The notes beneath the pieces are model-generated. The model saw only the letters and a program-made list of their open reading frames with translations, ran no database searches and was not told where the DNA came from. The translations under genes were made by a program, and so were the position numbers. From an uncultured Candidatus Binatia bacterium (lineage in GTDB: Bacteria; Desulfobacterota; Binatia; Bin18): a stretch of 64,000 bases of DNA. This document shows, one piece after another, positions 1 through 64,000 of this stretch. The DNA lies in assembly GCA_965242605.1 (NCBI GenBank), contig CBDESS010000004.1, positions 96,139-160,138 of the forward strand, written 5' to 3'. Each line of letters opens with the position of its first letter. Within the stretch, counting starts at the first letter, position 1.

Positions 1-1
1 C

Positions 2-67
2 GAGGGAACGAGCGAGATTCAAAAGCTGGTCATCGCCCGCAACCTCTTGAAAGAGTATACAATTTAG
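2..67 (+). CDS. acyl-CoA dehydrogenase, C-terminal end (partial, runs off window start)
   Basis: Frame-2 translation ...EGTSEIQKLVIARNLLKEYTI* matches the conserved C-terminus of acyl-CoA dehydrogenases; stop TAG at 65-67. Confidence 0.5.
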   Translation, partial: EGTSEIQKLVIARNLLKEYTI

Positions 68-166
68 CCGGCGAGCCCGCTGGAACGAAAACTTCCCCAT
101 TCTGTCACTCAGGTGTCATCCTCCCTATTGGATAAGTCCATGTTTTTGTGTATGGTGTAGGAGAAA

Positions 167-183
167 CTGTACGAAATGTACAG
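167..183. promoter_or_regulatory. 17-bp palindrome CTGTACgaaatGTACAG in the leader of the EF-G paralog (possible operator)
   Basis: Perfect 6-bp inverted arms seen directly. CTGT-N9-ACAG resembles but does not equal the LexA CTGT-N8-ACAG box. Confidence 0.25.
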
Positions 184-262
184 AGCTGTGCTCTAGCCCG
201 CTCCCCTCCTCATATCTCCTTTTCTTCACGCGTGCATCGCAGACCTCGCACGGAGAGGCATT

Positions 263-2326
263 ATGTCGGCCACACTGAACAACACCCGAAACATAGGCAT
301 CGTTGCCCACGTCGACAGCGGGAAAACCACCGTGAGTGAACGTATCCTGTACTACACCGGCCTCTCGCATAAGATCGGTGAGGTCCACGACGGAACGACG
401 ATTACCGACTGGATGCCCCAGGAACGGGAGCGCGGCATTACCATCACCGCGGCGGCTATAACCTGTGAGTGGCTCCAGCACCAGATCAACGTCATTGACA
501 CCCCGGGCCACGTCGACTTTACGACCGAGGTCGAACGTAGTCTGCGCGTGCTTGACGGGGCGGTCGTGGTTTTCTGCGCGGTCGGCGGGGTAGAGCCCCA
601 GTCGGAGACGGTCTGGCACCAGGCGGACAAATATAGGGTCCCGCGCATCGTCTTCATCAACAAGCTCGACCGCGTTGGGGCGGAGTTTCACAGCGTAGTT
701 GAGCAGATCAAGAGCCGTCTGGGGGGCAAGCCGGTTCTCTTGCAACTGCCGTTCGGCAGCGAAGATACGTTTCGCGGAGTGGTCGATCTGCTGCGCCACA
801 AGGTCATCGTGTGGGAAGAAGACACGCTGGGGGCGCGCTTTCACGAGGAAGACATCCCGGCTGTAATGGCTGACGAGGTGGCGTACGCTCGCGAGCAGCT
901 GATTGAGATGGTGGCCGACGCGGACGATAGTCTGCTTGAACAATACCTGGCCGGCGAAGCGGTGAGCGCAGACACACTGGGGCGTGCCATTGCGACCAAA
1001 ACCCGGGCTATGGACATCTTTCCGGTCTTGTGCGGCAGTGCGCTGCGCAATAAGGGCGTGCAACCGCTGTTAGACGCCATCGTGTCCTATCTGCCCCCAC
1101 CGACCAAGCCGGTCCAGGGCCACACGCCAAAAGGCGAGCCGCTCGAATGGCAGGTCGCCGATACCATCCGGGCCGGCTTGGCCTTTAAGACCATGCACGA
1201 TCCATACTCGGGTCAGCTGACGTTTATTCGCCTGTATAGCGGCACCCTGAAAACCGGTGCGCAAGTCTTCAATCCCCGCACCGGTCAGACCGAACGGGTC
1301 GGCCGCCTCGTGCGTATGCACGCCAACAAAAAGGAAGATATTGAACACACCGAAGCCGGCAGCATTTTTGCCGCGGTCGGGCTCAAGAACTTTACCACCG
1401 GCGATACGATTGCCGACCGCAACCGGCCTGTCCTATTAGAGTCAATCACCTTCCACGATCCGGTCATCTCGCTGGCGATCGAGCCAAAGACGAAGGCCGA
1501 CTCGGAAAAGCTCGGCCTAGCCCTCGAACGTCTGTCGTCTGAGGACCCGACCCTAGCCATACAAACCAACGCCGAAACCGGCCAAACCTTGCTGTCCGGC
1601 ATGGGAGAATTACATCTCGAAATCATCCTTGACCGGCTCGTCCGCGAGTTCCAGGTTGCCGTCAACACCGGCGCGCCCCAGGTCGCCTACCGGGAGACCA
1701 TCACCCGTCCAGCCCAAGCCGAGGGCAGATATGTGCGCCAGTCGGGCGGGCGTGGCCAGTTTGGGCATGTGTATTTCAAGATTGAGCCGAATGATGGCCA
1801 GGGACTCGTCTTTGTCAACGCCATCAAAGGCGGTGCCATTCCCAAAGAGTACATTTCAGCAGTGGAAAAAGGCGTGCGTGAGGCGGCAGAGAATGGGGTC
1901 AGCTACGGCTGTCATCTGCTCAATACGACGGTGACCTTATACGACGGGAGCTACCATGAGGTTGACTCCTCGGAGATGTCCTTCCACTTGGCCGGCGCAC
2001 TGGGCCTGAAAGAAGCGGTCAAAAAAGCCGCGCCGGTCCTGCTCGAACCGGTCATGAAGGTTGAGGTCGTCATGCCCGAAGAGTACCTCGGGACGGTCAT
2101 GGGCGACCTCCAGGCACGGCGGGGCAGGGTCACCGAACTCGGTGAGCGCGGCAGCCAGCGCACGATTACCGCCCAGGTGCCCCTGGCAAGCATGTTTGGC
2201 TACGCCACCAGCGTGCGTTCGATCAGCCAAGGCCACGCCTCCCACAGCATGGAATTCGATCACTACGACACCCTGCCACCACACCTCATCAACGAAGCAC
2301 TCGGCTTTAGCCGGCAGAGCTCCTAA
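263..2326 (+). CDS. fusA: elongation factor G family GTPase (EF-G paralog)
   Basis: 687 aa; N-terminal G domain AHVDSGKTT...DTPGHVDF...NKLD; full EF-G domain order. The large antisense ORF 125..1063 is spurious. Confidence 0.9.
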
Positions 2327-2345
2327 AGCCGGTCATCCCGCCGGA

Positions 2346-2430
2346 TGCCGGAGGCGGGACTTGAACCCGCACGCGGGAGACCCGCTCAGGATTTTAAGTC
2401 CTGTGTGTCTGCCAGTTCCACCACTCCGGC
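2346..2430 (-). tRNA. tRNA-Leu (anticodon TAA)
   Basis: Reverse complement folds as GCCGGAG acceptor stem, CAGGA/TCCTG anticodon stem with loop CTTAAAA (anticodon UAA), long variable arm, GCGGG-TTCAAGT-CCCGC T-arm, discriminator A; 85 nt, CCA not encoded. Confidence 0.8.
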
Positions 2431-2570
2431 ATGACTGAGGTGTCGGATCTTATCCGGAATCAAACAGGGCTGACAAGGCCGCCGATCGACGCCTGGGCCC
2501 CTGAGTTTGACACCTCCGGGTTGAAGCATTAAGCTGGGCCAAGTAGTCCCTAGGCTGGGCCCAATGAGAT

Positions 2571-3602
2571 ATGCGATACTGGAAGTTGACGTGGACGCAG
2601 GCTCCTTTTTCCTCATGTCTGCCGGCCTTTGTTGTGCTGCTCTGCCTGCCGCTGATTCCGAGCTGTTCTTTTTTCCGGCCGCGGTCCGTGTCCCCTGGCC
2701 CATCCGCCGGCTCCCCGGCCTCAGAAATTCGTGATTTCATCCCCGGCCTGTCAAAAAACGCCGACGCGAACCGAAACCCGCAGTACGAAACCGAGGAAGA
2801 CCTGCTCAAAATTACTACCGAGTTCCAACGGGTTGAAGCCAACGACACCTATCGTTTTCCGCTGCCCCAGGACGTGACCGGCGCAAACGCCTATAAAGCC
2901 ACCCTCAAACGTCTGGACGATTATCAGGCCAAACACCCCGGTGCCTATCCGATCCTGGTGGCCTTTACCCGAGGACGAGCCTATGAGGGCTTGCACGCCT
3001 ATCCGCAGGCCCTCCAAGAGTATCACCGTATCAGCGAAACGCGCCACCGGCTGAAAGACGAGGCCGCTCAATCCGCCACCACGCTGAGCAAATTCCAGGA
3101 ACTGGCCCAGCGTCCTATCTCGGCCACCACTCCAGTCGCCTATCTCCAGGCTCTTGACGATCAGGCCGCAGACTGGAGGGCACTCAGTCAGGAATTGTCT
3201 GGCACGCGGTATGAAACCCTGGCGTTGGAAGAAGCCGAGCGGGTTGACGCGGCCAAGGTGACCTTTCTCAAACTGAACCGCTACCAGCTCCAAGATGGCC
3301 CGGAGAGCGTCATTGTCGCCTACCGCCAGTTGCTTGACAAACACCCCGAGAGCAAAAATCGCCACCGCTATCTGATTGAACTCGGCGACTTCTTTCTCGC
3401 TCTGGCCGAAGAGTATGTGTCCCGAAACGACCCCGAGGGTCTGTCCTTTTCGGGCGCAATGTTTGAAGAGCTAGGCCGGGCCGCGCTGAATCAATACGCC
3501 CAGGTCGCCCAACAGGACGGGGTGATCGAAAAGCTGCAAGCCAAGGGCAAACTCCAAGCCCTTGAGGCGTATATGGCCAAAATCGGCCGGCTCGGACGCT
3601 GA
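2571..3602 (+). CDS. hypothetical secreted/lipoprotein-like protein
   Basis: 343-aa ORF with hydrophobic N-terminus and possible lipobox (LIPSC); no recognisable domain; protein-like composition. Confidence 0.45.
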   Translation: MRYWKLTWTQAPFSSCLPAFVVLLCLPLIPSCSFFRPRSVSPGPSAGSPASEIRDFIPGLSKNADANRNPQYETEEDLLKITTEFQRVEANDTYRFPLPQDVTGANAYKATLKRLDDYQAKHPGAYPILVAFTRGRAYEGLHAYPQALQEYHRISETRHRLKDEAAQSATTLSKFQELAQRPISATTPVAYLQALDDQAADWRALSQELSGTRYETLALEEAERVDAAKVTFLKLNRYQLQDGPESVIVAYRQLLDKHPESKNRHRYLIELGDFFLALAEEYVSRNDPEGLSFSGAMFEELGRAALNQYAQVAQQDGVIEKLQAKGKLQALEAYMAKIGRLGR

Positions 3603-3607
3603 GTGGG

Positions 3608-5668
3608 GTGAGGGGAGGAGCTATGCGGCCGTGCATCCATCTGAGCGGGTTCCTCATTGGCCTGTCGCTGCTAAGCCCAGTGCAGGCCCAAGAATTTTCC
3701 GATCCTCTGATGCACCGGCTGACCAATGCGTACCCCAACTATAACCCGTTTATTCCACCCCTGCCGCCCGACCGCTATTTTCCCGATGCGGTCGGCAAGC
3801 AGGTCGCCAACGCCATTGCTGACGCCTATCTCACCGGCTCGCACTCCGTTGAAGAGCATGTCCGCGCTCTGTCCCAGCATGACGCCGAACTGCTGAGAGG
3901 CGGCCAGCGCCCGACCGGCCTGACCGCCTATCTCAGGGCGCTGGCCGCGGCTGAGGACTCCCCTCACCAAGCCGCCCCAGAGGTCGCCGTCGCCGAACTT
4001 GACGCCCCTGCCGACGAGCTCCTGGCCGAGGCCGATACGCTACTCGCAGACGAAAGACGTGGCCGTTTGGGACGAATGTTCAACTGGGTGCTATCAACCT
4101 TTGATGTCGGCAGTCTGTTCCTCGGCGTTCCCCGCAGTCCCAGCCCCTATTCTGTCCAGGGCGTTATTTCGTCTCTCAGGCGGCGGGGCGACGCGCCCAG
4201 CCCACGCGAACGCAAAGCCCTGGTCCTGTACCGGCAGTTTCTGCGCCGCGCTCCCCACGGCCCCCGTGCGGCCGAGGTCCAAAAAAAGATCACCGCCCTG
4301 GAAACGCGCCGCCAAAAAGCCCTCTTAGACGAAGCACTTGACAAGGCTACGGCTGCCTTTGAGCAGGGCGACTACTGGGGCGCAAACTTCCACTACCAAC
4401 TCGCGCTGATGGTCGATGACGAATCGGACCAGGCCCAGGCGGGTTTGCGCCAAGTCGAAGCCCGGCTCCAGGTCCTCGAACCCCTCGCCGAACAACAGCC
4501 AGAGGACCCCTACCAACGGGTTCGAGATGCCACATGGGACCATCGGGTCAAGTCCTTCAAATATGTCATGCCGGGCAGCTCTTTTGTCAAAGACAACTTC
4601 GCCGTGGCCGGTATCCAGGTGGCGACCGAGGGTCTGGTTGGAGCGGCAACATTCGGGGTGCTGTCAATGGTTCAGGTCGGTACCAAACTGTGGCGGGTGA
4701 TGACCGGCAACCCAGTCTCGCGCCAGGATGTCATTCGTGAGGCGCAGACCTATGTGCATCACACACCGCCCGAACGACGGACGCCTCAGGTCTATGACCT
4801 GCTGGCCAGCTCCTACCAGCGCGAGGGCGAGCTGGAGCGGGCGATGCACTACTATCACCTCGCCGGACAGAAAGACAAAATCCCGAAACTCAAAGAGCAG
4901 GCCGCCGAGGCGCTCCTCGAGCAGGCGGACAGCACACCCCACCGGGCCGATAAACTGGCCGCCTTACAGACCCTGGCCGAACGCTATCCAGCCACCGAGG
5001 CGGCCAAAAAAGCGGCACCCCAGCTGCGCGAGCTGAGCCGTTGGGAAAATCAAGGGCTCCAACTCAGCAAAGCCTTTCTCAAAGAGCACGACGATCTCAT
5101 CGGTCCCCACGGCTTGGGGCTCAAGCCCCAACTAGTGGACGGCGACCGGGACAATGTTGAACTCAGCGATGAGGGGCTCACCATCTTGACCGGTCGCAAG
5201 ATTTCCCTGCACCTTGCGGCCGACAGCGGTCCACAGACCAAGGTCTACAGCGTGCCTAGCCTAGCCTGGGACCGATTTTGGCGGCGTCTTCGGGCCAGAG
5301 GGTTTGACTGGGCGGCGCGTCACGGCGACCGTCAGCTCGCCCGGTTAGCCTTGGGCGTGGCAGAGGCCGACATCGTACTCAAGAGTAGCCAGGAAAAGCA
5401 CGCCGAGCGGGGCTGGCGCGCCCTGCCCCAACTGACCGGCAGTACCTCGGGCACGGACCTTGATATTCGTGGCGTTGTGCCAAAAGAAGTGCTCGGCACC
5501 AACCTCGCCTTTGGCAAAGACCAGCGCAGCGCCTTTATCGGCATGGAGGTCCCCATGCCGTTTGTGCCGGTCGATTTCCTGCTGCTTGGCCGCAGCGGCA
5601 TGCCGTCGCTCTATCCAAAGATTCGGATGCCGGACAGCGGGCTGAGCAACCCAGAGCTGTATCAGTAG
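3608..5668 (+). CDS. hypothetical secreted protein (686 aa)
   Basis: N-terminal signal peptide (LIGLSLLSPVQAQE); long ORF immediately downstream of the previous hypothetical gene; no recognised domain. Confidence 0.5.
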   Translation: MRGGAMRPCIHLSGFLIGLSLLSPVQAQEFSDPLMHRLTNAYPNYNPFIPPLPPDRYFPDAVGKQVANAIADAYLTGSHSVEEHVRALSQHDAELLRGGQRPTGLTAYLRALAAAEDSPHQAAPEVAVAELDAPADELLAEADTLLADERRGRLGRMFNWVLSTFDVGSLFLGVPRSPSPYSVQGVISSLRRRGDAPSPRERKALVLYRQFLRRAPHGPRAAEVQKKITALETRRQKALLDEALDKATAAFEQGDYWGANFHYQLALMVDDESDQAQAGLRQVEARLQVLEPLAEQQPEDPYQRVRDATWDHRVKSFKYVMPGSSFVKDNFAVAGIQVATEGLVGAATFGVLSMVQVGTKLWRVMTGNPVSRQDVIREAQTYVHHTPPERRTPQVYDLLASSYQREGELERAMHYYHLAGQKDKIPKLKEQAAEALLEQADSTPHRADKLAALQTLAERYPATEAAKKAAPQLRELSRWENQGLQLSKAFLKEHDDLIGPHGLGLKPQLVDGDRDNVELSDEGLTILTGRKISLHLAADSGPQTKVYSVPSLAWDRFWRRLRARGFDWAARHGDRQLARLALGVAEADIVLKSSQEKHAERGWRALPQLTGSTSGTDLDIRGVVPKEVLGTNLAFGKDQRSAFIGMEVPMPFVPVDFLLLGRSGMPSLYPKIRMPDSGLSNPELYQ

Positions 5669-5688
5669 CTCTCCTGCCCGGGCCAGCA

Positions 5689-6153
5689 TCAGGACTCATC
5701 GGGTTTGCGAAAACTGTCATGGCAGCCCTTGCAGCTACCAAAGACGGCCTTGAGCTTGGCCTTGGCCTCGTCCCCCCTGTCCTGGCTGGCGGCGTGGCCG
5801 AGTTCCTCGGCAGCGTCTCGCAAGCCGTGGGCGGATTGGACAAAGTCATCCCACCGCTGCCATATTTCAGGCTTGGCGCGTGAGGAGTCCGAGGCGCTGC
5901 CGGGGGGAAACAGATGTGGAATCTGGCTGGCATGGAGGGCAATCGCCCCGGCGTAGAGCGCCGCGTCTGTGACCTGTCCGTCGTCCAGCCTGGCTTTGAG
6001 CTGCTTGGCGTTGGCCCCCACATTTTCCATCAGATACATGCGCACCGCCACGGCATCGTCCGGGTTTTTGAGACTGTGGGCAGGCTCACCGTGAGCACCG
6101 AGGCGCTGGGCGGCCACGGCCAGCACAGCTGCTATCAAAATTATCCGCTTCAT
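5689..6153 (-). CDS. cytochrome c' (class II c-type cytochrome)
   Basis: Signal peptide plus a single C-terminal CKGCH haem-binding motif, about 150 aa, typical of cytochrome c'; 4-nt overlap with the upstream dihaem cytochrome gene. Confidence 0.7.
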   Translation of the reverse strand: MKRIILIAAVLAVAAQRLGAHGEPAHSLKNPDDAVAVRMYLMENVGANAKQLKARLDDGQVTDAALYAGAIALHASQIPHLFPPGSASDSSRAKPEIWQRWDDFVQSAHGLRDAAEELGHAASQDRGDEAKAKLKAVFGSCKGCHDSFRKPDES

Positions 6154-7109
6154 CCATCTGTCTCCTTTCCCTGTCTCTCGCCTCCAATAGCCTGTTCGAC
6201 TGCCGGAATGCTTTTGAAATAGCTCGCCACAGCCCGGGCATCCGCGTCGTTCATGTCCTTGTAGCCCCCTTCGGGGATGCCTTCAATCACGAGCGCCATC
6301 AAGCCCTGGACCGTATCAAAGTTGGGCAAAAAGCCGCTGCGCAGCAGGGTCACGATTTCGTCCTCGCTCCAGTCGCCAATCCCAGTCTTGACATCCGGGG
6401 TGATGTTGGGCGAAATCTCGCCGTCAATCCCGTCTGGATTGCCGGCCATATGGCGTGCGGGGTCAAGCGTGCCGGTCCACCGCCGCGGGCTGTGGCACTC
6501 CTGACAGTGGGCGACATGCTGGCTGATGTACGCCCCACGCTCGACTCCGCTCTGGGGTGAGCTGGCCGGGGTCTGCGCCGGCTCGAAAAACAGCCAGCGC
6601 CACACCCGCATCGCCAGCCCGGCAAACGGGACCGGGAGCTCATGGGGCTGATTCACCCGTGCCACAGGCGGCAGGCTGCGCAGATAGGCGACGAGGGCTT
6701 CGACATCCGCGTCGCTCATACCGCTCAGAGCCGGGTATGGCATGACCGGGCTTATGACCGAGCCATCGGGCCGGACGCCTTGGCGAATAGCGTCAATAAT
6801 CTGTCGGTCGGTCCAGGTGCCGATCCCGTGGTCGGCGTCGGGCGTGATATTTGTTCCATAAAAGGTACCGTAGAGGGTGGTGAGCGGCCGGCCGCCGGCG
6901 TTGACCGCCCCGCCCTCGGCCGTATGACAGCCACACCCGCCTGCCAGGGCGAAGACGTAGCGCCCACGGAGAAGCAGGTCGTCAGGGGGCTGGGCGTAGC
7001 CGAGCGTGGCGAGCTGGGCACCACTCAGTGGCCAAGCGAGCAACCCGACGAACACCACGGGCCAGAATTGCGGCCCGCGTCTTGCCTTGCGCATCTCCGC
7101 TGTCCCCAT
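6150..7109 (-). CDS. dihaem c-type cytochrome
   Basis: Signal peptide; two CXXCH motifs (CGCH and CQECH); 319 aa. Confidence 0.7.
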   Translation of the reverse strand: MGTAEMRKARRGPQFWPVVFVGLLAWPLSGAQLATLGYAQPPDDLLLRGRYVFALAGGCGCHTAEGGAVNAGGRPLTTLYGTFYGTNITPDADHGIGTWTDRQIIDAIRQGVRPDGSVISPVMPYPALSGMSDADVEALVAYLRSLPPVARVNQPHELPVPFAGLAMRVWRWLFFEPAQTPASSPQSGVERGAYISQHVAHCQECHSPRRWTGTLDPARHMAGNPDGIDGEISPNITPDVKTGIGDWSEDEIVTLLRSGFLPNFDTVQGLMALVIEGIPEGGYKDMNDADARAVASYFKSIPAVEQAIGGERQGKETDG

Positions 7110-7208
7110 CTGCCTGTGCTTGTACGGAGAAACCGCCCTGGGCGCAAGCCAGCCAAGTCAATAGACTGGGCTTGGGCTGCTGTTCCCGGCCTGCTAGTCT
7201 GCGGAGAC

Positions 7209-7667
7209 ATGCGAACTGTTGGACTGACGGCGAGCGTCGCCGGCTTCCTGGGTATCGGCGCGGCCGCCCTGGCGTACCTGTTCAGCGTCTTAGGCGAGGC
7301 CAACCTTGACCTGGGCCGGACCTATCAGCTCTACGCCGATTTCACCAACGCCAGCGGTCTTGAACCCGGCGCGGTGGTTGAGGTGGCCGGTGTGACAGTC
7401 GGCCGGGTCAACGCCGTCTGGCGTGTTGACGACCGCGCCCGAGTCAGCCTCTCGGTCCGCAAGGATATCCAGCTTCGGGATGATACCATCGCCTCAATAA
7501 AAACCCGCGGTCTGCTCGGCGGCCTCTACCTGACCCTGTCCTTGGGCGGCTCTGAGCGGATTCTGGGACCCGGTGACAAAATCCGCGAGACCGAATCCCC
7601 ACTGGATATTCCAGGCTTGATGTCGGCCTATGTCGCCTCCCAGCGTGCGGCATCCGGCGAACACTAA
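7209..7667 (+). CDS. mlaD: MlaD/Mce-family outer-membrane lipid-asymmetry protein
   Basis: In-frame ATG at 7209 inside the long ORF 6642..7667; N-terminal TM helix then Mce domain (YQLYADFTNASGLEPGAVVEVAGVTVGRV...). The upstream ORF part overlaps the cytochrome gene antisense and is rejected. Confidence 0.7.
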   Translation: MRTVGLTASVAGFLGIGAAALAYLFSVLGEANLDLGRTYQLYADFTNASGLEPGAVVEVAGVTVGRVNAVWRVDDRARVSLSVRKDIQLRDDTIASIKTRGLLGGLYLTLSLGGSERILGPGDKIRETESPLDIPGLMSAYVASQRAASGEH

Positions 7668-7676
7668 GCCCCCTGT

Positions 7677-7823
7677 CTATTCCCGGTCGTCCTTGCGCCT
7701 TTGCCGGCGGTAAGCGGCCGGCTTCATCCGCACAGCCCCACACCGCGGACAGCGCCACTTCTCCTGCTTATGCGGCCGATGGGCCTGAACCTGCATCTTG
7801 GTACGGCAACGCGGGCAGTGCAT
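7677..7823 (-). CDS. small zinc-ribbon protein (48 aa), tentative
   Basis: MHCPRCRTKMQVQAHRPHKQEKWRCPRCGAVRMKPAAYRRQRRKDDRE: two CPRC pairs, basic tail; lies in the MlaD-CaiB intergenic region. Confidence 0.3.
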   Translation of the reverse strand: MHCPRCRTKMQVQAHRPHKQEKWRCPRCGAVRMKPAAYRRQRRKDDRE

Positions 7824-7942
7824 GGCTAATCCTGTCTGGTCTGTGTTACGTCATAGCGGGGGGTCATGCCAGAGCCGGCCCGCCGGCAGCGGGGGATTTT
7901 CAGCCACCGGACGGCCAGCTATACATGTCGTAGACAAGTCTA

Positions 7943-9202
7943 GTGAGCAGGAGGGCAGCCATGTTAGACCACTACCGCGTCCTTGACCTGAGCAACGAGC
8001 GCGGCCTGTTGTGCGGTCAGATTCTGGGTGATCTGGGTGCCGATGTCATCAAAATCGAGCCGCCAGGTGGATCGTCGGCCCGCCGGCTGGCACCCTTCTT
8101 TCAGAACGAAACGGACGCCGAGGGATCGCTGGTGTGGTGGGCGTATAACCGCAATAAGCGGGCTATTACTCTCGACATCACCCATCCCGACGGCAAGCTG
8201 CTGCTGCGCCGTTTGGTCAAAACCGCCCATTTTCTGATCGAGTCGGAGACGCCCGGCAGCTTGGCCGAGCTGGGCTTGGGCTATGAGGACCTAGCCCCCG
8301 ACAACGCCGGCCTGATTTATGTCTCCATTACCCCCTTCGGCCAGGACGGCCCCAAGGCCAGCTACGCCGACAGCGATCTGGTCATCCTGGCGTCCGGTGG
8401 TCCCCTGGTCCTGACCGGTGACGATGACCGTCCACCGGTGCGGGTCAGCGTGCCACAGGGGTATCTGCACGCCAGCGCCGGGGCGGTGGTGGCCGCGCTG
8501 ATCGCCTCGCACGAACGCCACCGCTCGGGCACGGGTCAGCATATCGACATCTCGGCCCAGCAGGCGGTGGCCCAGGCTACCCAGTCCAGCATTCTGGCCG
8601 GCCCGCTCAACGACGCCGAGATAAGCCGCATGTCCGGCGGCACAAAAATCGGCGATCTGCCGATTCGTCTGGTGTGGCCGGCCAAAGACGGCCATGTGGC
8701 TATCACCTATTTGTTCGGCTCGGCCTTTGCCCATTTCACCAAACGCCTGATGGACTGGATATACGAAGAGGGGCTGTGTGACGAGGCCACCCAGCAGACC
8801 GACTGGGTGGCCTACGGCGGTTATATGTTCAGCGGTCCAGAGGCCATTGAAGACTATAAGCGCCTGACCCAAATCGTCGAGGACTTCACCACAACCAAGA
8901 CAAAGGCCGAACTGCTGCATGGCGCGCTCGAACGCGGCCTGCTCATCGCTCCGGTCACTACCCTGGACGAGGTGGTCAACAGTGAGCAGCTCGCCTCGCG
9001 TGACTATTGGACCTCGGTTGACCACGGCCAGCTTGGCCAAGCGATCCGCTATCCCGGTCCGTTTGCCAAGTTCAGCGCCGCTCCGATCACCTATCGGCGG
9101 CGTCCACCACGGCTTGGGGAACATAACCGCGAGGTGTATAGTGGGGAGATGGGCCTCAGCCCGGCCCGACTCGACCAACTCCAGACCAAGGGGGTCATCT
9201 AA
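7943..9202 (+). CDS. CoA-transferase family III (CaiB/BaiF) protein
   Basis: N-terminus LDHYRVLDLSNERGLLCGQILGDLGADVIKIEPPGG is the family-III CoA-transferase signature; likely start at MLDHY (7961). Confidence 0.85.
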   Translation: MSRRAAMLDHYRVLDLSNERGLLCGQILGDLGADVIKIEPPGGSSARRLAPFFQNETDAEGSLVWWAYNRNKRAITLDITHPDGKLLLRRLVKTAHFLIESETPGSLAELGLGYEDLAPDNAGLIYVSITPFGQDGPKASYADSDLVILASGGPLVLTGDDDRPPVRVSVPQGYLHASAGAVVAALIASHERHRSGTGQHIDISAQQAVAQATQSSILAGPLNDAEISRMSGGTKIGDLPIRLVWPAKDGHVAITYLFGSAFAHFTKRLMDWIYEEGLCDEATQQTDWVAYGGYMFSGPEAIEDYKRLTQIVEDFTTTKTKAELLHGALERGLLIAPVTTLDEVVNSEQLASRDYWTSVDHGQLGQAIRYPGPFAKFSAAPITYRRRPPRLGEHNREVYSGEMGLSPARLDQLQTKGVI

Positions 9203-10419
9203 TGGAAAACGAACAACCGCTAGCCGATGTCAAGGTACTCGATTTCATGTGGGCGATGGCCGGTCCGGGTTCAACCCGGATTTTGGCCGATTACGGCGCG
9301 ACAATCGTGCGGATTGAGTCCACCACCCGCTTTGATGCGGTGCGGATGGTCGGTCCCTTCCACAACGGCCAACCCGGGCCGGAAAGTTCAGGGCTGTTCT
9401 ACAACATGAATGCCGGCAAGCTGCCGGTCACCCTGAATCTGTCCAAAGCCCCGGCCAAAGAGGTGATTGCAGACCTTGTGCGCTGGGCCGATGTGGTGAC
9501 CGAGTCGTTCTCACCCCGGGCCATGAAAGCCTGGGGGCTCGATTATGGAGCCCTACGCACGATCAAGCCGGATATCATCATGCTCAGCACCTGTCTGATG
9601 GGACAGACCGGCCCGCTGGCCAAGTTTGCCGGTTTTGGCAATTTGGCGGCCGCCATTTCTGGTTTTTTTGACCCCACCGGTTGGCCCGACCGACCGCCGG
9701 CCGGGCCGTTCGGTGCGTATACCGACTATATCGCCCCGTGGTACAACGCCGCGGCTGTTCTGACCGCGCTGGAGCACAAGCACCGCACCGGCCAGGGCCA
9801 GCATATCGACCTGTCGCAGGCCGAGGCCTCGCTCCATTTCCTGGCCCCGGCCCTGCTTGACTATACCGCCAACGGCACCGTCCAGAGCCGGACCGGCAAC
9901 CGGGACCGCAACCATGCCCCCCACGGCGTCTATCCCGCGGCCGGCAACGACGCCTGGGTCGCGATCGCGGCCCAGACCGAGGCCCAGTGGCAAGCCCTGT
10001 GCGGGGTCATTGAGCGGCCGGAGTGGGCCGGCGATGAGCGGTTTGCCACCGCTGAGGGCCGGCGCACCCACCAGGACGAAATCGACGCCGCCATCTCGAC
10101 CTGGACCGGCCGTCAAGACATGTTTGGGGCCGAGGCCAAGCTCCAGCAGGCCAAGGTTCCGGCCAGCGCGGTCCGAACCATGCATCAGTTGTACCAGGAG
10201 CCCCAGCTGTTCCACCGTGAACACTTTGTTGACCTGGAGCACCCCCAACACGGCACGACAACGGTTGAAGGCTCACGCTTCAAGCTGTCCCGCACTCCGG
10301 CCAAGGTCGGTGGCTCGGCGGCCACCCTAGGGCGTGACAATCAGTATGTGCTGGAAAAAATTCTGGGCTATAGCGAGGAAAAGATCACCCAACTGGTAAG
10401 CGCCGAGGTGTTGGAGTAG
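9202..10419 (+). CDS. CoA-transferase family III (CaiB/BaiF) protein, second paralog
   Basis: VLDFMWAMAGPGSTRILADYGATIVRIE; TAATG overlap with the previous gene. Confidence 0.85.
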   Translation: MENEQPLADVKVLDFMWAMAGPGSTRILADYGATIVRIESTTRFDAVRMVGPFHNGQPGPESSGLFYNMNAGKLPVTLNLSKAPAKEVIADLVRWADVVTESFSPRAMKAWGLDYGALRTIKPDIIMLSTCLMGQTGPLAKFAGFGNLAAAISGFFDPTGWPDRPPAGPFGAYTDYIAPWYNAAAVLTALEHKHRTGQGQHIDLSQAEASLHFLAPALLDYTANGTVQSRTGNRDRNHAPHGVYPAAGNDAWVAIAAQTEAQWQALCGVIERPEWAGDERFATAEGRRTHQDEIDAAISTWTGRQDMFGAEAKLQQAKVPASAVRTMHQLYQEPQLFHREHFVDLEHPQHGTTTVEGSRFKLSRTPAKVGGSAATLGRDNQYVLEKILGYSEEKITQLVSAEVLE

Positions 10420-10421
10420 GC

Positions 10422-11243
10422 GTGCAGCCGGGCCGCACGACACCCATGCCAGCCCTGCCCACCATCATTGAGATTGCCAACGCGACGGTCTACCGCCAGC
10501 TCAACCGGGTTTTTGACGGGCTGTCGCTGCGCATTGCCGAAGGCTGCCATACCGCCATCCTGGGTCCCAACGGAGCCGGCAAATCGACCCTGCTGAAACT
10601 CTTGTCGTGCGAGCTGTATCCGGTCCGGCAGGCAGGCAGCACAATCCGCCTCTATGGCAAGGAACGCTGGGACGTATGGACGCTGCGCCGCCGCTTTGGT
10701 CTGGTCTCGCACGACCTCCAGCGGGAGTATCTGGGCGGGGTGCCGGGGCTGAGCGTGATCTTGTCGGGCTATTATTCCAGCAATAATATCTGGGACCATC
10801 AGGATTTCAGCCCGGCCGACATTGAGCGGGCCTATGAGTTGATGGACCAGCTCGATATCACCGCCCTCAAAGACCGGCCTTTCTCCAGCCTGTCAACCGG
10901 CGAACAACGCCGCTTTCTGCTCGGCCGAGCACTCGTCCACGACCCCGCTACGCTGGTCCTTGACGAGCCGACCAGCGGTCTCGACCTCAAGACCTGCTTC
11001 CAGTATCTCGCCACCATGCGCCGGCTGATGCACACCGGCAAGACGCTTGTGCTGGTCACCCACCATATCCACGAAATCCCGCCAGAAATATCGCGCGTGG
11101 TGTTGTTGAAACACGGCCGGGTGGTGGCCGACGGAGACAAGGCCGAGTTGTTCACCGACGCCACGCTGAGCCGCCTGTTTGACACCCCGGTCCACCTGGT
11201 CCAGGCCAAGGGCTACTATCAGGCACTTCCAGGCTCGGCCTGA
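10422..11243 (+). CDS. ABC transporter ATP-binding protein (stand-alone ATPase)
   Basis: Walker A GPNGAGKST, signature LSTGEQRR, Walker B LVLDEPTSGLD. Confidence 0.8.
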   Translation: MQPGRTTPMPALPTIIEIANATVYRQLNRVFDGLSLRIAEGCHTAILGPNGAGKSTLLKLLSCELYPVRQAGSTIRLYGKERWDVWTLRRRFGLVSHDLQREYLGGVPGLSVILSGYYSSNNIWDHQDFSPADIERAYELMDQLDITALKDRPFSSLSTGEQRRFLLGRALVHDPATLVLDEPTSGLDLKTCFQYLATMRRLMHTGKTLVLVTHHIHEIPPEISRVVLLKHGRVVADGDKAELFTDATLSRLFDTPVHLVQAKGYYQALPGSA

Positions 11244-11261
11244 CAGACACCCGTCCCAACC

Positions 11262-12911
11262 ATGACGCCGCCTGTCCGCCACGTCCCAACCCGACCCTTT
11301 TCCGACCAACGGCCCGGTACCTCGGGCCTGCGCAAAAAAACGCGGGTGTTTACCCAAGCTCACTATGTGGAAAACTTCGTCCAGGCGGTCTTCAACACCC
11401 TCCAGGACGACGCCCCACTTGACCTCAGCGATGAGAGTCTAGCCGTTGGTGGCGACGGACGCTACTACAACCGCCAAGCCATCCAGCGGATTATCCGCAT
11501 GGCAGTCGCCCACGGCTTCAGGCGCGTGTTGGTCGGCCGGGACGGCCTGCTGTCCACCCCGGCCATGTCCGCGGTCATCCGCCGCCACCATCTCTTGGGC
11601 GGGCTGATTCTGAGTGCCAGCCACAACCCGGGCGGCCCCCAGGCCGACTTTGGTATCAAGTATAATATGCGCAACGGCGGCCCCGCCCCCGAGCGCGTCA
11701 CCCAGCGGATCTACGCCCACAGCCTGCGGCTGTCTTCGTACCGGACCGTCGAGTGGCCGGACATTGACCTGGAGCGGGAAGGTCCAAACCACATCGGTCC
11801 AACCGAGGTCCGGGTTATTGACCCGCTCGCCGACTATACCGCCCTCATGCAGGCCGTGTTTGACTTCGAGGCCCTACGAGCACTCTTCCAGACCGGTTTT
11901 CGGCTGCGGTTTGATGCCATGCACGGGGCGGCCGGGCCATACGCCCGGCATATTTTTGAGGACTGCCTTGGAGCACCCCAGGCCAGCCTGCTCCGCGCCA
12001 CCCCGCTTGAAGACTTTGGCGGCATCCACCCCGACCCCAATCTGGTCCACGCCGCGGGGCTGGTATCCGAGCTGTCAGCGCCCGACGGGCCGGACTTTGG
12101 CGCGGCCTGCGACGGCGACGGTGACCGCAACCTCATCCTGGGCCGGGGCTGTTTTGTCAGCCCCGGCGATTCGGTGGCGATTCTTGCCGAACACGCAGCC
12201 GACTGCATCCCCGCCTACCGGGCCGGGCTGATCGGTGTGGCCCGCTCCATGCCGACGAGCACCGCGCTCGACCGTGTCGCCCGGGCGCTCGGCATTGCGT
12301 GCTACGAAACTCCGACCGGCTGGAAATTTTTTGGTACCCTGATGGACGCCGGGCTGTGCAGCCTGTGCGGCGAAGAGAGCTTTGGCACCGGCTCAGACCA
12401 CATCCGGGAAAAAGACGGGCTGTGGGCGGTGCTGTGCTGGCTGTCGGTCCTGGCGCAGACAGGAAAATCGGTCGGCCAGATTGTCCACGACCACTGGCAC
12501 CGCTTTGGCCGCAGTTACTACCAGCGCCACGACTTTGAAGGCCTCAACGCCGAGGCCGCGGCCGACGCACTGGCGGCACTCCGCCATACCCTGCCCAGCC
12601 TAGTCGGCCGCCGGCTGGCCGGCAGCCCTGTCCGCCTAGCCGACGACTTCAGCTACACCGACCCGGTTGACCACAGCGTAAGCCGCCACCAGGGCGTGCG
12701 CATCGGCTTGGCCGACGGCTCGCGTCTGGTGTGTCGCCTATCCGGGACCGGGACGGACACGGCCACGCTACGGGTCTACGCCGAGCGGTACACTGCCCAG
12801 CCCACAGGCGAGCCCCCCGAGACCGTACTGCGGCCGCTGGTGCAGGCCGCAGTCGCCCTGCTCGGGCTGCCCCGGCGCTGCGGGGTCAATACCGCCAGCG
12901 TGATTACCTGA
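11262..12911 (+). CDS. pgm: phosphoglucomutase (alpha-D-glucose phosphate-specific)
   Basis: TSGLRKK..., catalytic SASHNPGGP loop, 549 aa. Confidence 0.9.
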   Translation: MTPPVRHVPTRPFSDQRPGTSGLRKKTRVFTQAHYVENFVQAVFNTLQDDAPLDLSDESLAVGGDGRYYNRQAIQRIIRMAVAHGFRRVLVGRDGLLSTPAMSAVIRRHHLLGGLILSASHNPGGPQADFGIKYNMRNGGPAPERVTQRIYAHSLRLSSYRTVEWPDIDLEREGPNHIGPTEVRVIDPLADYTALMQAVFDFEALRALFQTGFRLRFDAMHGAAGPYARHIFEDCLGAPQASLLRATPLEDFGGIHPDPNLVHAAGLVSELSAPDGPDFGAACDGDGDRNLILGRGCFVSPGDSVAILAEHAADCIPAYRAGLIGVARSMPTSTALDRVARALGIACYETPTGWKFFGTLMDAGLCSLCGEESFGTGSDHIREKDGLWAVLCWLSVLAQTGKSVGQIVHDHWHRFGRSYYQRHDFEGLNAEAAADALAALRHTLPSLVGRRLAGSPVRLADDFSYTDPVDHSVSRHQGVRIGLADGSRLVCRLSGTGTDTATLRVYAERYTAQPTGEPPETVLRPLVQAAVALLGLPRRCGVNTASVIT

Positions 12912-12929
12912 GCGGCAAAGGTCTGAGCC

Positions 12930-14014
12930 ATGCGCAGGCATATGAGCATTGTGATCCTTGTGGCCATTGCAACCGTGCTGGGCCGGCCGGCGCTGGCCAA
13001 GGCCGGGCCGCCCGTCGCCCGGGGCGGGCTGACCGATGTGGCCGGGGTCAAGCTCGGCCATTACACCCTCAGTCAGCGGCCGACCGGCTGCACCGTCGTC
13101 CTGGTCAAAGACGGGGGGTCGCCGGGGTTGATGTGCGCGGCTCTGCCCCGGGCACGCGCGAGACCGACCTGTTGCGACCGGTCAGCCTGGTTGACCACGT
13201 TCACGCCATTGTGCTGGCCGGCGGCAGCGCCTTTGGCCTAGCCGCGGCAGAGGGCGTTGTTCAATACCTGGAAGAGAGCGACATCGGTTTTCTGACCCCG
13301 GCGGCAAAAATCCCGATTGTCCCGGCCGCCATTCTCCACGACCTCAACGTCGGCGACCCCCGCGTTCGCCCCAGCGCGGAATGCGGCTACCTAGCGGCCA
13401 AGGCGGCCACCAGCGGCCCGGTTGCCGAGGGCAATGTCGGGGCCGGAGCCGGGGCGACCGTCGGCAAGCTGGCCGGCCCCGGCCGGGCCATGAAATCCGG
13501 CCTGGGAACCGCCTCCATCCGCCTGCCGAGCGGCCTGACAGTGGCCGCGGTCGTGGCGGTCAACGCCCTCGGCGATATCATTGACCCCCAGACCAACCAG
13601 CTTGTGGCCGGCCTGCGCACCGAGGACGGCCGGCGGCTGGCCGACACCAGCCGCCGGCTGCGCTCCGCCGGTCCGACCAGCAGCCAGAGCGGGCAAAACA
13701 CCACCATCGGCATCATTGCCACCAACGCCCGGCTGACCAGGGTCCAGGTCACCAAAGTTGCCCAGATGGCCCACGACGGTTTTGCCCGGGCCATCAACCC
13801 GGTACACACGCCGTATGACGGCGACACGATTTTTGCCCGGGCCACCGGCACGTATCAGGAGGACAGGAGCAGCCTGGCAGGGACCCTGCATATTGGGGCC
13901 TTGGCCGCCGAGGTCATGGCCGAGGCGATTGTCCGCGCCGGGCGCGCCGCGGTCGGCATCCCCGGCTATCCCGCGACGCGCGATCTGACCCTGCCGGCCA
14001 GCCCCCAGAGCTGA
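12930..14014 (+). pseudogene. DmpA/peptidase S58 (L-aminopeptidase/D-esterase) gene with -1 frameshift in a G-run
   Basis: Frame A 12930..13241 gives signal peptide then GLTDVAGVKLGHYT...TGCTVVLVKDGG. Frame B continues GVDVRGSAPGTRETDLL...GSAFGL... to 14014. The switch lies in GGGGGG at 13113-13118. Confidence 0.7.
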
Positions 14015-14223
14015 TCCCATCCCCGGCAGCGGGCAGGATGAAGGAAACGGGCACAAGCCCCCACTGCTCTTCCACAATCCCGGTCATCCCTTAATCCTAC
14101 CAATCACAGTTCAGACACACACGGCCTGCATTGCCGAGACCGCCCTGATCCTGTAGAGGAGAGAGACCCACAGGCCGGCGGAGCAGCCCCAGGGCGACGG
14201 CCACGGCGAGGAGGACGGGACGC

Positions 14224-15453
14224 ATGATCGTCATGAATGAACATTATCTCCAGCTCCAGGCGTCGTACCTGTTTTCGGACATCGCCAAGCGGGTGGCCGC
14301 GTTTCAGGAACACCATCCAGACCGGGATGTCATCCGGCTGGGGATTGGCGACGTGACCCGCGGCCTGCCCGCGGCCTGCATTGCCGCCCTGCACGCCGCG
14401 GTGGACGAAATGGCCAAGGATGCGACGTTTCGCGGCTACGGCCCGGAGCTGGGCTACGAGTTTTTACGCCAGGCGGTTGCCGAGCACGACTTCCGGGCGC
14501 GTGGACTTGATATCTCCCCGGATGAGGTTTTTATCAGCGATGGGGCCAAGTGCGATTCGGGCAATTTTCAGGAACTGTTCGCCCCCAACACCCGCATCGC
14601 CGTACCCGACCCGGTCTATCCGGTCTATGTTGACACCAACGTCATGGCCGGCCGCTCCGCCGGCTGGCAGGACGGCCGCTACCAAGGGCTGGTGTATCTG
14701 GAATCGACCCAGGACAACAACTACATTCCTGCCCCGCCCCAGGCCAAGGTTGACGCCATCTATCTGTGCTTTCCCAACAATCCGACCGGCAGCATGGCCA
14801 CCAGGGAGCAACTCCAGCCGTGGGTAGACTATGCCAGGGACAACAAAGCCCTGATTCTGTACGACACGGCCTATGTCGAGTTTATCCGCGACGACAGCCT
14901 GCCCCAGAGCATTTATGAGCTGGAAGGGGCCAGGGAGGTGGCGGTCGAGTTTCGCAGCTTTTCAAAGACGGCCGGCTTTACCGGCACCCGCTGCGCCTAT
15001 ACCATTGTGCCCAAGCAGTGTCAGGTCTACGACTCGCAGGGCACGGCCTACGCCTTGCACGCCCTGTGGGACCGCCGCCAATCAACCAAGTTCAACGGGG
15101 TGTCGTATCCGGTCCAGCGGGCCGCGGAGGCGGTGTATTCCCCACAGGGCAGACGGCAGGTCCGGGAGCTGAGCGACTATTACATGGCCAACGCGGCCCT
15201 GATTCGCCAGACCATGAGCGGACTCGGCTACACCTGTGCTGGCGGTGAACACGCCCCGTATGTCTGGATCAAGGCGAACACAGACTCGTGGCAGTTCTTT
15301 GACCTGCTGCTGCACAAAGCCGGGGTAGTGTGTACCCCGGGCGCAGGTTTTGGCAAGTGCGGCGAGGGCTACGCCCGGCTCAGCGCGTTTAGCAGCCGCC
15401 AGAATGTCGAGACGGCCCTTGAGCGGATGAGCGCGGCCCTGAGCGGTGCCTGA
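14224..15453 (+). CDS. dapL: LL-diaminopimelate aminotransferase
   Basis: NEHYLQLQASYLFSDIAKRV...LGIGDVTRGLP...GYGPELGYEFLRQAV, the DapL-type class-I aminotransferase N-terminus; 409 aa. Confidence 0.8.
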   Translation: MIVMNEHYLQLQASYLFSDIAKRVAAFQEHHPDRDVIRLGIGDVTRGLPAACIAALHAAVDEMAKDATFRGYGPELGYEFLRQAVAEHDFRARGLDISPDEVFISDGAKCDSGNFQELFAPNTRIAVPDPVYPVYVDTNVMAGRSAGWQDGRYQGLVYLESTQDNNYIPAPPQAKVDAIYLCFPNNPTGSMATREQLQPWVDYARDNKALILYDTAYVEFIRDDSLPQSIYELEGAREVAVEFRSFSKTAGFTGTRCAYTIVPKQCQVYDSQGTAYALHALWDRRQSTKFNGVSYPVQRAAEAVYSPQGRRQVRELSDYYMANAALIRQTMSGLGYTCAGGEHAPYVWIKANTDSWQFFDLLLHKAGVVCTPGAGFGKCGEGYARLSAFSSRQNVETALERMSAALSGA

Positions 15454-15573
15454 AAAGACGCCTGGGGCGCGAAGGTGTTCAGAGACGGAACGCCAGCCGG
15501 GCGTCACGGCTGGTTGCCACACCAGAGCCCATCTCCGGGAGTCCCGTGCAGTAAGGCAGAGGAGGATAGCCAT

Positions 15574-17721
15574 ATGGCTGTGAGGTTTGAAGCGGCCCGG
15601 CGGCGGTGGGCGTGGACTCTTTTCGTTATCAGCCTTGGCCTTATCCACGCCATTGCCCAGCCAGCCCCGGCCCAGGACGCTGGGCCGCCGGCAAAGGCCG
15701 GCGAAGCCACCGCGCTTGCGCCGCTGACCGTTTCGGCCGAGCGCATCCTGCCCTTTGAGGGCGCGGGCGGCTCAGTGGTGTCGGCCCGGTTGGCACGCGA
15801 GCATCACGCCAAAGATGTGGCCGAAATCCTCAAGACCCAAGTCCCCGGGGCGGGCGGGAAACGCATCGGCGGGATGCACCTTGACCCCATCATTCGCGGG
15901 CTGCGCGAGGACCGGCTGAGCGTCATGACCAACGGCACCAAGATATGGGGTGGCGGGCCGTTTCGCATGGACCCGCCGACCTCGCTGCTGGAAATCGAGG
16001 AGATTGAAGCCATTGAGGTCATCAAGGGGCCGTACTCCGTCACCCGGGGGCCGAGCGGCATCGGTGGCACGATCAACCTGGTGACCAAGCAGCCCGAACT
16101 GGCCGCCGAGTGGTACGCCGAGGCCTCGCTCGGCGGCCTGTACGCCAGCAACTACAACGGCTTTGCCAGCCTAGCCTCGGTCAGCGCCGGTGGGCCGCAG
16201 CTCGCCTTTCGGCTGTCGGGCAGCTACCGCGATTATCAGGACTATGACTCGGGCGGCGGCGAGCGGATGCAGTCCGGGTTTCAGAGCCAAGCGGTGTCTG
16301 GCACGCTGCTGTGGCAGCCCCATGCGGCTCATCGCCTTCGGCTGTCGCTGAGCCGTGAGTCAGACCGCGACTCGCGCTTTGCTACCCTGCCCCTGCACCT
16401 GGAAGAGGACGACGCCTATCTCGGCTCGCTGACATATACCTTCACCGACCCGCTGCCCTCGGTCCACAGCCTGAGCGTCACCGGCTACTACAACTATGTG
16501 CATCACCGGATGAACAACGAGCATGAGCCCAGCCGGGTCATGTTGAGCAATACCCTGCCGCTTGACGCCCGGACCTTTGGCGGGCGGCTGGAGGCGACTC
16601 TAGGCCCGGCCTGGGGCGGCCGCCTGACGGTCGGCGGCGACGCCTATCGGCTGGAGCGCGAAGGTGTCCACCGGATCAGGTTTCGCATTGGGCCGAGCGC
16701 TGGCCGGCGGGTGTCGTTTGCGACCTGGCCCGAAACTTCGATCATGGACGGCGGCATCTTTGGCGAGTATGACTATCGGCTCGCTCCCAAGTGGCGGTGT
16801 ATTGTCGGGGGCCGGGTGGATTTTGTCAGCGCCGAAGCCGACCCGGACGCGACAACCCGGATGCGCTATGGCGGCAATAACCCTGCCGGGGCCGATACGG
16901 ATAGCATCAACAGCTTTGAGACCAATGCGAGCGCCAACGCGCGGCTGATCTATTCGCCCCTGCCGACGCTTGACCTGTTTGTCGGGCTGGGCCGGGCGGT
17001 GCGGACGGCCGATGCGACCGAACGCTACCTGGCCTTTGGCCCGGGCCCGGGCGGCTTCTATGTCGGCAACCCCGCCCTTGACCCGGAAGAGAGCCTGGAG
17101 GTTGATGTCGGCCTGAACGCCGGCTGGGGCCGGCTGGCGATTGATGGCTCGTTTTTCTACAACCGCGTGGACAACTACATCCTGGCGTATGTCATCGATC
17201 CAGAGCAGGCCAACCCGGTCCGTATGTTCCTGCCGATGGCTCCCGACACAACGATCCTGCGCGGCTTTCGCAATATCAACCGGGCTGAACTGCTCGGCGG
17301 AGACCTCGGCCTGAGCTATGCCCTGCGGGAGGACCTGAGCTTGGTCGGCACCTTTGCCTATGTGCGTGGAGAGAACGGACAGGACAACACCGCCCTCCCC
17401 GAGATTCCACCCCTGGAGGGCCGGCTGGGCTTCCGCTATGAGCACCCCGACTGGGGCGTGTGGCTGAACCCGACGGTCTGGCTGGCCCAGAGCCAACACC
17501 GCATTGACACGGCGTTTGGCGAGGATGTCACGCCCGGCTTTGTGACCGTGGACCTCAACGCCGGCTGGCGCTTTCTCGGGCGCTACGAGCTGATTATTGC
17601 CGTCGATAACCTGCTCAACAACAACTATCACGAGCATACGACCCGGGAGAATCCGTTTAGCGGACAGGAGGTGTTTGAGGCCGGCCGGGTGGTGACGGTC
17701 GGTATCAGAGCCAGCTTTTGA
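15574..17721 (+). CDS. TonB-dependent outer-membrane receptor
   Basis: RBS AGGAGGA then ATG at 15574; signal peptide, plug domain ([30 protein letters not shown]), beta-barrel ending in terminal Phe. Confidence 0.85.
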
Positions 17722-17762
17722 GCCGGCTTGACTCTTCTGCCCACACCGCTGACACTTCGCTC

Positions 17763-18539
17763 ATGTTGTGCAAACGCCTTATTCCGTGCCTCGATGTCAA
17801 AGCCGGCCGGGTAGTCAAAGGGGTCAATTTTGTCAATCTGCGTGACGCCGGCGACCCGGTCGAGGTCGCCCAGCGCTATGATGACGAGGGGGCCGACGAG
17901 CTGACTTTTCTGGATATTACGGCCTCCCACGAACGGCGCAAAATCCTGCTTGATGTAGTCCGACGCACCGCGGAAACGGTCTTTATGCCGCTGACCGTCG
18001 GCGGCGGGGTACGAGAGATTGGAGATATCCGCAATCTGCTGAATGCCGGGGCCGACAAGGTATCAATCAACACCGCCGCGGTAGACCGCCCGGAGTTCGT
18101 CAAGGAGGCCGCCGAGCGCTTTGGCGCGCAGTGTACAGTGGTCGCGATTGACGCCAAGCGGGCGGCTCCGGGCCGGCGGGCGGGGGGCTGGGAGGTGTAC
18201 GTCCACGGCGGGCGGACGCCGACCGGGATTGATGCCGTTGAGTGGGCAGAGCGCATGGAAGCCTGTGGCGCGGGCGAAATCCTGCTGACCAGCATGGACC
18301 GGGACGGCACCCGGGCCGGCTATGATATCGACCTGACCCGGGCGATTGCCGACGCGGTAAGCGTGCCGGTGATCGCCTCGGGCGGGGTGGGCAGTCTGGA
18401 GCATATCCATGCCGGGCTGACCCGCGGGCGGGCGGATGCGGCCCTGGCCGCGTCAATTTTTCACTACCAGGAATACACGATTCGGGACTGCAAGGCGTTC
18501 TTGGCCAAGCGGGGCGTCAGGGTGCGGCAAACGTATTGA
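17763..18539 (+). CDS. hisF: imidazole glycerol phosphate synthase cyclase subunit
   Basis: [36 protein letters not shown]... canonical HisF. Confidence 0.9.
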
Positions 18540-18619
18540 AAACCGCCTGTGCAATAGGCTATGCCGGCCAGGACGCGATCGATACAGACTGCGGGACAAG
18601 CCACATGAAGGAGGGACGT

Positions 18620-19486
18620 ATGGCCAAAGTCATGATCGAGGCTGCCATTAACGGCAACGCCATGAGGGCTCTCAACCCCCACATTCCGTATAGCCCGGAG
18701 GAAATCGCCAACGACGCAATCGCCACCTGTCGGGCCGGCGCGGCGCTGATCCATTTTCATGTCCGCAACCCCGACACCGGGGCGTGGGTGCAAGACCTGC
18801 CGTACTACTCCGAGGTCTACACACGCACCCGCGAGCAGTGCAAGCCGCTGCTGTGGCCGACCTTTCCGTTTGGCGATGATCCGGTCCGGCGGTTTCAGCA
18901 CTTTTTTGAGCTGGCCAAAGACCCAAGTACCAAACCCGACCTGGGGGCCGGTGATATGGGCTCGGTCAACCTAGTGTCGTATGACCTGGCCACCAAGACC
19001 CTGGGCGAGGGGAGTTTTGTCTACCAGAACTCCTACGACACCATCAAACACTTCCTGGAGGGCTCCAATGCACTTGGCCTGCGTCCGACCCTCCAGATTT
19101 TCGACGCCAGTTTTTTGCGCGCCGCCCTGGTCTTCCTGGACAAAGGCGTACTGACCGAGCCGCTGTTGCTGAAGTTCTATTTTGGCGGGCCGGCCCTGCC
19201 GTTTGGCCTACCCCCGACCTTGAAGAGCCTTGAAGCCTATCTGGACATGCTCACCGGCGTGCGCTGTCACTGGTTTGCGGCCACCCTCGGCGACGACAAC
19301 TTGCCCTTTGTGCCGCAGATCGTCAGCATGGGCGGCCATGTGCGGGTTGGCCTAGAGGACTACCAGTACGCCACAGAAGGCCAGCTCAGCAATGCCGAAA
19401 TTGTGGGCCGGGCGGTGGGGATGATTACGGGCATGGGCCACGAGGTGGCGACGCCGGAGGAGACGCGGGTCATACTGGAGACCTGA
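18620..19486 (+). CDS. BKACE family enzyme (3-keto-5-aminohexanoate cleavage enzyme-like, DUF849)
   Basis: RBS GGAGGG then ATG 18620; MAKVMIEAAINGN...HFHVRNPDTG...GGHVRVGLED motifs typical of the beta-keto acid cleavage enzyme (BKACE) family. Confidence 0.75.
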   Translation: MAKVMIEAAINGNAMRALNPHIPYSPEEIANDAIATCRAGAALIHFHVRNPDTGAWVQDLPYYSEVYTRTREQCKPLLWPTFPFGDDPVRRFQHFFELAKDPSTKPDLGAGDMGSVNLVSYDLATKTLGEGSFVYQNSYDTIKHFLEGSNALGLRPTLQIFDASFLRAALVFLDKGVLTEPLLLKFYFGGPALPFGLPPTLKSLEAYLDMLTGVRCHWFAATLGDDNLPFVPQIVSMGGHVRVGLEDYQYATEGQLSNAEIVGRAVGMITGMGHEVATPEETRVILET

Positions 19487-19565
19487 CAAGGTACAGCTCA
19501 CAGGAAGCCTATCTGACTAGTGGACTACAGACCGCAGGCCCATAGTCCGTTGAACGGAGCATACG

Positions 19566-20828
19566 GTGTTGGCAGAGAAAGAAGAGCGGAGCGGGGTGGA
19601 TGAGTGGCCCAAGATGCGGTTCAGTGACGCGGTTCTGATCAGTCCGCTGGTCCGTCTCGAACGCGGAAGACCCTACCCATTTGTCAATATGGCCGCCGTG
19701 AACGCAGGTTCCCGGTGTGCATACGCGCTTGAGCGACATGCCTATTCAGGCGGCGGGACACGCTTTCGGAGTGGCGACACACTCATGGCGTGGCTCACGC
19801 CTTGCCTGGAGAATGGCAAGATCGCCCGCTACTGCGCGCCTCATTCATCGGACACCGCGCACGGCTCAACGGAGTTCATCGTCATTCGAGGCCGCCCTAA
19901 CGTTACGGACACCGGGTTCGCCTATTACCTGACGCAATGGGAAGAGGTGCGTAATTACGCTATTGGCCAGATGACCGGCACCTCTGGACGCCAGAGAGTC
20001 CAGACGAAATCCCTGGACCATCTTACGGTCACAATCCCGCCCCCCCCCGAGCAGCGCGCCATTGCCCACCTCCTGGGCACGCTCGACGACAAGATTGACC
20101 TCAACCGCCGCATCAACGCCACCCTGGAAGCAATGGCTCGGGGGCTGTTCATCTCCTGGTTCGTCCACTTTGACCCCGTCCATGCCAAAGCCAGCCTGAA
20201 ACAACGCACGTCTCAAGGGGCGGGTGCTTGGCCGGTGGCACGGGCACGGGCCTATCTAGACCGGCTGGAGCCGGAGATTGCCGCCTTATTCCCGGATCGT
20301 TTTGTGGACTCGGAGTTGGGGCCGATTCCCGCCGGGTGGGCGGTCAAGCCGCTTGGCGATCTCATCGAACTCGCTTACGACAAAGCACTCAAGGCGGACA
20401 CCATTGTAGGTCGCAAGGGGAATCCCGGAACAGTCCCCTGGGCTGCCAGTGCGTACTTTCCCATTGACACGACATTTTATGTTGTTCCCAAGGATTCGGG
20501 AACGCCAAGCCTGCCCTTTCTGTTCTACGCCTTGCAAGGGCAAGGGCTGCCGGCCGTTGCTGCGGACTCGGCGGTGCCTGGCCTGAACCGAAACTTGGCC
20601 TCCCTCAACCAACAGGTGACGCCCCCGGCCCCTCTTGTTGCCCACTTTGGCGCACAGGTAGAGCGCTTCTTTGCACGCCGGCATGGCTTGGAGGAGGAGA
20701 GCTGCACCCTCGCCGCCCTCCGCGATACCTTTCTGCCCAAGCTGGTCTCGGGTAAGCTGCGGATACACTCAGGGTCAAGCGTGGAAAAAATCATGCCCGC
20801 GTTGTCAGACAATGGGAAAGTCGGATGA
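19566..20828 (+). CDS. hsdS: Type I restriction-modification specificity subunit HsdS (orphan, apparently intact)
   Basis: Two target-recognition halves with conserved spacer EQRAIAHLLGTLDDKIDLNRRINATLEAMARGLF and C-terminal ...LPKLVSGKLRI; 420 aa. No adjacent hsdM or hsdR. Confidence 0.8.
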   Translation: MLAEKEERSGVDEWPKMRFSDAVLISPLVRLERGRPYPFVNMAAVNAGSRCAYALERHAYSGGGTRFRSGDTLMAWLTPCLENGKIARYCAPHSSDTAHGSTEFIVIRGRPNVTDTGFAYYLTQWEEVRNYAIGQMTGTSGRQRVQTKSLDHLTVTIPPPPEQRAIAHLLGTLDDKIDLNRRINATLEAMARGLFISWFVHFDPVHAKASLKQRTSQGAGAWPVARARAYLDRLEPEIAALFPDRFVDSELGPIPAGWAVKPLGDLIELAYDKALKADTIVGRKGNPGTVPWAASAYFPIDTTFYVVPKDSGTPSLPFLFYALQGQGLPAVAADSAVPGLNRNLASLNQQVTPPAPLVAHFGAQVERFFARRHGLEEESCTLAALRDTFLPKLVSGKLRIHSGSSVEKIMPALSDNGKVG

Positions 20829-20843
20829 CGAAGAGGAGTAGCT

Positions 20844-22455
20844 ATGAGCATTGATATCGTTCAAGGCACTAGCAGTAAACCTGTGTCCACCGACGCGTTG
20901 GTTAAACTCATGTCGAGTCAGACCGATATAGATGGACAGATGTTCACCGGATACCCGATCATCAGCACAGCGGAAGGGCCTCATCTAATTGACGCTCTCC
21001 TCGTATCCCCTGACAAGGGAATTCTCGTGTTCGATCTCATTGAAGGACCCGATATCGGTGATTACGGATCGAGGCAGGATGATGCGGCCAACAAGCTTGA
21101 AGCTCGACTTAGACCCCATCGTGAACTAATGCGGGGCCGGAATCTCCGTATCCCGATTCATACGGTTTCGTTTGCGCCAGGCACGAGCGAGTTGCCCCAA
21201 GACGGTAGTAGTAGGCATCAAATCGCGAATCGCAGAGATACTCTCATACAAGTACTGGAACGTTTCGAGTGGGAGAATGGAAAGAGAAGTGTTTACAAGG
21301 CTGCTCTGTCTGCACTTGAGAGCATTTCGACGATTCGTAAGACCAAGACAAAACGGACGATCCAGCAAGAAGACTCTAGAGGTGCCAAGCTAAAAAACTT
21401 GGAAGATTCGATTGCCACGCTGGATGCCGAGCAACTGAAGGCGGTTGTCGAAACAGTCGAAGGAGTACAACGCATTCGTGGTCTGGCAGGCTCGGGCAAG
21501 ACCATTGTCTTGGCGCTTAAGGCTGCCTACCTTCATGCTCAACACCCCGAGTGGCGTATGGCCGTCACCTTCAACACACGCTCGCTCAAGGGACAGTTCC
21601 GACGTTTAATCAACAACTTCTCCCTTGAACAGACAGGCCAAGATCCCAATTGGGAGAACCTGCGCATTGTCAACGCCTGGGGGGCTCCAGGTGGCAGCAA
21701 ACGCGATGGCGTTTACTACGAGTTTTGTCGTGTGCACGATATAGAATACTGCGACTTCCAGTCAGCCAGAAGAAAATTTCCACCAGGAAAAGAGTTCTCC
21801 GGAGCCTGTGAACTTGCAGTCAGTCAGGCGCAGGAAGTGAAGCCAGTCTATGATGCGCTCTTAGTAGACGAGGCACAAGATTTTTCACCCGCCTTCCTCC
21901 AACTTTGCTACGCATTGCTAGACAATCACAAAAGATTAGTCTACGCATACGACGAGCTGCAAAATCTTTCTGAAGAATCCCTTCCTTCACCAAATGCCTG
22001 ACGGGGCGTTGATTCATGTGTTTTGACTATGACGGTCGGGACAGCCACCACCGGGAATTAGTACATCCTAAGTCTCACTTAACGCTCGGCCAATACGCGA
22101 ACTGCCGAATCTCCGGTAACGGCCCCAATGACGCCTTTCTGGTTTATCGACTTCATTCTCAGGAACTTCTACTGCACTGCGCATGCTGCCGAGTTTCCTG
22201 CACAGCAGGGTATGTTTATCGAGTCGATACTTCCAACCGAGCGAGGCGTGATTCATGTGGTTGTCCCATATGAGTAGCATGGCTAGTCTGAATGACTCCA
22301 CCGCTACCTTAGCGTTTCCGGGGAGCCTCGCCGGATGTATCGCCCACGGGCTGGGTATCGTCCCCGACACGCTGCTTCCCAAGCTTATTTTCGGAGGTCT
22401 AAGGAAGAGCCCAGATAGAAACGCAGGCCTCATACTTTTGACCTTCACCATTTGA
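20844..22455 (+). pseudogene. nuclease-helicase (NERD/PD-(D/E)xK-like N-domain + DUF2075/SF1 helicase core, Nhi-like), truncated and frameshifted
   Basis: First 385 aa intact (20844..22001): N-terminal IDALLVSPDKGILVFDLIEG nuclease-like motif, Walker A GLAGSGKT, ALLVDEAQDF. ORF stops at 22001 and continues in shifted frames (22016..22273, 22255..22455). Region visibly lower GC than flanks. Confidence 0.55.
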
Positions 22456-22464
22456 TTTCTCCCA

Positions 22465-23043
22465 GTGAACAAGACTGCTCTCATCACCCAAATCCACGCT
22501 ACCCCGCTCATGACAGTCCTGGCCGTCACCGGCGGCGGCGGCCAAGCCGTCGCCGACCTCCTGGCCGTGCCAGGCGCTTCGCGCACAGTCTTGGAAGCCG
22601 TCATCCCCTACAGTCAGGCCGCCCAAAGCGCCTTCCTAGGCGAAACGGTTGATCAGTCGGTTACGGCCGAGGCCGCAGCAGCCCTCGCCCGAGTCGCCTA
22701 TCATCGGGCACTCCGGCTCCGGACGGATGAAACGGTGCCGCTTATCGGTCTAGCCTGCACCGCAGCTCTGGCAACCAACCGGCCAAAGAAGGGCGAGCAT
22801 CGGGCCCATATCGGGGTGTGTGATGCGGAAAGCTCTCGGGTCTGTTCCCTCACCCTGTGCAAGGGCAGCCGCGACCGGAGCGGCGAAGAACAGCTTGTGA
22901 CCGCGCTGTTGCTCTCCACGCTAGCCGAGGCGTGTGGTCTTGAGACTAGACTGGAACTCGGACTGCTGCCCCAGGAGCACCTCGTCATTCAGGATTTTTC
23001 TTTCATCCCGCCAAAAATCGCAAAATTCAGAAACTTCCAATAG
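22465..23043 (+). CDS. CinA C-terminal domain-like protein (divergent)
   Basis: VLAVTGGGGQAVADLLAVPGASRTVLEAVIPYSQAAQSAFLGETV aligns by eye with the CinA-C/PncC ESCTGG...VPGSS...GGVVAYSNeAK core, but ESCTGG is replaced. Confidence 0.4.
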   Translation: MNKTALITQIHATPLMTVLAVTGGGGQAVADLLAVPGASRTVLEAVIPYSQAAQSAFLGETVDQSVTAEAAAALARVAYHRALRLRTDETVPLIGLACTAALATNRPKKGEHRAHIGVCDAESSRVCSLTLCKGSRDRSGEEQLVTALLLSTLAEACGLETRLELGLLPQEHLVIQDFSFIPPKIAKFRNFQ

Positions 23044-23726
23044 CAGTCCACCATCCTGAAGCCGGCGTCTCGCCACCAGTCCAACTGCAGTTCGAGCGCC
23101 GCGATGTGGCTGCTCTGGCCCTTGGGCCGTTGCATGACTGTGCGCGCCTCGCGTATCTCCTCCAGGGAGTGTTCCGCGCCGTGTTCGCGCAGGTGGTGCT
23201 GAATCACCCGGTCGGCCAGCGGGGTAAAATGCTCGCGCATTTCCGGTGCGCCGCTTACCACATCGTTGTTGAGGAACATACCGCCGGGCAGCAGCAGCGC
23301 GTAGACCTCTGCACACAAGGCCCGTTTGCGCTGGTCGGTCAGATGGTGCAGGGCAATCGCCGAGACCACGGCATGAAAAGGTCCCGGCAGCTCCGTCAAC
23401 CAGGCGGGGTCGGCCAGGTCTCTGATCAACATCCTGACCTGCTGACCGTACTTGGCCAAGCGTGGCTCGGCGTGCTCCTGCATGGCCGGAGAGCCGTCCA
23501 GCCAGACAACACTGGCCCGCGGATAGCGGCTCAGAATGGTCTCCGTCACCGCCCCATAGCCAGCCCCTAGGTCCAACACCCGAATGGGCTGCTCGGTCGG
23601 CCAGGGGAAAAAATCAACCAAGCTGCTCAGCTGTTCATAACGCTTGGGAATCAAGAGGGCACCGCGTGTCACAAAATAATCAACTCTGCCCCGCTCTCCC
23701 CAGCCGCACAGGGTATCGCGTGCCAT
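22989..23726 (-). CDS. class I SAM-dependent methyltransferase
   Basis: Motif I VLDLGAGYGAVTE, post-I acidic WLDGSPAM; 245 aa. Confidence 0.8.
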   Translation of the reverse strand: MARDTLCGWGERGRVDYFVTRGALLIPKRYEQLSSLVDFFPWPTEQPIRVLDLGAGYGAVTETILSRYPRASVVWLDGSPAMQEHAEPRLAKYGQQVRMLIRDLADPAWLTELPGPFHAVVSAIALHHLTDQRKRALCAEVYALLLPGGMFLNNDVVSGAPEMREHFTPLADRVIQHHLREHGAEHSLEEIREARTVMQRPKGQSSHIAALELQLDWWRDAGFRMVDCYWKFLNFAIFGGMKEKS

Positions 23727-23843
23727 ACCAAAACCTCCCGACTGTGCCGGACCCTGCCAAGCGCTATGGCATCTCTGGCCGCGGCGTGCAAGAAGGCGGC
23801 CTCTTGCGTCTCGGCCCGGAAGCCTTTAGAATGCAGAGATTAT

Positions 23844-24422
23844 ATGAAAATCGGCATTGTTTCCGATATCCACGCCGACGCCACCGCCCTGCGCCGCGCC
23901 CTTGAGGATATGCCCTTGACCGATATGCTGCTGTGTCCCGGCGACGCCATCAGCGAGTACCGCTTCTGCCCGGATACGGTCGAGTTGCTCAGGCAGGCCG
24001 GGGTGGTGTGTATTCAGGGCAACCATGAACGTGTCCTGTTCGGCGGCGGCAACCCGGCCTATCTGCAAAAATGTCGGGACGCCTTTTCTGCGGAGTCGCT
24101 CGCCTTTCTGGCCGAGGCACCGCTCACCCGCCAGCTTGAGTGCGGTGGGGCCAAGATTCTGATGGTCCACGCCAGCCCGTGGGAGCCTTACGACGAGTAT
24201 ATCTATCCTGGCAGCACCCGGCTCCACCAGTTCGCCGAACTGTCCTGCGACCTAGTGTGTTTTGGTCATACCCATGTCCCGTTCGTGCAGCCGGCGGGCG
24301 CAGTCCTTGTCGTCAATCCCGGCTCCCCCTCGCAGCCCCTTGACCGGGATAGACGCGGGGCGTATGCGATTGTCGATACGGAGACCAGACAGGCCGCCAT
24401 TCACCGTTTTTGCCTGTCTTGA
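23844..24422 (+). CDS. metallophosphoesterase (YfcE/MJ0936 family)
   Basis: MKIGIVSDIHAD...GDAISEY...GNHE...HASPW...GHTHVPF motifs. Confidence 0.8.
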   Translation: MKIGIVSDIHADATALRRALEDMPLTDMLLCPGDAISEYRFCPDTVELLRQAGVVCIQGNHERVLFGGGNPAYLQKCRDAFSAESLAFLAEAPLTRQLECGGAKILMVHASPWEPYDEYIYPGSTRLHQFAELSCDLVCFGHTHVPFVQPAGAVLVVNPGSPSQPLDRDRRGAYAIVDTETRQAAIHRFCLS

Positions 24423-24488
24423 TTGTCTGCGGCTCGCCCGCGTGCTAGCCTCAGCCACGATCAATCCCCGCTGTTGAGGAGGCCGCCA

Positions 24489-25769
24489 ATGCCCACGAAG
24501 CACACCCCCCGCCTGACCCCGGCCCCGGCCAACACCCCAAGTCGACGCACATTTTTGCGCCAGGCCGCTATCGGGCTGGCCGGTGGCAGCGCGGCGCTGG
24601 CCGCCGGCTGTGAGTACCAGACCCAGCTCTTTTTGCTACGGCCGGTTGAAGAAGAAGCGCCCCAGCAACACCCCGCCTGGCAAGGGGCCGACATCCGTCA
24701 GTATCGTACCCTGGGCCGGACCGGGGTGCAGGTCTCAGACATTTCTTTTGGCTGCGCCGGCCTCCACGACACCGGGGTCGTCAAGCATGCGCTGGAGCGC
24801 GGCGTCAATTATTTTGACACCTCGCCCGATTATTCCCGGGCCGGCTCGGAGCGCACGCTAGGCGAAGGGATCAGGGGCTATCCGCGCGACCAACTGTTTC
24901 TTGTGTCAAAGTTCTGTACCCCCGGTGGTCATCTCAGCAATGCCACGCCGGTCAACGAGGTCATCGCCGCGGTTGAAGCCAGCCTGCAACGGATCGGCAC
25001 CGACTACCTCGACCTCGCCCATATCCACGCATGCAACTCTATTGAGCGGCTGATGAACCCCAATATCCATGAAGCCTTTGATCGGCTCAAAGAGCAGGGT
25101 AAGCTGCGCTTCCTTGGCGTCTCGTCCCATACACCCCGGCTGGAGCAGGTCATGCGCCACGCCGTGGACTCGGACCGCTTTGACGTGATCATGGTGGCCT
25201 ATAATTTTCGGAACTGGCCCGAGCTGACCACAATTTTTCACGACGCCAGGCAAAAGGGGGTCGGGGTGGTGGCCATGAAGACGCTCAAAGGTGCCCGGCA
25301 TACGGCCCTGTCGGACTTCAGCCCAAGCGAGCGGGAGTCCTTCTCCCAGGCGGCCTTCAAATGGGTGCTGTCAAACCAGGATGTCAGTTGTCTGGTCGTG
25401 ACCATGACTTCCCGCTCCCACATTGACGAGTATCTGCACGCCTCGGGTCAGCCGGTGCAGCCGGCCGATGTGGCCCTGCTTGAAAAATACGACCGTCTAG
25501 TTGCCAACGACTACTGCCCGCCGGGGTGTGGCGCGTGTCTGTCCTCCTGCCCGGCCGACGTGCCGGTTGATGATGTCCTGCGCTACGCCATGTATTACGA
25601 AAACTACGGCCAGCAGCGGGTCGGCATGGAAGAGTACGCCAAGCTGCCCGAGGCGCGCACCGCGGCGCAGTGTGTGGACTGTAGAGCGCCGTGTGAGCGA
25701 GCCTGCCCGTCCGGGCTGCCGGTCAAGGCCAAGCTGCTGCGGGCGGACCGCTTACTTAGGTTTGTCTAA
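24489..25769 (+). CDS. aldo/keto reductase with Tat signal and C-terminal Fe-S (ferredoxin-like) domain
   Basis: RBS GAGGAGG then ATG 24489; twin-arginine motif SRRTFLRQAA; AKR core GVNYFDTSPDY; C-terminal CPPGCGACLSSCP...CVDCRAPCERACP clusters. Confidence 0.8.
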   Translation: MPTKHTPRLTPAPANTPSRRTFLRQAAIGLAGGSAALAAGCEYQTQLFLLRPVEEEAPQQHPAWQGADIRQYRTLGRTGVQVSDISFGCAGLHDTGVVKHALERGVNYFDTSPDYSRAGSERTLGEGIRGYPRDQLFLVSKFCTPGGHLSNATPVNEVIAAVEASLQRIGTDYLDLAHIHACNSIERLMNPNIHEAFDRLKEQGKLRFLGVSSHTPRLEQVMRHAVDSDRFDVIMVAYNFRNWPELTTIFHDARQKGVGVVAMKTLKGARHTALSDFSPSERESFSQAAFKWVLSNQDVSCLVVTMTSRSHIDEYLHASGQPVQPADVALLEKYDRLVANDYCPPGCGACLSSCPADVPVDDVLRYAMYYENYGQQRVGMEEYAKLPEARTAAQCVDCRAPCERACPSGLPVKAKLLRADRLLRFV

Positions 25770-25779
25770 CGGAATTCGT

Positions 25780-26259
25780 GTGAAAACCCTGCTCATCCTA
25801 CGCCACGGCAAAGCCCGGCAGGGCAGCCCTGAGGGCGACTTTGAGCGTAGCCTCAAAAAACGCGGCACCCAGCAGGCCGAGCGGGCCGGGGAAGAGCTCA
25901 GCCGCCGGGGGATTCGGCTTGATCTGATCGTTTCGTCGGCCGCCCGACGCGCCCGCCAAACCGCCAAGCGGGCGGCCCGCACGGCCGGCTACACAGGCGT
26001 GATTGCCAAGCTGGACAGCCTGTATCTGTCTGGGCTGGCCGAGCATCTGGCCGTCCTGGCCGGGCTGGACGATGCCTGCCGGGCGGTGCTGCTCGTCGGC
26101 CATAACCCCGACCTCGCAGACCTGCTCAGGCGGCTGAGCGGCCACGATCTGCCCCTGCCAACCGGGGCGCTCATTGGCCTTGAGCTCGATACCCCCTCGT
26201 GGAAAACTGTGGCCAGCGCACCGGGCACACTGCGGTTTGTGTCCAGCCACACCACCTGA
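25780..26259 (+). CDS. sixA: histidine phosphatase family protein (SixA-like)
   Basis: GTG start; LLILRHGKA (RHG catalytic motif), HNP motif, about 160 aa. Confidence 0.7.
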   Translation: MKTLLILRHGKARQGSPEGDFERSLKKRGTQQAERAGEELSRRGIRLDLIVSSAARRARQTAKRAARTAGYTGVIAKLDSLYLSGLAEHLAVLAGLDDACRAVLLVGHNPDLADLLRRLSGHDLPLPTGALIGLELDTPSWKTVASAPGTLRFVSSHTT

Positions 26260-26277
26260 CAGGGCGAGGCCGCTCAG

Positions 26278-26757
26278 ATGGAGAAACTCAGCCACACCAA
26301 CGCCCAAGGCCGCGCCCGCATGGTTGACGTTGGCGACAAGGCCGTGACTGCCCGCGAGGCGCTCGCCAGCGGTACGGTCCACATGCGGCCCGAAACCCTG
26401 CGCCTGCTCACCACCGGCCGGCTGCCCAAAGGCGATGTGCTGGCTGTTGCCCGGGTCGCCGGCATTCTGGCGGCCAAAAAAACCGCCGAGCTGATTCCGC
26501 TGTGCCATCCCCTGCCGCTTTCGTCGATCACGGTCGAGTTCACCCCCCACCCCCAGACCGGCCGGCTCGACATTGCGGCGCGGGTCACGGTGCAGGGCAA
26601 GACCGGGGTCGAAATGGAAGCCCTGACCGCGGTATCGGTCGCCGCCCTGACGGTCTACGACATGTGTAAAGCGGTTGAAAAGGGCATGCGCATCTCAGAC
26701 CTGTGTCTCCAGCGAAAAGCCGGGGGCAAGAGCGGCGACTACATCCGCCCCAGCTGA
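26278..26757 (+). CDS. moaC: cyclic pyranopterin monophosphate synthase accessory protein
   Basis: [18 protein letters not shown]...[10 protein letters not shown]...[25 protein letters not shown] canonical MoaC. Confidence 0.9.
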
Positions 26758-26852
26758 TCGGCAGCCCGGCCGGCCCCTCGCCTATCAGCCCAAACACGGG
26801 CGATGGGGGATTGAAATAGGAGCCAAAACGTGGGAAGCTTGAAGAACAGGCA

Positions 26853-27437
26853 ATGCACAAGAGTGCGCAGGCTCTCTTGCACCTCCTGGCATATCCGTTT
26901 TCGTCTGCAAGAAGCGCGCACCAAGGAGAGGATATGAGTCTTCATCCTGTACGGCAGGAAATACCTGCCAAAAAGCCCAGCGCCAAGCCGGCAGCCAAGT
27001 CAAGCGGGCCGGCCCCGCAGCCGCCAGCCACCGCTGCCCAGTCAGCCGCGGCGGACAATCCGGCTCACGACGAGGTTCAGGAGGCTGACGTTCTGCCGCC
27101 AGCAACGCCTACTTTTGTGCGCCGGGATTTGACCGCCCCAGACGGCAGCACCCGACCCGGCTGGGAAATGTGGATTGGCGACCACTGCTTTGGTCGGGCC
27201 GACAGCAAAGAACTCCTCCTCGCCAGCTTTGAGCGGCTCCAGAGCCCGCCGAGCAGCTTTCACTGGCGTGAGGTCCGCAACCGTATGCCTCTGCGCGGTC
27301 GGCCCAAGTCGGCAAAGCCGGAATCACCACCGGACAAACCTGCCGCGTCGGCACAAGACTCGTCCGACCCAGCGCCGGCCAAACGCTTAGCAGAGCAAGA
27401 CGGCTTCCAGGAAATCAGCCTGGAAACCCCCACCTAG
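26853..27437 (+). CDS. hypothetical low-complexity (Pro/Ala-rich) protein
   Basis: ORF with PAKKPSAKPAAK repeats and conserved-looking core WEMWIGDHCFGRADSKELLLASFERL; start likely at 26935. Confidence 0.3.
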   Translation: MHKSAQALLHLLAYPFSSARSAHQGEDMSLHPVRQEIPAKKPSAKPAAKSSGPAPQPPATAAQSAAADNPAHDEVQEADVLPPATPTFVRRDLTAPDGSTRPGWEMWIGDHCFGRADSKELLLASFERLQSPPSSFHWREVRNRMPLRGRPKSAKPESPPDKPAASAQDSSDPAPAKRLAEQDGFQEISLETPT

Positions 27438-27521
27438 CCCAGAGGGGCCGCTAATCCCCCGTGCCCCGGTGATGAGCCCACCCGAGTACAAGCCTGAACG
27501 CCCCGCCCGACCGGAGGGCGC

Positions 27522-28331
27522 GTGCCACAAGCTGACACACCCTGGACAAGGCCGAGGCGGCAGAGTAAAGAAGAGGGTGTTTCGGTGACACTATGGAGAC
27601 AGTGCTTTCAGGATTGCGGTCCGCCTTCTGGGGTGCGTGTGGTTGACGCCCTCAGCCGCCTGCTGCCGTGCGAAGGCGTCGGGCTTATTCTGCTCAACCG
27701 CCGCAGCGAACAGGCTGAGCGGATTGCGGTCGGCGGCGGCTTTGCAGTCCCGGCCTCCACGGCTCTGGCCGCCGGCCAAGCCGAGGGCGGCCTGCTGCGC
27801 CAGGTCTGCGACCGGGAGCCGCTGGTGTTGGACACACAAACCTCATCCCAGCCCAAGGCCCTGGGCGACCTCGCCGAGCACAGCTTGCTCATCACGCCGG
27901 TCATGCAGCCAGAGTATCCGCAGCCCTTGGGCTGCCTCCTCGTCGCCGACCACGCCGAGGGGTTCTCTGCCGAGACGGTCGGCCTGCTGACCGCGGTGGC
28001 CCGGCGCACCGCCCTGGCCATTGAAAATGCCCAGCTGTACGATGCGCTTGAAAAAGAGCCCCGGCAGCTGCGGGGGTCTGCTGCATACGGTCATCATCAC
28101 CCAGGAAAAAGAGCGCAAACATCTGGTTGAACAGTGGCACGCTCCCTCAGCAAGAAACTGTTTGGCATCCTCCAGGACTTTCGGCGCAGCCAAGACCTGT
28201 TTCTCCAGCGGGTGCCCGAGGCCGAGGGGCAGATCCACCGCCTGGCAGCCGAAATAGACGGGATAGCGGCCCTTGTGCGCAGCCTGATCGACGAGCTGCG
28301 GCCCGCCAGCCTGGACAATGCAATGATATGA
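27522..28331 (+). pseudogene. GAF-domain sensor histidine kinase, 5' part (GAF + HisKA_3 dimerisation region; frameshifted and interrupted)
   Basis: GAF domain in frame 0 to about 28070; the HisKA_3 H-box region is split over two frames (28021.. and 28134..); reading ends ...LRPASLDN then a premature stop at the insertion edge. Confidence 0.7.
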
Positions 28332-28419
28332 CTTGTTCCAAGTAGAAACGCGGGTCGTTCCAGCGTTCGTCGTCAAGATTTTCAATATCCGGCGGGAAAG
28401 GTTTTTAGGATGGGAGCAT

Positions 28420-28827
28420 TCATACGAATTCTTCGTCGTCCAAACCACTTGGTGAGGCGTTTGCTGGAGAGCGTTGTGTTTCGGTGAAAACGCTGAGGGT
28501 CTTGAAGATTTCACGGATTTGCTTCTGTGCATTATTTCGCGTGGATAATGTGGAAGCATTTCCTACGCGTGCGTCCAACCCTTGGTGGTGTATATGGAAA
28601 CGGCAATGGAGTAAGATGTGATACTGATCTGCGAGTTGGCGGAGAAGGGTCAGGCGTGGGTCTTTCTTCTCAAGGATGCCTGCATCCCTCATCGCATTGC
28701 GAAACCAGCAGTAAATCGTCGTGGGTTTGTATTTCTCAAGGATTGCTGGATGGAAATCGCTGTCTTCAAGTTCTTGCTCAAATGGAAACTCAGCAAAGAC
28801 TTGATGAGCCTTTTTCCATGTCGTCAA
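28420..28827 (-). CDS. hypothetical protein (inside insertion)
   Basis: 135-aa ORF, last of four co-directional ORFs in the AT-rich insert. Confidence 0.2.
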   Translation of the reverse strand: MTTWKKAHQVFAEFPFEQELEDSDFHPAILEKYKPTTIYCWFRNAMRDAGILEKKDPRLTLLRQLADQYHILLHCRFHIHHQGLDARVGNASTLSTRNNAQKQIREIFKTLSVFTETQRSPANASPSGLDDEEFV

Positions 28828-28879
28828 TTTCTGTGATTTTCAATCCAGAAATGTTGGATGCTTTTCGCGCAATCGGCAT

Positions 28880-29170
28880 TTAGGTACTCCGTTGAAGGTC
28901 GCCGTACATCTCATTCCAATTCTGTGTAGGAGCAGTCCACTGGATACGTTCCTGGTCTGTGATTTCAGATTTGGCCACGGAGTTCCAAGTGGGAGTAAAG
29001 CCCATGCGTTCAAGGCAAATGAATTGTCGTACAGTTTCTGCTATGAAGATTGCCATGTTCTGTTTCAAGTTGTTATATGACACAGACAACGCACGAATTT
29101 TGCAGACACGCGCTCCACAGTATGCAATCACATCGGCAGTTCGTTGGGCTTCTGTGTCAATGTTCCACAT
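28880..29170 (-). CDS. hypothetical protein (inside insertion)
   Basis: 96-aa ORF co-directional with 29191..29742; may be a frameshifted continuation of the same gene. Confidence 0.2.
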   Translation of the reverse strand: MWNIDTEAQRTADVIAYCGARVCKIRALSVSYNNLKQNMAIFIAETVRQFICLERMGFTPTWNSVAKSEITDQERIQWTAPTQNWNEMYGDLQRST

Positions 29171-29190
29171 GGCCGCCTTGTTCGCTCTAG

Positions 29191-29742
29191 TTATTCCGTA
29201 TGGAAAAGCTTCATACCTTGAGATGCTTCATCCCAAATGAAGTGAGCAGTTTCTCCAGAACTTGGAAAGTCGGTGATTTGACACCGCGCATGTGGTGGAG
29301 TGTTAGTCAAGAAGTCTTCACCAAAGATCGTGACCCTAAAGCTCCAGCGAGAAACCAAAGTTTGTCCGTCGACAATGAGCGACACCCTATGTTCTCCGTC
29401 GCCAAGGAGATTCCAGTTCCAGAGCGCAAGAAATCCGGTATTACGATTTCCGCATGTAGTTTCGGTATCTGCACGCGACAATCCGGTTGCTTGGATAGGA
29501 ATTTCGGTTTGTGTTTCTTCAAGAAGAAGAGCAATGCGGTCGTACTGCGAAATGTCGCAAATCCATCCGCGAATGTTTCCGATGCCACTTTGGTACGAGC
29601 CTTCGCCGGGTTCTTCAAGAATTCCACGAAGAGGGGCTGATGGAGGATCTTCAGGGTCAGGGTTTTGTGGTGTTGGTGTTGGGGAGGAAATAAACGGGTT
29701 CGGTCGGTGTGGACGAATACCAAAGTTCGGAGCACGACACAT
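29191..29742 (-). CDS. hypothetical protein (inside insertion)
   Basis: 183-aa ORF, same strand as neighbouring insertion ORFs; Pro-rich N-terminal region; no recognised domain. Confidence 0.25.
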   Translation of the reverse strand: MCRAPNFGIRPHRPNPFISSPTPTPQNPDPEDPPSAPLRGILEEPGEGSYQSGIGNIRGWICDISQYDRIALLLEETQTEIPIQATGLSRADTETTCGNRNTGFLALWNWNLLGDGEHRVSLIVDGQTLVSRWSFRVTIFGEDFLTNTPPHARCQITDFPSSGETAHFIWDEASQGMKLFHTE

Positions 29743-29906
29743 GGCAGATATGAGGAGAGCCAGGGATTCTTCCGCTTCGTAGATCAGGCGGCGAGTCAGT
29801 GCATCCTTCCGAATTCCCAGCGATGTAAGGAGCTTTCCGCATGACCCAACTCATAATATGGTCTGTTGCCGTTTTCTACCCATTGCCCTCGATGTCGTCC
29901 TTCGTG

Positions 29907-30323
29907 TCAGTTTTGGAGAGCTCTTGCAAATCCTGGATGGTGGTGTTGTAGTTTACGGAGGCAGACTTGTCGTCCGGCCTCAACTTCGCTATGGGTATGA
30001 TTTGGATACCCCAATGTGGACAATGCAGTATTCCACCAGAGTTGATCGCCGACTTGGAGGTAATGTTCCCAGGCGATAGTGGAGTTTCTTTCGTTTGGAT
30101 TGAGATGTAATCCAGGGTCGGAAAGCCATCCATGATGCTCGTCATCCAAAGGGGCATTTGCTGGACAGTTTCCGTTGTCGTCAGGAAGGATATTCCTGTT
30201 GCTTCCGCCGTTAGTACATAAAGTATGGCTGTTCGCAAGAGCAGGGAGGAGGGCGAGCATGAGGAGAATGGCTACGAGCATGGTGATCAACAGGATAAGT
30301 TCACGGGATTTGAGCGTGGACAT
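29907..30323 (-). CDS. hypothetical membrane-anchored/secreted protein with prepilin-like hydrophobic N-terminus (inside insertion)
   Basis: MSTLKSRELILLITMLVAILLMLALLPALANS... resembles the N-termini of prepilin-type/DUF1559 proteins; no canonical G-F-T-L-I-E cleavage motif. Confidence 0.3.
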   Translation of the reverse strand: MSTLKSRELILLITMLVAILLMLALLPALANSHTLCTNGGSNRNILPDDNGNCPANAPLDDEHHGWLSDPGLHLNPNERNSTIAWEHYLQVGDQLWWNTALSTLGYPNHTHSEVEAGRQVCLRKLQHHHPGFARALQN

Positions 30324-30554
30324 AATAGTTTTCCTTTCGATTCGTGGGCTTCTGTAAACCGCCGCCCCTCAGGACGGGTCACAATGAAAACGCTCCGAAG
30401 AACGGGGGACACCAGGAGGTTGCATGGTGTTAGGCTGGTTCCTGACAATATTTCACCACACTGTATACGCAGTTGGCAAGGAGATAGTAGCATAAAAGTG
30501 GGGTCGTGGATGGGTTTCTAGAAAGAAAATCAAGAATAAACCCCTACGAAGTCT

Positions 30555-30996
30555 GTGGGTCGTCCTCAGGTCCGAGACAATTTCGGCTTTGTAGCTGCGC
30601 TGCAAGAGTATGCGGACAAGCTGAGCCAGCGGGGCCTGTTTCGGGTCACTGTTCAGGCCGACGACTCGATCTTGCCCCTGCCGTCCGCGGCCACCCTGAC
30701 CCTGTTCCGGGTGACGCAAGAAGCGCTCGATAGCCTCGACAAGCACGCCCATGCTCAACACGTTGAGATCGCCGTCGTCCAGGAACACAACGGGGTGTCG
30801 CTGCGCATCAAAGACGACGGTCAAGGTACCTACCTCGATCAGCGTTCACACGGTCAGTACAGCCTGCTCTATATGCGGCGAGCGGGTCAAAGCGTGTGGA
30901 GGCACCTTGCAGGTCTCAGGCGCGCGTGGGCACGACAAGAGGTCCGGGTCAGCGTGCCGATTGCCTGACCGCGAGCCCCCGAAGGAGTGCGTATGA
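30555..30996 (+). pseudogene. sensor histidine kinase, 3' part (HATPase_c domain; frameshifted)
   Basis: DNFGFVAALQEYADKL...TLFRVTQEALDSLDKHAHAQHVEIAVVQ...LRIKDDGQG in one frame; the G2-box-like ...GGTLQVSGARG is in a +1 frame (30751..30996). Confidence 0.65.
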
Positions 30997-32123
30997 AATT
31001 TCACCTGTTTATCTATGCGACGCTCGGCCGCCGCCACGAACTTGAAGCCGGCTTGGCCGGCAAGCGGCCGGAACTCTACCAGCGTATGCTGGACGAAGTG
31101 GCCGAGTACGTCAGCTTTGCCGACGAGGCCGGCTATGCCGGCTTCAGCCACCCCGAACACCACCTCCAGATTGAGGGCTTTGAGGCCAGCAACGAACCCG
31201 GCCTGCTGTCGATGTGGATAGGCCAACACAGCCGGCGGCTCCAGGTCAACATGATCGGCTGGGTAGCCCCGACCCACAACCCGGTCCGCACCGCGGAGTA
31301 CATCGCTACCCTGGACCATATGCTCAAAGGCCGCCTAGGCGTTGGCCTCGTCCGGGGCTACCAGGCCCGCTGGGTCCACACTTACCGGATTCGGCCCGAC
31401 CTCAACGCGGTCGGCGACTGGAACCGCAACAGCCCCGACGACGCCATAAACCGTGAGTATTTCACCGAGTTTGTCGAGATTGTACTCAAAGCCTGGCAGC
31501 ACGACACCTTCAGCTACCAGGGCAAATACTGGACCATCCCGCCCGACGACTTTATCAATCCCCACCCCCAAGCGTCGTACACCGAGTACGGCCAAGGGGT
31601 TGATGCCGACATGCGGATTCGAGAGATCGGCATCGCCCCCAAACCCTACCAGCAGCCTCACCCGCCGCTGTACGGCGGCTTCACCCACAGCCTGCGGACA
31701 GCGCTGTTCTGGGCCAAGTACGGCGGCAAGCCGATTGTGCTGGCCTCGGACCTCGATTTCTGCCAACGCCTGTGGTCGGGCTACCGCGACGAAGTCCTCA
31801 AACACGGGCGGACTATCGAGCCGGGCGAGGAGGCGGCCTGGGGCGGCATGCTAATCTGCCACAAAGACCGGGCAGTCGCCCAGGACTGGCTCGCAGACCC
31901 GCTGTGGATGTGGGACAAGTGGTTTGTGCCCTTCGGCCAGGGCCACCCCGAGCTGCTCGTCGGCGACCCGGACGCCCTGTGCCGGCGGCTGGAAGAGGCC
32001 AGCGCCAAGATCCCGATCAAAGAATGTTTTTTCCTGCTGCCGCAGGGCATTCATGACCGCGACCAGATCATGAGCTCGCTCGAACTCTTCGCCGAGAAAG
32101 TCATGCCCCGGTTTGCTGACTGA
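30993..32123 (+). CDS. LLM-class flavin-dependent oxidoreductase (luciferase-like monooxygenase)
   Basis: RBS GAAGGAG then ATG 30993; luciferase-like TIM-barrel motifs; 376 aa. Confidence 0.8.
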   Translation: MKFHLFIYATLGRRHELEAGLAGKRPELYQRMLDEVAEYVSFADEAGYAGFSHPEHHLQIEGFEASNEPGLLSMWIGQHSRRLQVNMIGWVAPTHNPVRTAEYIATLDHMLKGRLGVGLVRGYQARWVHTYRIRPDLNAVGDWNRNSPDDAINREYFTEFVEIVLKAWQHDTFSYQGKYWTIPPDDFINPHPQASYTEYGQGVDADMRIREIGIAPKPYQQPHPPLYGGFTHSLRTALFWAKYGGKPIVLASDLDFCQRLWSGYRDEVLKHGRTIEPGEEAAWGGMLICHKDRAVAQDWLADPLWMWDKWFVPFGQGHPELLVGDPDALCRRLEEASAKIPIKECFFLLPQGIHDRDQIMSSLELFAEKVMPRFAD

Positions 32124-32146
32124 GCCGGCCGCCTGCCGGCCTCGGC

Positions 32147-35100
32147 TCAGCTCGCCCAGCCGGCAGACAACACCTCGGCCTGCTCCAGCACGGTCCGGGT
32201 TGCCCGCTCCTGCTTGTCGGGTGAGTAGCCGTGCTTGCGCAGGGTGCGTTTGACCAGCCGGCGCAGATTCTCCCGCACATGCTCGCGCAGCGTCCAGTCG
32301 ATTGTTACGGCGTTGCGTACAGTTTCCACCAACTCACGCGCGATGCTACGCAGGGTCTCATCGCCCAGTACCCGCACCGCGCTGTCGTTGGTCTCCAGCG
32401 CGCCGTAAAAAGCCAACTCGTCGTCCGACAGCCCCAGCGCCTCGCCCCGGGTACACGCCTCCCGCCGCTCACGCGCGAGCTGGATCAACTCCTCAATCAC
32501 CTGCGCGGCCTCAATCACCCGGTTCTGATAGGCAGCGTGTCTTCCAGCATTGCGGCGAACGACCGTGCCTGGACGACGTTTTTGCTGCGACGGGTCGCCA
32601 GCTCGCTCTTGAGCAGCTTGTGCAACAGTTCAACCGCCAAGTTGCGCCGCGGCATATCCCGTACCTCGGCCAGGAACTCGTCTGACAGGCCCGAAATATC
32701 GGGCTTGTCCAGGCCGGCCGCGGCAAAGATGTCGATCACCCCCTCGGACGCCACCGCGTGCGAGATAATCTGGCGCACGGCGTGGTCCAGCCCCTCATGA
32801 TCCAGCTCCTCTTGGGACCGCCCGTCGGCCGGCGCGCGTTTGGCCAGTACCGACCCGACGGCCTGAAAGAAGGCGACATCGTCGCGGATGCGCAGCGCGT
32901 CTTCGTGCGGCACAGCCAGGGCGAAGGCTTGGGACAGTTCACGGACCGCCCCCACGCAGCGCTCCTTGCCCTTGTCCTGGGCCAGGATGTGTTCCTGGGC
33001 GGCCGGCAGCAGACCTAGCCGCTCTGCGGGCGGGCCGGTGGTCCAGCCGGAGCGGGCCAGGCCGTGGAACAGGCCGCAGCAGACTTCGTACTTCTCCTGC
33101 ATGGCCGCTACGGCCTCGTTCTGGTTGAGCGCAGTCTGTCCCGTGCCGCCGCTCTCGGTGTAGGTGGCCAGCGCGCGCTTGAGTTCAGGGGCGAGGTCCA
33201 GGTCATTGACGACGAGGCCACCCGGTTTGTCCTTGAACACCCGGTTGGCCCGGGCAATCGCCTGCATCAGCGCGTGGCCGCGCATCGGCTTGGCGAGGTA
33301 CATGGTGTGCAGGCTCGGCGCGTCAAAGCCGGTCAGCCACATGTCGCGCACCAGCACCATGCGGAGCGGGTCGTCGGCGTCGCGGAAGCGGCTGGCCAGG
33401 GTCTCGCGCCGGGCTTTGGTGCGGATATGCGGCTGCCAGTCGGGCGGGTCGGACGCCGCCCCGGTCATCACTACCTTGAGCCTGCCCTTGGCGTCGTCTT
33501 CGTCATGCCAATCGGGACGCAGGGCCACCAGCCGGCGATAGAGGTTGATGCAGACGCGCCGGCTCATGCCCACCACCATTGCCTTGCCCTCCAGCGCTTC
33601 AAGCCGGACCTCAAAATGGCTGATAATGTCCTGGGCAATGAGGGCTAGGCGCGTGTCAGCCCCGACGACCGCTTCGAGCTGCGCCCATCTGGTTTTGAGT
33701 TTTTCCTTGACCACGCTCTCCTGGCCCTCGGTCACTTCTTCAAAGGCAGGGTCGATTCTGGGCCGTTGGCTCTCGTTCAGATTGAGCTTGGCCAGCCGGC
33801 TCTCGTAATAGATCGGGACGGTGGCCCGGTCCTCAACCGCGCGCTGGATGTCGTAGACGCTGATGTAGTCGCCAAATACCGCCCGCGTGTTGGCGTCCCG
33901 GCATTCTATCGGCGTGCCGGTAAAGCCGATAAACGAGGCCCGGGGCAGAGTCTCGCGCATATGGCGCGCATAGTCGTCGATAAAGTCGTACTGGCTGCGG
34001 TGCGCCTCGTCGGCAATAACCACGATATTGCGCCGCTCCGACAGCAGGGGGTGGCGGTCGCCCTTCTCTTGGGGAAAGAACTTCTGAATTGTGCTGAACA
34101 CCACCCCGCCCGATGCTGTCGCCAGCCGGTCCCGCAGGTCGGCCCGGCTCTCGGCCTGGACCGGCGGCTGGCGCAGCAGCTCCCGGCAGCGGGCAAAGGT
34201 GGCGAAGAGCCGATCGTCAAGATCGTTGCGGTCGGTCAGCACCCAGCAGCGTCGGGTTGTGCATGGCCGGCTCACGGATGACCCGCCCGGCATAGAACGC
34301 CATGGTCAGGCTTTTGCCGGCACCCTGGGTATGCCACACTACGCCGATACGCCGGTCGCCCGTTCTCCCGCCGGGCCGGCGGCCAGACGTATAGCCCCGG
34401 CTGCCCTCGCTGACCGCCTCTCCCTGCATTTCGGCCGCCCGCAGGGTTTCGGCAAGCGCTGTCTCGACCGCGTGAAACTGGTGGTAGCCGGCCATTTTCT
34501 TGACCAGCCGGCCGCTGCCGTCGTCCTCAAAGACGATGAAGTCGCGCACTAGACTGAGGAAGCGCTTAGGCGTGCAGACGCCGGCCAGCAGGACGTGCAG
34601 TTCGGGCAGGTGCGGGTCGGCCAGGGTTTCGCCCGGGATTGTGCGTCAGGGCTTGAACCACTCCCGCCCCGCGGTCAGGGTGCCAATACGCGCTGTCAGA
34701 CCGTCAGACGCGATCAGCACCGCGTTCAGGCTGAACAGCCCTGGCAGTTCGGCTTTATAGGTCTGCAACTGCTGCCAAGCCGTCCAGGATGGTAGCATCC
34801 TTGTCGGTCGGATTCTTGAGTTCGATGAGGCCGAGCGGCAGGCCGTTGGCGAACAGCACCAAGTCGGGCCGGCGCTCGTGCTTGTTCTCGACCGCGGTGA
34901 ACTGGTTGACCGACAGCCAGTCGTTATTCGCTGGCTCGTCATAATCAAGCACCCGGGCCGGCGCGCCCCGGATATCGCCGTCAGCGGCCCGGTACTCGAC
35001 CGCCGCTCCGTCCACCAGCATACGGTGGAAGGGACGGTTGCGGGTTTCCAGCGTTGGTCCTTGCGGGCGGGTCAGCGTGCGGTAGGCGTCGTCCAGCACC

Positions 35101-35302
35101 TCGGCAGGCAGCTCCGGGTTGAGACGGGTCAGGGCATCGCGCAGACGCCTTTCCAGCACGACTTGGCCATAGTCCACGCGCTCTGCGGCCGGCGTATCGG
35201 CGCAATGTCCGGCCCATGGGCTACGCCCCAGCCCTGGCCGGCCAGCCAGTCAAGGGCGGCGGCTTCAACGGTGGATTCGGTCACTCTGGGCATGGATGAC
35301 AT
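32147..35302 (-). pseudogene. hsdR: Type I restriction enzyme R subunit HsdR, multiply frameshifted
   Basis: N-term [20 protein letters not shown]... (ATG 35302); helicase motifs ...[29 protein letters not shown]; DUF3387 C-terminus 32147..32518. Spread over at least 5 ORF fragments in different frames (35177-34755, 34549-34217, 34293-32515, 32518-32147); 1-bp deletion visible at 32518. Confidence 0.8.
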
Positions 35303-35351
35303 GATGGGGTGAGCGGGGCGAAGGCGGCAGCTTCAACATCGGTGCAGACGC

Positions 35352-36779
<1,428 letters not shown>

Positions 36780-36783
<4 letters not shown>

Positions 36784-37232
36784 ACGGCGCTCTCAGATGT
36801 TCTGTTGGCCACCACCGTCCAGGTGCTGGTCACCAGCCCGACCAGCTCGTCTTTGGCGGTGGTGATGCGGGCTTCCACAAAGGCCACGCGCCGGCCCTTG
36901 CGCAGTACCTTGCCCTGGCCGCGCAGCAGACCCTTGGCCACCGGCTTGAGAAAGCTGATCTTGAGTTCGGCGGTGGTAGCCAGCTCGCCGGTGTCAAGCA
37001 CCGAGCCGATTGCGCTGGCCATGAGTTCGTCGCCAAACACGGCCAAATAGCCGCCCGAGACAGAGCCAAAGGGGTTGAGCACCCGCTCTTGACTGGCCTC
37101 CCACTCCCAGACCGATTCGCCGGGACGAAAGGCTACGGCCCGCAGGCCGAGTTCTCTGTGCAAGGTCGAGAGGTAGTCCTCAGGCCGATTTTCACGCAGC
37201 GCTTGGTTGAGTTTTTCAACAGGAGACAGCAT
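36780..37232 (-). CDS. PaaI/hotdog-fold thioesterase
   Basis: 150 aa; hotdog-fold PaaI-like core (GGYLAVFGDELMASA...AELKISFLKPV...); first gene of the operon containing hsdM/hsdR. Confidence 0.7.
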
Positions 37233-37398
37233 AGTAAGCCCTCACGTTGTGGGTTGACCGGTGGGGATAGCATAGCCGGGGCGCTGGATGGCATCCAGAG
37301 ATTATTGATCTGAATACCGGGATGTTACCCGCCGGGCAAGGCGCACAGGGGGTCAAGTTGGAGCGGGGTGTCATTAAAACGGCCGAAGAGAAACGCTG

Positions 37399-38574
37399 AT
37401 GCTCAAAGACATTCTGGCAGACCGGTTGGCCGATCTTCGGCAGCGCGGGCTGTACCGTCGGCTGCGCCTTGTTGAGGGTGCCCAGGCCGGCCGGGTCAGG
37501 CTGGGCGGGCGTGAGGTCCTGATGCTGTCGTCCAACAACTACCTGGGTTTGGCCAACCATCCGGCTCTCACCCACGCGGCCCAAGACGCCCTTGAACGCT
37601 TTGGCTGCGGAGCCGGCGCGTCGCGGCTGATCTCCGGCAGCATGGAACTCCACCACGAACTGGAAGACCGCTTGGCGCGGTTCAAACACACCGAAGCGGC
37701 GCTGGCCTTTCCGACCGGCTATCAGGCCAATGTCGGCACCCTGTCGGCCCTGATGGGGCCCGGCGATACGATTCTGAGCGATGCCCTGAACCACGCCAGC
37801 ATTATTGATGGCTGTCGGCTGTCGCGCGCCCCAACGCTGGTCTTTCGTCACAAGGATATGGACCATTTGGCCGAGTTGCTGGCCTCATGTTCAGCCGCCG
37901 GCCGGCGGCTGATTGTCACCGATTCGGTGTTCAGTATGGACGGCGATATCGCCCCCTTGGTCGAGATGAGCCGGCTGGCCCGCGGCTACGACGCCTGGCT
38001 GATGGTCGATGAGGCCCACGCCACCGGCGTCTTTGGGCCGCATGGGGCCGGCGTGGTTGAGGAGCTGGGCCTCAGCTCGGCAGTCGAGGTCCAGATGGGC
38101 ACGCTGGGCAAGGCGCTGGGCGGTTTTGGGGCGTATGTGGCGGGCAGCCGTCACCTGATTGACTGGCTGGTGAACCGGGCCCGGAGTTTTGTGTACACGA
38201 CCGCGCTTCCCCCGTCGGTGGCGGCCACGGCCATTGCCGCCTTGGACATCGTTGCTCAGGAACCGGAGCGGCGGTGCCGGCTGTGGGACAACGCCGCTTT
38301 TCTGGCCGACCAACTCAGCACTCTGGGCTATAGGCTGGGCAACAGCCGCTCGCCGATCCTGCCGCTGGTTATCGGGGATGCCGACCAGACCATGACCCTG
38401 GCCGCAGCCCTGCTGGAACGGGGGATTTTTGCCCAGGGCATCCGCCCCCCAACCGTGCCGGCCGGGACCTCGCGGCTCCGGGTCACCCCGATGGCGACCC
38501 ATACCAGGGCGGACATGCGGCAGGCCGCCCTAGCCTTTGCCGCGGCCGGAAAGGAAGTCGGGGTGCTGCCGTGA
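37399..38574 (+). CDS. bioF: 8-amino-7-oxononanoate synthase
   Basis: Class-II aminotransferase (alpha-oxoamine synthase) motifs, SMDGD PLP-lysine region; first of a bio operon. Confidence 0.9.
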   Translation: MLKDILADRLADLRQRGLYRRLRLVEGAQAGRVRLGGREVLMLSSNNYLGLANHPALTHAAQDALERFGCGAGASRLISGSMELHHELEDRLARFKHTEAALAFPTGYQANVGTLSALMGPGDTILSDALNHASIIDGCRLSRAPTLVFRHKDMDHLAELLASCSAAGRRLIVTDSVFSMDGDIAPLVEMSRLARGYDAWLMVDEAHATGVFGPHGAGVVEELGLSSAVEVQMGTLGKALGGFGAYVAGSRHLIDWLVNRARSFVYTTALPPSVAATAIAALDIVAQEPERRCRLWDNAAFLADQLSTLGYRLGNSRSPILPLVIGDADQTMTLAAALLERGIFAQGIRPPTVPAGTSRLRVTPMATHTRADMRQAALAFAAAGKEVGVLP

Positions 38575-39938
38575 AAACACCGACCTACGCCGACCTGAAA
38601 GCCTGGGATCACGCCTATGTGTGGCACCCGTTTACCCAGATGCAGGACTGGCTGGACGAGGACCCGCTTGTCATCGCGCGGGGCGAGGGCAACTATCTGC
38701 TTGATGTCCAGGGCAGGCGGTATCTGGACGGCGTGTCCTCGCTATGGTGCAATATGCATGGCCATACCCGGCCCGAGCTGAACGCAGCGATTGCCGAACA
38801 GCTCGATCAAATCGCCCACTCGACCATGCTCGGCCTGTCGAATGTCCCGGCGACCGTGTTGGCCAAACGGCTGGTCGATATCACACCGGCCAGCCTGAGC
38901 CGGGTGTTTTATTCGGATGCCGGGGCCACCGCGGTAGAGATTGCCCTCAAGCTCGCCTTCCAGTACTGGCAGTTGAAGGGCCAACCGCAAAAAACGAAGT
39001 TTGCCTCGCTCGTTGAGTCCTATCACGGCGATACGCTAGGGGCGATCGGGGTCGGCTACTCAGAGCTGTTTCACCACTACTACCGCCCGCTGCTCCCCGA
39101 TACCTTGCGCCTCTCGCCACCCCATGTGTTCCGTTTTTATCGCGGTCTGTCCGAGGCCGATGCCCTGGCCGCGGCCGCAGACGAGGCTGAACGGACGCTG
39201 GCCGCCCATCACCCCGAGCTCGCCGCCCTGATCGTTGAGCCGCTGATGCAGGGCGCGGTCGGCATGTGGGCCCACCCGGTCGCCTATCTCCAAACCCTGC
39301 GCGAGTTGGCCACCCGCTACGAGGTGCTGTTTATCTGCGACGAGGTGGCGACTGGCTTTGGCCGCACCGGCAGGATGTTCGCCTGTGAGCACGCTGATAT
39401 TCAGCCCGACCTGATGTGCGTGGCCAAGGGCATCAGCGGCGGCTATCTGCCCCTGGCCGCAACGCTCAGCTCAGAGGAAATCTTTTCGGCCTTTCTCGCC
39501 CCCTACCACGAGTTCAAAACCTTTTTTCACGGCCATACCTATACCGGCAATCCGCTCGCCTGTGCGGCCGGCTTGGCCAACCTGGATATCTTCGAGCACG
39601 ACCGGGTGTTAGACACCCTCGCCCCGCGCATCACCCAGCTCAGCCAGCGCCTCCAGACCGGGTTTGCCGGCCTGGAGCATGTGGCCGATATCCGCCAGTG
39701 GGGCACGATGGTCGGGGTCGAGCTGATGCGCGACCCGCAGCGACGCATCGCCTACGAGCCACACGAAAAAATCGGGCTCAGGGTCATGAGCGAGGCCCGC
39801 AGACACGGGGTGATTATCCGCCCGCTGGGCTGCGTGATTATCCTCATGCCGCCGCTGAGCATTACGCAGGACGAACTCACCCGGCTGCTGGACGTGACCT
39901 CTGAGGCCATACGGACTGTGACCGGTCAGACACGCTGA
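38571..39938 (+). CDS. bioA: adenosylmethionine-8-amino-7-oxononanoate aminotransferase
   Basis: GTGA overlap with bioF; class-III aminotransferase; ...WHPFTQM...YLDGVSSLWCNMHGH. Confidence 0.9.
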   Translation: MKTPTYADLKAWDHAYVWHPFTQMQDWLDEDPLVIARGEGNYLLDVQGRRYLDGVSSLWCNMHGHTRPELNAAIAEQLDQIAHSTMLGLSNVPATVLAKRLVDITPASLSRVFYSDAGATAVEIALKLAFQYWQLKGQPQKTKFASLVESYHGDTLGAIGVGYSELFHHYYRPLLPDTLRLSPPHVFRFYRGLSEADALAAAADEAERTLAAHHPELAALIVEPLMQGAVGMWAHPVAYLQTLRELATRYEVLFICDEVATGFGRTGRMFACEHADIQPDLMCVAKGISGGYLPLAATLSSEEIFSAFLAPYHEFKTFFHGHTYTGNPLACAAGLANLDIFEHDRVLDTLAPRITQLSQRLQTGFAGLEHVADIRQWGTMVGVELMRDPQRRIAYEPHEKIGLRVMSEARRHGVIIRPLGCVIILMPPLSITQDELTRLLDVTSEAIRTVTGQTR

Positions 39939-39955
39939 TTCATGGACGACAGACA

Positions 39956-40678
39956 ATGGAGAGTCGAGACGCGACAGGCGTGTTGATTACCGGCACCGAT
40001 ACAGGGATCGGCAAAACCGTGGTCGGCTGTGGCCTGGCCGCGGCCTTGACCACCCGGGGCAAACGGGTCGGCGTGCTGAAGCCGGCCGAGACCGGCTGTG
40101 CCCAACGCCAGGGCAGGCTCTACCCCCAGGACGCCGCCCGGCTGGCGGCCTTTGCCCGCTCCTCGCTGCCGCTTGAGGACATCTGCCCCTACCGTTTTGC
40201 GCCACCGCTGGCCCCGAGTGTGGCCGCTGCAATGGCCGGCCGGCGGATTGACCGCGGCCGTATTGCCGAACATTTTCGGTGCCAGGCGGCCAGCCATGAC
40301 GTGGTGATTGTCGAGGGCGCGGGCGGCCTGCTGGTGCCCCTGAACGGCCGCTATTCGTTTGCCGACTTGGCGGCCGAGCTGCGGCTTGCGGTCGTGGTTG
40401 TGGTCGGCTCAAAACTGGGTGCCCTGAACCACGCCCTGCTGACCTTTGAGTGCGCCCAGGCGCGCTCGCTGCCCCTGCTGGGCTATATCCTCAACCATCC
40501 CAGCCCCGATCCAGACCCAGCCGTTCAGACCAATGCCCGGACTCTGGCCGGGCTGACCGATGTGCCGTGTCTGGGCCGGCTGCCGTTTGTGTCGCTGAGC
40601 GGCGATGTCGCCGCGGACAGCGCGGTGCTCAGCCGCCAGTTCAACACCGCGATTGATGTGCAGCGGCTGTTGGGATAG
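39956..40678 (+). CDS. bioD: dethiobiotin synthase
   Basis: P-loop GTDTGIGKT, about 240 aa, between bioA and bioB. Confidence 0.85.
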   Translation: MESRDATGVLITGTDTGIGKTVVGCGLAAALTTRGKRVGVLKPAETGCAQRQGRLYPQDAARLAAFARSSLPLEDICPYRFAPPLAPSVAAAMAGRRIDRGRIAEHFRCQAASHDVVIVEGAGGLLVPLNGRYSFADLAAELRLAVVVVVGSKLGALNHALLTFECAQARSLPLLGYILNHPSPDPDPAVQTNARTLAGLTDVPCLGRLPFVSLSGDVAADSAVLSRQFNTAIDVQRLLG

Positions 40679-40705
40679 AGCAATGCGCGTGGAAGGAGTA
40701 TACCG

Positions 40706-41749
40706 ATGACCGATTTTTCCGCCTTGGCCCGTACCTCGCTGGGGGGTGAAGCGCTGTCCCGTGCCGACGCCCTTGGTGTGCTCCAAACCGCCGACACCAG
40801 CCTGCGGCCACTGCTTGACGCGGCCTTCAGCGTCCGCCAGCGGAGATTTGGGCGTAAGGTCAAGGTGTGTGTCTTACAAAATGCCCAGAGCGGCCTGTGC
40901 CCGGAAGACTGCCACTACTGCTCCCAGTCAAAAATTTCGACCGCGGCTATTCAAAAATATCGCCTGCTACCCCACGAGCGGCTGTTGGCCGGGGCGCGCA
41001 AAGCGGTCGCCGCCGGTGCCCGGCGCTACTGCATGGTGGCCAGCGGTCGCGGTCCCCAGGCGCGCGATATCGCCCATATGAGCCGGGCCGCACGCGCGAT
41101 TAAAACCGAGTTTCCCCAGCTCGAGCTCTGCGTCTCGCTCGGCCTGATGGACCGCACTCAGGCTGCCGAGTTGAAAGAGGCGGGGGTCGGCTGGGTGAAC
41201 CATAACCTGAATACCAGCCGGCGCTTTTATCCCCACATCTGCACCACCCACACCTACGACGATCGGGTCGAGACGGTCAAAAACGTGAAGTGGGCCGGCC
41301 TGTCGAGCTGCTCTGGGGGGATTATCGGCATGGGCGAGAGTGATGAGGATATTGTTGACCTAGCGTATGCCACCCGCGAGCTGGGCATTGACTCGATTCC
41401 GGTCAATTTCCTGTATCCGATTGCCGGCATACCGCTCGGTGAAGGGCGCGCTGTCGATCCGATCAAGGGTCTGAAAACCCTGTGTCTGATGCGCTTTCTG
41501 AACCCCCACAGCGAGATTCGGATGGCCGCCGGCCGTGAGCTCTATCTGGGCGACTGGGCTGGGCTAGCGCTGTATCCAGCCAACTCGCTCTTTGTTGAGG
41601 GTTATTTGACCACGCCGGGCCAGCAGGCCGAGGCGGCCCGCAGACTGATTGAACGGGCCGGCTTTGAGGTGGACGAGCCGGCGCGGGTCGCTGCTGAGGC
41701 GTCACAGCGCCGCGACAGGCCAGCGTCCCACAGACAAGGACTCCGATGA
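40706..41749 (+). CDS. bioB: biotin synthase
   Basis: Radical-SAM CPEDCHYCSQS motif; 347 aa. Confidence 0.9.
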   Translation: MTDFSALARTSLGGEALSRADALGVLQTADTSLRPLLDAAFSVRQRRFGRKVKVCVLQNAQSGLCPEDCHYCSQSKISTAAIQKYRLLPHERLLAGARKAVAAGARRYCMVASGRGPQARDIAHMSRAARAIKTEFPQLELCVSLGLMDRTQAAELKEAGVGWVNHNLNTSRRFYPHICTTHTYDDRVETVKNVKWAGLSSCSGGIIGMGESDEDIVDLAYATRELGIDSIPVNFLYPIAGIPLGEGRAVDPIKGLKTLCLMRFLNPHSEIRMAAGRELYLGDWAGLALYPANSLFVEGYLTTPGQQAEAARRLIERAGFEVDEPARVAAEASQRRDRPASHRQGLR

Positions 41750-42768
41750 AGCGCTTCCTCTCAGCCCTTCCGCTCTCTCTCCTGTATGTGTCGGTCTGCA
41801 CTGCCCAGCCCACCACCAAGCCGATTCGCTTTGGCCTCCAGGTCGCTCAGCAGCAGACCACCGTCCAGGAGCTCAAACAGGTCTGGCAGGAGGCCGAGGC
41901 GCTCGGCTTTGACAGCCTGTGGACCAACGACCACCTGCTGCCCAGTGTAGGCCCCCCGGACAAAGTCAACCTCGAGGCCTGGACCCTGCTGGCGGCAATG
42001 GCAACCGTCACCTCCCGGGTCCAGCTCGGCACCCTGGTATCGAGCAATACATTTCGGCATCCCTCGGTCCTGGCCAAGATGGCGACCACGGTTGACCACC
42101 TGAGCAACGGGCGGCTCATTCTGGGGCTCGGCTTTGGCTGGTTTGAGCGGGAACACCGGGCTTTTGGCGTGCCCTTCCCCAAGATGAAAGAACGCAGCGA
42201 TCGGCTGGCCGAAGCCCTGCAACTCATCATCGCACTGTGGGGGGCCAATCCAACCGCGTCTTTCAGCGGCACATATTACAGCCTGCTCAATGTTCCGTTC
42301 GAGCCCAAGCCGGTCCAGCAGCCCCACCCTCCGATTCTGATCGGCGGCATTGGCGAAAAACGCACCCTGCCGCTAATAGCCAAATACGCCAGCATGTGGA
42401 ACATTCCAATGCTGACCCCAGACCAGATCCGGGCAAAAAACCAGGTCTTAGAACGGCTGTGCCAAGAGATACAACGGGATTGCGACGAGATTGAGCGCTC
42501 AATCCTCACCCCGGTCTATATCCGAACCGACCCGGCCGAGGTCCAAAGCCTGCTCGAACGTATTGCCGGTCTAAGAAACATTCCCGTTGAACAGGCCCGC
42601 AAGATGATACTAGCCGGCACGCCAGAGGAAATCCGTGGCCAGCTCAAGGCGTATATTGAGGTGGGCGTAAGCCATTTTATTATCAATCTGCGCCGTCCGG
42701 GTCTGTACGACAGGGATGGGGTGCGGACGTTTGCCACAGAAGTCATACCTCACCTGAAAAAGAACTAG
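41746..42768 (+). CDS. LLM-class F420-dependent oxidoreductase (luciferase-like)
   Basis: ATGA overlap with bioB; ...FGLQVAQQQTTVQELKQVWQEAEALGFDSLWTNDHL... resembles F420-dependent LLM subfamily. Confidence 0.7.
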   Translation: MKRFLSALPLSLLYVSVCTAQPTTKPIRFGLQVAQQQTTVQELKQVWQEAEALGFDSLWTNDHLLPSVGPPDKVNLEAWTLLAAMATVTSRVQLGTLVSSNTFRHPSVLAKMATTVDHLSNGRLILGLGFGWFEREHRAFGVPFPKMKERSDRLAEALQLIIALWGANPTASFSGTYYSLLNVPFEPKPVQQPHPPILIGGIGEKRTLPLIAKYASMWNIPMLTPDQIRAKNQVLERLCQEIQRDCDEIERSILTPVYIRTDPAEVQSLLERIAGLRNIPVEQARKMILAGTPEEIRGQLKAYIEVGVSHFIINLRRPGLYDRDGVRTFATEVIPHLKKN

Positions 42769-42991
42769 CCGAGCTCTGCCTTCTCCAACCAGAGCAAGCC
42801 GCAAAGAATCCGGATGGTAAGGCAAGGTGGAGAAAAGCCATATTTTCCATATCTTTCCCACCGCCGGCATGAGGCCAAGCGCCTTTTTCACATCTGAACG
42901 ACTGGAATCAGCGCGGCTCTTCTCTGAGAGAGCGAGAGTGTGCTATGGTCTGGAGATAGCCTACACCGTGCCCAGATAAGGAGGATAGACC

Positions 42992-43441
42992 ATGCCGATC
43001 AAGGTTGTTGAACTGCACCACCACGGGATTCGGATTGGCACCGAACCGGAGGAAGTCGAACAGGCGCGTCGCTTCTACTCCGACGTACTCGGTCTCAATA
43101 CCGACCCGGCTCGGCCCACTATCCCCACCATTCCTGGTTTCTGGATGTATGTGGGCCAGGGAGAACGGACAACCCAGATTCATCTGATGGGGGCCAGGGG
43201 CAAATCGCCCATGGTCAAAAGCGAAAAAGAAGACCCGACCCTGCCGCATGTCGCCCGGGCCGTTGAAGACATTCAAGAGCCCCGTAAGGAGTTGGACGAA
43301 CGCGGCATCTGGTACTGGAGCATCCAGGGCTTAGTCGGCCAGAACTCCGATCAGGTGTTTGTCCACGACCCGTGCGGCAATGTGATTGAGTTGCACCAAG
43401 TCGGCACCTGCACATGTAACAAGCTCGCCCTCAGTCAGTAG
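42992..43441 (+). CDS. VOC-family protein (glyoxalase/bleomycin-resistance/dioxygenase fold)
   Basis: ...LHHHGIRIGTEPEEVEQARRFYSDVLGL...; 149 aa. Confidence 0.7.
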   Translation: MPIKVVELHHHGIRIGTEPEEVEQARRFYSDVLGLNTDPARPTIPTIPGFWMYVGQGERTTQIHLMGARGKSPMVKSEKEDPTLPHVARAVEDIQEPRKELDERGIWYWSIQGLVGQNSDQVFVHDPCGNVIELHQVGTCTCNKLALSQ

Positions 43442-43479
43442 CACAACGACCGCGCGTCCCTATTTTTTCAGGAGGCCCA

Positions 43480-44604
43480 ATGACCGCAGAATACACCCAA
43501 CGCTTATTGTCTTCCGACTCCCACATTGTCGAACCCGCCGACCTGTGGCTGACCCGTATGGATAAAAAGTGGCGGGACAAAGCCCCGCGTATTGAGGCGC
43601 TGGACGAAACCGGCGACTACATCGTTATCGACGGGCTGCGCCCGCGTCCGCTGGCCTTTGAGGGCCCAATGGCCGACCTCAAGGCCCAAGGGCTGGATAT
43701 CCCCAAACCAAAGGGGTTCAAGTACGCAGAGAACCGGCCCGGCTGCTGGGACCCGGACGAGCGGCTGAAGGACCAAGACTTAGACGGCGTGTCTGGCGAG
43801 GTCGTCTACCCAGGGATCGGCCTGACCCTGGTGCGGGCACCCGAGGCCGAGTATTTGTACGCCTGCTGCCGGGCCTACAACGACTGGCTGGCCGAGTTCT
43901 GCCAGCCCTACCCCGACCGTTTGAAGGGCGTGGGCATGATCCCGTGTCGGGGACCGATTGAGTGGGCGGTTGAAGAAACCGAGCGGTGCGCCAAACTCGG
44001 ACTGGTCAGCGTGATGCTACCGGCCTGGGTTGACGATCGCCCGTATAACCTGCCCGACTGGGAGCCGCTGTGGGCAGCCATGCAGGACATGGGGCTGATC
44101 GCCAGCATCCACATCGGCGGCCGTGACCCTTTTGGCCGCGCCCACGGCCCGGGCGCGGGTGGGATTATCATCGGCATCGTCAAGTTTGAGATGAACGACA
44201 CTTTGCAGCACCTGATCTGGGGCGGCGCGCCAGTCCGGTTTCCCAAGCTCAAGTGGGCCTTGGTGGAGAGCGGTATTGGCTGGATCGGGGCCGCCCTCGG
44301 CTTCATGGATCACTGGTGGCAGGACCACAAGGGCTGGATGGACCCCCGGCTGCCCGAACCGCCCAGCACCTATTTTCATCGTCAGTTCTACGCCACCTTT
44401 GAGGACGACCGGGCCGGCGTCCTGACCCGCGAGCTGATGGGCGTGGAGAATATCATGTGGGGCTCAGACTATCCGCATACCGAGGGCGTATGGCCGTTCT
44501 CGCGCAAACAGGTGGCCCAGAACTTCACCTCAATTCCAGACGCCGACACCCGCAAGATTGTCCACGACAACACGGCCAGGCTGTACGGTTTTCCGATGGA
44601 GTAG
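43480..44604 (+). CDS. amidohydrolase-2 family metal-dependent hydrolase (ACMSD-like)
   Basis: ...SDSHIVEP...DLW... N-terminal metal-binding motif and TIM-barrel hydrolase core; 374 aa. Confidence 0.75.
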   Translation: MTAEYTQRLLSSDSHIVEPADLWLTRMDKKWRDKAPRIEALDETGDYIVIDGLRPRPLAFEGPMADLKAQGLDIPKPKGFKYAENRPGCWDPDERLKDQDLDGVSGEVVYPGIGLTLVRAPEAEYLYACCRAYNDWLAEFCQPYPDRLKGVGMIPCRGPIEWAVEETERCAKLGLVSVMLPAWVDDRPYNLPDWEPLWAAMQDMGLIASIHIGGRDPFGRAHGPGAGGIIIGIVKFEMNDTLQHLIWGGAPVRFPKLKWALVESGIGWIGAALGFMDHWWQDHKGWMDPRLPEPPSTYFHRQFYATFEDDRAGVLTRELMGVENIMWGSDYPHTEGVWPFSRKQVAQNFTSIPDADTRKIVHDNTARLYGFPME

Positions 44605-44618
44605 GCGTCTGTCAGCCC

Positions 44619-44993
44619 ATGCGCGGTGTGTGGCAAAGATTGGTGGGGGCATGGCTGAACAGGTCGGCCACATCTCCGCCCCGACCAGCCCGCACCTATA
44701 CCTTTCCCCTGTCGGACTTCCCCGACGGACGGGGCACGCCGCTGACCGTCGGGGGGAGACGGCTGGCCGTTTTTCATCTGGGCGAGCGGGTATTTGCGAT
44801 TGAGAACATCTGCTCGCACAACCGCTCACCCCTGGCCGGCGGGCCAGTGTCGGGGACGGTTGTCACTTGCCGGACGCATCGGGCGCGTTTCAGCCTGGAA
44901 ACCGGCCGTGCCGTGCGTGGTCCGGCCCGCAGACCGGTTCGGACCTATCCGGTGACGGTCTCTGAGGGGCGAGTTGCGATTACGGTCAGCTGA
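44619..44993 (+). CDS. Rieske [2Fe-2S] domain protein (NirD-like small subunit)
   Basis: In-frame ATG 44619 just past the amidohydrolase stop; CSH...C.TH Rieske motifs (ENICSHNRSPL...VVTCRTHRARF). Confidence 0.65.
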   Translation: MRGVWQRLVGAWLNRSATSPPRPARTYTFPLSDFPDGRGTPLTVGGRRLAVFHLGERVFAIENICSHNRSPLAGGPVSGTVVTCRTHRARFSLETGRAVRGPARRPVRTYPVTVSEGRVAITVS

Positions 44994-45027
44994 GTGCCAT
45001 TCACCTGAGTAGACCGAGGCAACACAA

Positions 45028-45477
45028 ATGCCAGCAACACAAGCGTTTTGGGAAACAAAGTCCTTGGCCGAGATGAGTCAGGCCGAGTGGGAATCGCTGT
45101 GCGACGGCTGCGGCCGCTGCTGTCTGCATAAAATTGTGGACGAGGACAGTGGCCAGACCTTTCACACCAACGTGGCCTGCCGTCTCCTTGACCCCCGGAC
45201 CTGTCGCTGCTCCCACTACGCCCAACGCCAACGCTGGGTGCCGGAGTGCCGCATCCTCAGCCCACAGACCGTCGGCCAAGCCCGCTGGCTGCCCCGCACC
45301 TGCGCCTACCGCCGGCTGCACGAGGGACGCGGCCTAGCCGGCTGGCATCCGCTCGTCTCCGGCGACCCGGAAACAGTCCATCAAGCCGGGATTTCGGTCC
45401 GCGGCTGTGTGGTGTCGGAAAAGCTGGTTCCTCTTGACCATCTGGACGAATATATTATTGACTGGATTACGTCCTAA
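45028..45477 (+). CDS. YcgN/UPF0260 family cysteine-cluster protein
   Basis: ...FWETKSLAEMSQAEWESLCDGCGRCCLHK... conserved YcgN N-terminus; 149 aa. Confidence 0.75.
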   Translation: MPATQAFWETKSLAEMSQAEWESLCDGCGRCCLHKIVDEDSGQTFHTNVACRLLDPRTCRCSHYAQRQRWVPECRILSPQTVGQARWLPRTCAYRRLHEGRGLAGWHPLVSGDPETVHQAGISVRGCVVSEKLVPLDHLDEYIIDWITS

Positions 45478-45483
45478 GGGTGG

Positions 45484-45771
45484 CTAGCTCCTGGCCTGTT
45501 CGGCTTCCCACTCCCACGGCAGGGCGTATTTCTTGCTGCTGTTGCAGGCTTTACAGGCCGGGACGATATTGCCCCTGGTTGATCTTCCGCCTCGCACCAG
45601 GGGGACCACATGGTCCATGGTCAGTTCGGCGGGCGGGAAGCGGCCCCGGCAGTAGTAGCACCGGCTGGACGCCTGCTTCCGCTTCCACCATGCAGAGCGG
45701 CGCAGCTCACGCGCCCGGCTCTTCTCCAGAGCGATATCCGCCCCGCTCACCTCAGAAAAGAAGGGCTTCAC
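45484..45771 (-). CDS. HNH endonuclease (small stand-alone)
   Basis: CYYCRG...MDHVVPLVRGG...NIVPACKACNSSK: HNH catalytic His and Cys4 zinc motif. Confidence 0.75.
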   Translation of the reverse strand: MKPFFSEVSGADIALEKSRARELRRSAWWKRKQASSRCYYCRGRFPPAELTMDHVVPLVRGGRSTRGNIVPACKACNSSKKYALPWEWEAEQARS

Positions 45772-45774
45772 TAC

Positions 45775-46089
45775 TCAGTGCGAGCTTTCCGACATGGACC
45801 CTTCTGCTTGACCGGCCATTCCTCCCTCTCCGCCTTCAGTCATGGTACCCTGGTCCGCGGCGGCTCCTTCACTCATGGTACCCTGGTCCGCGGCGGCTCC
45901 TTCACTCATGGTACCCTGGTCCGCGGCGGCTCCTTCAGCCCCGGCCTCTTGTTGCATGTCCTCGGCCGGCTTGGCCTCACCGGCGGCCTGGGCGTCCGAA
46001 CCTTCGTGATGCGCAGCCCACAGGGCCGGTACCGGTGTGCTGAGCCCTAGCGCAACGGCCAGAGCGGTGACAATTCTCTTCTTCTCCAT
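45775..46089 (-). CDS. secreted repeat-containing protein (Ala/Gln/Gly-rich)
   Basis: RBS GGAGGAGG then ATG at 46089; signal peptide MEKKRIVTALAVALGLSTPVPALWAAHHE; three tandem 11-aa EGAAADQGTMS repeats. Confidence 0.55.
   Translation of the reverse strand: MEKKRIVTALAVALGLSTPVPALWAAHHEGSDAQAAGEAKPAEDMQQEAGAEGAAADQGTMSEGAAADQGTMSEGAAADQGTMTEGGEGGMAGQAEGSMSESSH
45820..45939. repeat. tandem 33-bp direct repeat (about 3.5 copies) inside the secreted-protein CDS
   Basis: catggtaccctggtccgcggcggctccttcact at 45841, 45874 and 45907, with a partial degenerate copy upstream. Confidence 0.85.
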
Positions 46090-46374
46090 ACCTGCTACCT
46101 CCTCCAGGTTTCTTGCTACACCCACTGCCCGACTACAGCGCCGGGTCCTCTGAAGAACACCATAAAGATAGCCGATTTCCTGACGAGGAACAATCCCCCT
46201 TTCTGGGTTAGTCCGTCCCACCGGCGGGGAAAAATTCCCGGAGGGCTTCTGCTGGTAGCAGCAGCGCGCCTACAGTGCGGCAAGCCGGGCAGCCGCTTTG
46301 TCTTCTCATACCGCTTTCGCTATGCTGGCACTCACCCGCACCTGATGATACACGGGCGGGCCACAGGAGCAGCG

Positions 46375-47518
46375 ATGGAGCACCACGATTGCATTGTTAT
46401 CGGCACCGGCGGGGTGGGCAGCACGGCGCTGTTTCACCTAGCCCGGCGCAGGGTGCGAGTCCTGGGGATTGACCGGTTTACGCCCGGCCACGACCGGGGC
46501 AGCTCACACGGCCACCCCCGCCTCATTCGCCTAGCCTATCTAGCCTATATGGAACACCCGGACTATGTGCCGCTGCTGCGGCGGGCGTATATCCTGTGGG
46601 CCGAGCTGTCCGAGCGGTGTGGGCAGCGGTTGTACACCGAGACCGGCCTGCTTGAGGTCGGGCCGGCTGACGGTTTCATAGTCCCCGGGGTGCGGGCCAG
46701 CGCCCGCGCTCACGCACTCCAGGTTGATGAGCTGAGCCACGGCTAAGGCCGAACAGCGCTTTCCCGGCTTTCGGGTGCCCCCGAGCGTGACCGCGGTGTT
46801 TGAGCAGCGGGCCGGCTATCTGCGCGTCAAGGCGTGTATTCTGGCCCATATCAGTCACGCTCAGCGGGCCGGCGCTCAGGTGCGCAGCAACGAAATCGTC
46901 CGGGCTTGGCGGACCGACAGGCGGGGGGTGATTGTCACCACCGACCGGGCCGAGTACGCCGCCGAGCGGCTCATTATCACCGCCGGGGCGTGGGCCGGCC
47001 AACTGCTGGGCGAGCTGGGAGTTCCCTTTCGTATCCGGCGCAAGTCGCTGTTCTGGTACGAGACCGACGATCCAGTCTATGGGGAGTCGGGCTGCCCATG
47101 CTATTTCTATGAGACCCCGGAGGGCAACTTTTACGGTTTTCCGCCCATTGACGGGTTTGGCCTCAAGGTGGCCGAGCACTCGGGCGGACAGCCTGTCAGC
47201 GACCCGCTCGCCGTTGATCGGAACATCTCCGCACACGACCAAGACCAGGTCAAGCGCTTTCTGGCCCGCTATCTGCCGGGGGTCAGCCGGCGACGCCAAC
47301 ACCAGGTGGTGTGTCTGTACACCATGAGCCCAGACGAACATTTTGTACTTGATCGGCACCCCGAGCATCCGCAGGTCGCTTTTGTGGCCGGGCTGTCGGG
47401 CCACGGTTTCAAGTTTGCCAGCGCGCTCGGTGAACTCCTCAGCCAGTTGGTCCTTGACGGTCAGACCTGCTCGGCGGCCGAATTTCTGGGCTGTCAGCGT
47501 TTTTTAGCCAAGCGCTGA
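46375..47518 (+). pseudogene. solA: N-methyl-L-tryptophan/sarcosine oxidase (MSOX/SolA family), +1 frameshift
   Basis: RBS AGGAG then ATG 46375; MEHHDCIVIGTGGVGS FAD fold to stop at 46744; the protein continues in frame +1 from 46748 (AEQRFPGFRVPPSVTAVFEQRAGYLRV...) to 47518; likely single-nt insertion near 46735. Confidence 0.7.
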
Positions 47519-47967
47519 CGGCGCTTGGCCAAGACAGCGGCAAACGCGGCTTCAAGCTCGGGCTTGCCCAGGTCGGGAACACGCAGCTCAGAAAACCGCG
47601 GCGGCGGCAGACCGGCCGGTTCTTTGGGCGGTCTGGCCATGTCTTGGGGGCGGCCCAGTACGAAAAAAAGGGGCTTGACCGGCGGCGCTCCATGTTTGGC
47701 TAGCGCTTGGTTCAGGCTGCGCACGAGTCGTCCTTTGAGGAACTGGAGTTCCTGGATGACGGCCGGATGCGCGACGGTTACAAACAGCTTGCCGTGCTGC
47801 GCCTTGCTCGGCCAAGCCCTCTCGGCCACGGCCCGACCAACCGCCTCTTCCCAGACCTCCCACACCCGGTAGTCCTCCACCCGACCCGTAATCGGCAGGT
47901 CAGGGACCAAGCTCTTGAGCACCTCGGCGGCCGACTTCCAGCCCGTGGCTTGGCGGGTGTTTTTCAT
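47494..47967 (-). CDS. DUF721 domain protein
   Basis: In-frame ATG at 47967; ...DYRVWEVWEEAVGRAVAERAWPSKAQHGKLFVTVAHPAVIQELQFLKGRLVRSLNQ matches DUF721. Confidence 0.65.
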   Translation of the reverse strand: MKNTRQATGWKSAAEVLKSLVPDLPITGRVEDYRVWEVWEEAVGRAVAERAWPSKAQHGKLFVTVAHPAVIQELQFLKGRLVRSLNQALAKHGAPPVKPLFFVLGRPQDMARPPKEPAGLPPPRFSELRVPDLGKPELEAAFAAVLAKRRQRLAKKR

Positions 47968-48060
47968 ACGCGGTTGCAGCATACGACAAAAACACAAAAA
48001 AGAGAAGGAGATTCGCTGACATACTACCGTTAGCGTTTTTTGTCTTGACAATACCAGATA

Positions 48061-48300
48061 TTGGGGGATCTGTTTTCTGCGCTGCTGGCGTCAATTAAGG
48101 GAGTGCTGCTGCAAATCCCTCTGCTCGGCGACATGATCCGGCGTGTGCCGCAGATCCTGGACAGACTGATCGCCTATTTCGCGCGTCACCCGTTTATGGC
48201 CCCGTTTGTGGAGTTTTTCCGGACGCTGGCCGCGTCCGGGGCACGCGTCCGAGAGGAGATTGCGGCGCTCCAGCGTCAGGCGACCGCGCTGGGTGGCTGA
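48061..48300 (+). CDS. hypothetical small protein (possibly first piece of a frameshifted gene spanning 48061-48886)
   Basis: 79-aa ORF; downstream ORFs step through frames +1 each (48206, 48378, 48457, 48665) with repeated Arg/Gln-rich helical motifs. Tentative. Confidence 0.2.
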   Translation: MGDLFSALLASIKGVLLQIPLLGDMIRRVPQILDRLIAYFARHPFMAPFVEFFRTLAASGARVREEIAALQRQATALGG

Positions 48301-48865
48301 ACAGCAGGTCGCCCGGAGACAAGCACCGACGGTGGTGCAGCCGCCTCCGCTGCTGCTGCGGGCCAGACGCGCAGACATTGCCAGAGAATTCGTTTTCCGG
48401 TGCCAACTGGAGCAAGCGGATTACGCGCACCCAGGTCGCCTTGCTGACGGACCTCAATGAGCAGCGCCAGGCCGGCATCGAGGCGGAATTCCGTGTCCGG
48501 CAAGAGTTTGTACGGCGGAGGAAGACGCTTGAGGCGCAGATCCAGGACGCGGAGCGGGCCTTTGACTTGGCGTACAGGCAATTCAGCAGCAGAACGCTGC
48601 CGGAGACCTGAATCGGGAAGATTTTGCCCAGCAGCTCTACCGCGAGCAAGACCAGCTAACTCAGGTGTTGTTCGCGGCAGGCAACGAGGTGCGCCAACTC
48701 AACGCGGAGCAGCGCACAGCGGTGCGGCAGGCCGGGGAGCTGGCCCGCCGGCAGAACGAGATGGTGTTTCATGCCCGCCGATTCCGGGACACCAGGGACT
48801 CGGTTGGTGACAACCTTGACAAAGATGTAACACCTGGAGTAAAAAGTTTTTTGACACACTTTAAA

Positions 48866-48896
48866 GGGTATCCATTTGAGGTAAAAATGGATACCC
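48866..48896 (+). promoter_or_regulatory. perfect 10-bp inverted repeat GGGTATCCAT-N11-ATGGATACCC enclosing the RBS and start codon of a small membrane ORF
   Basis: The loop contains GAGG, the 3' arm contains ATG (48887); it sits in a local AT-rich patch with TTGACA at 48851-48856. Confidence 0.4.
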
Positions 48897-49225
48897 TTAT
48901 GGATGGTATGGAGATTCTTGTCGTGGTGATCGTGCTGGGGTGGTTGGTCTGGTTACTGTTCTCCCCTCCGCGCCGGCCAAAAAAAGGTCCGCTCCAGGAC
49001 TGCGCTGAAAAGGGGGCCGCGGTGCTGGCGTCTTCAGCAGACGCGTTGGGGAAGGTTGCGGACGCGCTCAATTGGGTTGGGCGAGAGGTTGAAAAGCCTG
49101 TACGGCAGAAGCTGAGAGAGGAGGCGGCTGCGCGGCTGAAGCACGAGCGGCTGGGCGAAGCTGGTGGCGCGCAAAATGGAGCAGCTGCGGGCCCGGGCCA
49201 AAGCGCAGCCGCCCGCGCGAGGTGA
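48887..49225 (+). CDS. small single-pass membrane protein (hypothetical)
   Basis: ATG 48887 after GAGG; MDTLMDGMEILVVVIVLGWLVWLLF TM helix then charged, Ala-rich tail; 112 aa. Confidence 0.35.
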   Translation: MDTLMDGMEILVVVIVLGWLVWLLFSPPRRPKKGPLQDCAEKGAAVLASSADALGKVADALNWVGREVEKPVRQKLREEAAARLKHERLGEAGGAQNGAAAGPGQSAAARAR

Positions 49226-49531
49226 CGAGCATGGCCCATAAGACATTCCCCGCAGATTTTCTGGCGTCTGAACTGGTCAGCTGCTTGATTATGCCAGCAG
49301 TCCCGGCCGCGACGGCCAGCGTTACGTCCCTGTTTGGCCGGCAGGTTGACGTCAATCTTCTCACGGCAAGCTGGCAAGGCGAGATGGAATTTGACCCAAT
49401 CCCGCTGAAGGACGCTGGCAATCACCCGGAATTGCAGAGACTGAAAGACGAAATTCTGCCGTTTCTTGCGTTCAGCCAGATCCCAGGCAACACCTGGGAC
49501 ATCGATATCCGCAAAAGAGGAGGTGGTGGCT

Positions 49532-52345
49532 ATGGCGGAGAGAGAGCCGAAGATGTGGCAGCAAGACGAGTTCTCAGACGAGCGGGAGATGGGCTTGATA
49601 AGTGCCGAGCCCCCAGGCCGTGCGTCAGGCGGCGTTCGCCTCACCCGCCACTTTACCCGGGCGGGTGAGCAACCCTTCTCGGCGGTCGAATGGGAGCGGC
49701 GCAGCGCGGTCATCTCGGGAGAAAACGGGGAGGTCGTGTTTGAGCAGCACGAGGTCGAAATCCCCAAAGCCTGGTCTCAGTTGGCGACCAATGTCGTTGT
49801 CTCAAAATACTTTCGGGGCCCGCTCGGGACCCCTCAGCGGGAACACAGCGTGCGCCAGTTGATCGGCCGGGTCGTCGATACCCTCACCGCCTGGGGCAAA
49901 AAGGACGGCTATTTTGCCGACGACGACAGCACCCAGATTTTCAGCGACGAACTCAGCCATCTGTTGGTTGAGCAGAAGCTGGCCTTCAACAGCCCGGTGT
50001 GGTTCAATGTCGGGGTTGAGCCGCAGCCGCAGTGCAGCGCGTGTTTTATTCTGTCGGTCAACGACCAGATGGAGTCGATCCTCGATTGGTATCGCAAAGA
50101 GGGTTTTATTTTTAAGGGCGGCTCAGGCTCAGGGGTCAACCTGTCCCGCATCCGCTCGTCCAAAGAGCGTCTGTCGAGCGGTGGGGCCGCCTCTGGACCG
50201 GTCTCGTTTATGCGGGCGGCCGACGCGTCGGCGGGAGTCATTAAATCGGGTGGCAAGACGCGCCGGGCGGCCAAAATGGTCGTCCTGAATGTGGACCACC
50301 CGGATATTGTCGAATTTATTCAGTGCAAGGCCGAAGAAGAGCGGAAAGCCTGGACGCTGATTGAGGCCGGCTACGACGCATCAATTGACGGGGCGGCCTA
50401 CAGCTCGGTCTTCTTTCAGAACGCCAACAATTCGGTCCGGGTCAACGATGCCTTTATGCACGCGGTGGTTGACCGCCGGCCCTGGTCAACCCGGTTTGTC
50501 ACCACCGGACATGAGCATGAGACTTTTGCGGCAGCAGAGTTGTTACGCAAGATCGCCGAGGCGACCTGGCAGTGCGGTGATCCCGGCATGCAGTTCGATA
50601 CCACGATCAACGCCTGGCACACCTGCCCCAACAGTGGCCGGATTAACGCCAGCAATCCGTGCTCGGAATACATGCACCTTGACGATAGTGCGTGTAATCT
50701 GGCCTCACTCAACCTCATGAAGTTCCTCAAGGACGACGGCGGATTTGACACCGCGGCCTTCAAACACGCGGTTGATATCAGCATGACCGCCCAAGACATC
50801 ATCGTTGATAACTCCAGCTATCCCACGCCTGACATTACCGATAACGCCAGAGCCTTTCGCGAGCTGGGCCTGGGCTACGCCAACCTGGGCGCGCTGCTGA
50901 TGTCCCTGGGCCTGCCCTACGATTCCGAAGCCGGACGGCAGTACGCCGGCGCGATTACGGCCCTGATGACTGGCCAAGCCTACCTCCAGTCGGCCCGTAT
51001 CGCCCAACAGCTCGGCCCGTTTGCCGGCTATACGAGCAACCGTGAGCCTATGCTGGCGGTGATCGACAAACACCGCTCGGCCGCCCATCAGCTTGACCCG
51101 TCTCTGGTGCCGCTGGAGCTGTTATCCGAGGCGCGCAGAGCCTGGGATGAGGCCCTGGCCCTAGGTCAGCGCGCCGGCTACCGCAACTCGCAAGCGACAG
51201 TATTGGCCCCAACCGGGACCATCGCCTTTATGATGGACTGCGATACAACCGGGGTTGAGCCGGACATCGCCTTGATCAAATACAAACGCCTAGTCGGCGG
51301 TGGGCTGCTGAAACTGGTCAACACCACGGTTCCCCACGCGCTGGCGCGGCTCGGCTACGCCAGCCGGGAGATCCAGGCCATTGTTGAATATATTGATGAG
51401 CAGGAGACGATTGAGGGCGCTCCTGGACTGCGCGATGAACACTTGGCGGTGTTTGACTGCGCCTTCAAACCGGCCCGGGGGAGCCGGGCGATCCACCACC
51501 TGGGGCATTTGCGGATGATGGGGGCGGTCCAGCCCTTTCTCTCGGGCGCGATCTCCAAAACGGTCAATCTGTCCAACGACGCCACGGTGGAGGATATTGC
51601 TGACGCCTATATGGAAGCCTGGCACCTGGGGCTCAAGGCGGTCGCCATCTATCGTGACGGGTGTAAGCGGGTGCAGCCGCTGGGGACGCACAAGAAGTCC
51701 GTCACGGTGGACAAGCCGTCCTCTACGGAGTTCAAACAGGAGAGGCGACGCCTGCCTATGGACCGCGCCGCCGTCTGTCATAAATTTGAGGTGGTCGGAC
51801 ACGAGGGCTATATCCATGTCGGTTTTTATGAAGACGGGACGCCCGGAGAAATCTTTATCCGCATGGCCAAGGAAGGTAGTACCATATCGGGCCTCATGGA
51901 CTCGATCGCGACCCTGACCTCTGTGGCCTTGCAGTACGGCGTACCGCTGGACACTTTGGTGAACAAGTTTGGCCACGTCCGCTTTGAGCCGTCCGGGTTT
52001 ACCAGGAACCCGGATATCCCATACGCAAAATCGCTGATCGACTACATCTTCCGCTTTCTAGGCACCCGTTTCTTGTCAAGCGAGTTGAAAGAGGAAATCA
52101 GCCTGGTCGAAACGGTGACCGCCGCACAGCCCGCGGCTCAGACCCCGGGCCTCGCCCCTGTCGAGCCGGCGGCTGACCGCCCAGCCCCCGCGGAGGAGGT
52201 CAAGGTCTCGCACGACTTCCCGCCGGCCGCCACCTGGCAGGCACAGGCGGACGCGCCGAGCTGCGCCGAGTGTGGCTCAATCATGATCCGAAACGGGTCA
52301 TGCTACAAATGTCTCAACTGTGGATCGACGAGCGGCTGCTCGTAA
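49532..52345 (+). CDS. nrdJ: class II adenosylcobalamin-dependent ribonucleotide reductase
   Basis: RBS GAGGAGGTGG then ATG 49532; ...NPCSEYMHLDDSACNLASLNL... active-site region; C-terminal Cys4 zinc ribbon CAECGS...CLNCGS; 937 aa. Confidence 0.9.
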   Translation: MAEREPKMWQQDEFSDEREMGLISAEPPGRASGGVRLTRHFTRAGEQPFSAVEWERRSAVISGENGEVVFEQHEVEIPKAWSQLATNVVVSKYFRGPLGTPQREHSVRQLIGRVVDTLTAWGKKDGYFADDDSTQIFSDELSHLLVEQKLAFNSPVWFNVGVEPQPQCSACFILSVNDQMESILDWYRKEGFIFKGGSGSGVNLSRIRSSKERLSSGGAASGPVSFMRAADASAGVIKSGGKTRRAAKMVVLNVDHPDIVEFIQCKAEEERKAWTLIEAGYDASIDGAAYSSVFFQNANNSVRVNDAFMHAVVDRRPWSTRFVTTGHEHETFAAAELLRKIAEATWQCGDPGMQFDTTINAWHTCPNSGRINASNPCSEYMHLDDSACNLASLNLMKFLKDDGGFDTAAFKHAVDISMTAQDIIVDNSSYPTPDITDNARAFRELGLGYANLGALLMSLGLPYDSEAGRQYAGAITALMTGQAYLQSARIAQQLGPFAGYTSNREPMLAVIDKHRSAAHQLDPSLVPLELLSEARRAWDEALALGQRAGYRNSQATVLAPTGTIAFMMDCDTTGVEPDIALIKYKRLVGGGLLKLVNTTVPHALARLGYASREIQAIVEYIDEQETIEGAPGLRDEHLAVFDCAFKPARGSRAIHHLGHLRMMGAVQPFLSGAISKTVNLSNDATVEDIADAYMEAWHLGLKAVAIYRDGCKRVQPLGTHKKSVTVDKPSSTEFKQERRRLPMDRAAVCHKFEVVGHEGYIHVGFYEDGTPGEIFIRMAKEGSTISGLMDSIATLTSVALQYGVPLDTLVNKFGHVRFEPSGFTRNPDIPYAKSLIDYIFRFLGTRFLSSELKEEISLVETVTAAQPAAQTPGLAPVEPAADRPAPAEEVKVSHDFPPAATWQAQADAPSCAECGSIMIRNGSCYKCLNCGSTSGCS

Positions 52346-52413
52346 GCAACAGTACCACGAAACACGGCTCTGGCCCACGGACACGGGCGAGAGCCCCAAA
52401 GGGAGGACGGTGT

Positions 52414-53136
52414 ATGCCGATATTCGAACGGGGTGATATCAAGCTGTACTATGAAGAACATGGGGCAGGTTTTCCGATTTTGCTCATCGCCCCGGGCGGC
52501 ATGCGCTCCGCGGTGTCCTTCTGGGATCAGGCCGCCTGGAACCCCATTCCACAGCTCGCCGCCCACTACCGCGTCATTGCCATGGACCAGCGCAACGCCG
52601 GTCAATCCAGTGCCCCGATCAGGGCAAGCGATAGCTGGCACGCCTATACCGAGGATCAGCTCGCCCTGCTTGACCACCTCGGTGTTGATCGCTTTCATAT
52701 CGCCGGCATGTGTATCGGCGGCCCGTACTGCATGGGCCTCATCAAAGCGGCCCCGCAACGGGTCACCTCGGCGATTGTCTTTCAGACAATCGGTCTGTCA
52801 GACAACCGTCAGGCCTTCTACGACATGTTTGACGGCTGGGCTGAAGCCCTCAAGCCGGACCGCCCGGAGGTGAGTTCCGAGGTCTGGGAAACATTCAAAA
52901 CGTCAATGTACGGTGGGAATTTTCTGTTTAACGTGTCAAAAGAGTTTGTCGCCCAGTGCTCCACGCCCCTCCTCGTCCTGCTCGGCAACGACCTCTACCA
53001 TCCGCCCGAAACCTCGCGCGAAGTCGCCCGTCTAGCCCAAAACGCCACGCTTATTGAACACTGGAAAGAGCCCCACGAGCAGCCCGCGGCCCAACGGGCC
53101 ATAGCAGACTTTCTGGCCCAACACACGCCACGCTAG
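52414..53136 (+). CDS. alpha/beta-hydrolase fold protein
   Basis: RBS GGGAGG then ATG 52414; ...ILLIAPGGMRS...HIAGMCIGGPY nucleophile elbow. Confidence 0.8.
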   Translation: MPIFERGDIKLYYEEHGAGFPILLIAPGGMRSAVSFWDQAAWNPIPQLAAHYRVIAMDQRNAGQSSAPIRASDSWHAYTEDQLALLDHLGVDRFHIAGMCIGGPYCMGLIKAAPQRVTSAIVFQTIGLSDNRQAFYDMFDGWAEALKPDRPEVSSEVWETFKTSMYGGNFLFNVSKEFVAQCSTPLLVLLGNDLYHPPETSREVARLAQNATLIEHWKEPHEQPAAQRAIADFLAQHTPR

Positions 53137-53149
53137 AGAGGAGCACCCG

Positions 53150-53616
53150 ATGAGTGAGACCAAAACTTCCCAACTTCCGCAGTGGATTACCGACCACCTG
53201 CAACGCTATCGTGAAACCGATGGGGCCAATGGCCATATGTAGGACTCTACTCCGGTCGGCGGTCCGGGGCGGGGCTCCTCCCGACCCTCCTGTTGACAAC
53301 CCGCGGCCGCCGCTCAGGCACGCCCATCACCATGCCGCTGATCTACGGTGAGGCGAACGGCAACTATATCATTGTCGCCTCAAAGGGTGGCGCGCCACGG
53401 CATCCCGGCTGGTATCTGAACTTGGCCGCCAACCCCCGGGTTGAGGTGCAGGTCCGCGACAGACATTTTCAAGCCACCGCCCGCACCGCTGCCGGGCCAG
53501 AGCGAGCCAGCCTGTGGTACCAGATGCGCGAGCTCCATCCGCCCTACGATGACTATCAGGCGAAAACCGAGCGGGAGATTCCGGTGGTTGTCGTCAAGCC
53601 GCTCAGCGAGGGCTAG
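53150..53616 (+). pseudogene. F420H2-dependent nitroreductase family (DUF385/Ddn-like), frameshifted
   Basis: RBS GAGAGGAG then ATG 53150 gives MSETKTSQLPQWITDHLQRYRETDGANGHM then TAG; frame -1 continues ...LLPTLLLTTRGRRSGTPITMPLIYGEANGNYIIVASKGGAPRHPGWYLNLAANPRVEVQV... to 53616. Shift lies within about 53236-53270, a G-rich stretch. Confidence 0.65.
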
Positions 53617-53640
53617 GACAACGGCGGCCGACTCGGCGGC

Positions 53641-54189
53641 TCAGCCGGCCTGCGCTTCCCGGAGCACGTAGAGGCCGTTGAGCTGCCGGTAGCGTTCTCC
53701 ATAATCAGTGCCATAGCCAACCACAAAGCCCCGGGGAAGCACAAACCCGATATGATTGACGCCGATCTGGCGTTGGGTCCGGTCTTCTTTTTTGACCAGC
53801 ACACACACCGTCAGCGAGTGCGGCTGGGCCTGTCTCAGCCGGGGTATAACGGCGTCAAGCGTCAAGCCGGTGTCCAGAACAGTATCGACCAGGATGATAT
53901 CCTGGTCATGCAGGTCCTGGTCGGGGTCGTGCAGCAGCCGCACCCGGCCCGAGGAGCTGCTCGCTGGGCCATAGCTGGCGGCCTGAATGAAATCAACCCG
54001 GACCGGGATATCCATCGCCCGGACGAGATCGGCCACAAACATGAACGCGCCTTTGAGAATCCCGACCACGAGCGGCTCGCGTCCGGCAAAGGTCCGAGAA
54101 AGCTGCCGGGCCATGGTCTGCACCCGGCCGGCGATCTGGTCCGGGGTGTAGACCAGGGCAAGAGGAGCGGGCGGGCGGGTCTGCATCAT
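53641..54189 (-). CDS. hpt: hypoxanthine-guanine phosphoribosyltransferase
   Basis: PRTase motif DIILVDTVLDTGLTL; 182 aa. Confidence 0.85.
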   Translation of the reverse strand: MMQTRPPAPLALVYTPDQIAGRVQTMARQLSRTFAGREPLVVGILKGAFMFVADLVRAMDIPVRVDFIQAASYGPASSSSGRVRLLHDPDQDLHDQDIILVDTVLDTGLTLDAVIPRLRQAQPHSLTVCVLVKKEDRTQRQIGVNHIGFVLPRGFVVGYGTDYGERYRQLNGLYVLREAQAG

Positions 54190-54401
54190 AGCCTGTCTCT
54201 AGCACCATTTTGCGGCCGACCCAATACATCGCGGCGTCTCCACAAGTATGTCCACGGCATAGGACCGCGTCTCAAACCATCCGGCCTAGCGGCAGGCCAA
54301 GGAACGGCCTGGCAGTCCTGCGCACCCCCAAAACCCAGCCTCGCACCGGCCGGGCGTATGAACCCAAACAAGCTGCGAGCGGCGGACCGAGCCGTGGCCG
54401 C

Positions 54402-54590
54402 TCAGTTGCTCCGGGTCAGGGCCACCTGCTCCGGGTACATATACGAAATGGCATAGATCACCTGCCGGCCAGAGGACTTCCGCATCGTGATCTGTTTGGG
54501 CCTCGGGTGTGGCGTGACATGCAAAATAAAACCGTTACGCGCGGTGAGCAGTCGGAACGGTTGTGTCACCTGGGGCGGCTTGTCTTCCAT
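54402..54590 (-). CDS. hypothetical small protein
   Basis: MEDKPPQVTQPFRLLTARNGFILHVTPHPRPKQITMRKSSG...; co-directional with hpt downstream and the next small ORF upstream; tentative. Confidence 0.25.
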   Translation of the reverse strand: MEDKPPQVTQPFRLLTARNGFILHVTPHPRPKQITMRKSSGRQVIYAISYMYPEQVALTRSN

Positions 54591-54594
54591 GTTG

Positions 54595-54858
54595 CTAATG
54601 CCCCACCTCTTTCTCAAAGGGATCATCGGTTTCCTCAGCCTGATCGATCAGATAGCTCAACTCGCGAAAGGCTTCATGGACATGATGGGCAACAGCCAGC
54701 AGCGAGCCGTAGGCCTCTTCGTCTGGATCATACTGTTTGAGATGCTCATTGACCATGCGCAGGAGGTCGCGCATCTGCTCTTCTGCACTCCAAAGATGCT
54801 CGCACGAAGCCACGGCGTCCTCCTTCCAGTGTTCCTGCGCGGGCATTCTAGCGGACAA
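54595..54858 (-). CDS. hypothetical small acidic protein
   Basis: 87-aa ORF ...EHLWSAEEQMRDLLRMVNEHLKQYDPDEEAYGSLLAVAHHVHEAFRELSYLIDQAEE...; helical, acidic; no known domain. Confidence 0.3.
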   Translation of the reverse strand: MSARMPAQEHWKEDAVASCEHLWSAEEQMRDLLRMVNEHLKQYDPDEEAYGSLLAVAHHVHEAFRELSYLIDQAEETDDPFEKEVGH

Positions 54859-54956
54859 TTGCCACCCCGCCTAGATACAGGCCCGGCACGGCCCGGATTG
54901 CAGACAGCGGCGAAGCTCGCTATGCAGAGAGAAACACCTGCACATGGGAGGACACC

Positions 54957-55730
54957 GTGCGAACATGGCTGCTCAGCTGGATATGGCTCGGTCTGGGGCT
55001 CCTGGGGCTGCCCGGGGCCGAGGCTCAGGATCGGATGAGTCGGGGCATGGGCTACGAAGAGACCATGCGCTGGAGTGAGGCGGTCTCTGAGTACACCGAG
55101 CTGCTCAAGGAACAGCCCGAGCACGTCGAAGCGCGCTACCGTCTAGGCGTGGTGTATGAAAAGCTGGGGGCCATTGACACGGCCCTGAACTGGTACCGGG
55201 AGGTTGTGAACCGCACGCCCGAGCACGCCGGCGCGCGCACCGCCCTGGCCGGCTACTATGTGAAGCGGGGGGCCGAGCTGCGGCGCAACAAGAAGCCGGC
55301 CGAGGCTGCCCGGGCCTTTCAGCAAGCCCTGCACTACGAGCCGGACTCGGCCTCAGTCCATTTTGAGTTGGGTCAGGAGTTGATCAAAACCGGCCAACAG
55401 GACGAGGCTGTTGAGGCCTATAAAGAGGCCCTTCGGCTCGAGCCGAATATGAGCGCCGCCCATAACCAGCTGGCCAAGGTGTATGCCGAGAAGGGCCTGT
55501 ATCAAGAGGCCCGGCACGAGTATGAAGAGGTCGTCCGGCTCAACCCGGACGACCCGGAGGCTCATCATGGCCTCGGCGCGGTGTATAGCAGATTAGGCCA
55601 GCGCGACGAGGCGATCACCACCCTGGAGAAATCCTGGAAGGGCTATTTGAAGCTTGGCCGCCGCGATCTGGCCCGGCCCGCGTTTGAGCTCCAGAAAAAG
55701 CTGATGGCCGAACGACTCGCCGACCAATAA
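54957..55730 (+). CDS. tetratricopeptide-repeat protein with signal peptide
   Basis: Signal peptide then 5-6 TPR units (YRLGVVYEKLGAIDTALNWYREVV...). Confidence 0.75.
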   Translation: MRTWLLSWIWLGLGLLGLPGAEAQDRMSRGMGYEETMRWSEAVSEYTELLKEQPEHVEARYRLGVVYEKLGAIDTALNWYREVVNRTPEHAGARTALAGYYVKRGAELRRNKKPAEAARAFQQALHYEPDSASVHFELGQELIKTGQQDEAVEAYKEALRLEPNMSAAHNQLAKVYAEKGLYQEARHEYEEVVRLNPDDPEAHHGLGAVYSRLGQRDEAITTLEKSWKGYLKLGRRDLARPAFELQKKLMAERLADQ

Positions 55731-55764
55731 CATACCCGAAGACATCGGACGGTCGGGCGTCCAC

Positions 55765-56523
55765 TCAGGACACGCACAGAGCCGGCAGCAGGGTGCGGCA
55801 CAAGCGGGTGATTGTCTGGGCGACCGTGGCGCGGACACGCCCGAGGGCGAGCAGGACGGGCAGAGAACGGGGCTGGGTCAGGAGCCGGGAGGCCGCCTTG
55901 AGGGGGCGGATATCGCCCTCGGGTGTGGCCAGCCCTGTAACGGCGGGTAAGGACAGCCCGAGCGGGTCGAGAATCACCCGCAGGGGCAAAAAAGGCAGCG
56001 CCCGGGCCTCGGCAAACGCGGCGTGTACCCCGCTTTCCATCTCGACCGCAACCGCTCCGGTGCGCCGGCCGTGGCGGGCTTTTTCCTGGCTGCTGAGCAG
56101 CGCCCGCGGGCTGCTCAAGAGCGGTCCGTTGACCACCGCAATGTTGGCTCGCGCGGCTCCGGACCGCGCTTGACCGAGCAAACCGGGATGGGTGGGAAAG
56201 CGGTCGAGGTGAGAGGGTAAGCCGGCCGCATACATCCGCACCTCGGGTGCCAGCACGAGTTGGCCCGAAACCAACTCCGCCCGCAGGGCACCGGCACAAC
56301 CGACCGACACCACGGCCGACAGGGGCATGTCCTGCAATCGCTCAAGCGCGAGCCGTGTCCGGCGCGGGCCGACCCCTCCGGTCATGACCACCACCTCGTG
56401 TTGACCCGCCATTCCCCGCCACACCCGTTTGTCTTCGCGCCTGAGCTGACGCAGGGCAGCTCGCACAGCGGCACTCTCCCAGGACAGCGCTGTCAAAACG
56501 GCCAGGGGCAGCGCGGCGTGCAT
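55765..56523 (-). CDS. hpnG: hopanoid-associated phosphorylase (PNP/UDP phosphorylase family)
   Basis: PNP_UDP_1-like fold (...VSVGCAGAL...VEMESG...); located with hpnI and hpnA. Confidence 0.6.
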   Translation of the reverse strand: MHAALPLAVLTALSWESAAVRAALRQLRREDKRVWRGMAGQHEVVVMTGGVGPRRTRLALERLQDMPLSAVVSVGCAGALRAELVSGQLVLAPEVRMYAAGLPSHLDRFPTHPGLLGQARSGAARANIAVVNGPLLSSPRALLSSQEKARHGRRTGAVAVEMESGVHAAFAEARALPFLPLRVILDPLGLSLPAVTGLATPEGDIRPLKAASRLLTQPRSLPVLLALGRVRATVAQTITRLCRTLLPALCVS

Positions 56524-56585
56524 GGGCAGGCTCCAGAGAGTGCGGTCAATGCCAGACAGGTCTCAACTCTGAGGCAGCGCTGAGA

Positions 56586-57881
56586 CTAAGTATCGCGCCA
56601 GCCGAGCCGCCGGCCGGTCCAGTGGCGCAGGGCTGAATCGACCGTCATCGCCGCGTATACGCTCCCCGCCAGCGGCAGCGTCCACACCCAGCGCCGGGGC
56701 AGCGCAAAGAAACGAATGGCCGGCCAGTAGACAACTGTGCTGAGCACCAGGGCTGCGCCGCCTTGGAGGCTGAGCAGCAGGGCGCGTGTGCCCGCTCCGC
56801 CCCACAGCACCCCGCCCAGCCCGCCTACGCACCACACCGGGGGCAGCGCAAACAGCAGCCCCAGGCCAAGGAGGGCACCGAGCAGGCGCAGGGCCGAGTA
56901 GCCCAACTCGGTGAAGGCGGTCCGGCGCACCATCGTCCAGATTGTATGGAGTTCGCCGTACACTCGTACGCTGCTGACCTCGGCCCGGCTCAGGCTCAAA
57001 CGCACCGCTAGCCGGCAGCGCTTGACCCGCAGGGCCAGATGCAGGTCGTCAATAATCTCGCCCTTGATACTGGCAAAGCCACCGATTTTTTCCAGGCCGG
57101 CGGCTCTCAGCAGCACACACCCGCCGGCCGCGGCGGCGACCCCGCGGTGGGGAGTGTTCACCCACCGCATCGGGTACAACAGGCCAAAGAACAAGACAAA
57201 GGGGGGAATCAGTAGACGCTCAGCCCCGGATACACAGCGCAGACGGGCCATGCGACTGTTGAGGGCCAGCCCTCCCCGCTCGCTCTCCGCAACCAGCCGC
57301 CAGACAGAACGCCGAGCGTGATGAATATCGGCATCGGTCAATAGCACATAGTCGGGCCGCGGGGGCGAGTCGAGCGGCTGGGAGCGCGAAAGTTTGCTCC
57401 CAGGGCTGCCCAGGCCACAGGCCGCCGCGGCCTGCTCAAGCGCCCAGACTTTTCCGACCCAACCGGGCGGGAGTGGAGCGCCGGACACGACGACGAGCCG
57501 GTGCGGGGGGTTGAGCCGACGGCCTGTCTGACGGGCGACTTCGCCGCTCGCGTCGTCCGAGCGATCATCAACCACAAGAACCGTCAGTTGGCCGGGGTAG
57601 TCCTGGTACAGCAGGGCCGGCAGGGTGGAGGGTAAGAGTTCGGCTTCATTGCGGGCCGGCACCAGCACGCAGACGGACGGCCAGCGGTCTGGTGGCGCGT
57701 CCGCAAAATCGGCTGGCTCATCCTCGCCGACCGGCTGAAAATCCCACGGACGAGCGGGATGGAGGAGAATGCCAAGCCACGCAAGAACCGAGACAGCGCC
57801 TAAGAAGAGGAGCATATCCAAGGCCGGCCCTCTATGGGATAAACTGCCGAAACCAGGACACCGCTTTGCGCAGCGCCTCAC
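56586..57881 (-). CDS. hpnI: hopanoid-biosynthesis-associated glycosyltransferase (GT2)
   Basis: GT2 motifs ...CVLVPARNEAELL...VVDDRSDDAS...; start may be internal (ATG about 57815) because of 50-nt overlap with hpnA. Confidence 0.65.
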   Translation of the reverse strand: MRRCAKRCPGFGSLSHRGPALDMLLFLGAVSVLAWLGILLHPARPWDFQPVGEDEPADFADAPPDRWPSVCVLVPARNEAELLPSTLPALLYQDYPGQLTVLVVDDRSDDASGEVARQTGRRLNPPHRLVVVSGAPLPPGWVGKVWALEQAAAACGLGSPGSKLSRSQPLDSPPRPDYVLLTDADIHHARRSVWRLVAESERGGLALNSRMARLRCVSGAERLLIPPFVLFFGLLYPMRWVNTPHRGVAAAAGGCVLLRAAGLEKIGGFASIKGEIIDDLHLALRVKRCRLAVRLSLSRAEVSSVRVYGELHTIWTMVRRTAFTELGYSALRLLGALLGLGLLFALPPVWCVGGLGGVLWGGAGTRALLLSLQGGAALVLSTVVYWPAIRFFALPRRWVWTLPLAGSVYAAMTVDSALRHWTGRRLGWRDT

Positions 57882-58815
57882 GGACCGGGGTCTGGGGCAA
57901 GCCCAACTCCTGGACCGCCTTGCTGGCGTCGAAAAACATTTTCTTCTTGCTCAGTTTTACCCCGACCGGGGGAATGGAGGGCTGGCGGCCGGGGATCAGA
58001 CGCGCGAGTGCCGCATCCCCGTAGGCCGCCCCAAGGGCGAGCGCATACGGAACCTTGAACCGGGGAGCGGGCTGCCCGGTCAGCTCAGACAGCAGTCCGA
58101 ATATCTGCCGCAGGCTCAGGTTCTCGTGACCCAGAATATACTTTTCGCCTATCCGCCCTTTCTTGGCCGCTAGCAGATGGCCCTCGGCCACGTCTTCAAC
58201 ATCGACCAAGTTCAGCCCGGTATCAATATAGCCGGGCATCCGACCGTTCAAAAAATCGACGATCACCCGGCCGGTCGGCGTAGGTTTGAGGTCGCCGATA
58301 CCGACCGGGGTGCTGGGGTTGACAATCACTATCGGCACGCCTCGGCCGGCGTAGTGCAGGGCGACGCGTTCGGCCAGAAACTTACTGCGCTTATAGTGGC
58401 CGAGCATATCGGCCAAGGACACCGGCGTATCCTCTCGGCCCGGGCTACCGTCCCCGACACAGCCCAGCGTTGCGACAGAGCTGGTATAGACAACTCTCTC
58501 TACGCCGTATTCTTCAGCCGCCCGAAGAACGTGTTCGGTTCCGGTCACATTGCTGTCATACATCTCTTGTCGACGGCGTACCCACAGCTTGTAGAGTGCC
58601 GCCACATGGTAGACCTGGGAGCAGCCGGCCGTTGCCCGACGGACTGCATCAAGGGCACGCACATCGCCGGTGACAGTCTCCAGGGGCAGCTCGGCCAGCA
58701 GGCGACGGTCAGCCCCGGGCCGGACTAAGGCCCGCACCTCGTGTCCGGCCTTGACTAAGGCACGGGCGACACTGCCGCCCACAAAACCGCTCGCTCCGGT
58801 CACCAGCACGCGCAT
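57832..58815 (-). CDS. hpnA: hopanoid-associated NAD-dependent sugar epimerase
   Basis: MRVLVTGASGFVGGSVARAL Rossmann motif, YxxxK; 327 aa. Confidence 0.7.
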   Translation of the reverse strand: MRVLVTGASGFVGGSVARALVKAGHEVRALVRPGADRRLLAELPLETVTGDVRALDAVRRATAGCSQVYHVAALYKLWVRRRQEMYDSNVTGTEHVLRAAEEYGVERVVYTSSVATLGCVGDGSPGREDTPVSLADMLGHYKRSKFLAERVALHYAGRGVPIVIVNPSTPVGIGDLKPTPTGRVIVDFLNGRMPGYIDTGLNLVDVEDVAEGHLLAAKKGRIGEKYILGHENLSLRQIFGLLSELTGQPAPRFKVPYALALGAAYGDAALARLIPGRQPSIPPVGVKLSKKKMFFDASKAVQELGLPQTPVREALRKAVSWFRQFIP

Positions 58816-58960
58816 AGTCCACTCCCCTAGAGGGCTTCGGGCGGGGAGTCAAGAGGCCGGGGGCGGCTTGGTGAGGTACACGTTTTCCACACGCCGGACT
58901 AGGTTTAGCCTGTCTTTTCTGGTATTGACAAGCGATGCCGTAGTGGGAAGGAGGAAACTC

Positions 58961-59293
58961 ATGGCTGATGTGACAAATGTATCTAATGTATCTGACGAGA
59001 GTTTTGATGCGGAGGTGCTGCAATCTGAGCTGCCGGTGCTGCTCGATCTGTGGGCACCCTGGTGTGGGCCGTGCAAGGCCATTGCCCCGACCGTTGAAGC
59101 CCTGGCCGGCGAGTACGCCGGGAAGCTCAAGGTGGTCAAGCTGAATGTGGACGACAATCCCAAAACCCCCGCCAACTACAATGTCCGGGGTATTCCCAAC
59201 CTGATCCTGTTCAAGGCTGGGGAGGTCCAGGAGCAGATTGTGGGGGCCGTGCCGCGGAGCAGGCTTGAAGCAGCGATTCAAAACCTCGTCTAG
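58961..59293 (+). CDS. trxA: thioredoxin
   Basis: RBS GGAAGGAGG then ATG 58961; WAPWCGPCK active site; 110 aa. Confidence 0.9.
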   Translation: MADVTNVSNVSDESFDAEVLQSELPVLLDLWAPWCGPCKAIAPTVEALAGEYAGKLKVVKLNVDDNPKTPANYNVRGIPNLILFKAGEVQEQIVGAVPRSRLEAAIQNLV

Positions 59294-60394
59294 TCAGAAG
59301 AGCGCGCGCCTGGTGCTCACGTTGAGGGCCAGGCCGATCGCGACCATGACGGTTGACAGCGCTGACCCGCCGTAGCTGACCAGGGGCAGGGGGATGCCGA
59401 CCACCGGCAGGACCCCGATATTCATCCCGATATTAAACAGAGTCGGCCAGAATATGAGGGCCGCCGTCCCGACTGCGATCAGCGAGCCAAAACGGTCTCG
59501 GGCCCGCCCGGCGATGACCAGCAGCCGGACCAGCACCAGCCCATACAGAACCAACAGGCCGATTGCTCCGACAAAGCCCCACTCTTCGGCAAACACGGCA
59601 AACACAAAATCGGTATGGGTCTCGGGCAGAAAATCAAGCCGGTTCTGGGTGCTCTGCAAAAAGCCTTTGCCCCACACCATGCCCGAGCCGACCGAGATGG
59701 TGGACTGCGCTAGATGGTAGCCCGTCCCCAGCGGATCGCGGCCCGGGTCAAGAAACGAGACCACCCGCTCTTTCTGGTAGGGTTCCATGACGAAGGACCA
59801 TAGCAGCCACAGGAGCGTACCGAAGAGGGTGCCCAACAGGGTCAGTGAGACCCAGCGCAGCCCCGCGGCAAAGCTCAGGCTGACAAACAGGAGGACGAAC
59901 AGGAGGACCGTGCCAAGGTTGGGCTGGTGCAAGACCAGGGTAACCGGAATGAGTACCAGGAGGGCGGGGAAGCACATATCGCGCAGGCCGTAGCCGTCCC
60001 GCGGCGCGTAGCGGTGGAAAAATTGGGCGATAACCAGCAGCAGAGCGATTTTGGTGAACTCGGACGGCTGAATGGACACCGGACCAAAAACCAGCCAGCG
60101 CTGCGCCCCACCCCCAACCGAGCCGGCCAGCAACACGAGGGCCAGGAGCACCAAAGCGCCCGCATACAGCGGATAGGCCCAGGTCTCAAAACGGTGATAA
60201 TCAATGCCAAAGCCCACCGCCATGCCAACACAGCCCACCCCGATCCAGAGCAACTGGCGGACACAGGTGGGGCTGAGCTGGGCCCCGCCTGTGTAGGTCG
60301 CGCTGTACACGGCCAGCACGCCAATACCGAGCAGCAGAAGCGTCAACAGGAGCAGCGGCCATTCAAAATGGGTGAGAAGCCGCCGGTCAAACAC
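59294..60394 (-). CDS. rodA: rod shape-determining protein RodA (SEDS family)
   Basis: ...GVLPVVGIPLPLVSYGGSALSTVMVAIGLALN... C-terminus. Probable GTG start at 60394 overlapping the mrdA stop (60387-60389); the ORF track allows an upstream ATG at 60496. Confidence 0.85.
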   Translation of the reverse strand: MFDRRLLTHFEWPLLLLTLLLLGIGVLAVYSATYTGGAQLSPTCVRQLLWIGVGCVGMAVGFGIDYHRFETWAYPLYAGALVLLALVLLAGSVGGGAQRWLVFGPVSIQPSEFTKIALLLVIAQFFHRYAPRDGYGLRDMCFPALLVLIPVTLVLHQPNLGTVLLFVLLFVSLSFAAGLRWVSLTLLGTLFGTLLWLLWSFVMEPYQKERVVSFLDPGRDPLGTGYHLAQSTISVGSGMVWGKGFLQSTQNRLDFLPETHTDFVFAVFAEEWGFVGAIGLLVLYGLVLVRLLVIAGRARDRFGSLIAVGTAALIFWPTLFNIGMNIGVLPVVGIPLPLVSYGGSALSTVMVAIGLALNVSTRRALF

Positions 60395-62228
60395 CTGCCC
60401 CGTCCTTCCGCTGCCGGGCCAGGGAAAAATACGCGCTGAGGACTTTCTGGGCCACAGGGGCGGCGGCCTTGCCCCCTCCAACGCCGGCGTGTTCAAGGAG
60501 ACAGACGACCGCTATCTGGGGCGCGTCGGCAGGCGCGAAGGCCACAAACCAGGCGTGATCTCGAAAGTGGCGGGGAACCTGCTGACTGCTCCCGCCGCGA
60601 CCGCTGATGGCCTGGGCTGTGCCTGTCTTTCCGGCAACGCGGACGCTTGGCGTCTGGGCCCGTTTGCCGGTTCCATAGGCTTGATGGACGACATCAATCA
60701 TCCCGTCGGTAATCACCTGTAGGTGCTCGGCGGCGATGCCGGTCTGCCTGACGATGTGGGGCGTCTGGCTCTTGACCAGCCGTCCATCGGTGGCAATGAC
60801 CTGTCTCACAAGGTAGGGACGGTAGACGGTCCCGCCGTTGGCCACCGCGGCGGCCACCGCGGCTATTTGCAATGGCGTTGCCGTGACATAGCCCTGGCCG
60901 ATCACGACTGAAATGGTCTCCCCCAGATACCAGGGGCCCCCGATCTGACGCTGCTTCCAGGCCGGGTCTGGCATAATCCCGCCGGCTTCATAGGCAAGTC
61001 CGATCCCGAGCGGCTCATCCAGACCAAAACGCCGCGCATAGTCGGCGAGGGTCTGAATGCCGAGTTGGCGGCCGATCTGGTAGAAGTACACATCGCACGA
61101 CTCGGCCAGCGCCCGGTGGAGGTCCACGCTGCCGTGCCCGCGTTGCCGCCAACAGCGGAACCGACGCCCCGCTACCCGGAGGGATCCCGGGCAGTAGACC
61201 CGGGTGTCAGGGGTGACCACGCCCTCTGAGAGTGCTGCCGCGGCGCTGATCAGCTTGAAGGTGGAAGCCGGCGGATACTGGCCCTGAATGGCTCTGTTGG
61301 TCAGCGGATGGAGTTGGTCGTCGCGTAAGGCATGCCACTCTTCGTCCCGAATCCCACGCGCAAAAACGTTGGGATCAAATGTCGGGGCGCTGGCCAGGGC
61401 GAGCACCTCACCGGTGGACACGTCCAGGGCGACAACCGCGCCGGGCCTTCCACCCAGCGCGTCTTCAGCCTCTTGTTGCAGGTCAAGGTCAATGGTGAGA
61501 ACGAGGCTGTGACCGGTCTGCGCCGGCACCTCTTCAATCGTCGCCAAGTGTTTCCCGCCGGCGTTGACCTCAAGCTGCCTCCCGCCGCTCCGTCCCCGCA
61601 GGGCCGCGTCCCAGGTTTTTTCGACCCCGAACTTTCCGATGATATCGCCCTGCCGATAGTCGGCCGACTGCTCCAGCTCGCGCCGACTGACCTCACCGAC
61701 ATAGCCCAACAGGTGGGCGGCCAGATTCCCTCTGGCGTAGGCGCGCTTGGAACGAGCCTCAAGGCTGATCCCGGGCAGGGCGTAAGGATAGGACTCGACC
61801 GCCAGCATGACCGGCCAGTCAATGTCCCGCGCCACGACGACCCCCTCGTTGGCAGGTCGGCGCGAGTCGTTGAGCCAGGGGCGCTCGTCCGGCAGGATAT
61901 GGCCATCGGACAGATAGCCGGCCAGCGCGTCGAGGGTCCGGTCCACATCGGGCGTATATTCGGGCCTGAACACGACATCAAAGGAGGGTTGGTTATCGAC
62001 CAGTGTCCGTCCCAGGCGATCGTACAGCTTGCCCCGCACCGCGGGGATGCGCTGGAAGTGCAGGCGGTTGCGCTCAGACCGCTCTCGGAAGTTCGCGCCC
62101 TCTTCCAGTTGCAGAAACCACAGACGAGAGAGCAGCAGGACCAGCAGGCCGCACATGACAAGGCCCAGCAGGCTCAAGCGAGACGCCGTGATGCTGGGGG
62201 TCTCAAACAGGCAGGAAGGGCTGGCCAT
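60387..62228 (-). CDS. mrdA: penicillin-binding protein 2 (peptidoglycan D,D-transpeptidase)
   Basis: N-terminal TM, STFK, SxN and KTG motifs; 613 aa; between mreD and rodA. Confidence 0.9.
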   Translation of the reverse strand: MASPSCLFETPSITASRLSLLGLVMCGLLVLLLSRLWFLQLEEGANFRERSERNRLHFQRIPAVRGKLYDRLGRTLVDNQPSFDVVFRPEYTPDVDRTLDALAGYLSDGHILPDERPWLNDSRRPANEGVVVARDIDWPVMLAVESYPYALPGISLEARSKRAYARGNLAAHLLGYVGEVSRRELEQSADYRQGDIIGKFGVEKTWDAALRGRSGGRQLEVNAGGKHLATIEEVPAQTGHSLVLTIDLDLQQEAEDALGGRPGAVVALDVSTGEVLALASAPTFDPNVFARGIRDEEWHALRDDQLHPLTNRAIQGQYPPASTFKLISAAAALSEGVVTPDTRVYCPGSLRVAGRRFRCWRQRGHGSVDLHRALAESCDVYFYQIGRQLGIQTLADYARRFGLDEPLGIGLAYEAGGIMPDPAWKQRQIGGPWYLGETISVVIGQGYVTATPLQIAAVAAAVANGGTVYRPYLVRQVIATDGRLVKSQTPHIVRQTGIAAEHLQVITDGMIDVVHQAYGTGKRAQTPSVRVAGKTGTAQAISGRGGSSQQVPRHFRDHAWFVAFAPADAPQIAVVCLLEHAGVGGGKAAAPVAQKVLSAYFSLARQRKDGAGV

Positions 62229-62242
62229 TGTTCTTTACTCGC

Positions 62243-62827
62243 TCAAAGGTGAATCGTCTTGTCTTTCCCTCGATCTGTTGAAACGATGCGACCTTTTCTC
62301 GACCGGTTCAGACGATTCACCTTCAGTGGCTGGCGAGGGACCAGCAGGGTAAAAACAAGCGGGGTCAGCAGCATGGTCAAGGCCGCGTCCCACACGACCG
62401 AGCTGAGCTCCAGCCCGGACACTTCAGAGGCTAAGGGTCCCAAGCGGTTGAGGCTGAACAGGGTGAGGGTTTTCAAGCCGACGGCCAGCAGGACCAGGCC
62501 AAGGACAGACACGGGGTTGCTCAACCACAGCCGGCGGGACACGAGGACAACAGCGGCAAATATGACGCTCAGGGCGGCAGCGTGTCCGCCACCCTGCATA
62601 CCCGAACCGCTGTCAAACAGGTAGCCGAGGAAGAAGACGACGGCCACCCCGCCTGCCGAAGGATAGGAGATGCCGATGTGGACACACAGAATGAGAAGAA
62701 TATCGGGGACAAGCGGAAGGCGAGAGAGAATACTGGTCTGCAAGACCACAGCGCCGAAGCCGACCAGCGCCAGGACACTGAGGGAGCGAGCAGGAATCTC
62801 TTCACTGTCTGGCGTAGCGGGGGCCAC
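62243..62827 (-). CDS. mreD: rod shape-determining protein MreD
   Basis: Polytopic membrane protein ...SVLALVGFGAVVLQTSILSRLPLVPDILLILCVHIG...; start taken as GTG 62827 (the track ORF extends to 62869 and overlaps mreC). Confidence 0.6.
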   Translation of the reverse strand: MAPATPDSEEIPARSLSVLALVGFGAVVLQTSILSRLPLVPDILLILCVHIGISYPSAGGVAVVFFLGYLFDSGSGMQGGGHAAALSVIFAAVVLVSRRLWLSNPVSVLGLVLLAVGLKTLTLFSLNRLGPLASEVSGLELSSVVWDAALTMLLTPLVFTLLVPRQPLKVNRLNRSRKGRIVSTDRGKDKTIHL

Positions 62828-63635
62828 CAATGGTGACCAGAACCTCTTCCAGCTTGGCAAATTCAACATTCAGCCGCACCTCCACATCCTCAAACATCTC
62901 TCCGCCCTTCGTTCCAATCCGCAAGATACTGCCGAGGGGATGGCCTTTGGGAAATATGCCTTCCAGGCCAGAGACAAGCAACACATCACCGACTCGGATA
63001 TCGGCTCCCTTGGACACATACTTGAGTCGTGCCCGTCCATTCCCGGTCCCAACAACGACGCCTCGCTCACGCGTCCGCTGTACAAAAGTGTCAATCCCAC
63101 TGTTTGGGTCGGGGGCGAGCAGGACCCGTGCGGTATGGGCGGTGGTAGAGACGATCCGCCCGACCACCCCCGCAGGAACCAGCACCGCCAAGTCTTTTCG
63201 TATCCCACTTTGCGCGCCTTTATTAAGGACAAGACGGTCGCCCCACGGCCCACGGCTCCGGCTAATCACCCGCGCTGCAGCCGTCGGGACCTCGGTTTTG
63301 GCCTGGAGGTCAAGAAGATGTCGGAGGCGTTGGTTGGCCAGTTCCAGTTCGCTCAACCGCTGGACATGCTGTTCTAGGTCTTCTATCTGCTGGCTGAGCC
63401 TCTCGTTCTCCTGGTGAACGGAGCGCAGGTCAAAGTATTGATCCCAGACCTGCTCTGCGCTGTGGACAATCGCCGTCAGGCCAAGCTGAAATGGGAGCAT
63501 GGATTCGAGTAAGAGCGCACCGCCCGGATCAGGCCGAGACGGATCGCGGCCATTGAGCACGGCCAAAACCACAGCAATGGCCAGGAAAAATCCACACGAC
63601 AGGAAAACCTTGCGCTGATGTCTCGAAGCAGGCAC
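62802..63635 (-). CDS. mreC: rod shape-determining protein MreC
   Basis: N-terminal TM, coiled-coil (LSELELANQRLRHLLDL), C-terminal beta domain (VVGRIVSTTAHTARVLL...); 277 aa. Confidence 0.85.
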   Translation of the reverse strand: MPASRHQRKVFLSCGFFLAIAVVLAVLNGRDPSRPDPGGALLLESMLPFQLGLTAIVHSAEQVWDQYFDLRSVHQENERLSQQIEDLEQHVQRLSELELANQRLRHLLDLQAKTEVPTAAARVISRSRGPWGDRLVLNKGAQSGIRKDLAVLVPAGVVGRIVSTTAHTARVLLAPDPNSGIDTFVQRTRERGVVVGTGNGRARLKYVSKGADIRVGDVLLVSGLEGIFPKGHPLGSILRIGTKGGEMFEDVEVRLNVEFAKLEEVLVTIGGPRYARQ

Positions 63636-63672
63636 AGCAGGACGCTCAGTAAATCAGGAGTTGTATCTGGGG

Positions 63673-64000
63673 CTAGATGGTAACCTCACGCAGCAGAGAT
63701 AATTCATCTAGGGCCTTCCCCGCCCCCTTCACTACCGCAGTGAGCGGATCATCGGCTAAGGCAACGGGCAAACCGGTTTCCTCGTGCAGCAGGGTGTCGA
63801 GGTTACGCAACAACGCCCCTCCGCCAGACAAAAGAATCCCCTTATCCACAATATCCGAGGTCAACTCGGGCGGGGTCCGCTCGAGCGCCACCCGGACGGC
63901 TTCAACAATCTGGTTGATCGGAACCAACAGACAATCCCGGATCTCTTCGTCAGACAGCTTAACCGATTTTGGGATACCGGCCACCATATCCCGGCCCTTG
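63673..64000 (-). CDS. mreB: rod shape-determining protein MreB (C-terminal part; gene runs off window end)
   Basis: ...ILLSGGGALLRNLDTLLHEETGLPVALADDPLTAVVKGAGKALDELSLLREVTI* canonical MreB C-terminus. Confidence 0.85.
   Translation of the reverse strand, partial: KGRDMVAGIPKSVKLSDEEIRDCLLVPINQIVEAVRVALERTPPELTSDIVDKGILLSGGGALLRNLDTLLHEETGLPVALADDPLTAVVKGAGKALDELSLLREVTI

Follow-up and report, generated by a model that had tools for sequence, protein, structure and literature searches.

Six accessory genes in a 64,000-nucleotide stretch of DNA from an uncultured Candidatus Binatia bacterium (the window) appear, from their sequences, to be truly broken relics, and a seventh appears to have been cut short, with the qualification that the break in one of the six, DmpA, could be an error. 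This picture largely holds, and we attribute it, with a probability of about 0.85, to ordinary decay of accessory genes and not to sequencing error or to a new system. A preliminary description of this DNA had counted at least seven frameshifted non-essential genes; the claim stood for DmpA, solA, the DUF385 reductase, the histidine kinase, hsdM and hsdR, but not for the nuclease-helicase, which is 3'-truncated. Decayed genes make up 7 of the ~54 genes in the window (about 13%), and their function, together with their loss in relatives, suggests that they are non-essential.

Reading frames in the window

Pfam profiles (searched against frame translations in which stop codons were written as X) and alignments with intact orthologues located the six disruptions at or near the sites first reported, and all six frames were interrupted relative to full-length intact orthologues. 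A comparison with sister genomes had also been proposed, and relatives carried intact orthologues of solA (L001 and L002), of DUF385 (L002) and of the kinase. The two syntenic relatives were reached through nrdJ loci (a pgm, bioA and nrdJ query returned nrdJ loci only); a combined solA, DUF385, kinase and helicase protein query retrieved kinase orthologues and missed close relatives of the other three. Small lesions of the slippage type were seen (+/-1 indels and tandem duplications of 5 or 9 bp), together with Trp codons turned into stops by G>A changes, deletions on the kb scale and a single insertion. GC3 frame plots gave no coding-frame discrimination in the window DNA (62% GC), and tRNA-Leu was the sole Rfam match in the window.

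The essential genes had been described as intact, and profiles did cover EF-G, NrdJ, MrdA, RodA, MreD and HisF over nearly their full length; these proteins, as well as Pgm and the products of bioFADB, are full length in the window. Pgm and BioB matched the relatives' loci at full length in a single frame, and bioF, bioA and bioD matched in a single frame but partially, the sister copies being decayed; all four bioFADB genes are uninterrupted ORFs in the window. Some gene labels had been misplaced: a TonB-dependent receptor is encoded at 15475-17721, nrdJ lies at 49466-52345, and the genes at 55765-58815, labelled mre, are the hopanoid genes hpnG/B/A.

DmpA

The gene for the DmpA aminopeptidase of the P1 family (Peptidase_S58; 12930-14014, plus strand) carries a single 1-bp deletion. 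Its profile is split, with positions 3-46 in one frame and 39-301 in another, and the domain is nowhere full length in a single frame. The frame switches at the G6 run 13113-13118, as had been claimed, and this run was created by loss of the C of an ancestral GGGGCGG between 13116 and 13117. The site reads GGGGCGG in four conspecific or outgroup sequences. The earlier caution that a homopolymer error might hide a run of seven G residues does not apply in those words, as seven G is not the ancestral state.

Two conspecific contigs (L081 and L082), 99.3% identical to the window, carry an intact 361-aa allele, and the frame-repaired window protein is 99% identical to an intact 361-aa homologue (P0001). 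The substitutions Y137H and L304R are derived on the window branch and absent from 119 homologues. The acceleration of that branch is modest (1.66 times), is equalled by one intact gene and is not an outlier; in the neighbouring pgm, too, three non-synonymous changes fall on that branch. With these two substitutions set against an unremarkable branch ratio, relaxed selection on DmpA is only suggestive. DmpA is the weakest case: its G6 run arose by loss of a C and two contigs 99.3% identical to the window are intact, so that the break is either an error or a recent knockout confined to this strain. The deletion is probably very recent and strain-specific; it is also the sole lesion still compatible with assembly error or a minority variant, and an explanation of DmpA alone by sequencing or assembly error is possible if doubtful.

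solA and the DUF385 reductase

The solA pseudogene (sarcosine / N-methyltryptophan oxidase-like; 46375-47518, plus strand) switches frame relative to the intact orthologues of loci L001 and L002. The split, first placed at about 46735, was located at 46737/8, where C has become CC (a +1 shift at 46737-46738). Positions 1-94 and 123-353 of the DAO profile lie in separate frames, so that the window gene lacks the full-length, single-frame DAO domain of MSOX/MTOX-type FAD oxidases; the relatives' genes are intact and encode 377-379 aa. The gene also holds the 9-bp unit CTAGCCTAT twice in perfect tandem (46531-46539 and 46540-46548), a duplication unique among 101 homologues, and an E152K change in an invariant column (E in 120/120). 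After frame repair, the window branch was 1.7-2.3 times longer than the sister branches. A dedicated solA search found no conspecific allele, the best match being 89% identical. In both relatives, S-Me-THD-like and hydantoinase-A-like genes follow solA; these have been deleted from the window, in which no remnant of either was found anywhere. The pseudogenisation of solA is probably genuine, and we think it rather unlikely that its +1 shift, taken alone, is a sequencing error.

In the DUF385 pseudogene (F420H2-dependent quinone reductase; 53150-53616, plus strand), the Pfam F420H2_quin_red profile and the intact L002 orthologue, which reads HMWDSGPVGGPGLLPTLLL, bore out the disruption at 53240-53274. 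Codon 31 has changed from TGG to TAG (53240-53242), and a 5-bp tandem duplication of CGGGG (53265-53269 and 53270-53274) shifts the frame by +5; the best Pfam score was obtained by a repair with W and a single CGGGG copy. Where an intact gene would have an uninterrupted PF04075 ORF of ~150 aa, only positions 23-129 lie in one ORF. The L001 copy has been wrecked independently. Two shifts, in DmpA and in this gene, had been said to sit in G-runs, but neither is a change in run length (the one is a C loss, the other a duplication accompanied by TAG), and the suggested correction of the G-run in DUF385 would still leave the TAG stop.

Histidine kinase

The relic of a GAF/HisKA_3-type histidine kinase lies on the plus strand in two parts, a 5' part (27593-28319) and a 3' part with HATPase_c (30576-30968), both identified by alignment with the orthologue and separated by an insert of 2,256 bp and 48.6% GC (28320-30575) that is absent from the sister genome. 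Base-level alignment with the orthologue revealed four 1-bp indels, in agreement with the reported frame disruption. The gene keeps its start codon and 15 codons and then has a ~600-bp out-of-frame deletion at ~27638, which takes out the N-terminal ~200 aa (the window lacks 595 bp that the sister genome has); the orthologue (P0122) is 576 aa long, and the relic aligns only from its residue 215. A +1 shift in a G run (G4>G5, 28072-28076), followed by a -1 shift at 28144/5, leaves the H-box scrambled in another frame, and the 3' part has a further pair of indels, +1 (~30877) and -1 (30937/8). The 6-bp sequence GACAAT is directly repeated on the two sides of the insert (28314-28319 and 30576-30581), which had neither Pfam matches nor relatives in plasmids or JGI metagenomes. 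The window branch of the frame-repaired kinase was 2.3-2.9 times longer than the sister branches.

Type I restriction-modification genes and the helicase

All three Type I restriction-modification (R-M) genes are recognisable in the window through Pfam and through alignments with Rhizobium pRL11 and Deinococcus pDATS03, but hsdM and hsdR, with five or more lesions apiece, are multiply disrupted, and the three do not form an intact single locus. The hsdR pseudogene (32147-35293, minus strand), traced by tblastn with the HsdR proteins of Deinococcus and Rhizobium, matches a full-length HsdR in unchanged order over residues 7-1027 of 1032, but in five frame segments, with four frameshifts (~35198, ~34784, ~34243 and ~32536) and a TGA at 34646-34648 where homologues carry Trp. 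Its disruption was confirmed by the alternating frames in which the Pfam domains and the full-length Deinococcus HsdR align, HSDR_N, SWI2_SNF2 and T1RH-like_C each being divided between frames. In hsdM (35350-36723, minus strand), examined by Pfam, HsdM alignment and junction sequences, the disruption that had been described consists of three frameshifts (-1 at 36455, +1 at ~36426 and +1 at ~36297), TGA stops at 36703-5 and 35598-600, and a lost 3' end, homology stopping at residue 395 of 519 and giving way to a TPR-like tail (35350-35540).

Contig L091, which is 99.3% identical to the window and comes from another metagenome assembly, has the hsdM stop at 36703 and the shifts at ~36426 and ~36297 but lacks the deletion at 36455. 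This deletion is newer than the lesions common to L091. The hsdM lesions were thus reproduced (three of them) in an independent assembly, and that of DmpA was not, L081 and L082 being intact; for the lesions of solA, DUF385, the kinase and hsdR, look-ups with these genes or their neighbours yielded no conspecific sequence.

Some 13 kb from the hsdM and hsdR relics (32.1-36.7 kb) and on the opposite, plus strand lie an orphan specificity gene and the truncated helicase. The former, hsdS (19566-20828), is an uninterrupted ORF of 420 aa that matches Pfam Methylase_S, aligns with Rhizobium HsdS in its central conserved region and holds an in-frame C9 run at 20040-20048. The helicase (20844-22001; 51% GC) has a UvrD-like ATPase domain matched by UvrD-helicase positions 2-57 and AAA_19 only. 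The frameshift attributed to it is absent; its 3' half has been lost, leaving the N-terminal 385 aa of a family of ~720-aa proteins (homologues of 700-725 aa match it over residues 1-385 only). In every metagenome locus of sufficient length the gene is complete, and residues 386-723 had no match anywhere in the window. The low-GC kinase insert, considered as a place for the missing half, was ruled out by the lack of any match to these residues. Both genes belong to a ~3-kb segment (19489-22465), and the same intergenic spacer is empty in L085 and L087.

The R-M locus of the window is, as judged from these sequences, a relic and not a working system. It may descend from a single operon that was later split, a history supported only by some metagenome loci in which the genes run hsdM-hsdS-helicase-hsdR; about 1/6 of the metagenome loci with this helicase place it between hsdS and hsdR. 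No long repeats within the window connect the two R-M sites.

Decay and its alternatives

If indel errors of sequencing or assembly, such as long-read homopolymer miscalls, had made the frameshifts, the genes would be intact in the organism. DmpA does lack one base, leaving G6, where conspecific contigs are intact; the solA break is one extra C, one kinase indel is G4>G5, and the genomes of the closest relatives are circular contigs of long-read style, so that the source assembly might likewise be long-read. However, the kinase indel is the only one of 14 small indels that changes the length of a run of at least 4 bases, and all 45 runs of at least 6 bases in intact ORFs, C9 included, are in frame. 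Comparison with four conspecific contigs over ~5.3 kb of intact coding sequence revealed not a single indel, the observed indels being confined to a pseudogene, intergenic DNA and DmpA. The small indels fell in 6 genes, with none in the 47 intact genes (45.8 kb), and because 14 random frameshifting indels simulated over 53 genes landed in 6 genes or fewer with a probability of about 1e-5, chance does not account for this pattern. The presence of nonsense codons, of perfect duplications of 5 and 9 bp and of events on the kb scale, along with the recurrence of three hsdM lesions in L091, also speaks against error, which we consider improbable as an explanation and essentially excluded as an account of the whole pattern.

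It is very improbable that the contig merges co-existing strains into one consensus and that the lesions are chimeras produced by collapsed polymorphism. Related samples do contain two or more strains (99.3% and 99.9% identity to the window), and DmpA is polymorphic, intact versus deleted; yet strain mixing does not make nonsense codons, tandem duplications or repeated frameshifts limited to a few genes, window-derived SNPs are evenly distributed over pgm and DmpA, and the hsdM lesions are common to strains. It is also extremely improbable that the split genes function through programmed ribosomal frameshifting or transcriptional slippage, or serve as phase-variable contingency switches. Phase variation of Type I R-M genes does occur in some bacteria, a G6 tract holds the DmpA lesion, a C9 tract is present in hsdS, and the kinase and hsdM frameshifts come in frame-restoring pairs. 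A G6 tract is, however, short for efficient polymerase slippage, the GGGGCGG of the ancestral and conspecific DmpA is not a variable-length tract, the out-of-frame stretches between paired shifts hold stop codons and scramble the kinase H-box, and slippage could not bypass the in-frame stops, truncations and 2.26-kb insert. For five genes, such a reading is largely refuted by these stops and large lesions.

Genuine pseudogenisation, favoured in the preliminary description, is supported by several independent lesions in each of hsdR, hsdM, the kinase and DUF385, and probably solA. The same five genes showed signs of relaxed purifying selection (branch excess, multiple lesions or both), and the ratio of non-synonymous to synonymous changes on the terminal branch was about 6:3, near-neutral.

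Relatives and proposed course of decay

The sister genome's syntenic 55 kb has a pseudogene load similar to that of the window. In OZ243961.1, bioF, bioA, bioD and DUF385 have decayed and the R-M locus is down to stubs, those of the sister genome measuring only ~260 bp (hsdR) and ~190 bp (hsdM); in L087, the CoA-transferases have been deleted. As the relatives lost different genes (bioFAD, CoA-transferases), we view the decay as ordinary, lineage-specific loss of accessory genes, of which the window is a biologically routine example. There are hints that close Binatia genomes shed different pathways, such as biotin synthesis in the sister genome.

We propose that dispensable accessory genes of this bacterium would be at differing stages of mutational decay. 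The old relics, with many independent lesions, would be hsdM, hsdR and the GAF histidine kinase, and those of intermediate age, with two or three lesions, solA and the DUF385 reductase; DmpA, with its single 1-bp deletion, would be a very recent case, and the helicase would be a truncated stump. In a gene that has become dispensable, purifying selection would cease and mutations would pile up, whereas housekeeping neighbours would stay clean through the removal of their mutants by selection. Because about 13% of the genes are relics, several whole genes have been deleted relative to two relatives, the terminal-branch ratio is about 6:3 and the sister genome is losing biotin synthesis genes, we also considered that this lineage and its close Binatia relatives are in early genome-wide reductive evolution under weakened selection. 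We find this unlikely; if true, it would imply that members of a phylum regarded as free-living generalists have a bottlenecked or dependent way of life.

For annotation, ordinary decay of accessory genes would mean that the ORF fragments be recorded as pseudogenes and not 'corrected' by polishing, DmpA excepted, for which read-level confirmation should come first. Neither should they be counted as metabolic capacity for an aminopeptidase, a sarcosine/N-methyl-amino-acid oxidase, an F420-dependent reductase, a two-component sensor or Type I R-M. Where reads are lacking, real decay can be told from assembly error with the help of syntenic relatives and of short metagenome contigs from the same species.

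Comparison with known systems

Bacterial pseudogenes are said, by Lerat and Ochman and by Kuo and Ochman, to come from failed or abandoned accessory genes. The window resembles this class in that genes which are dispensable or were acquired horizontally bear frameshifts, nonsense codons, truncations and insertions, in relics that differ among close genomes, in follow-up deletions and in intact housekeeping neighbours; it differs in its density of relics, which for a free-living bacterium is rather high (7 of ~54 genes, a figure for one window and not a genome-wide rate). Long-read MAG homopolymer artefacts likewise split ORFs by single-base indels, and one such indel lies in a run (kinase G4>G5), but artefacts of this kind increase with gene length and homopolymer content and also strike essential genes, whereas the long runs in the intact genes of the window are clean and its lesions are clustered, of several kinds and in part found again in another assembly.

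Among Type I R-M loci, that of Rhizobium pRL11 also has an accessory gene (for an FRG protein) between hsdS and hsdR; unlike such loci and defence islands, the window operon is dead and split, with a hsdS-helicase site that is empty in relatives. Reductive genome evolution is exemplified by Mycobacterium leprae, Sodalis and recent symbionts. The window shares with these its many pseudogenes, whole-gene deletions and near-neutral 6:3 terminal branch, but in this 64-kb sample neither IS expansion nor AT drift nor any loss of core functions is evident, and the genes for housekeeping, the cell wall, hopanoids and biotin have stayed intact.

Intact and disrupted genes

The similarity of its NrdJ, DmpA, kinase and solA products places the window (GC 62%) in an uncultured Candidatus Binatia bacterium, and three syntenic relatives were recovered. 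The sister chromosome OZ243961.1 is represented by three exactly overlapping loci (L085, L083 and L001), joined here into a 55-kb sequence collinear with window positions 5.7-60.2 kb; nucleotide identity is 72-88% in individual aligned blocks and ~82% overall. A closer relative (~90% amino-acid identity) is represented by L087, a locus on a 3.62-Mb contig that spans window 0-26.8 kb, and a third relative, L002, spans 44.6-60.2 kb. We also used four short conspecific contigs from other metagenome assemblies: L081 and L082, 99.3% identical to window 11.9-14.4 kb; L090, 99.9% identical to 24.8-26.9 kb; and L091, 99.3% identical to 36.3-39.1 kb.

The preliminary description held that at least seven non-essential genes are frameshifted while essential genes are intact. 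Pfam profiles split between frames bore this out for six of the seven it named, namely DmpA, the histidine kinase, hsdM, hsdR, solA and DUF385, but not for the nuclease-helicase, which is instead truncated at its 3' end. The intactness of essential and housekeeping genes was confirmed, as the matches of EF-G, NrdJ, MrdA, RodA, MreD and HisF extend over their entire NCBIfam models. For Pgm and BioB, single-frame matches to the relatives' loci run over essentially the full length, and the window's BioF, BioA and BioD are uninterrupted ORFs of normal length, with a single-frame match where the decayed sister copies permit. Some gene labels had been misplaced: 15475-17721 is a TonB-dependent receptor gene, and the stretch called mre at 55765-58815 consists of the hopanoid genes hpnG, hpnB and hpnA.

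The sole Rfam/ARAGORN hit in the window was a tRNA-Leu (anticodon TAA; 2343-2431, minus strand), directly downstream of the EF-G gene. Upstream of nrdJ, ~1.55 kb (48026-49576) are without counterpart in L001 or L002, and neither a Pfam hit to its ORFs nor an Rfam family was found there.

Lesions in the kinase, DUF385, solA and DmpA genes

The histidine kinase gene, whose orthologue encodes 576 amino acids, retains its start codon and 15 codons, followed by an out-of-frame deletion of ~600 bp. It also carries two +1/-1 pairs, at 28072-28145 and 30877-30938, the first of which scrambles the H-box and brings in a stop. After frame repair, its window branch was 2.3-2.9 times longer than the sister branches. 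These two pairs, like one pair in hsdM (36426-36455), consist of shifts separated by 30-70 bp; the frame is recovered after the second shift, and the stretch between is scrambled. Within the kinase relic lies a 2,256-bp insert (28320-30575; 48.6% GC) flanked by the 6-bp direct repeat GACAAT (28314-28319 and 30576-30581). Its ORFs gave no Pfam hits, and we found neither terminal inverted repeats nor an Rfam family nor a match in plasmids or JGI metagenomes; possible origins of the insert are an unrecognised mobile element and a fragment of foreign DNA.

In the DUF385 (F420H2-dependent quinone reductase) gene, just positions 23-129 of the F420H2_quin_red profile are matched in one ORF. Compared with the intact L002 orthologue (...GHMWDSGPVGGPGLLPTLLL), the Trp codon is replaced by TAG in the window and a duplication of CGGGG causes a frameshift, and the best Pfam match was obtained by a repair that restored the W and dropped one CGGGG copy. 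The L001 copy of this gene is independently wrecked.

The DAO profile in solA, a sarcosine/N-methyltryptophan oxidase-like gene, is split between frames at positions 1-94 and 123-353, with one extra C at 46737/8 relative to the DNA of L001 and L002. The gene also carries CTAGCCTAT twice in tandem, a perfect 9-bp duplication that inserts 'LAY' into the conserved RLIRLAYMEHPDY motif and occurs in no other sequence of a set of 101 homologues; at the position of E152K, all 120 homologues have E. The window branch was 1.7-2.3 times longer than the sister branches after frame repair. Directly after solA, both relatives have S-Me-THD-like and hydantoinase-A-like genes (with stop/start overlap in L002, which additionally carries hydantoinase A and B copies); no trace of either gene present in both L001 and L002 was found in the window (site 47518/47494). 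We regard the solA frameshift as very likely genuine. Between a 95-aa HNH-like gene and solA lies a region of ~570 bp whose ORFs gave no Pfam hit; at 45833-45937 it contains three overlapping copies of a 33-nt tandem repeat that are 97-100% identical.

The Peptidase_S58 profile of the DmpA aminopeptidase is split at positions 3-46 and 39-301. At the site of the lesion the sequence is GAC GGG GCG GTC (D-G-A-V) in the conspecific contigs and in both outgroups; the window has lost the C, leaving a G6 run. That run is thus the product of a lost base, and seven Gs at 13113, which had been put forward as the intact state, are not ancestral, since conspecifics and both outgroups read GGGGCGG. The window allele has the further derived changes V128I, Y137H and L304R, of which the latter two place H and R where 119 homologues show only F/Y/I/L and L/V/I/M, respectively. 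Set against this, DmpA has one lesion only and an intact conspecific allele, its window branch ratio of 1.66 is equalled by one intact gene, and three non-synonymous changes in the adjoining pgm fall on this short branch too, though at sites variable among relatives. On balance, DmpA is probably a genuine strain-specific knockout. On the terminal branch to the window, derived changes across 11915-14445 relative to L081 and L082 were 6 non-synonymous to 3 synonymous (pgm 3:1, DmpA 3:2), a ratio close to the neutral expectation, for which very recent divergence, weak selection and consensus noise are possible causes.

Decay of the restriction-modification genes

The Type I restriction-modification genes are found at two sites (19489-22465 and 32147-36723) that are separated by 13 kb and lie on opposite strands. 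The HSDR_N, SWI2_SNF2 and T1RH-like_C profiles are each split between frames in hsdR, which is collinear with residues 7-1027 of the 1032 of a Deinococcus HsdR in five frame segments and has a TGA at the position of the homologues' Trp. In hsdM, HsdM_N and N6_Mtase lie in different frames, the latter stopping at profile position 246 of 311; there are three 1-bp indels, one TGA at a Trp of Rhizobium HsdM and another at its Phe, and homology is lost past residue 395 of 519, giving way to a TPR-like tail. Contig L091, assembled from a different sample, has the same hsdM stop (36703-5) and the same shifts (~36426 and ~36297) but not the 36455 deletion of the window; its frame there is still that of the homologues, so this deletion struck later, when the gene was already dead. 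The helicase (20844-22001) matches residues 1-385 of homologues 700-725 aa long; residues 386-723 had no match anywhere in the window, which indicates 3' truncation.

What is left at the orthologous site of OZ243961.1 is ~260 bp from the 3' end of hsdR and ~190 bp from the 5' region of hsdM, suggesting that the system predates the split and was deleted there, and decayed piecemeal in the window. The helicase stump and hsdS form a ~3-kb segment (19489-22465) within a 10-nt intergenic spacer; in L085 and L087 this spacer is empty. Judging from gene order, it is plausible that hsdM, hsdS, the helicase gene and hsdR once formed one ancestral operon in that order, later split by rearrangement, since about one sixth of 80 metagenome loci (e.g. 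L162, L165 and L169) have a helicase of this family between hsdS and hsdR and the related Rhizobium operon has the order hsdM-hsdS-accessory-hsdR. The GC content of the helicase (51%) is much lower than that of hsdM, hsdR and hsdS (61-66%), and no repeats linking the two sites were found.

Sequencing error or pseudogenization

The preliminary description preferred genuine pseudogenization and cautioned that lesions in G-runs might be read errors. The preference was upheld, with DmpA alone still doubtful, and the caution does not apply as worded, as neither the DmpA nor the DUF385 lesion is a change in run length. Nonsense substitutions, perfect 5- and 9-bp duplications and kilobase-scale events are not read errors. 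The hsdM lesions that recur in L091 are an independent replication, and the lengthened window branches of the kinase and solA likewise speak for real lesions. Against the conspecific contigs, intact coding sequence had no indels in ~5.3 kb; the indels were two intergenic, one in the hsdM relic and one in DmpA, and nowhere else. All 45 homopolymers of at least six bases inside intact ORFs are in frame, including A7 and T7 runs and the window's longest run, a C9 (20040-20048) that encodes the PPP of a conserved linker in the intact hsdS ORF and served as an internal control against homopolymer error. In principle this C9 could be a slippage-prone tract.

Six genes account for all 14 small frameshifting indels, and 47 intact genes (45.8 kb) have none; when 14 indels were placed at random, six or fewer genes were struck in ~1e-5 of simulations. 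Homopolymer artefact, programmed frameshifting and phase variation were each considered, and the window's features did not fit them. We place the probability that the lesions other than DmpA and the solA frameshift are genuine above 0.97.

Gene loss among relatives

The relatives have shed different genes, which is familiar lineage-specific loss of accessory genes. In OZ243961.1, bioF and bioD are 5'-truncated, bioA is frameshifted with 3' loss, and bioB is kept (L083 16619-18036, syntenic with the intact bioFADB at window 37399-40678); a 784-aa CoA-transferase gene occupies the expected place of the bioF 5' end. A 2.1-kb deletion in L087 (7045-7395) joins remnants of two CaiB-like CoA-transferase genes, both intact in the syntenic window 7922-10030. 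Conversely, of a 497-aa FAD-linked oxidase gene found in both L001 and L002, no remnant was detectable at window 54198-54316. With about 7 relics among 54 genes, the local density is rather high for a free-living bacterium, although a single window does not establish genome-wide reduction.

The practical value of these results lies in annotation and in a warning against 'polishing away' real pseudogenes. The class of feature is already known, and this is a further instance of ordinary gene decay: the window's features match both ordinary bacterial pseudogenes and a decaying Type I restriction-modification/defence locus.

Follow-up and report, generated by a model that had tools for sequence, protein, structure and literature searches.

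A probable remnant of a type I restriction-modification operon carrying a helicase–DUF2290 pair in a Candidatus Binatia genome

A lineage-specific insert between two core genes

We analysed a window of 64,000 nt from an uncultured Candidatus Binatia bacterium (GCA_965242605.1 CBDESS010000004.1:96139-160138), with positions 19566-23726 as the region under study. Comparison with Binatia relatives identified a lineage-specific insert of ~2.9 kb at ~19509-22401, and blastn against the relative L025 placed the window-specific DNA at 19491-22465. The insert contains four gene wrecks on a single strand: hsdS, helicase, DUF2290 and hsdR. In 13 Binatia relatives without the insert, the BKACE gene directly adjoins the cinA-like gene, followed by the methyltransferase gene and the rest, and the BKACE–cinA intergenic region is normally very short. 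On both sides the flanks of the insert are collinear with relatives, accurate to a few bases. Neither an integrase nor an IS element nor a flanking repeat was found that could account for the entry of DNA at this site.

The left flank is the BKACE gene (18536..19486, plus strand; Pfam BKACE 216 bits), a core gene outside the island with 85-95% identity and synteny in Binatia relatives. Ancestral intergenic sequence common to the relatives continues after it up to about 19508, and is separated from the truncated hsdS by a junction filler (19509..19565) which has an in-frame stop at 19551-19553 and showed no homology to relatives or hsdS homologues. The right insert boundary is the tail of a small intergenic element (22402..22464; 77-78% identity to L012 and L013), which lies 5' of cinA in both of these relatives and codes for a four-helix-bundle protein in L012. 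The predicted cinA-C-like gene (22465..23043, plus strand; Pfam CinA 24.9 bits; syntenic in 13 relatives) and convergent SAM methyltransferase gene (22989-23726) were both present, and are, judged by their synteny in all relatives, core genes lying outside the island. The cinA segment 22466-23001 is inverted in some relatives, as seen by comparison with L025, L010 and L013. The predicted patch of lower GC was also evident, with a GC content of 0.507 in the helicase gene versus 0.61-0.62 in its neighbours.

The first wreck is an open frame of 420 aa (19566..20828, plus strand). Its assignment as HsdS was borne out by Pfam Methylase_S (PF01420, 45.8 bits), PADLOC Specificity_I (228 bits) and alignment to homologues, in which the Methylase_S domain is present and the conserved central and C-terminal coiled-coil regions align. 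The gene had been described as apparently intact, with truncation named as grounds for refutation, and it is in fact truncated, missing both TRD2 residues and the N-terminal NTase domain. An in-frame deletion of 28 codons (84 bp) at about 20399 has removed 28 nearly invariant TRD2 residues (RxxGxVPVYGSNGxVGWHDxxLVQGPGI) from between KADT and IVGRKG, and two complete TRDs were not found. The N-terminal NTase domain (~107 aa) of the four nearest HsdS homologues is absent; homology to the L008 and L009 hsdS genes starts at 19556, equivalent to residue ~106 of their proteins, so that the left cut falls in the NTase/HsdS linker and the linker after the NTase domain is kept. Among 174 columns invariant in 10 homologues, the window HsdS deviates at 28, compared with 0-7 for each of the other sequences, and besides the TRD2 gap it carries 14 further substitutions at columns invariant in the 10 homologues. 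The nearest HsdS homologues are encoded in hsdM–HEPN–NTase::hsdS–cargo–hsdR operons. An orphan hsdS frame that looks intact can conceal an in-frame deletion visible only by alignment to close homologues, which calls for caution in annotation.

The next frame (20844..22001, plus strand) is the 5' ~55% of the helicase gene of the Helicase+DUF2290 system, and matched PADLOC PDLC03002 with 532 bits (E 5.3e-160) over model positions 2-379 of 707. Mapping with tblastn and blastn showed that homology stops at 21992, with ~383 codons kept and no trace of the C-terminal ~330 residues. The fragment keeps a PD-(D/E)xK-like N-domain, Walker A and motif II; domains 1B, 2A and 2B are deleted, and motifs III-VI are absent together with the 2A domain. 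Full-length homologues have 639-720 aa and a Pfam content of only PF00580, PF13538 and PF13401, and none has a natural terminus near residue 385. The nearest homologue is 70% identical and does not adjoin hsdS. A PD-(D/E)xK fold was predicted for the N-domain with high confidence, the closest structural matches being the nuclease domains of Can2, Schlafen, NucS and Upx. All family-invariant N-domain residues and the Walker A/B motifs are retained, and substitutions were found at 2 of 91 conserved columns (homologues: median 1, maximum 5). This pattern of conservation indicates that deletions, not point mutations, account for the decay of the helicase gene, and it is possible that a truncated ATPase is expressed from the fragment.

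The original prediction of a nuclease-helicase therefore held for the nuclease-like N-domain and SF1 core, but not for membership of the Nhi/DUF2075/NERD family. The PADLOC Nhi model PDLC02372 gave only 16.8 bits (E 5e-4) against 532 bits for PDLC03002, and matched residues 333-378 only, which correspond to motif II alone. Pfam DUF2075 and NERD had no match in the fragment at E<=0.01. A housekeeping UvrD, PcrA or RecD, which the prediction had named as its own refutation, was also rejected: NCBIfam pcrA (TIGR01073) gave 16 bits against a cut-off of 911 and Helicase IV 25 bits against 543, with no match at equivalog level.

The helicase had been thought to run on in shifted frames to 22455. Instead, the frames at 22017-22277 code for the C-terminal third of DUF2290. 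A deletion scar (21993..22016) of 24 bp stands in place of about 1.4 kb (L026 9670-11086), so that codon ~383 of the helicase gene is now joined to codon ~135 of DUF2290. A match of 25 nt to part of the DUF2290 interior in L001/L002 suggests that the deletion may be compound. The DUF2290 remnant (22017..22277, plus strand) comprises the last ~85 codons, and was recognised by Pfam PF10053 (29.2 bits, cut-off 25), PADLOC models (47.2 and 32 bits) and tblastn (E 4e-29). Residues 1 to ~134, the N-terminal 60% of an intact protein of ~220 aa, are absent; a frameshift near 22113-22126 divides the remnant between two frames, residues ~137-171 in the first and ~167-221 in the following one, and the natural C-terminus is kept (stop at 22275-22277). 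A match to the helicase profile and, directly 3' of it on the same strand, a DUF2290 gene were thus both found, but neither gene has full length, defined here as a helicase of ~640-720 aa with a UvrD_C_2 domain and a DUF2290 protein of ~220 aa. From these profile matches and the gene order, we infer that the two wrecks derive from the known Helicase+DUF2290 two-gene anti-phage system.

The last wreck is the decayed 5' stub of a second hsdR (22279..22375, plus strand; about 34 codons), whose ATG lies one base past the DUF2290 stop. Its similarity to HsdR N-termini extends over these ~34 codons with 40-50% identity and a 3-residue gap. Twelve N-termini were aligned to the stub. For seven of these, all falling among matches P0242-P0342 of one HsdR search, none of 2000 shuffles reached the alignment score; the remaining five include the resident stub (2/2000), L025 (5/2000), L009 (76/2000) and P0266 (126/2000). 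The stub frame was matched by 112 of 120 HsdR N-termini. In tblastn of the whole window only the resident hsdR scored better than the stub (E 0.002-0.005), and the matches that followed had E>=0.57. A profile HMM of HsdR N-termini gave it only 2.9 bits (E 0.034; 5 kb, six frames), which was still the best match in the region.

A resident type I operon of the same family

The distant hsdM and hsdR noted originally were indeed present, 11-15 kb from hsdS at 32.1-36.8 kb on the minus strand, but both are pseudogenes. The resident hsdR (32150..35293, minus strand) is broken into five pieces in three frames by at least four frameshifts and has an internal stop, whereas in the syntenic relatives L010 and L025 it is one intact ORF of 1076 aa. 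It keeps residues 1-32 with its own N-terminus and start. The region upstream of it (35294..35551, minus strand; blastn versus L025) extends to the junction of a 4.3 kb deletion at 35550/35551, where blastn showed a 2-bp overlap and L025 5481-9804 is absent from the window. The resident hsdM (35550..36783, minus strand) retains residues 1-417 of 546, with one frameshift and four in-frame stops. In L025, the closest relative, the operon is intact, in the order hsdM–NTase_sub_bind–NTase::hsdS–2 ORFs–hsdR, and its cargo of two ORFs is unrelated to helicase–DUF2290.

When the L025 proteins were compared with the window by tblastn, hsdM and hsdR came out split over several frames with in-frame stops. 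Since 14 of the 15 flanking core genes aligned to L025 proteins as one uninterrupted segment, and MoaC split only in its last ~20 residues, the breaks in the R-M genes are not general sequencing noise. A complete type I R-M system was found at neither site, as the insert lacks hsdM and keeps only ~34 codons of hsdR, and the resident locus has no hsdS. No intact HsdM partner for the window HsdS was found within the 64-kb window; a compatible one may be encoded elsewhere in the genome. The resident operon has independently lost the 3' part of hsdM together with the HEPN gene, hsdS and cargo by the clean 4.3 kb deletion, and has also gained frameshifts and stops.

Origin and decay of the insert

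Together, these data support the prediction of a defence-island remnant, in the form of decayed type I R-M and helicase–DUF2290 genes. We consider it highly probable that the DNA at ~19509-22401 represents the remains, no longer functional, of a type I R-M operon carrying helicase–DUF2290, inserted between BKACE and cinA and eroded by deletions. The ancestral order would have been (hsdM–HEPN-like partner–) NTase::hsdS–helicase–DUF2290–hsdR. This layout is a reconstruction, since no intact copy of the exact operon was found and the nearest helicase does not adjoin hsdS. The operon would have inserted into the BKACE–cinA intergenic region and later been eroded by deletions. When intact it would have provided DNA methylation and restriction through HsdM2S/HsdR, with helicase–DUF2290 carried as cargo between hsdS and hsdR. 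The cargo pair would have formed a second anti-phage layer, in which the nuclease-fold/SF1-helicase protein acted with DUF2290.

The hsdS had been suggested to be captured or relocated from the hsdM and hsdR 11 kb away. This is probably not the case, as an hsdR start of its own follows DUF2290 in the insert. The N-terminus of the distant hsdR is likewise retained, which means that two operons of one family have decayed here, and the orphan hsdS most likely comes from the second of these and not from the resident one. The insert could alternatively be the excised hsdS and cargo interior of the resident operon, moved 13 kb and inverted by intrachromosomal rearrangement, for example through two nested inversions using a recombination-prone BKACE–cinA site, in which case hsdS would belong with the distant hsdM and hsdR and have been displaced from them. 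The pieces do look complementary, in that the resident operon is without exactly hsdM-C, HEPN, hsdS and cargo and the insert has hsdS and cargo; the two share a type I family and the same NTase::HsdS linker, and inversions of the cinA segment in some relatives show that such events occur at this site. We nevertheless regard this origin as rather unlikely. The duplication of the hsdR start argues against it, as does the resident deletion, a clean junction that overlaps by 2 bp when compared with an operon of the L025 type, which carries other cargo. The conserved segments of hsdS reach only 80-85% identity to L025 hsdS, compared with 90-91% for hsdM and hsdR, there are no repeats at the junctions, and at least three breakpoints would be needed.

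Two further explanations have very little probability in our assessment. In one, the 420-aa HsdS is a functional orphan or alternative S subunit for an HsdM elsewhere, and the 385-aa protein is a functional Nhi-like single-gene nuclease-ATPase defence. Both frames are open, and the helicase fragment retains the invariant residues described above, with a nuclease fold preceding the SF1 core as in Nhi; but the damage to TRD2 and other invariant HsdS columns, the loss of motifs III-VI and the 2A domain, and the frameshifted and truncated DUF2290 next to it are difficult to reconcile with function. The helicase family, moreover, has no member ending near 385 residues and almost always occurs with DUF2290, and the Nhi model falls far short of the Helicase+DUF2290 helicase model. 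Nor do we give much credence to the idea that the insert and frameshifts are artefacts of metagenome assembly, whether a chimeric join or MAG consensus errors. The source is a MAG contig, of 405 kb by the cluster record, and homopolymer runs exist, such as the C10 run at 20040-20049. However, the collinear flanks would demand two precise chimeric joins, only the R-M genes show multi-frame breaks and they hold most of the in-frame stops, and deletions of 84 bp, about 1.4 kb and 4.3 kb are unlike polishing errors.

The second, inserted operon thus remains our preferred source of the wrecks. We infer that no part of the insert can work today, because HsdS is missing the core of one TRD as well as an intact HsdM partner in the window, the helicase its second RecA domain, and DUF2290 its N-terminal 60%. 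This is an ordinary decayed defence locus and not a new system. In itself it matters little: defence genes have decayed here by deletion in textbook fashion, in a phylum that has received little study (Binatia).

Comparison with known defence systems

The helicase and DUF2290 pair (Rst_Helicase+DUF2290; Rousset et al. 2022) inhibits phage T7 (PMC9122126). Among metagenomic loci with enough downstream sequence, DUF2290 lay 3' of the full-length helicase in 66 of 68, with a gap of 12-72 bp in 65 of these 66. The window genes share the order and tight spacing of the E. coli, M. marinum and metagenomic examples. They differ in that both are truncated by the one ~1.4 kb deletion, with DUF2290 also frameshifted, in that no activity is expected from them, and in that this copy lies in a type I R-M operon and not in a P4-satellite or prophage hotspot. 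Such embedding is recurrent: helicase–DUF2290 was located between hsdS and hsdR in at least six of 80 metagenomic loci (L048, L051, L053, L070, L100 and L101), whose HsdM proteins are only 22-40% identical to that of the window family. The predicted PD-(D/E)xK N-domain suggests concretely what the effector or sensor of Helicase+DUF2290 may be.

The classic case of a passenger in a type I operon is the prr locus, in which the PrrC anticodon nuclease is embedded in EcoprrI. The window resembles it in the order hsdS–cargo–hsdR on one strand, with the cargo starting a few bases past the hsdS stop and hsdR one base past the cargo stop, and relatives of the window family carry other cargo in this position. 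In contrast to prr, the cargo is helicase–DUF2290 rather than PrrC, and the whole operon is decayed. The recurrent embedding raises the testable idea that helicase–DUF2290, as a passenger of unrelated type I operons, is functionally coupled to the R-M complex like PrrC to EcoprrI, an analogy that we put forward as speculative and, on balance, doubtful. If it were true, the pair would be a back-up effector, triggered when the type I enzyme is disabled by phage anti-restriction proteins; once the R-M genes were lost, the pair would no longer be needed and would decay along with the enzyme.

Two other comparisons concern the domains of these proteins. The helicase has the same arrangement as Nhi and the DUF2075/NERD helicases, in which an SF1 helicase core follows a PD-(D/E)xK-fold N-domain, but has no similarity to them at family level and belongs to a two-gene family that has DUF2290 as its obligatory partner. 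In their make-up, the nearest HsdS homologues and the L025 operon resemble modules of the MNT/HEPN type (NTase + NTase_sub_bind) that are fused to type I hsdS or embedded in it, with an NTase domain on HsdS and an NTase_sub_bind/HepT-like gene 5' of it, whereas both the NTase domain and the partner gene have been deleted from the two window copies.

A defence helicase with its partner gene

Between the BKACE gene (18536-19486) and a cinA-like gene (22465-23043, + strand), we found on the + strand an hsdS ORF (19566-20828; 420 aa; Pfam Methylase_S), a helicase ORF (20844-22001; 385 aa; motifs RGLAGSGKT and LLVDEAQDF; Pfam UvrD-helicase N-terminal/AAA) and a short ORF (22016-22273) with a Pfam DUF2290 match of 29.2 bits against a cut-off of 25, which was unexpected. 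A further short ORF (22255-22455) had no family match in Pfam, PADLOC or NCBIfam. The cinA-like ORF (192 aa; Pfam CinA marginally over the cut-off) is met by a convergent methyltransferase ORF (22989-23726; 245 aa; Pfam class I SAM methyltransferase). The hsdS, helicase, cinA-like and methyltransferase ORFs lay where the original prediction had placed them, and the lower GC content it reported for the helicase also held (0.507, and 0.514 for the following 260 bp, against 0.61-0.62 for flanking genes). The hsdS ORF has a GC content of 0.608 and the entire window 0.622. Scanning for promoters and terminators gave no more sites than shuffled sequence.

The 385-aa protein matched the PADLOC-DB "Helicase" model PDLC03002 (E 5e-160), over model positions 2-379 of 707 only, and the ORF following it matched both PADLOC "DUF2290" models. 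The helicase is therefore half of a known two-gene anti-phage system, Helicase+DUF2290, the mechanism of which is listed as unexplored in later reviews (PMC10952713). It had been proposed to be Nhi-like, but PADLOC gave 16.8 bits for Nhi and no more than 18.5 bits for GajB, in each case through short ATPase motifs only, and the profile scores ruled out assignment to the Nhi, DUF2075 and NERD families. A housekeeping identity (UvrD, PcrA or RecD) was likewise ruled out: NCBIfam pcrA scored 16 bits, its cut-off being 911.

Protein searches returned more than 1000 homologues, the nearest 70% identical, while an identical-protein look-up found no record for the window helicase. Full-length homologues are 639-674 aa in the protein database and ~710-720 aa in metagenomic loci. 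A ~220-aa DUF2290 gene followed the helicase in all contexts examined, namely comparison loci L001-L003, L004-L007 (M. marinum), L026 and L027, and an E. coli pair annotated "DEAD/DEAH box helicase" and "DUF2290 domain-containing protein". We also fetched 80 metagenomic helicase loci, 68 of which had 700 bp or more of sequence beyond the helicase; DUF2290 was present in 66 of these 68, starting 12-72 bp past the helicase in 65 of the 66. The M. marinum pairs in L004-L007 adjoin pAgo; in L004-L006 the prokaryotic Argonaute (Piwi) gene is immediately beside the pair, a defence-island context, and in L005 and L006 a neighbouring gene carries DUF4365. In L027 (10001-16543), three transposase genes of IS elements (IS1595 and DDE_Tnp_1 types) interrupt a 66% identical copy, an independent case of Helicase+DUF2290 decay.

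The N-terminal domain of the helicase had been described as NERD/PD-(D/E)xK-like. Its structural matches were SLFN11, SLFN12, NucS and Upx, as well as Card1, McrC, Shedu and many restriction enzymes, so the PD-(D/E)xK description is right at the level of fold, although Pfam NERD and DUF2075 were unmatched. Residues G8, K12, G31, G36, P38, D50, G59, Q78, D79, L89 and R99 are invariant in the family and E67 is nearly so; a canonical (D/E)xK lysine after E67 was not evident. Searching solved structures by sequence with the family profile returned PcrA only, in the Walker A region.

Damage to the four remnants

Using tblastn with full-length homologues, helicase residues 1 to ~383-392 mapped to 20838-21992/22016. 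No trace of the C-terminal half was found nearby, and none past 22016, with five full-length helicases and the C-terminal piece from L026, the nearest DNA relative. DUF2290 residues ~137-171 mapped to 22022-22126 in one frame and residues ~167-221 to 22113-22268 in the next. This rules out a helicase running on in two shifted frames to 22455, as originally proposed: the frames encode the tail of the partner gene and, in the 22255-22455 frame, an hsdR stub. Window 20943-21992 aligned with L026 8620-9669 and window 22017-22171 with L026 11087-11240, showing that 1417 bp have been replaced by 24 bp in the window. Point mutation has not degraded the retained helicase half, which deviated at 2 of 91 columns of high conservation (median 1, maximum 5 in 85 homologues).

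The hsdS, which had been judged apparently intact, is also a remnant. We aligned the ORF with its ten best homologues, the four nearest of which (~595 aa; 73-75% identical over aligned columns) bear a ~107-aa N-terminal nucleotidyltransferase (NTase) domain. The window ORF begins exactly in the post-NTase linker (VLAEKEER versus VVLVEKEER), with an in-frame stop five codons upstream and a gap of only 79 bp to the BKACE gene. Within TRD2, 28 residues (RxxGxVPVYGSNGxVGWHDxxLVQGPGI) that are nearly invariant across all ten homologues are absent between KADT and IVGRKG. In leave-one-out comparison, the window hsdS deviated at 28 of the 174 columns agreed by the other ten (14 substitutions, 14 deleted), against 0-7 for each other HsdS.

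The fourth remnant lies one base beyond the DUF2290 stop (22275-22277), where an ATG at 22279 opens MASLNDST---ATLAFPGSLAGCIAHGLGIVPDT, which aligns with HsdR N-termini of the fragment's family. This frame was matched by 112 of 120 HsdR N-termini. When 12 were compared with shuffled sequence, 0/2000 shuffles reached the score for seven; the remaining five were weaker, including the resident stub (2/2000) and that of the close relative L025 (5/2000). In a whole-window search the stub (E 0.002-0.005) ranked behind the resident hsdR only, with the next matches at E≥0.57. A profile HMM gave the stub just 2.9 bits, yet this was the top match in 5 kb across six frames.

Insertion site, resident operon and origin of the fragment

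A BKACE-protein scan of the genome collection gave 15 loci, in 13 of which the cinA-like gene directly follows BKACE. In the nearest relatives (L010-L013) the order runs through the methyltransferase, a metallophosphoesterase, an aldo-keto reductase, a SixA-like gene and MoaC onward to a luciferase-like monooxygenase (LLM), and more distant relatives share it in part. This conserved order identifies the cinA-like and methyltransferase genes as core genes rather than island genes, and synteny in 13 relatives removes both from the defence patch in which they had been placed. The methyltransferase also matched PADLOC "mad2", but only through its generic methyltransferase fold. As had been noticed, ESCTGG, the motif of PncC-type CinA domains, is altered in the cinA-like protein, which has AVTGGGG at that place; since the gene is syntenic across Binatia at 58-83% identity, the variant is typical of the lineage rather than a sign of decay.

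By blastn, window 19491-22465 has no counterpart in L025, and shared intergenic sequence reaches ~19508. Window 22402-22464 (~63 bp) matches the tail of a small element 5' of cinA in L012 and L013. This element, a ~290 bp insert between BKACE and cinA in L012 (10889-11180; L013 ~11485-11900), encodes in L012 a four-helix-bundle (23S rRNA IVS-like) protein with AAAGTCAAAGGGCAAA-type repeats on either side. In L010, L013 and L025, a 536-bp segment comprising most of the cinA-like gene (22466-23001) lies inverted between its two flanks, and in L011, L012 and L014-L021 it has the window orientation; the sole inverted repeat in or near it was weak (37 nt, 70% complementary). A small, gene-sized inversion polymorphism thus sits precisely on the insert's right boundary. 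The small element and the inverted segment together indicate that the site is evidently unstable, and it resembles a hot spot for insertion. Neither the insert nor its junctions showed an integrase, IS element, tRNA or flanking repeat as a signature of insertion.

The hsdM and hsdR sequences that the original prediction placed ~11 kb from hsdS are present, but tblastn with HsdM and HsdR of the HsdS relatives L008 and L009, and then of L025, showed that both are pseudogenes. The resident hsdM retains residues 1-417 of 546, split between two frames and broken by four in-frame stops (36783-35541, - strand), and hsdR residues 1-1046 in five pieces and three frames (35293-32150, - strand). When the same L025 queries were used, 14 of the 15 core genes flanking the R-M genes each gave a single stop-free segment (MoaC splits in its last ~20 residues only), so the damage is specific to the R-M genes. 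The closest relative, L010 and the metagenome-derived L025 (~90% nucleotide identity), has an intact operon between a 4HBT thioesterase and LLM: hsdM (546 aa), an NTase_sub_bind/HepT-like gene (140 aa), NTase::hsdS (583 aa), two unassigned ORFs and hsdR (1076-aa ORF). In blastn, L025 1-5480, 9805-14549, 14767-19406 and 19980-23231 aligned with window 40941-35550, 35551-30734, 27644-23001 and 19490-16239, respectively; L025 19431-19966 matched window 22466-23001 in inverted orientation, and L025 5481-9804 was missing from the window. This map shows that the resident operon has undergone a clean 4.3 kb deletion, with a 2-bp junction overlap, in which the hsdM C-terminus, the HEPN-like gene, hsdS and cargo were lost. 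The L025 cargo consists of two overlapping ORFs (8188-9685; 259 aa, + strand, and 281 aa, - strand). Pfam and PADLOC gave no confident family for either, the 281-aa ORF having weak, sub-threshold matches only; these ORFs may not be real genes, or they may represent uncharacterised cargo.

The map also revealed a low-GC (0.53) 3.1-kb patch (~27645-30733) in place of 217 bp of L025. It parts GAF (27522-28130) and kinase (30555-30968) segments that form a single 576-aa ORF in L011, and its ORFs had no confident Pfam or PADLOC match; it is a second lineage-specific insertion, disrupting a sensor kinase. Elsewhere, 41746-42768 had a single generic "oxidoreductase" candidate match (Pfam/PADLOC), and a pair of neighbouring ORFs (2571-5668; 343 and 686 aa), downstream of EF-G and tRNA-Leu, had no Pfam match at E≤1e-4 and no PADLOC match.

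The pieces of the fragment and of the resident operon seemed complementary, as would be expected if the fragment were the excised interior of the resident operon and hsdS had simply been relocated from its hsdM and hsdR. However, the hsdR stub begins one base past the DUF2290 stop while the resident hsdR retains its own residues 1-32, giving the window two hsdR starts. Set against an L025-like operon, with its different cargo, the resident deletion is a simple one. Identity to L025 is 80-85% for the fragment's conserved hsdS segments, compared with 90-91% for hsdM and hsdR. These three observations make relocation or capture of hsdS from this operon unlikely. The probable origin, in our view, is a second operon from the resident operon's family, NTase::hsdS–helicase–DUF2290–hsdR, which would have inserted between BKACE and cinA and afterwards been trimmed at both ends and internally.

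Helicase–DUF2290 as a type I passenger

The gap between hsdS and hsdR is occupied in the nearest HsdS relatives (L008 and L009) and in L025 by DUF6978, DUF1828/1829, AAA_14/DUF4143 or two unassigned ORFs, so the fragment's R-M family carries variable cargo there. In at least six of the 80 metagenomic helicase loci (L048, L051, L053, L070, L100 and L101) the pair has same-strand hsdM/hsdS upstream and/or hsdR downstream, hsdR starting ~50 bp after DUF2290 in L100 and L101 and ~240 bp after it in L053. HsdM in these loci is just 22-40% identical to the fragment's family, indicating that the same arrangement is found repeatedly in unrelated type I systems. As the probes were proteins of one family only, these counts are minimum values. 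The majority of helicase–DUF2290 copies are solitary or in other defence or mobile contexts.

Type I R-M systems methylate as M2S and restrict as R2M2S, and the intact operon would have done the same. Judging from established systems, the NTase::HsdS fusion and HEPN-like neighbour may have formed an MNT/HEPN-type module; the literature and the predicted fold suggest that the pair, a nuclease-fold/SF1-helicase protein with DUF2290, would have added a further anti-phage layer. The locus is non-functional at present: the window has no intact HsdM, and the losses include the HsdS TRD2 core, helicase domain 2A with motifs III-VI, and 60% of the length of DUF2290. The analysis established the identity and breakpoints of the four remnants, the status of the fragment as an insert and the decay of the resident operon. 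The original prediction was thus partly confirmed in its observations (ORFs and GC content, not an intact hsdS or a continuing helicase) and partly supported in its interpretation. Only two threads are mildly novel, the predicted nuclease fold of the helicase N-terminal domain and the repeated placement of the pair between hsdS and hsdR; the locus itself belongs to kinds already known, being the decayed remains of a type I R-M operon with Helicase+DUF2290.

Follow-up and report, generated by a model that had tools for sequence, protein, structure and literature searches.

A low-GC segment bounded by a 6-bp direct repeat splits a decaying sensor histidine kinase gene in an uncultured Binatia bacterium

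Insertion sequences of several families, such as the IS481 and IS1634 types, generate target duplications of 4 to 9 bp, and a clean 6-bp duplication classically indicates the action of a transposase or integrase rather than random end joining. Non-autonomous DDE transposons and MITE-like elements share a target duplication of fixed short length and carry no internal transposase. Genomic islets formed by illegitimate recombination, through short-homology crossover or end joining, are characterized by atypical GC content, the absence of mobility genes, a single copy, a junction repeat of a few base pairs, and a location in dispensable DNA. CIMEs retain attL and attR after losing their integration and transfer genes (ICEberg 2.0; PMC6323972).

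Here we describe a 2,256-bp segment in a 64,000-nucleotide stretch of a Binatia genome, hereafter the window, that splits a sensor kinase gene between two copies of GACAAT. The segment resembles the genomic islets in all of the respects listed above, but most illegitimate events leave a less clean junction than this perfect 6-bp duplication, in which no target bases were lost. It resembles non-autonomous DDE and MITE-like elements in its short duplication and lack of an internal transposase, but it has neither terminal inverted repeats (TIRs) nor other copies and, at 2.26 kb, exceeds typical MITEs. As in CIMEs, direct repeats enclose passenger genes without a recombinase, and three copies of GGGTCGT may be arm-like; unlike CIMEs, the repeat is only 6 bp long, the target lies in the middle of a kinase gene and not in a conserved attB, and neither a partner ICE or IME nor core-type inverted binding sites were found. 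The host gene shares its GAF sensor, HisKA_3 helix, and HATPase_c domain with HisKA_3-type (NarX/DegS-like) sensor kinases, but the copy in the window is a pseudogene with a 5' deletion, four frameshifts, and a split at the insert.

The interrupted kinase gene and its empty site

The interrupted gene is a plus-strand GAF/HisKA_3/HATPase_c sensor histidine kinase, and the break lies between 28319 and 30576. The open reading frame at 28134..28331 terminates in ...DELRPASLDNAMI and a stop codon, and the kinase reading picks up at 30576 as DNFGFVAALQEY..., so the initial annotation, which had the gene split in the middle of a motif and resuming at this position, is borne out by the orthologue and by the reading frames. 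Pfam places GAF_2 in 27522..28130 (E=1.1e-8), HisKA_3 weakly in 28134..28331, and HATPase_c in 30555..30968. All three domains are therefore present in the window, but not in an intact single open reading frame, as they are in the orthologue. The orthologue is a 524-aa membrane kinase.

Alignment to one of the intact orthologues (L016) indicates how much of the gene has been lost. Positions 27522..27644 are former non-coding DNA upstream of the kinase that now forms a spurious N-terminus of the open reading frame at 27522..28130; window positions 27540-27644 align to L016 12806-12910, which lies 105-209 bp upstream of the orthologue start codon (13015). The next BLAST segment begins at window position 27639, equivalent to L016 13504, and the segments place a deletion junction of about 0.6 kb at 27639..27644, with the start codon and the first 163 codons, encoding the membrane-spanning N-terminus, gone. 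The remaining 5' fragment (27645..28319), defined by Pfam and the orthologue alignment, covers the GAF domain and the HisKA_3 helix to ...LRPASLDN. It is 82% identical in nucleotide sequence to L016 13504-14202 and contains in-frame deletions of 12 bp at 27836 and 6 bp at 27953. The 3' fragment (30582..30968) holds HATPase_c according to Pfam and to alignment with L016 and L005. Four frameshifts separate the gene from the intact orthologue: in the 5' part, a +1 shift within a G-run at about 28072 and a -1 shift at about 28145, and in the 3' fragment, a +1 shift at about 30877 and a -1 shift at about 30938; the additional frameshifts noted earlier are thus real. The kinase dN/dS is 0.27 compared with 0.08 for the neighboring LLM gene. 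The kinase is a pseudogene that is decaying apart from the insert, and the best explanation is that the gene was dispensable already, or soon after, at the time of integration.

The two copies of the hexamer GACAAT lie at 28314..28319 and 30576..30581. In the more distant relatives L013-L017, the 524-aa kinase is intact and reads without interruption from ...LRPATLD to DFGFVAALQEY, with one hexamer, GACGAT, exactly at the insertion point. BLAST segments on the two sides of the insert share exactly 6 bp of the intact orthologue, and the hypothetical restored empty site of this lineage would read ...CTGGACAATTTCGGC.... An intact kinase with a single hexamer constitutes an empty site and shows that this is a true lineage-specific insertion into a once-contiguous kinase. 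A foreign end would be expected to match the target at all six positions by chance in about 1 of 2,000 cases, and the 6-bp repeat therefore exceeds chance. The hexamer also occurs four times inside the insert, which is not exceptional because 41 hexamers are equally frequent there. The resemblance to a target-site duplication, first noted from the hexamers alone, is confirmed by the 6-bp overlap and by the single hexamer in relatives, and the proposed BLASTN search for an empty site succeeded in L013-L017.

The sister clade L004-L011 underwent a separate loss of the middle of the kinase, with the equivalent of L016 13137-14358 deleted. These genomes are unusable as an empty site because the target region was deleted in them independently. 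The locus offers a clean and fully reconstructed example of gene decay combined with DNA gain, for which the ancestral state, an empty site, two independent inactivations in sister clades, and a precise insertion of foreign DNA are available.

Composition, ends, and copy number of the insert

The inserted DNA (28320..30575, read on the minus strand) is absent from L013-L017. Its measured GC content is 48.7%, whereas the flanks, over 5 kb each, measure 64.0% and 65.0%, so the initial estimates hold for an AT-rich segment and for flanks of about 65%, with the figure of about 45% for the insert itself being somewhat low. The GC content of the insert has not been ameliorated. An old insertion had been proposed from the kinase frameshifts; the claim does not follow, as the frameshifts bear on when the kinase decayed and not on when the insert arrived, and both the unameliorated GC content and the retention of every invariant residue in ORF2 (see below) speak against it.

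Both ends of the insert, which read GCAATGATATG... and ...GGTCGTCCTCAGGTCCGA, lie in apparently non-coding DNA, and ORF1 and ORF4 are therefore complete. The 5' head (30324..30575), upstream of ORF1, has no match to a sigma-70-like promoter. The heptamer GGGTCGT occurs at 30501 and 30557 in this head and once more, at 28352, in the 3' tail (28320..28419); all three copies are on the same strand and confined to the non-coding ends, and joining the ends through one GACAAT would space them 56 and 57 nt apart. They could be compared with arm-type repeats near a core; the observation is post hoc, and some 7-mer would be present three times by chance with a probability of 2.6%.

We found no TIRs: when the two ends were aligned locally, the score fell short of the mean for shuffled sequences, and so did the best inverted match, which, with 66 nt taken from each end, is 5 nt long. 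A repeat search returned no terminal repeat pair, sub-terminal repeats do not rise above chance, and the ends fold no better than shuffled sequences (z of -0.2 to -0.8; -0.2 to -0.3 for the 3' tail). Short imperfect TIRs and sub-terminal repeats, which the initial annotation suggested seeking, are therefore not present above chance. Reconstruction of an attP-like junction, ..CAGGTCCGA GACAAT GCAATGATA.., reveals no dyad symmetry around the hexamer, and only a 4-bp AGCC/GGCT symmetry is seen at attB, both as read from the sequence. The direct repeat could serve as an att core of the kind used by tyrosine recombinases and CIMEs, but att identities are usually far longer than 6 bp, and no inverted core-type binding sites flank the overlap.

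The four open reading frames of the insert match no transposase, integrase, reverse transcriptase, or Rep in Pfam, NCBIfam, PHROGs, or PADLOC, in agreement with the initial annotation, which had reported neither TIRs nor a transposase, integrase, reverse transcriptase, or recombinase. Likewise, judged by the Pfam annotation of the relatives, the neighboring genes that they have in common with the window, up to 10 kb on either side, include no integrase or transposase. Scanning 27000-31500 against Rfam at E<=1 returned no intron or other RNA family, only a meaningless snoRNA match.

Three further classes of element were considered and rejected. An integron cassette at a secondary site, which would need an attC hairpin at its 3' end and a GTT core, is contradicted by end folds equal to those of shuffles, junctions without GTT, and gaps between open reading frames of 21-53 bp. 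A group II intron would need a 5' GUGYG; the ends read GCAAUG and UCGGAC, there is no reverse transcriptase, and no Rfam model matched at E<=1. IS200/IS605, IS91/ISCR, and IS110 elements, which lack TIRs but produce no target duplication, do not fit an insert that has a 6-bp duplication, an ORF4 modeled as all-helical, and no HUH or DEDD transposase.

Neither insert end recurs in the window, in 95 further loci, in the JGI metagenomes, or in IMG/VR, and exact 22-25-mers of both ends gave no matches in the JGI metagenomes and IMG/VR. The insert has no match in plasmids and phages at blastn sensitivity. The clusters of ORF2 and ORF3 are each confined to a single member on a single contig, a search of 5.8 billion clusters yielded no homologue of ORF1 or ORF4, and no synteny links ORF3 and ORF4 to the genes that lie downstream of the nearest homologues of ORF2. 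The insert is a single-copy orphan in everything searchable, and neither multiple copies nor an autonomous partner sharing its ends occurs within this material. The only part of the insert represented elsewhere in it is the ORF2 domain family.

How the segment may have arrived

We favor, with a probability of roughly 55%, a one-off illegitimate integration of low-GC accessory DNA (2,256 bp) into a dispensable kinase gene. In a single lineage-specific event, the segment would have joined the kinase gene and left the GACAAT direct repeat, either when a DNA fragment was captured at a staggered double-strand break with 6-nt overhangs that were filled in or through a single crossover between a circularized fragment and the chromosome at 6 bp of identity. 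It would have brought no mobility function, with a cargo consisting of a putatively broken secreted-protein gene (ORF1 plus ORF2) and two orphan ORFs. Several observations fit this explanation less well: the clean duplication is the classic sign of a transposase or integrase, non-coding ends around complete ORF1 and ORF4 are more expected of a discrete unit than of a random fragment, and the three GGGTCGT copies in those ends hint at a once-circular, organized region.

The same features could be explained if the insert were a non-autonomous element with defined ends, be it a transposon devoid of TIRs or a CIME-like integrative module whose att sites outlasted its recombinase, moved in trans by an enzyme encoded elsewhere, a transposase with a 6-bp stagger or a tyrosine recombinase with a 6-bp overlap exchange. 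Such an element would account for an exact 6-bp direct repeat at a precise insertion, for ends in non-coding DNA, and for heptamers that recall arm-type sites with 56- and 57-nt spacing in a circular form, and CIMEs are a recognized class in which attL and attR are kept without integration genes (PMC6323972). Even so, we consider this explanation rather unlikely, given that there is no second copy in the searched material of anything but the ORF2 domain family, no TIR, no dyad symmetry at the hexamer when attP is reconstructed, and no recombinase among the shared neighboring genes as annotated in relatives, that the target is mid-gene rather than a tRNA or gene end, and that the main cargo gene is itself broken. 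A more specific version, in which a TIR-less, recombinase-less integrative module of Binatia forms a 2,262-bp circle with a GACAAT core and GGGTCGT arms and is served by a candidate trans-acting recombinase of low specificity, seems improbable; the insert would be its first recorded copy, and, if true, such a mechanism could contribute to the spread of the greatly expanded family of secreted proteins in Binatia described below. Similarly little credence can be given to a remnant of a larger autonomous element (an insertion sequence, transposon, integrative element, or small plasmid) from which the mobility gene was later deleted. The intact 6-bp duplication and the decayed cargo, with ORF1 and ORF2 split and ORF3 and ORF4 orphans, would suit a remnant, and this lineage does make deletions of 0.6-1.2 kb in non-essential DNA. 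Both original ends should then survive, yet no TIRs or recognizable end structure are seen, family searches of the ORFs recovered no transposase, integrase, or Rep fragment, and no related element was found in the material searched.

An abrupt change in composition on a metagenome-assembled contig could also point to an artifact. However, assemblers join sequences at long shared k-mers or read overlaps and not at 6 bp, a single gene occupies both flanks and continues after the insert at exactly the codon where it broke off, with a 6-bp duplication, and intact genes elsewhere in the window keep their reading frames across indels, which indicates good sequence quality; a chimera with a misjoined low-GC block is accordingly very hard to credit. 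The view that the AT-rich block belongs naturally to the gene, whether as a long linker, an intron, or something akin to an intein, could draw on the fact that the block plus one repeat copy measures 2,262 bp, a multiple of 3. It is refuted by the intact orthologues, which are contiguous here, so the natural AT-rich linker raised initially as a potential refutation of the insertion does not exist in them; the block also has stops in all plus-strand frames and matches no group I or II intron model, and the kinase is otherwise disrupted.

The case shows that a Binatia chromosome can take up DNA devoid of mobility genes and acquire a 6-bp duplication in the process, and more such junctions, if found, would point to an unrecognized integration route. 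On present evidence it is a single event in an inactive gene, and its only functional implication is a confirmation that the kinase is dispensable. Nothing in the insert indicates a novel type of mobile element, and the novel non-autonomous element suggested initially is not supported by a segment that is single-copy in the material searched, with no other copy of its ends, and has no end structure.

Insert ORFs and a C-terminal domain expanded in Binatia

The four minus-strand ORFs reported in the initial annotation were recovered, although they are better read as one broken gene, ORF1 plus ORF2, and two orphans. ORF1 (29907..30323, 138 aa) has a signal-peptide-like N-terminus and a Cys-containing region, with no homologues or family match. 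Its N-terminus had been described as prepilin- or DUF1559-like; Type IV prepilin and N-methyl models in Pfam and NCBIfam gave no match at E<=1, and the sequence (...KS RELILL...) has no G|F(T/S)LIE cleavage and methylation motif, so that it reads as a generic signal peptide or transmembrane helix. ORF3 (28880..29170, 96 aa) is an orphan; an exhaustive search returned only weak matches to highly repetitive LRR or sushi proteins, which we judged spurious because their scores are sums of repeats of about 10 bits each. ORF4 (28420..28827, 135 aa) is an orphan without a family match, homologue, or PDB sequence match. Its GC1>GC2 pattern is compatible with coding, and its AF2 model (pLDDT 66) is predicted to be all-helical, with no fold match, and on this ground an HUH (HIHH) Rep or transposase was rejected. 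ORF3 and ORF4 may not be genuine genes.

ORF2 (29191..29742, 183 aa) consists of a Pro-rich linker and a C-terminal beta-sandwich and has no signal peptide of its own. Three-frame translation of the gap between ORF1 and ORF2 (29743..29906) shows that a minimum of one stop codon and one shift of frame keep them apart. Members of the ORF2 family are built as a signal peptide, a passenger, a linker, and a C-terminal domain, and judged by this architecture, ORF1 and ORF2 are probably one broken secreted-protein gene. The Ig/fn3-like C-terminal domain belongs to an uncharacterized family massively expanded in Binatia, where 233 stretches of genomes carry it, usually at the end of fn3, cadherin, or Calx-beta proteins; the family has no matches in IMG/VR. 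Its motifs include SxQSGIGxIxGW..C, NWNLLGDGxH, VTxxGxxF, and DxPxxG...WxExxQ, and ORF2 retains all 36 invariant family columns, with tblastn E values down to 6e-37. This domain of hundreds of Binatia surface proteins is a by-product of our analysis that may be of more general use. Low-GC members of the family occur within Binatia genomes (e.g., L074 6437-8302), and the donor of the insert therefore need not lie outside the clade.

An insertion with a 6-bp duplication in a kinase gene

The initial annotation described a histidine kinase gene split by a low-GC block with GACAAT on each side; measurement of coordinates, domains, and GC content showed this description to be accurate and the feature real. 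On the plus strand the kinase is spread over a 5' ORF with the GAF domain (27522..28130), a middle ORF covering the end of the HisKA_3 helix and stopping three codons past ...DELRPASLDN (28134..28331), and a 3' ORF with HATPase_c (30555..30968), which reads DNFGFVAALQEY from 30576. The GACAAT copies lie at 28314-28319 and 30576-30581, and the 2,256 bp between them have a GC content of 48.7%, compared to 64-65% in the 5-kb flanks.

Relatives were obtained through several megabase contigs that carry members of the 90% cluster of the neighboring MoaC protein. A sister clade (L004-L011) has 88-91% nucleotide identity to the window, and a more distant clade (L013-L017) has 82-87%. Genomes of the more distant clade contain an intact 524-aa kinase, with a membrane N-terminus followed by GAF, HisKA_3, and HATPase_c domains, immediately upstream of the same luciferase-like (LLM) gene. 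In alignments to the reference L016, window positions 27639-28319 match 13504-14202 and positions 30576-32000 match 14197-15652, overlapping on the orthologue by exactly 6 bp. The empty site that the initial annotation had proposed looking for is thereby found: the intact orthologue reads ...CGGCCCGCCACCCTG[GACGAT]TTTGGCTTTGTG... at the insertion point, with one hexamer only. The low-GC block is a derived insertion, with six target bases on each side. A natural linker or an intron is refuted by the orthologues.

Independent decay of the kinase in two clades

Judged against L016, the kinase gene of the window has been inactivated several times over. Positions 27540-27644 match non-coding sequence that lies 105-209 bp ahead of the start codon in the orthologue, and the next aligned base falls in orthologue codon 164; approximately 0.6 kb has been deleted, and both the start codon and the membrane-spanning N-terminus are gone. 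The further frameshifts reported earlier are confirmed as four single-base indels, near 28072 (+1, in a G-run), 28145 (-1), 30877 (+1), and 30938 (-1), and two in-frame deletions, one of 12 bp and one of 6 bp, lie in the GAF domain. Sequencing noise is ruled out as their source, since the indels that separate the intact neighboring genes from their L005 counterparts add up to multiples of three within short stretches, and the LLM gene has none. The frameshifts had also been taken to mean that the insertion is old, a conclusion that does not follow, as they date the pseudogene and not the insert.

In the sister clade, the DNA upstream of the kinase and ~120 bp at the beginning of its coding sequence are retained, but the span equivalent to L016 13137-14358 is missing, an internal deletion of ~1.2 kb that includes the insertion target. 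An in-frame HATPase_c tail is kept, for which L005 and L007 still have a 167-aa gene call. The same kinase was inactivated independently in this clade, by a different deletion (about 11370-11595 in L004-L011; e.g., L005 11269-11840), and two such inactivations suggest that relaxed selection on the kinase predates the divergence of the two clades. Between the window and L016, dN/dS is 0.27 for the kinase and 0.08 for the LLM gene. Two genes upstream of the kinase in L013-L017 are absent from both the window's clade and the sister clade.

Insert contents and a domain family of the Binatia

The insert has four minus-strand ORFs, none with a meaningful-score match in Pfam, NCBIfam, PHROGs, or PADLOC. 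ORF1 (29907-30323) encodes a signal-peptide-like N-terminus followed by a Cys-containing region; its suggested prepilin-like character finds no backing, as it matches no model and lacks the G|FTLIE motif. ORF3 (28880-29170) matched only repeat proteins in an exhaustive HMMER search, with scores that are sums of ~10-bit matches, and these were rejected. ORF4 (28420-28827) is predicted, at low confidence, to be helical, and its predicted structure has no fold match. Among 5.8 billion clusters, ORF1 and ORF4 have zero homologues. Only ORF2 (29191-29742), which lacks a signal peptide and carries a C-terminal domain of a Binatia family, has homologues (eight proteins of 204-302 aa, 37-46% identity). 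ORF2 begins 164 bp downstream of the end of ORF1, in a different frame, and the simplest reading is that both derive from one ancestral gene, now broken by at least one stop and at least one frame change, that would have encoded a signal peptide, a passenger, a Pro-rich linker, and the C-terminal domain.

One genome per GTDB species was scanned with a degenerate pattern, and tblastn confirmed 233 stretches with the ORF2-family domain in these GTDB representative genomes. All but one of the 77 distinct loci kept belong to Binatia, many per genome; the exception is a Thermodesulfobacteriota MAG. The domain is an uncharacterised C-terminal beta-sandwich of ~140 aa (L019-L095, e.g., L036 476-9299 and L074 5056-8302) with the motifs SFQSGIG.ISGW.C, NWNLLGDGEH, VTTLG.EF, and W.E..QNF, and it has no model in Pfam or NCBIfam. 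Most often two copies stand in tandem at the C-terminal end of surface proteins of 800-1,200 aa that carry fn3, cadherin, Calx-beta, or PPC domains; single copies are found as well, preceded by a signal peptide, a passenger region that varies, and a linker rich in Gly/Ser or Pro. A lineage-specific role in sorting or anchoring is possible. Low-GC members occur in Binatia genomes of otherwise 60-65% GC (L074 6437-8302), and therefore the low GC of the insert needs no donor from outside this class, of which the host is a member.

The homologues nearest to ORF2 (P0002-P0005; L001-L003 and L019) come from related populations; they are identical over the C-terminal ~150 aa and differ in their N-terminal regions, which suggests fast N-terminal turnover in the family. 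Their gene lies in a slightly low-GC patch and is followed by small orphan ORFs.

Origin of the insert and other features of the window

We favor a one-off illegitimate integration, at a probability of roughly 0.55. A staggered break could have captured a ligated fragment, with the 6-nt overhangs then filled in, or a circularised fragment could have recombined with the chromosome at 6 bp of identity; both routes would yield the observed structure and are not separable from this sequence alone. A tentative alternative, about half as probable, is a TIR-less element mobilised in trans or a CIME-like element, CIMEs by definition keeping attL and attR while having lost integration and transfer genes (PMC6323972). 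Apparently non-coding DNA at both insert ends speaks for such an element, as do three copies of GGGTCGT on one strand, confined to these ends (30501, 30557, and 28352). If the ends were joined through a single GACAAT, the copies would be spaced 56 and 57 nt apart; the probability that any 7-mer appears three times in this 358 bp is 2.6%. The pattern would fit a unit that was once circular and had arm-like repeats, but as a post hoc observation it is weak.

Against it, every structural test was negative and no other copy was found. The insert has no TIRs, no sub-terminal repeats above shuffles, no significant hairpin at either end, no match to introns or any other RNA family, neither GTT cores nor a structure resembling attC, and no dyad around the hexamer in the reconstructed attP. 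It encodes no recombinase, in agreement with the initial annotation on both TIRs and recombinases, nor is one annotated among the shared neighboring genes in relatives. No second copy occurs in the rest of the 64-kb window or the 95 fetched loci, both ends are absent from JGI metagenome contigs and IMG/VR, the insert matches no plasmids or phages, and the 90% clusters of ORF2 and ORF3 have one member on one contig each. A decayed autonomous element is improbable, and an assembly error is very improbable. The event is of an ordinary class, a small orphan DNA segment gained in a decaying gene; mildly curious is only that the 6-bp duplication is clean although TIRs are absent. GACAAT occurs four times inside the insert, a frequency that is not exceptional. 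An 11-mer, TGGACAATGCA, straddles the left junction (28312-28322) and recurs inside ORF1 (30017-30027), possibly by chance.

A second island of lower GC (19491-22465), where GC falls to ~51%, is missing from the sister genomes. It contains a solitary type I specificity (HsdS) gene (19566-20828) and a truncated defence helicase (20844-22001) that matches PADLOC model PDLC03002 over positions 2-379 of its 707. Because L014 has HsdS and a SIR2_2 gene at the same intergenic site, this site is a defence-gene hotspot. Downstream of the kinase, a type I restriction-modification system (32100-36344) is decayed: HsdR has frameshift indels relative to L005 at 34242, 34787, and 35199, leaving a largest ORF of 592 aa versus 1,076 aa, and the N6_Mtase ORF has 248 aa versus 546 aa in relatives. 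GC content is also lowered, to ~56%, at 42000-43500.
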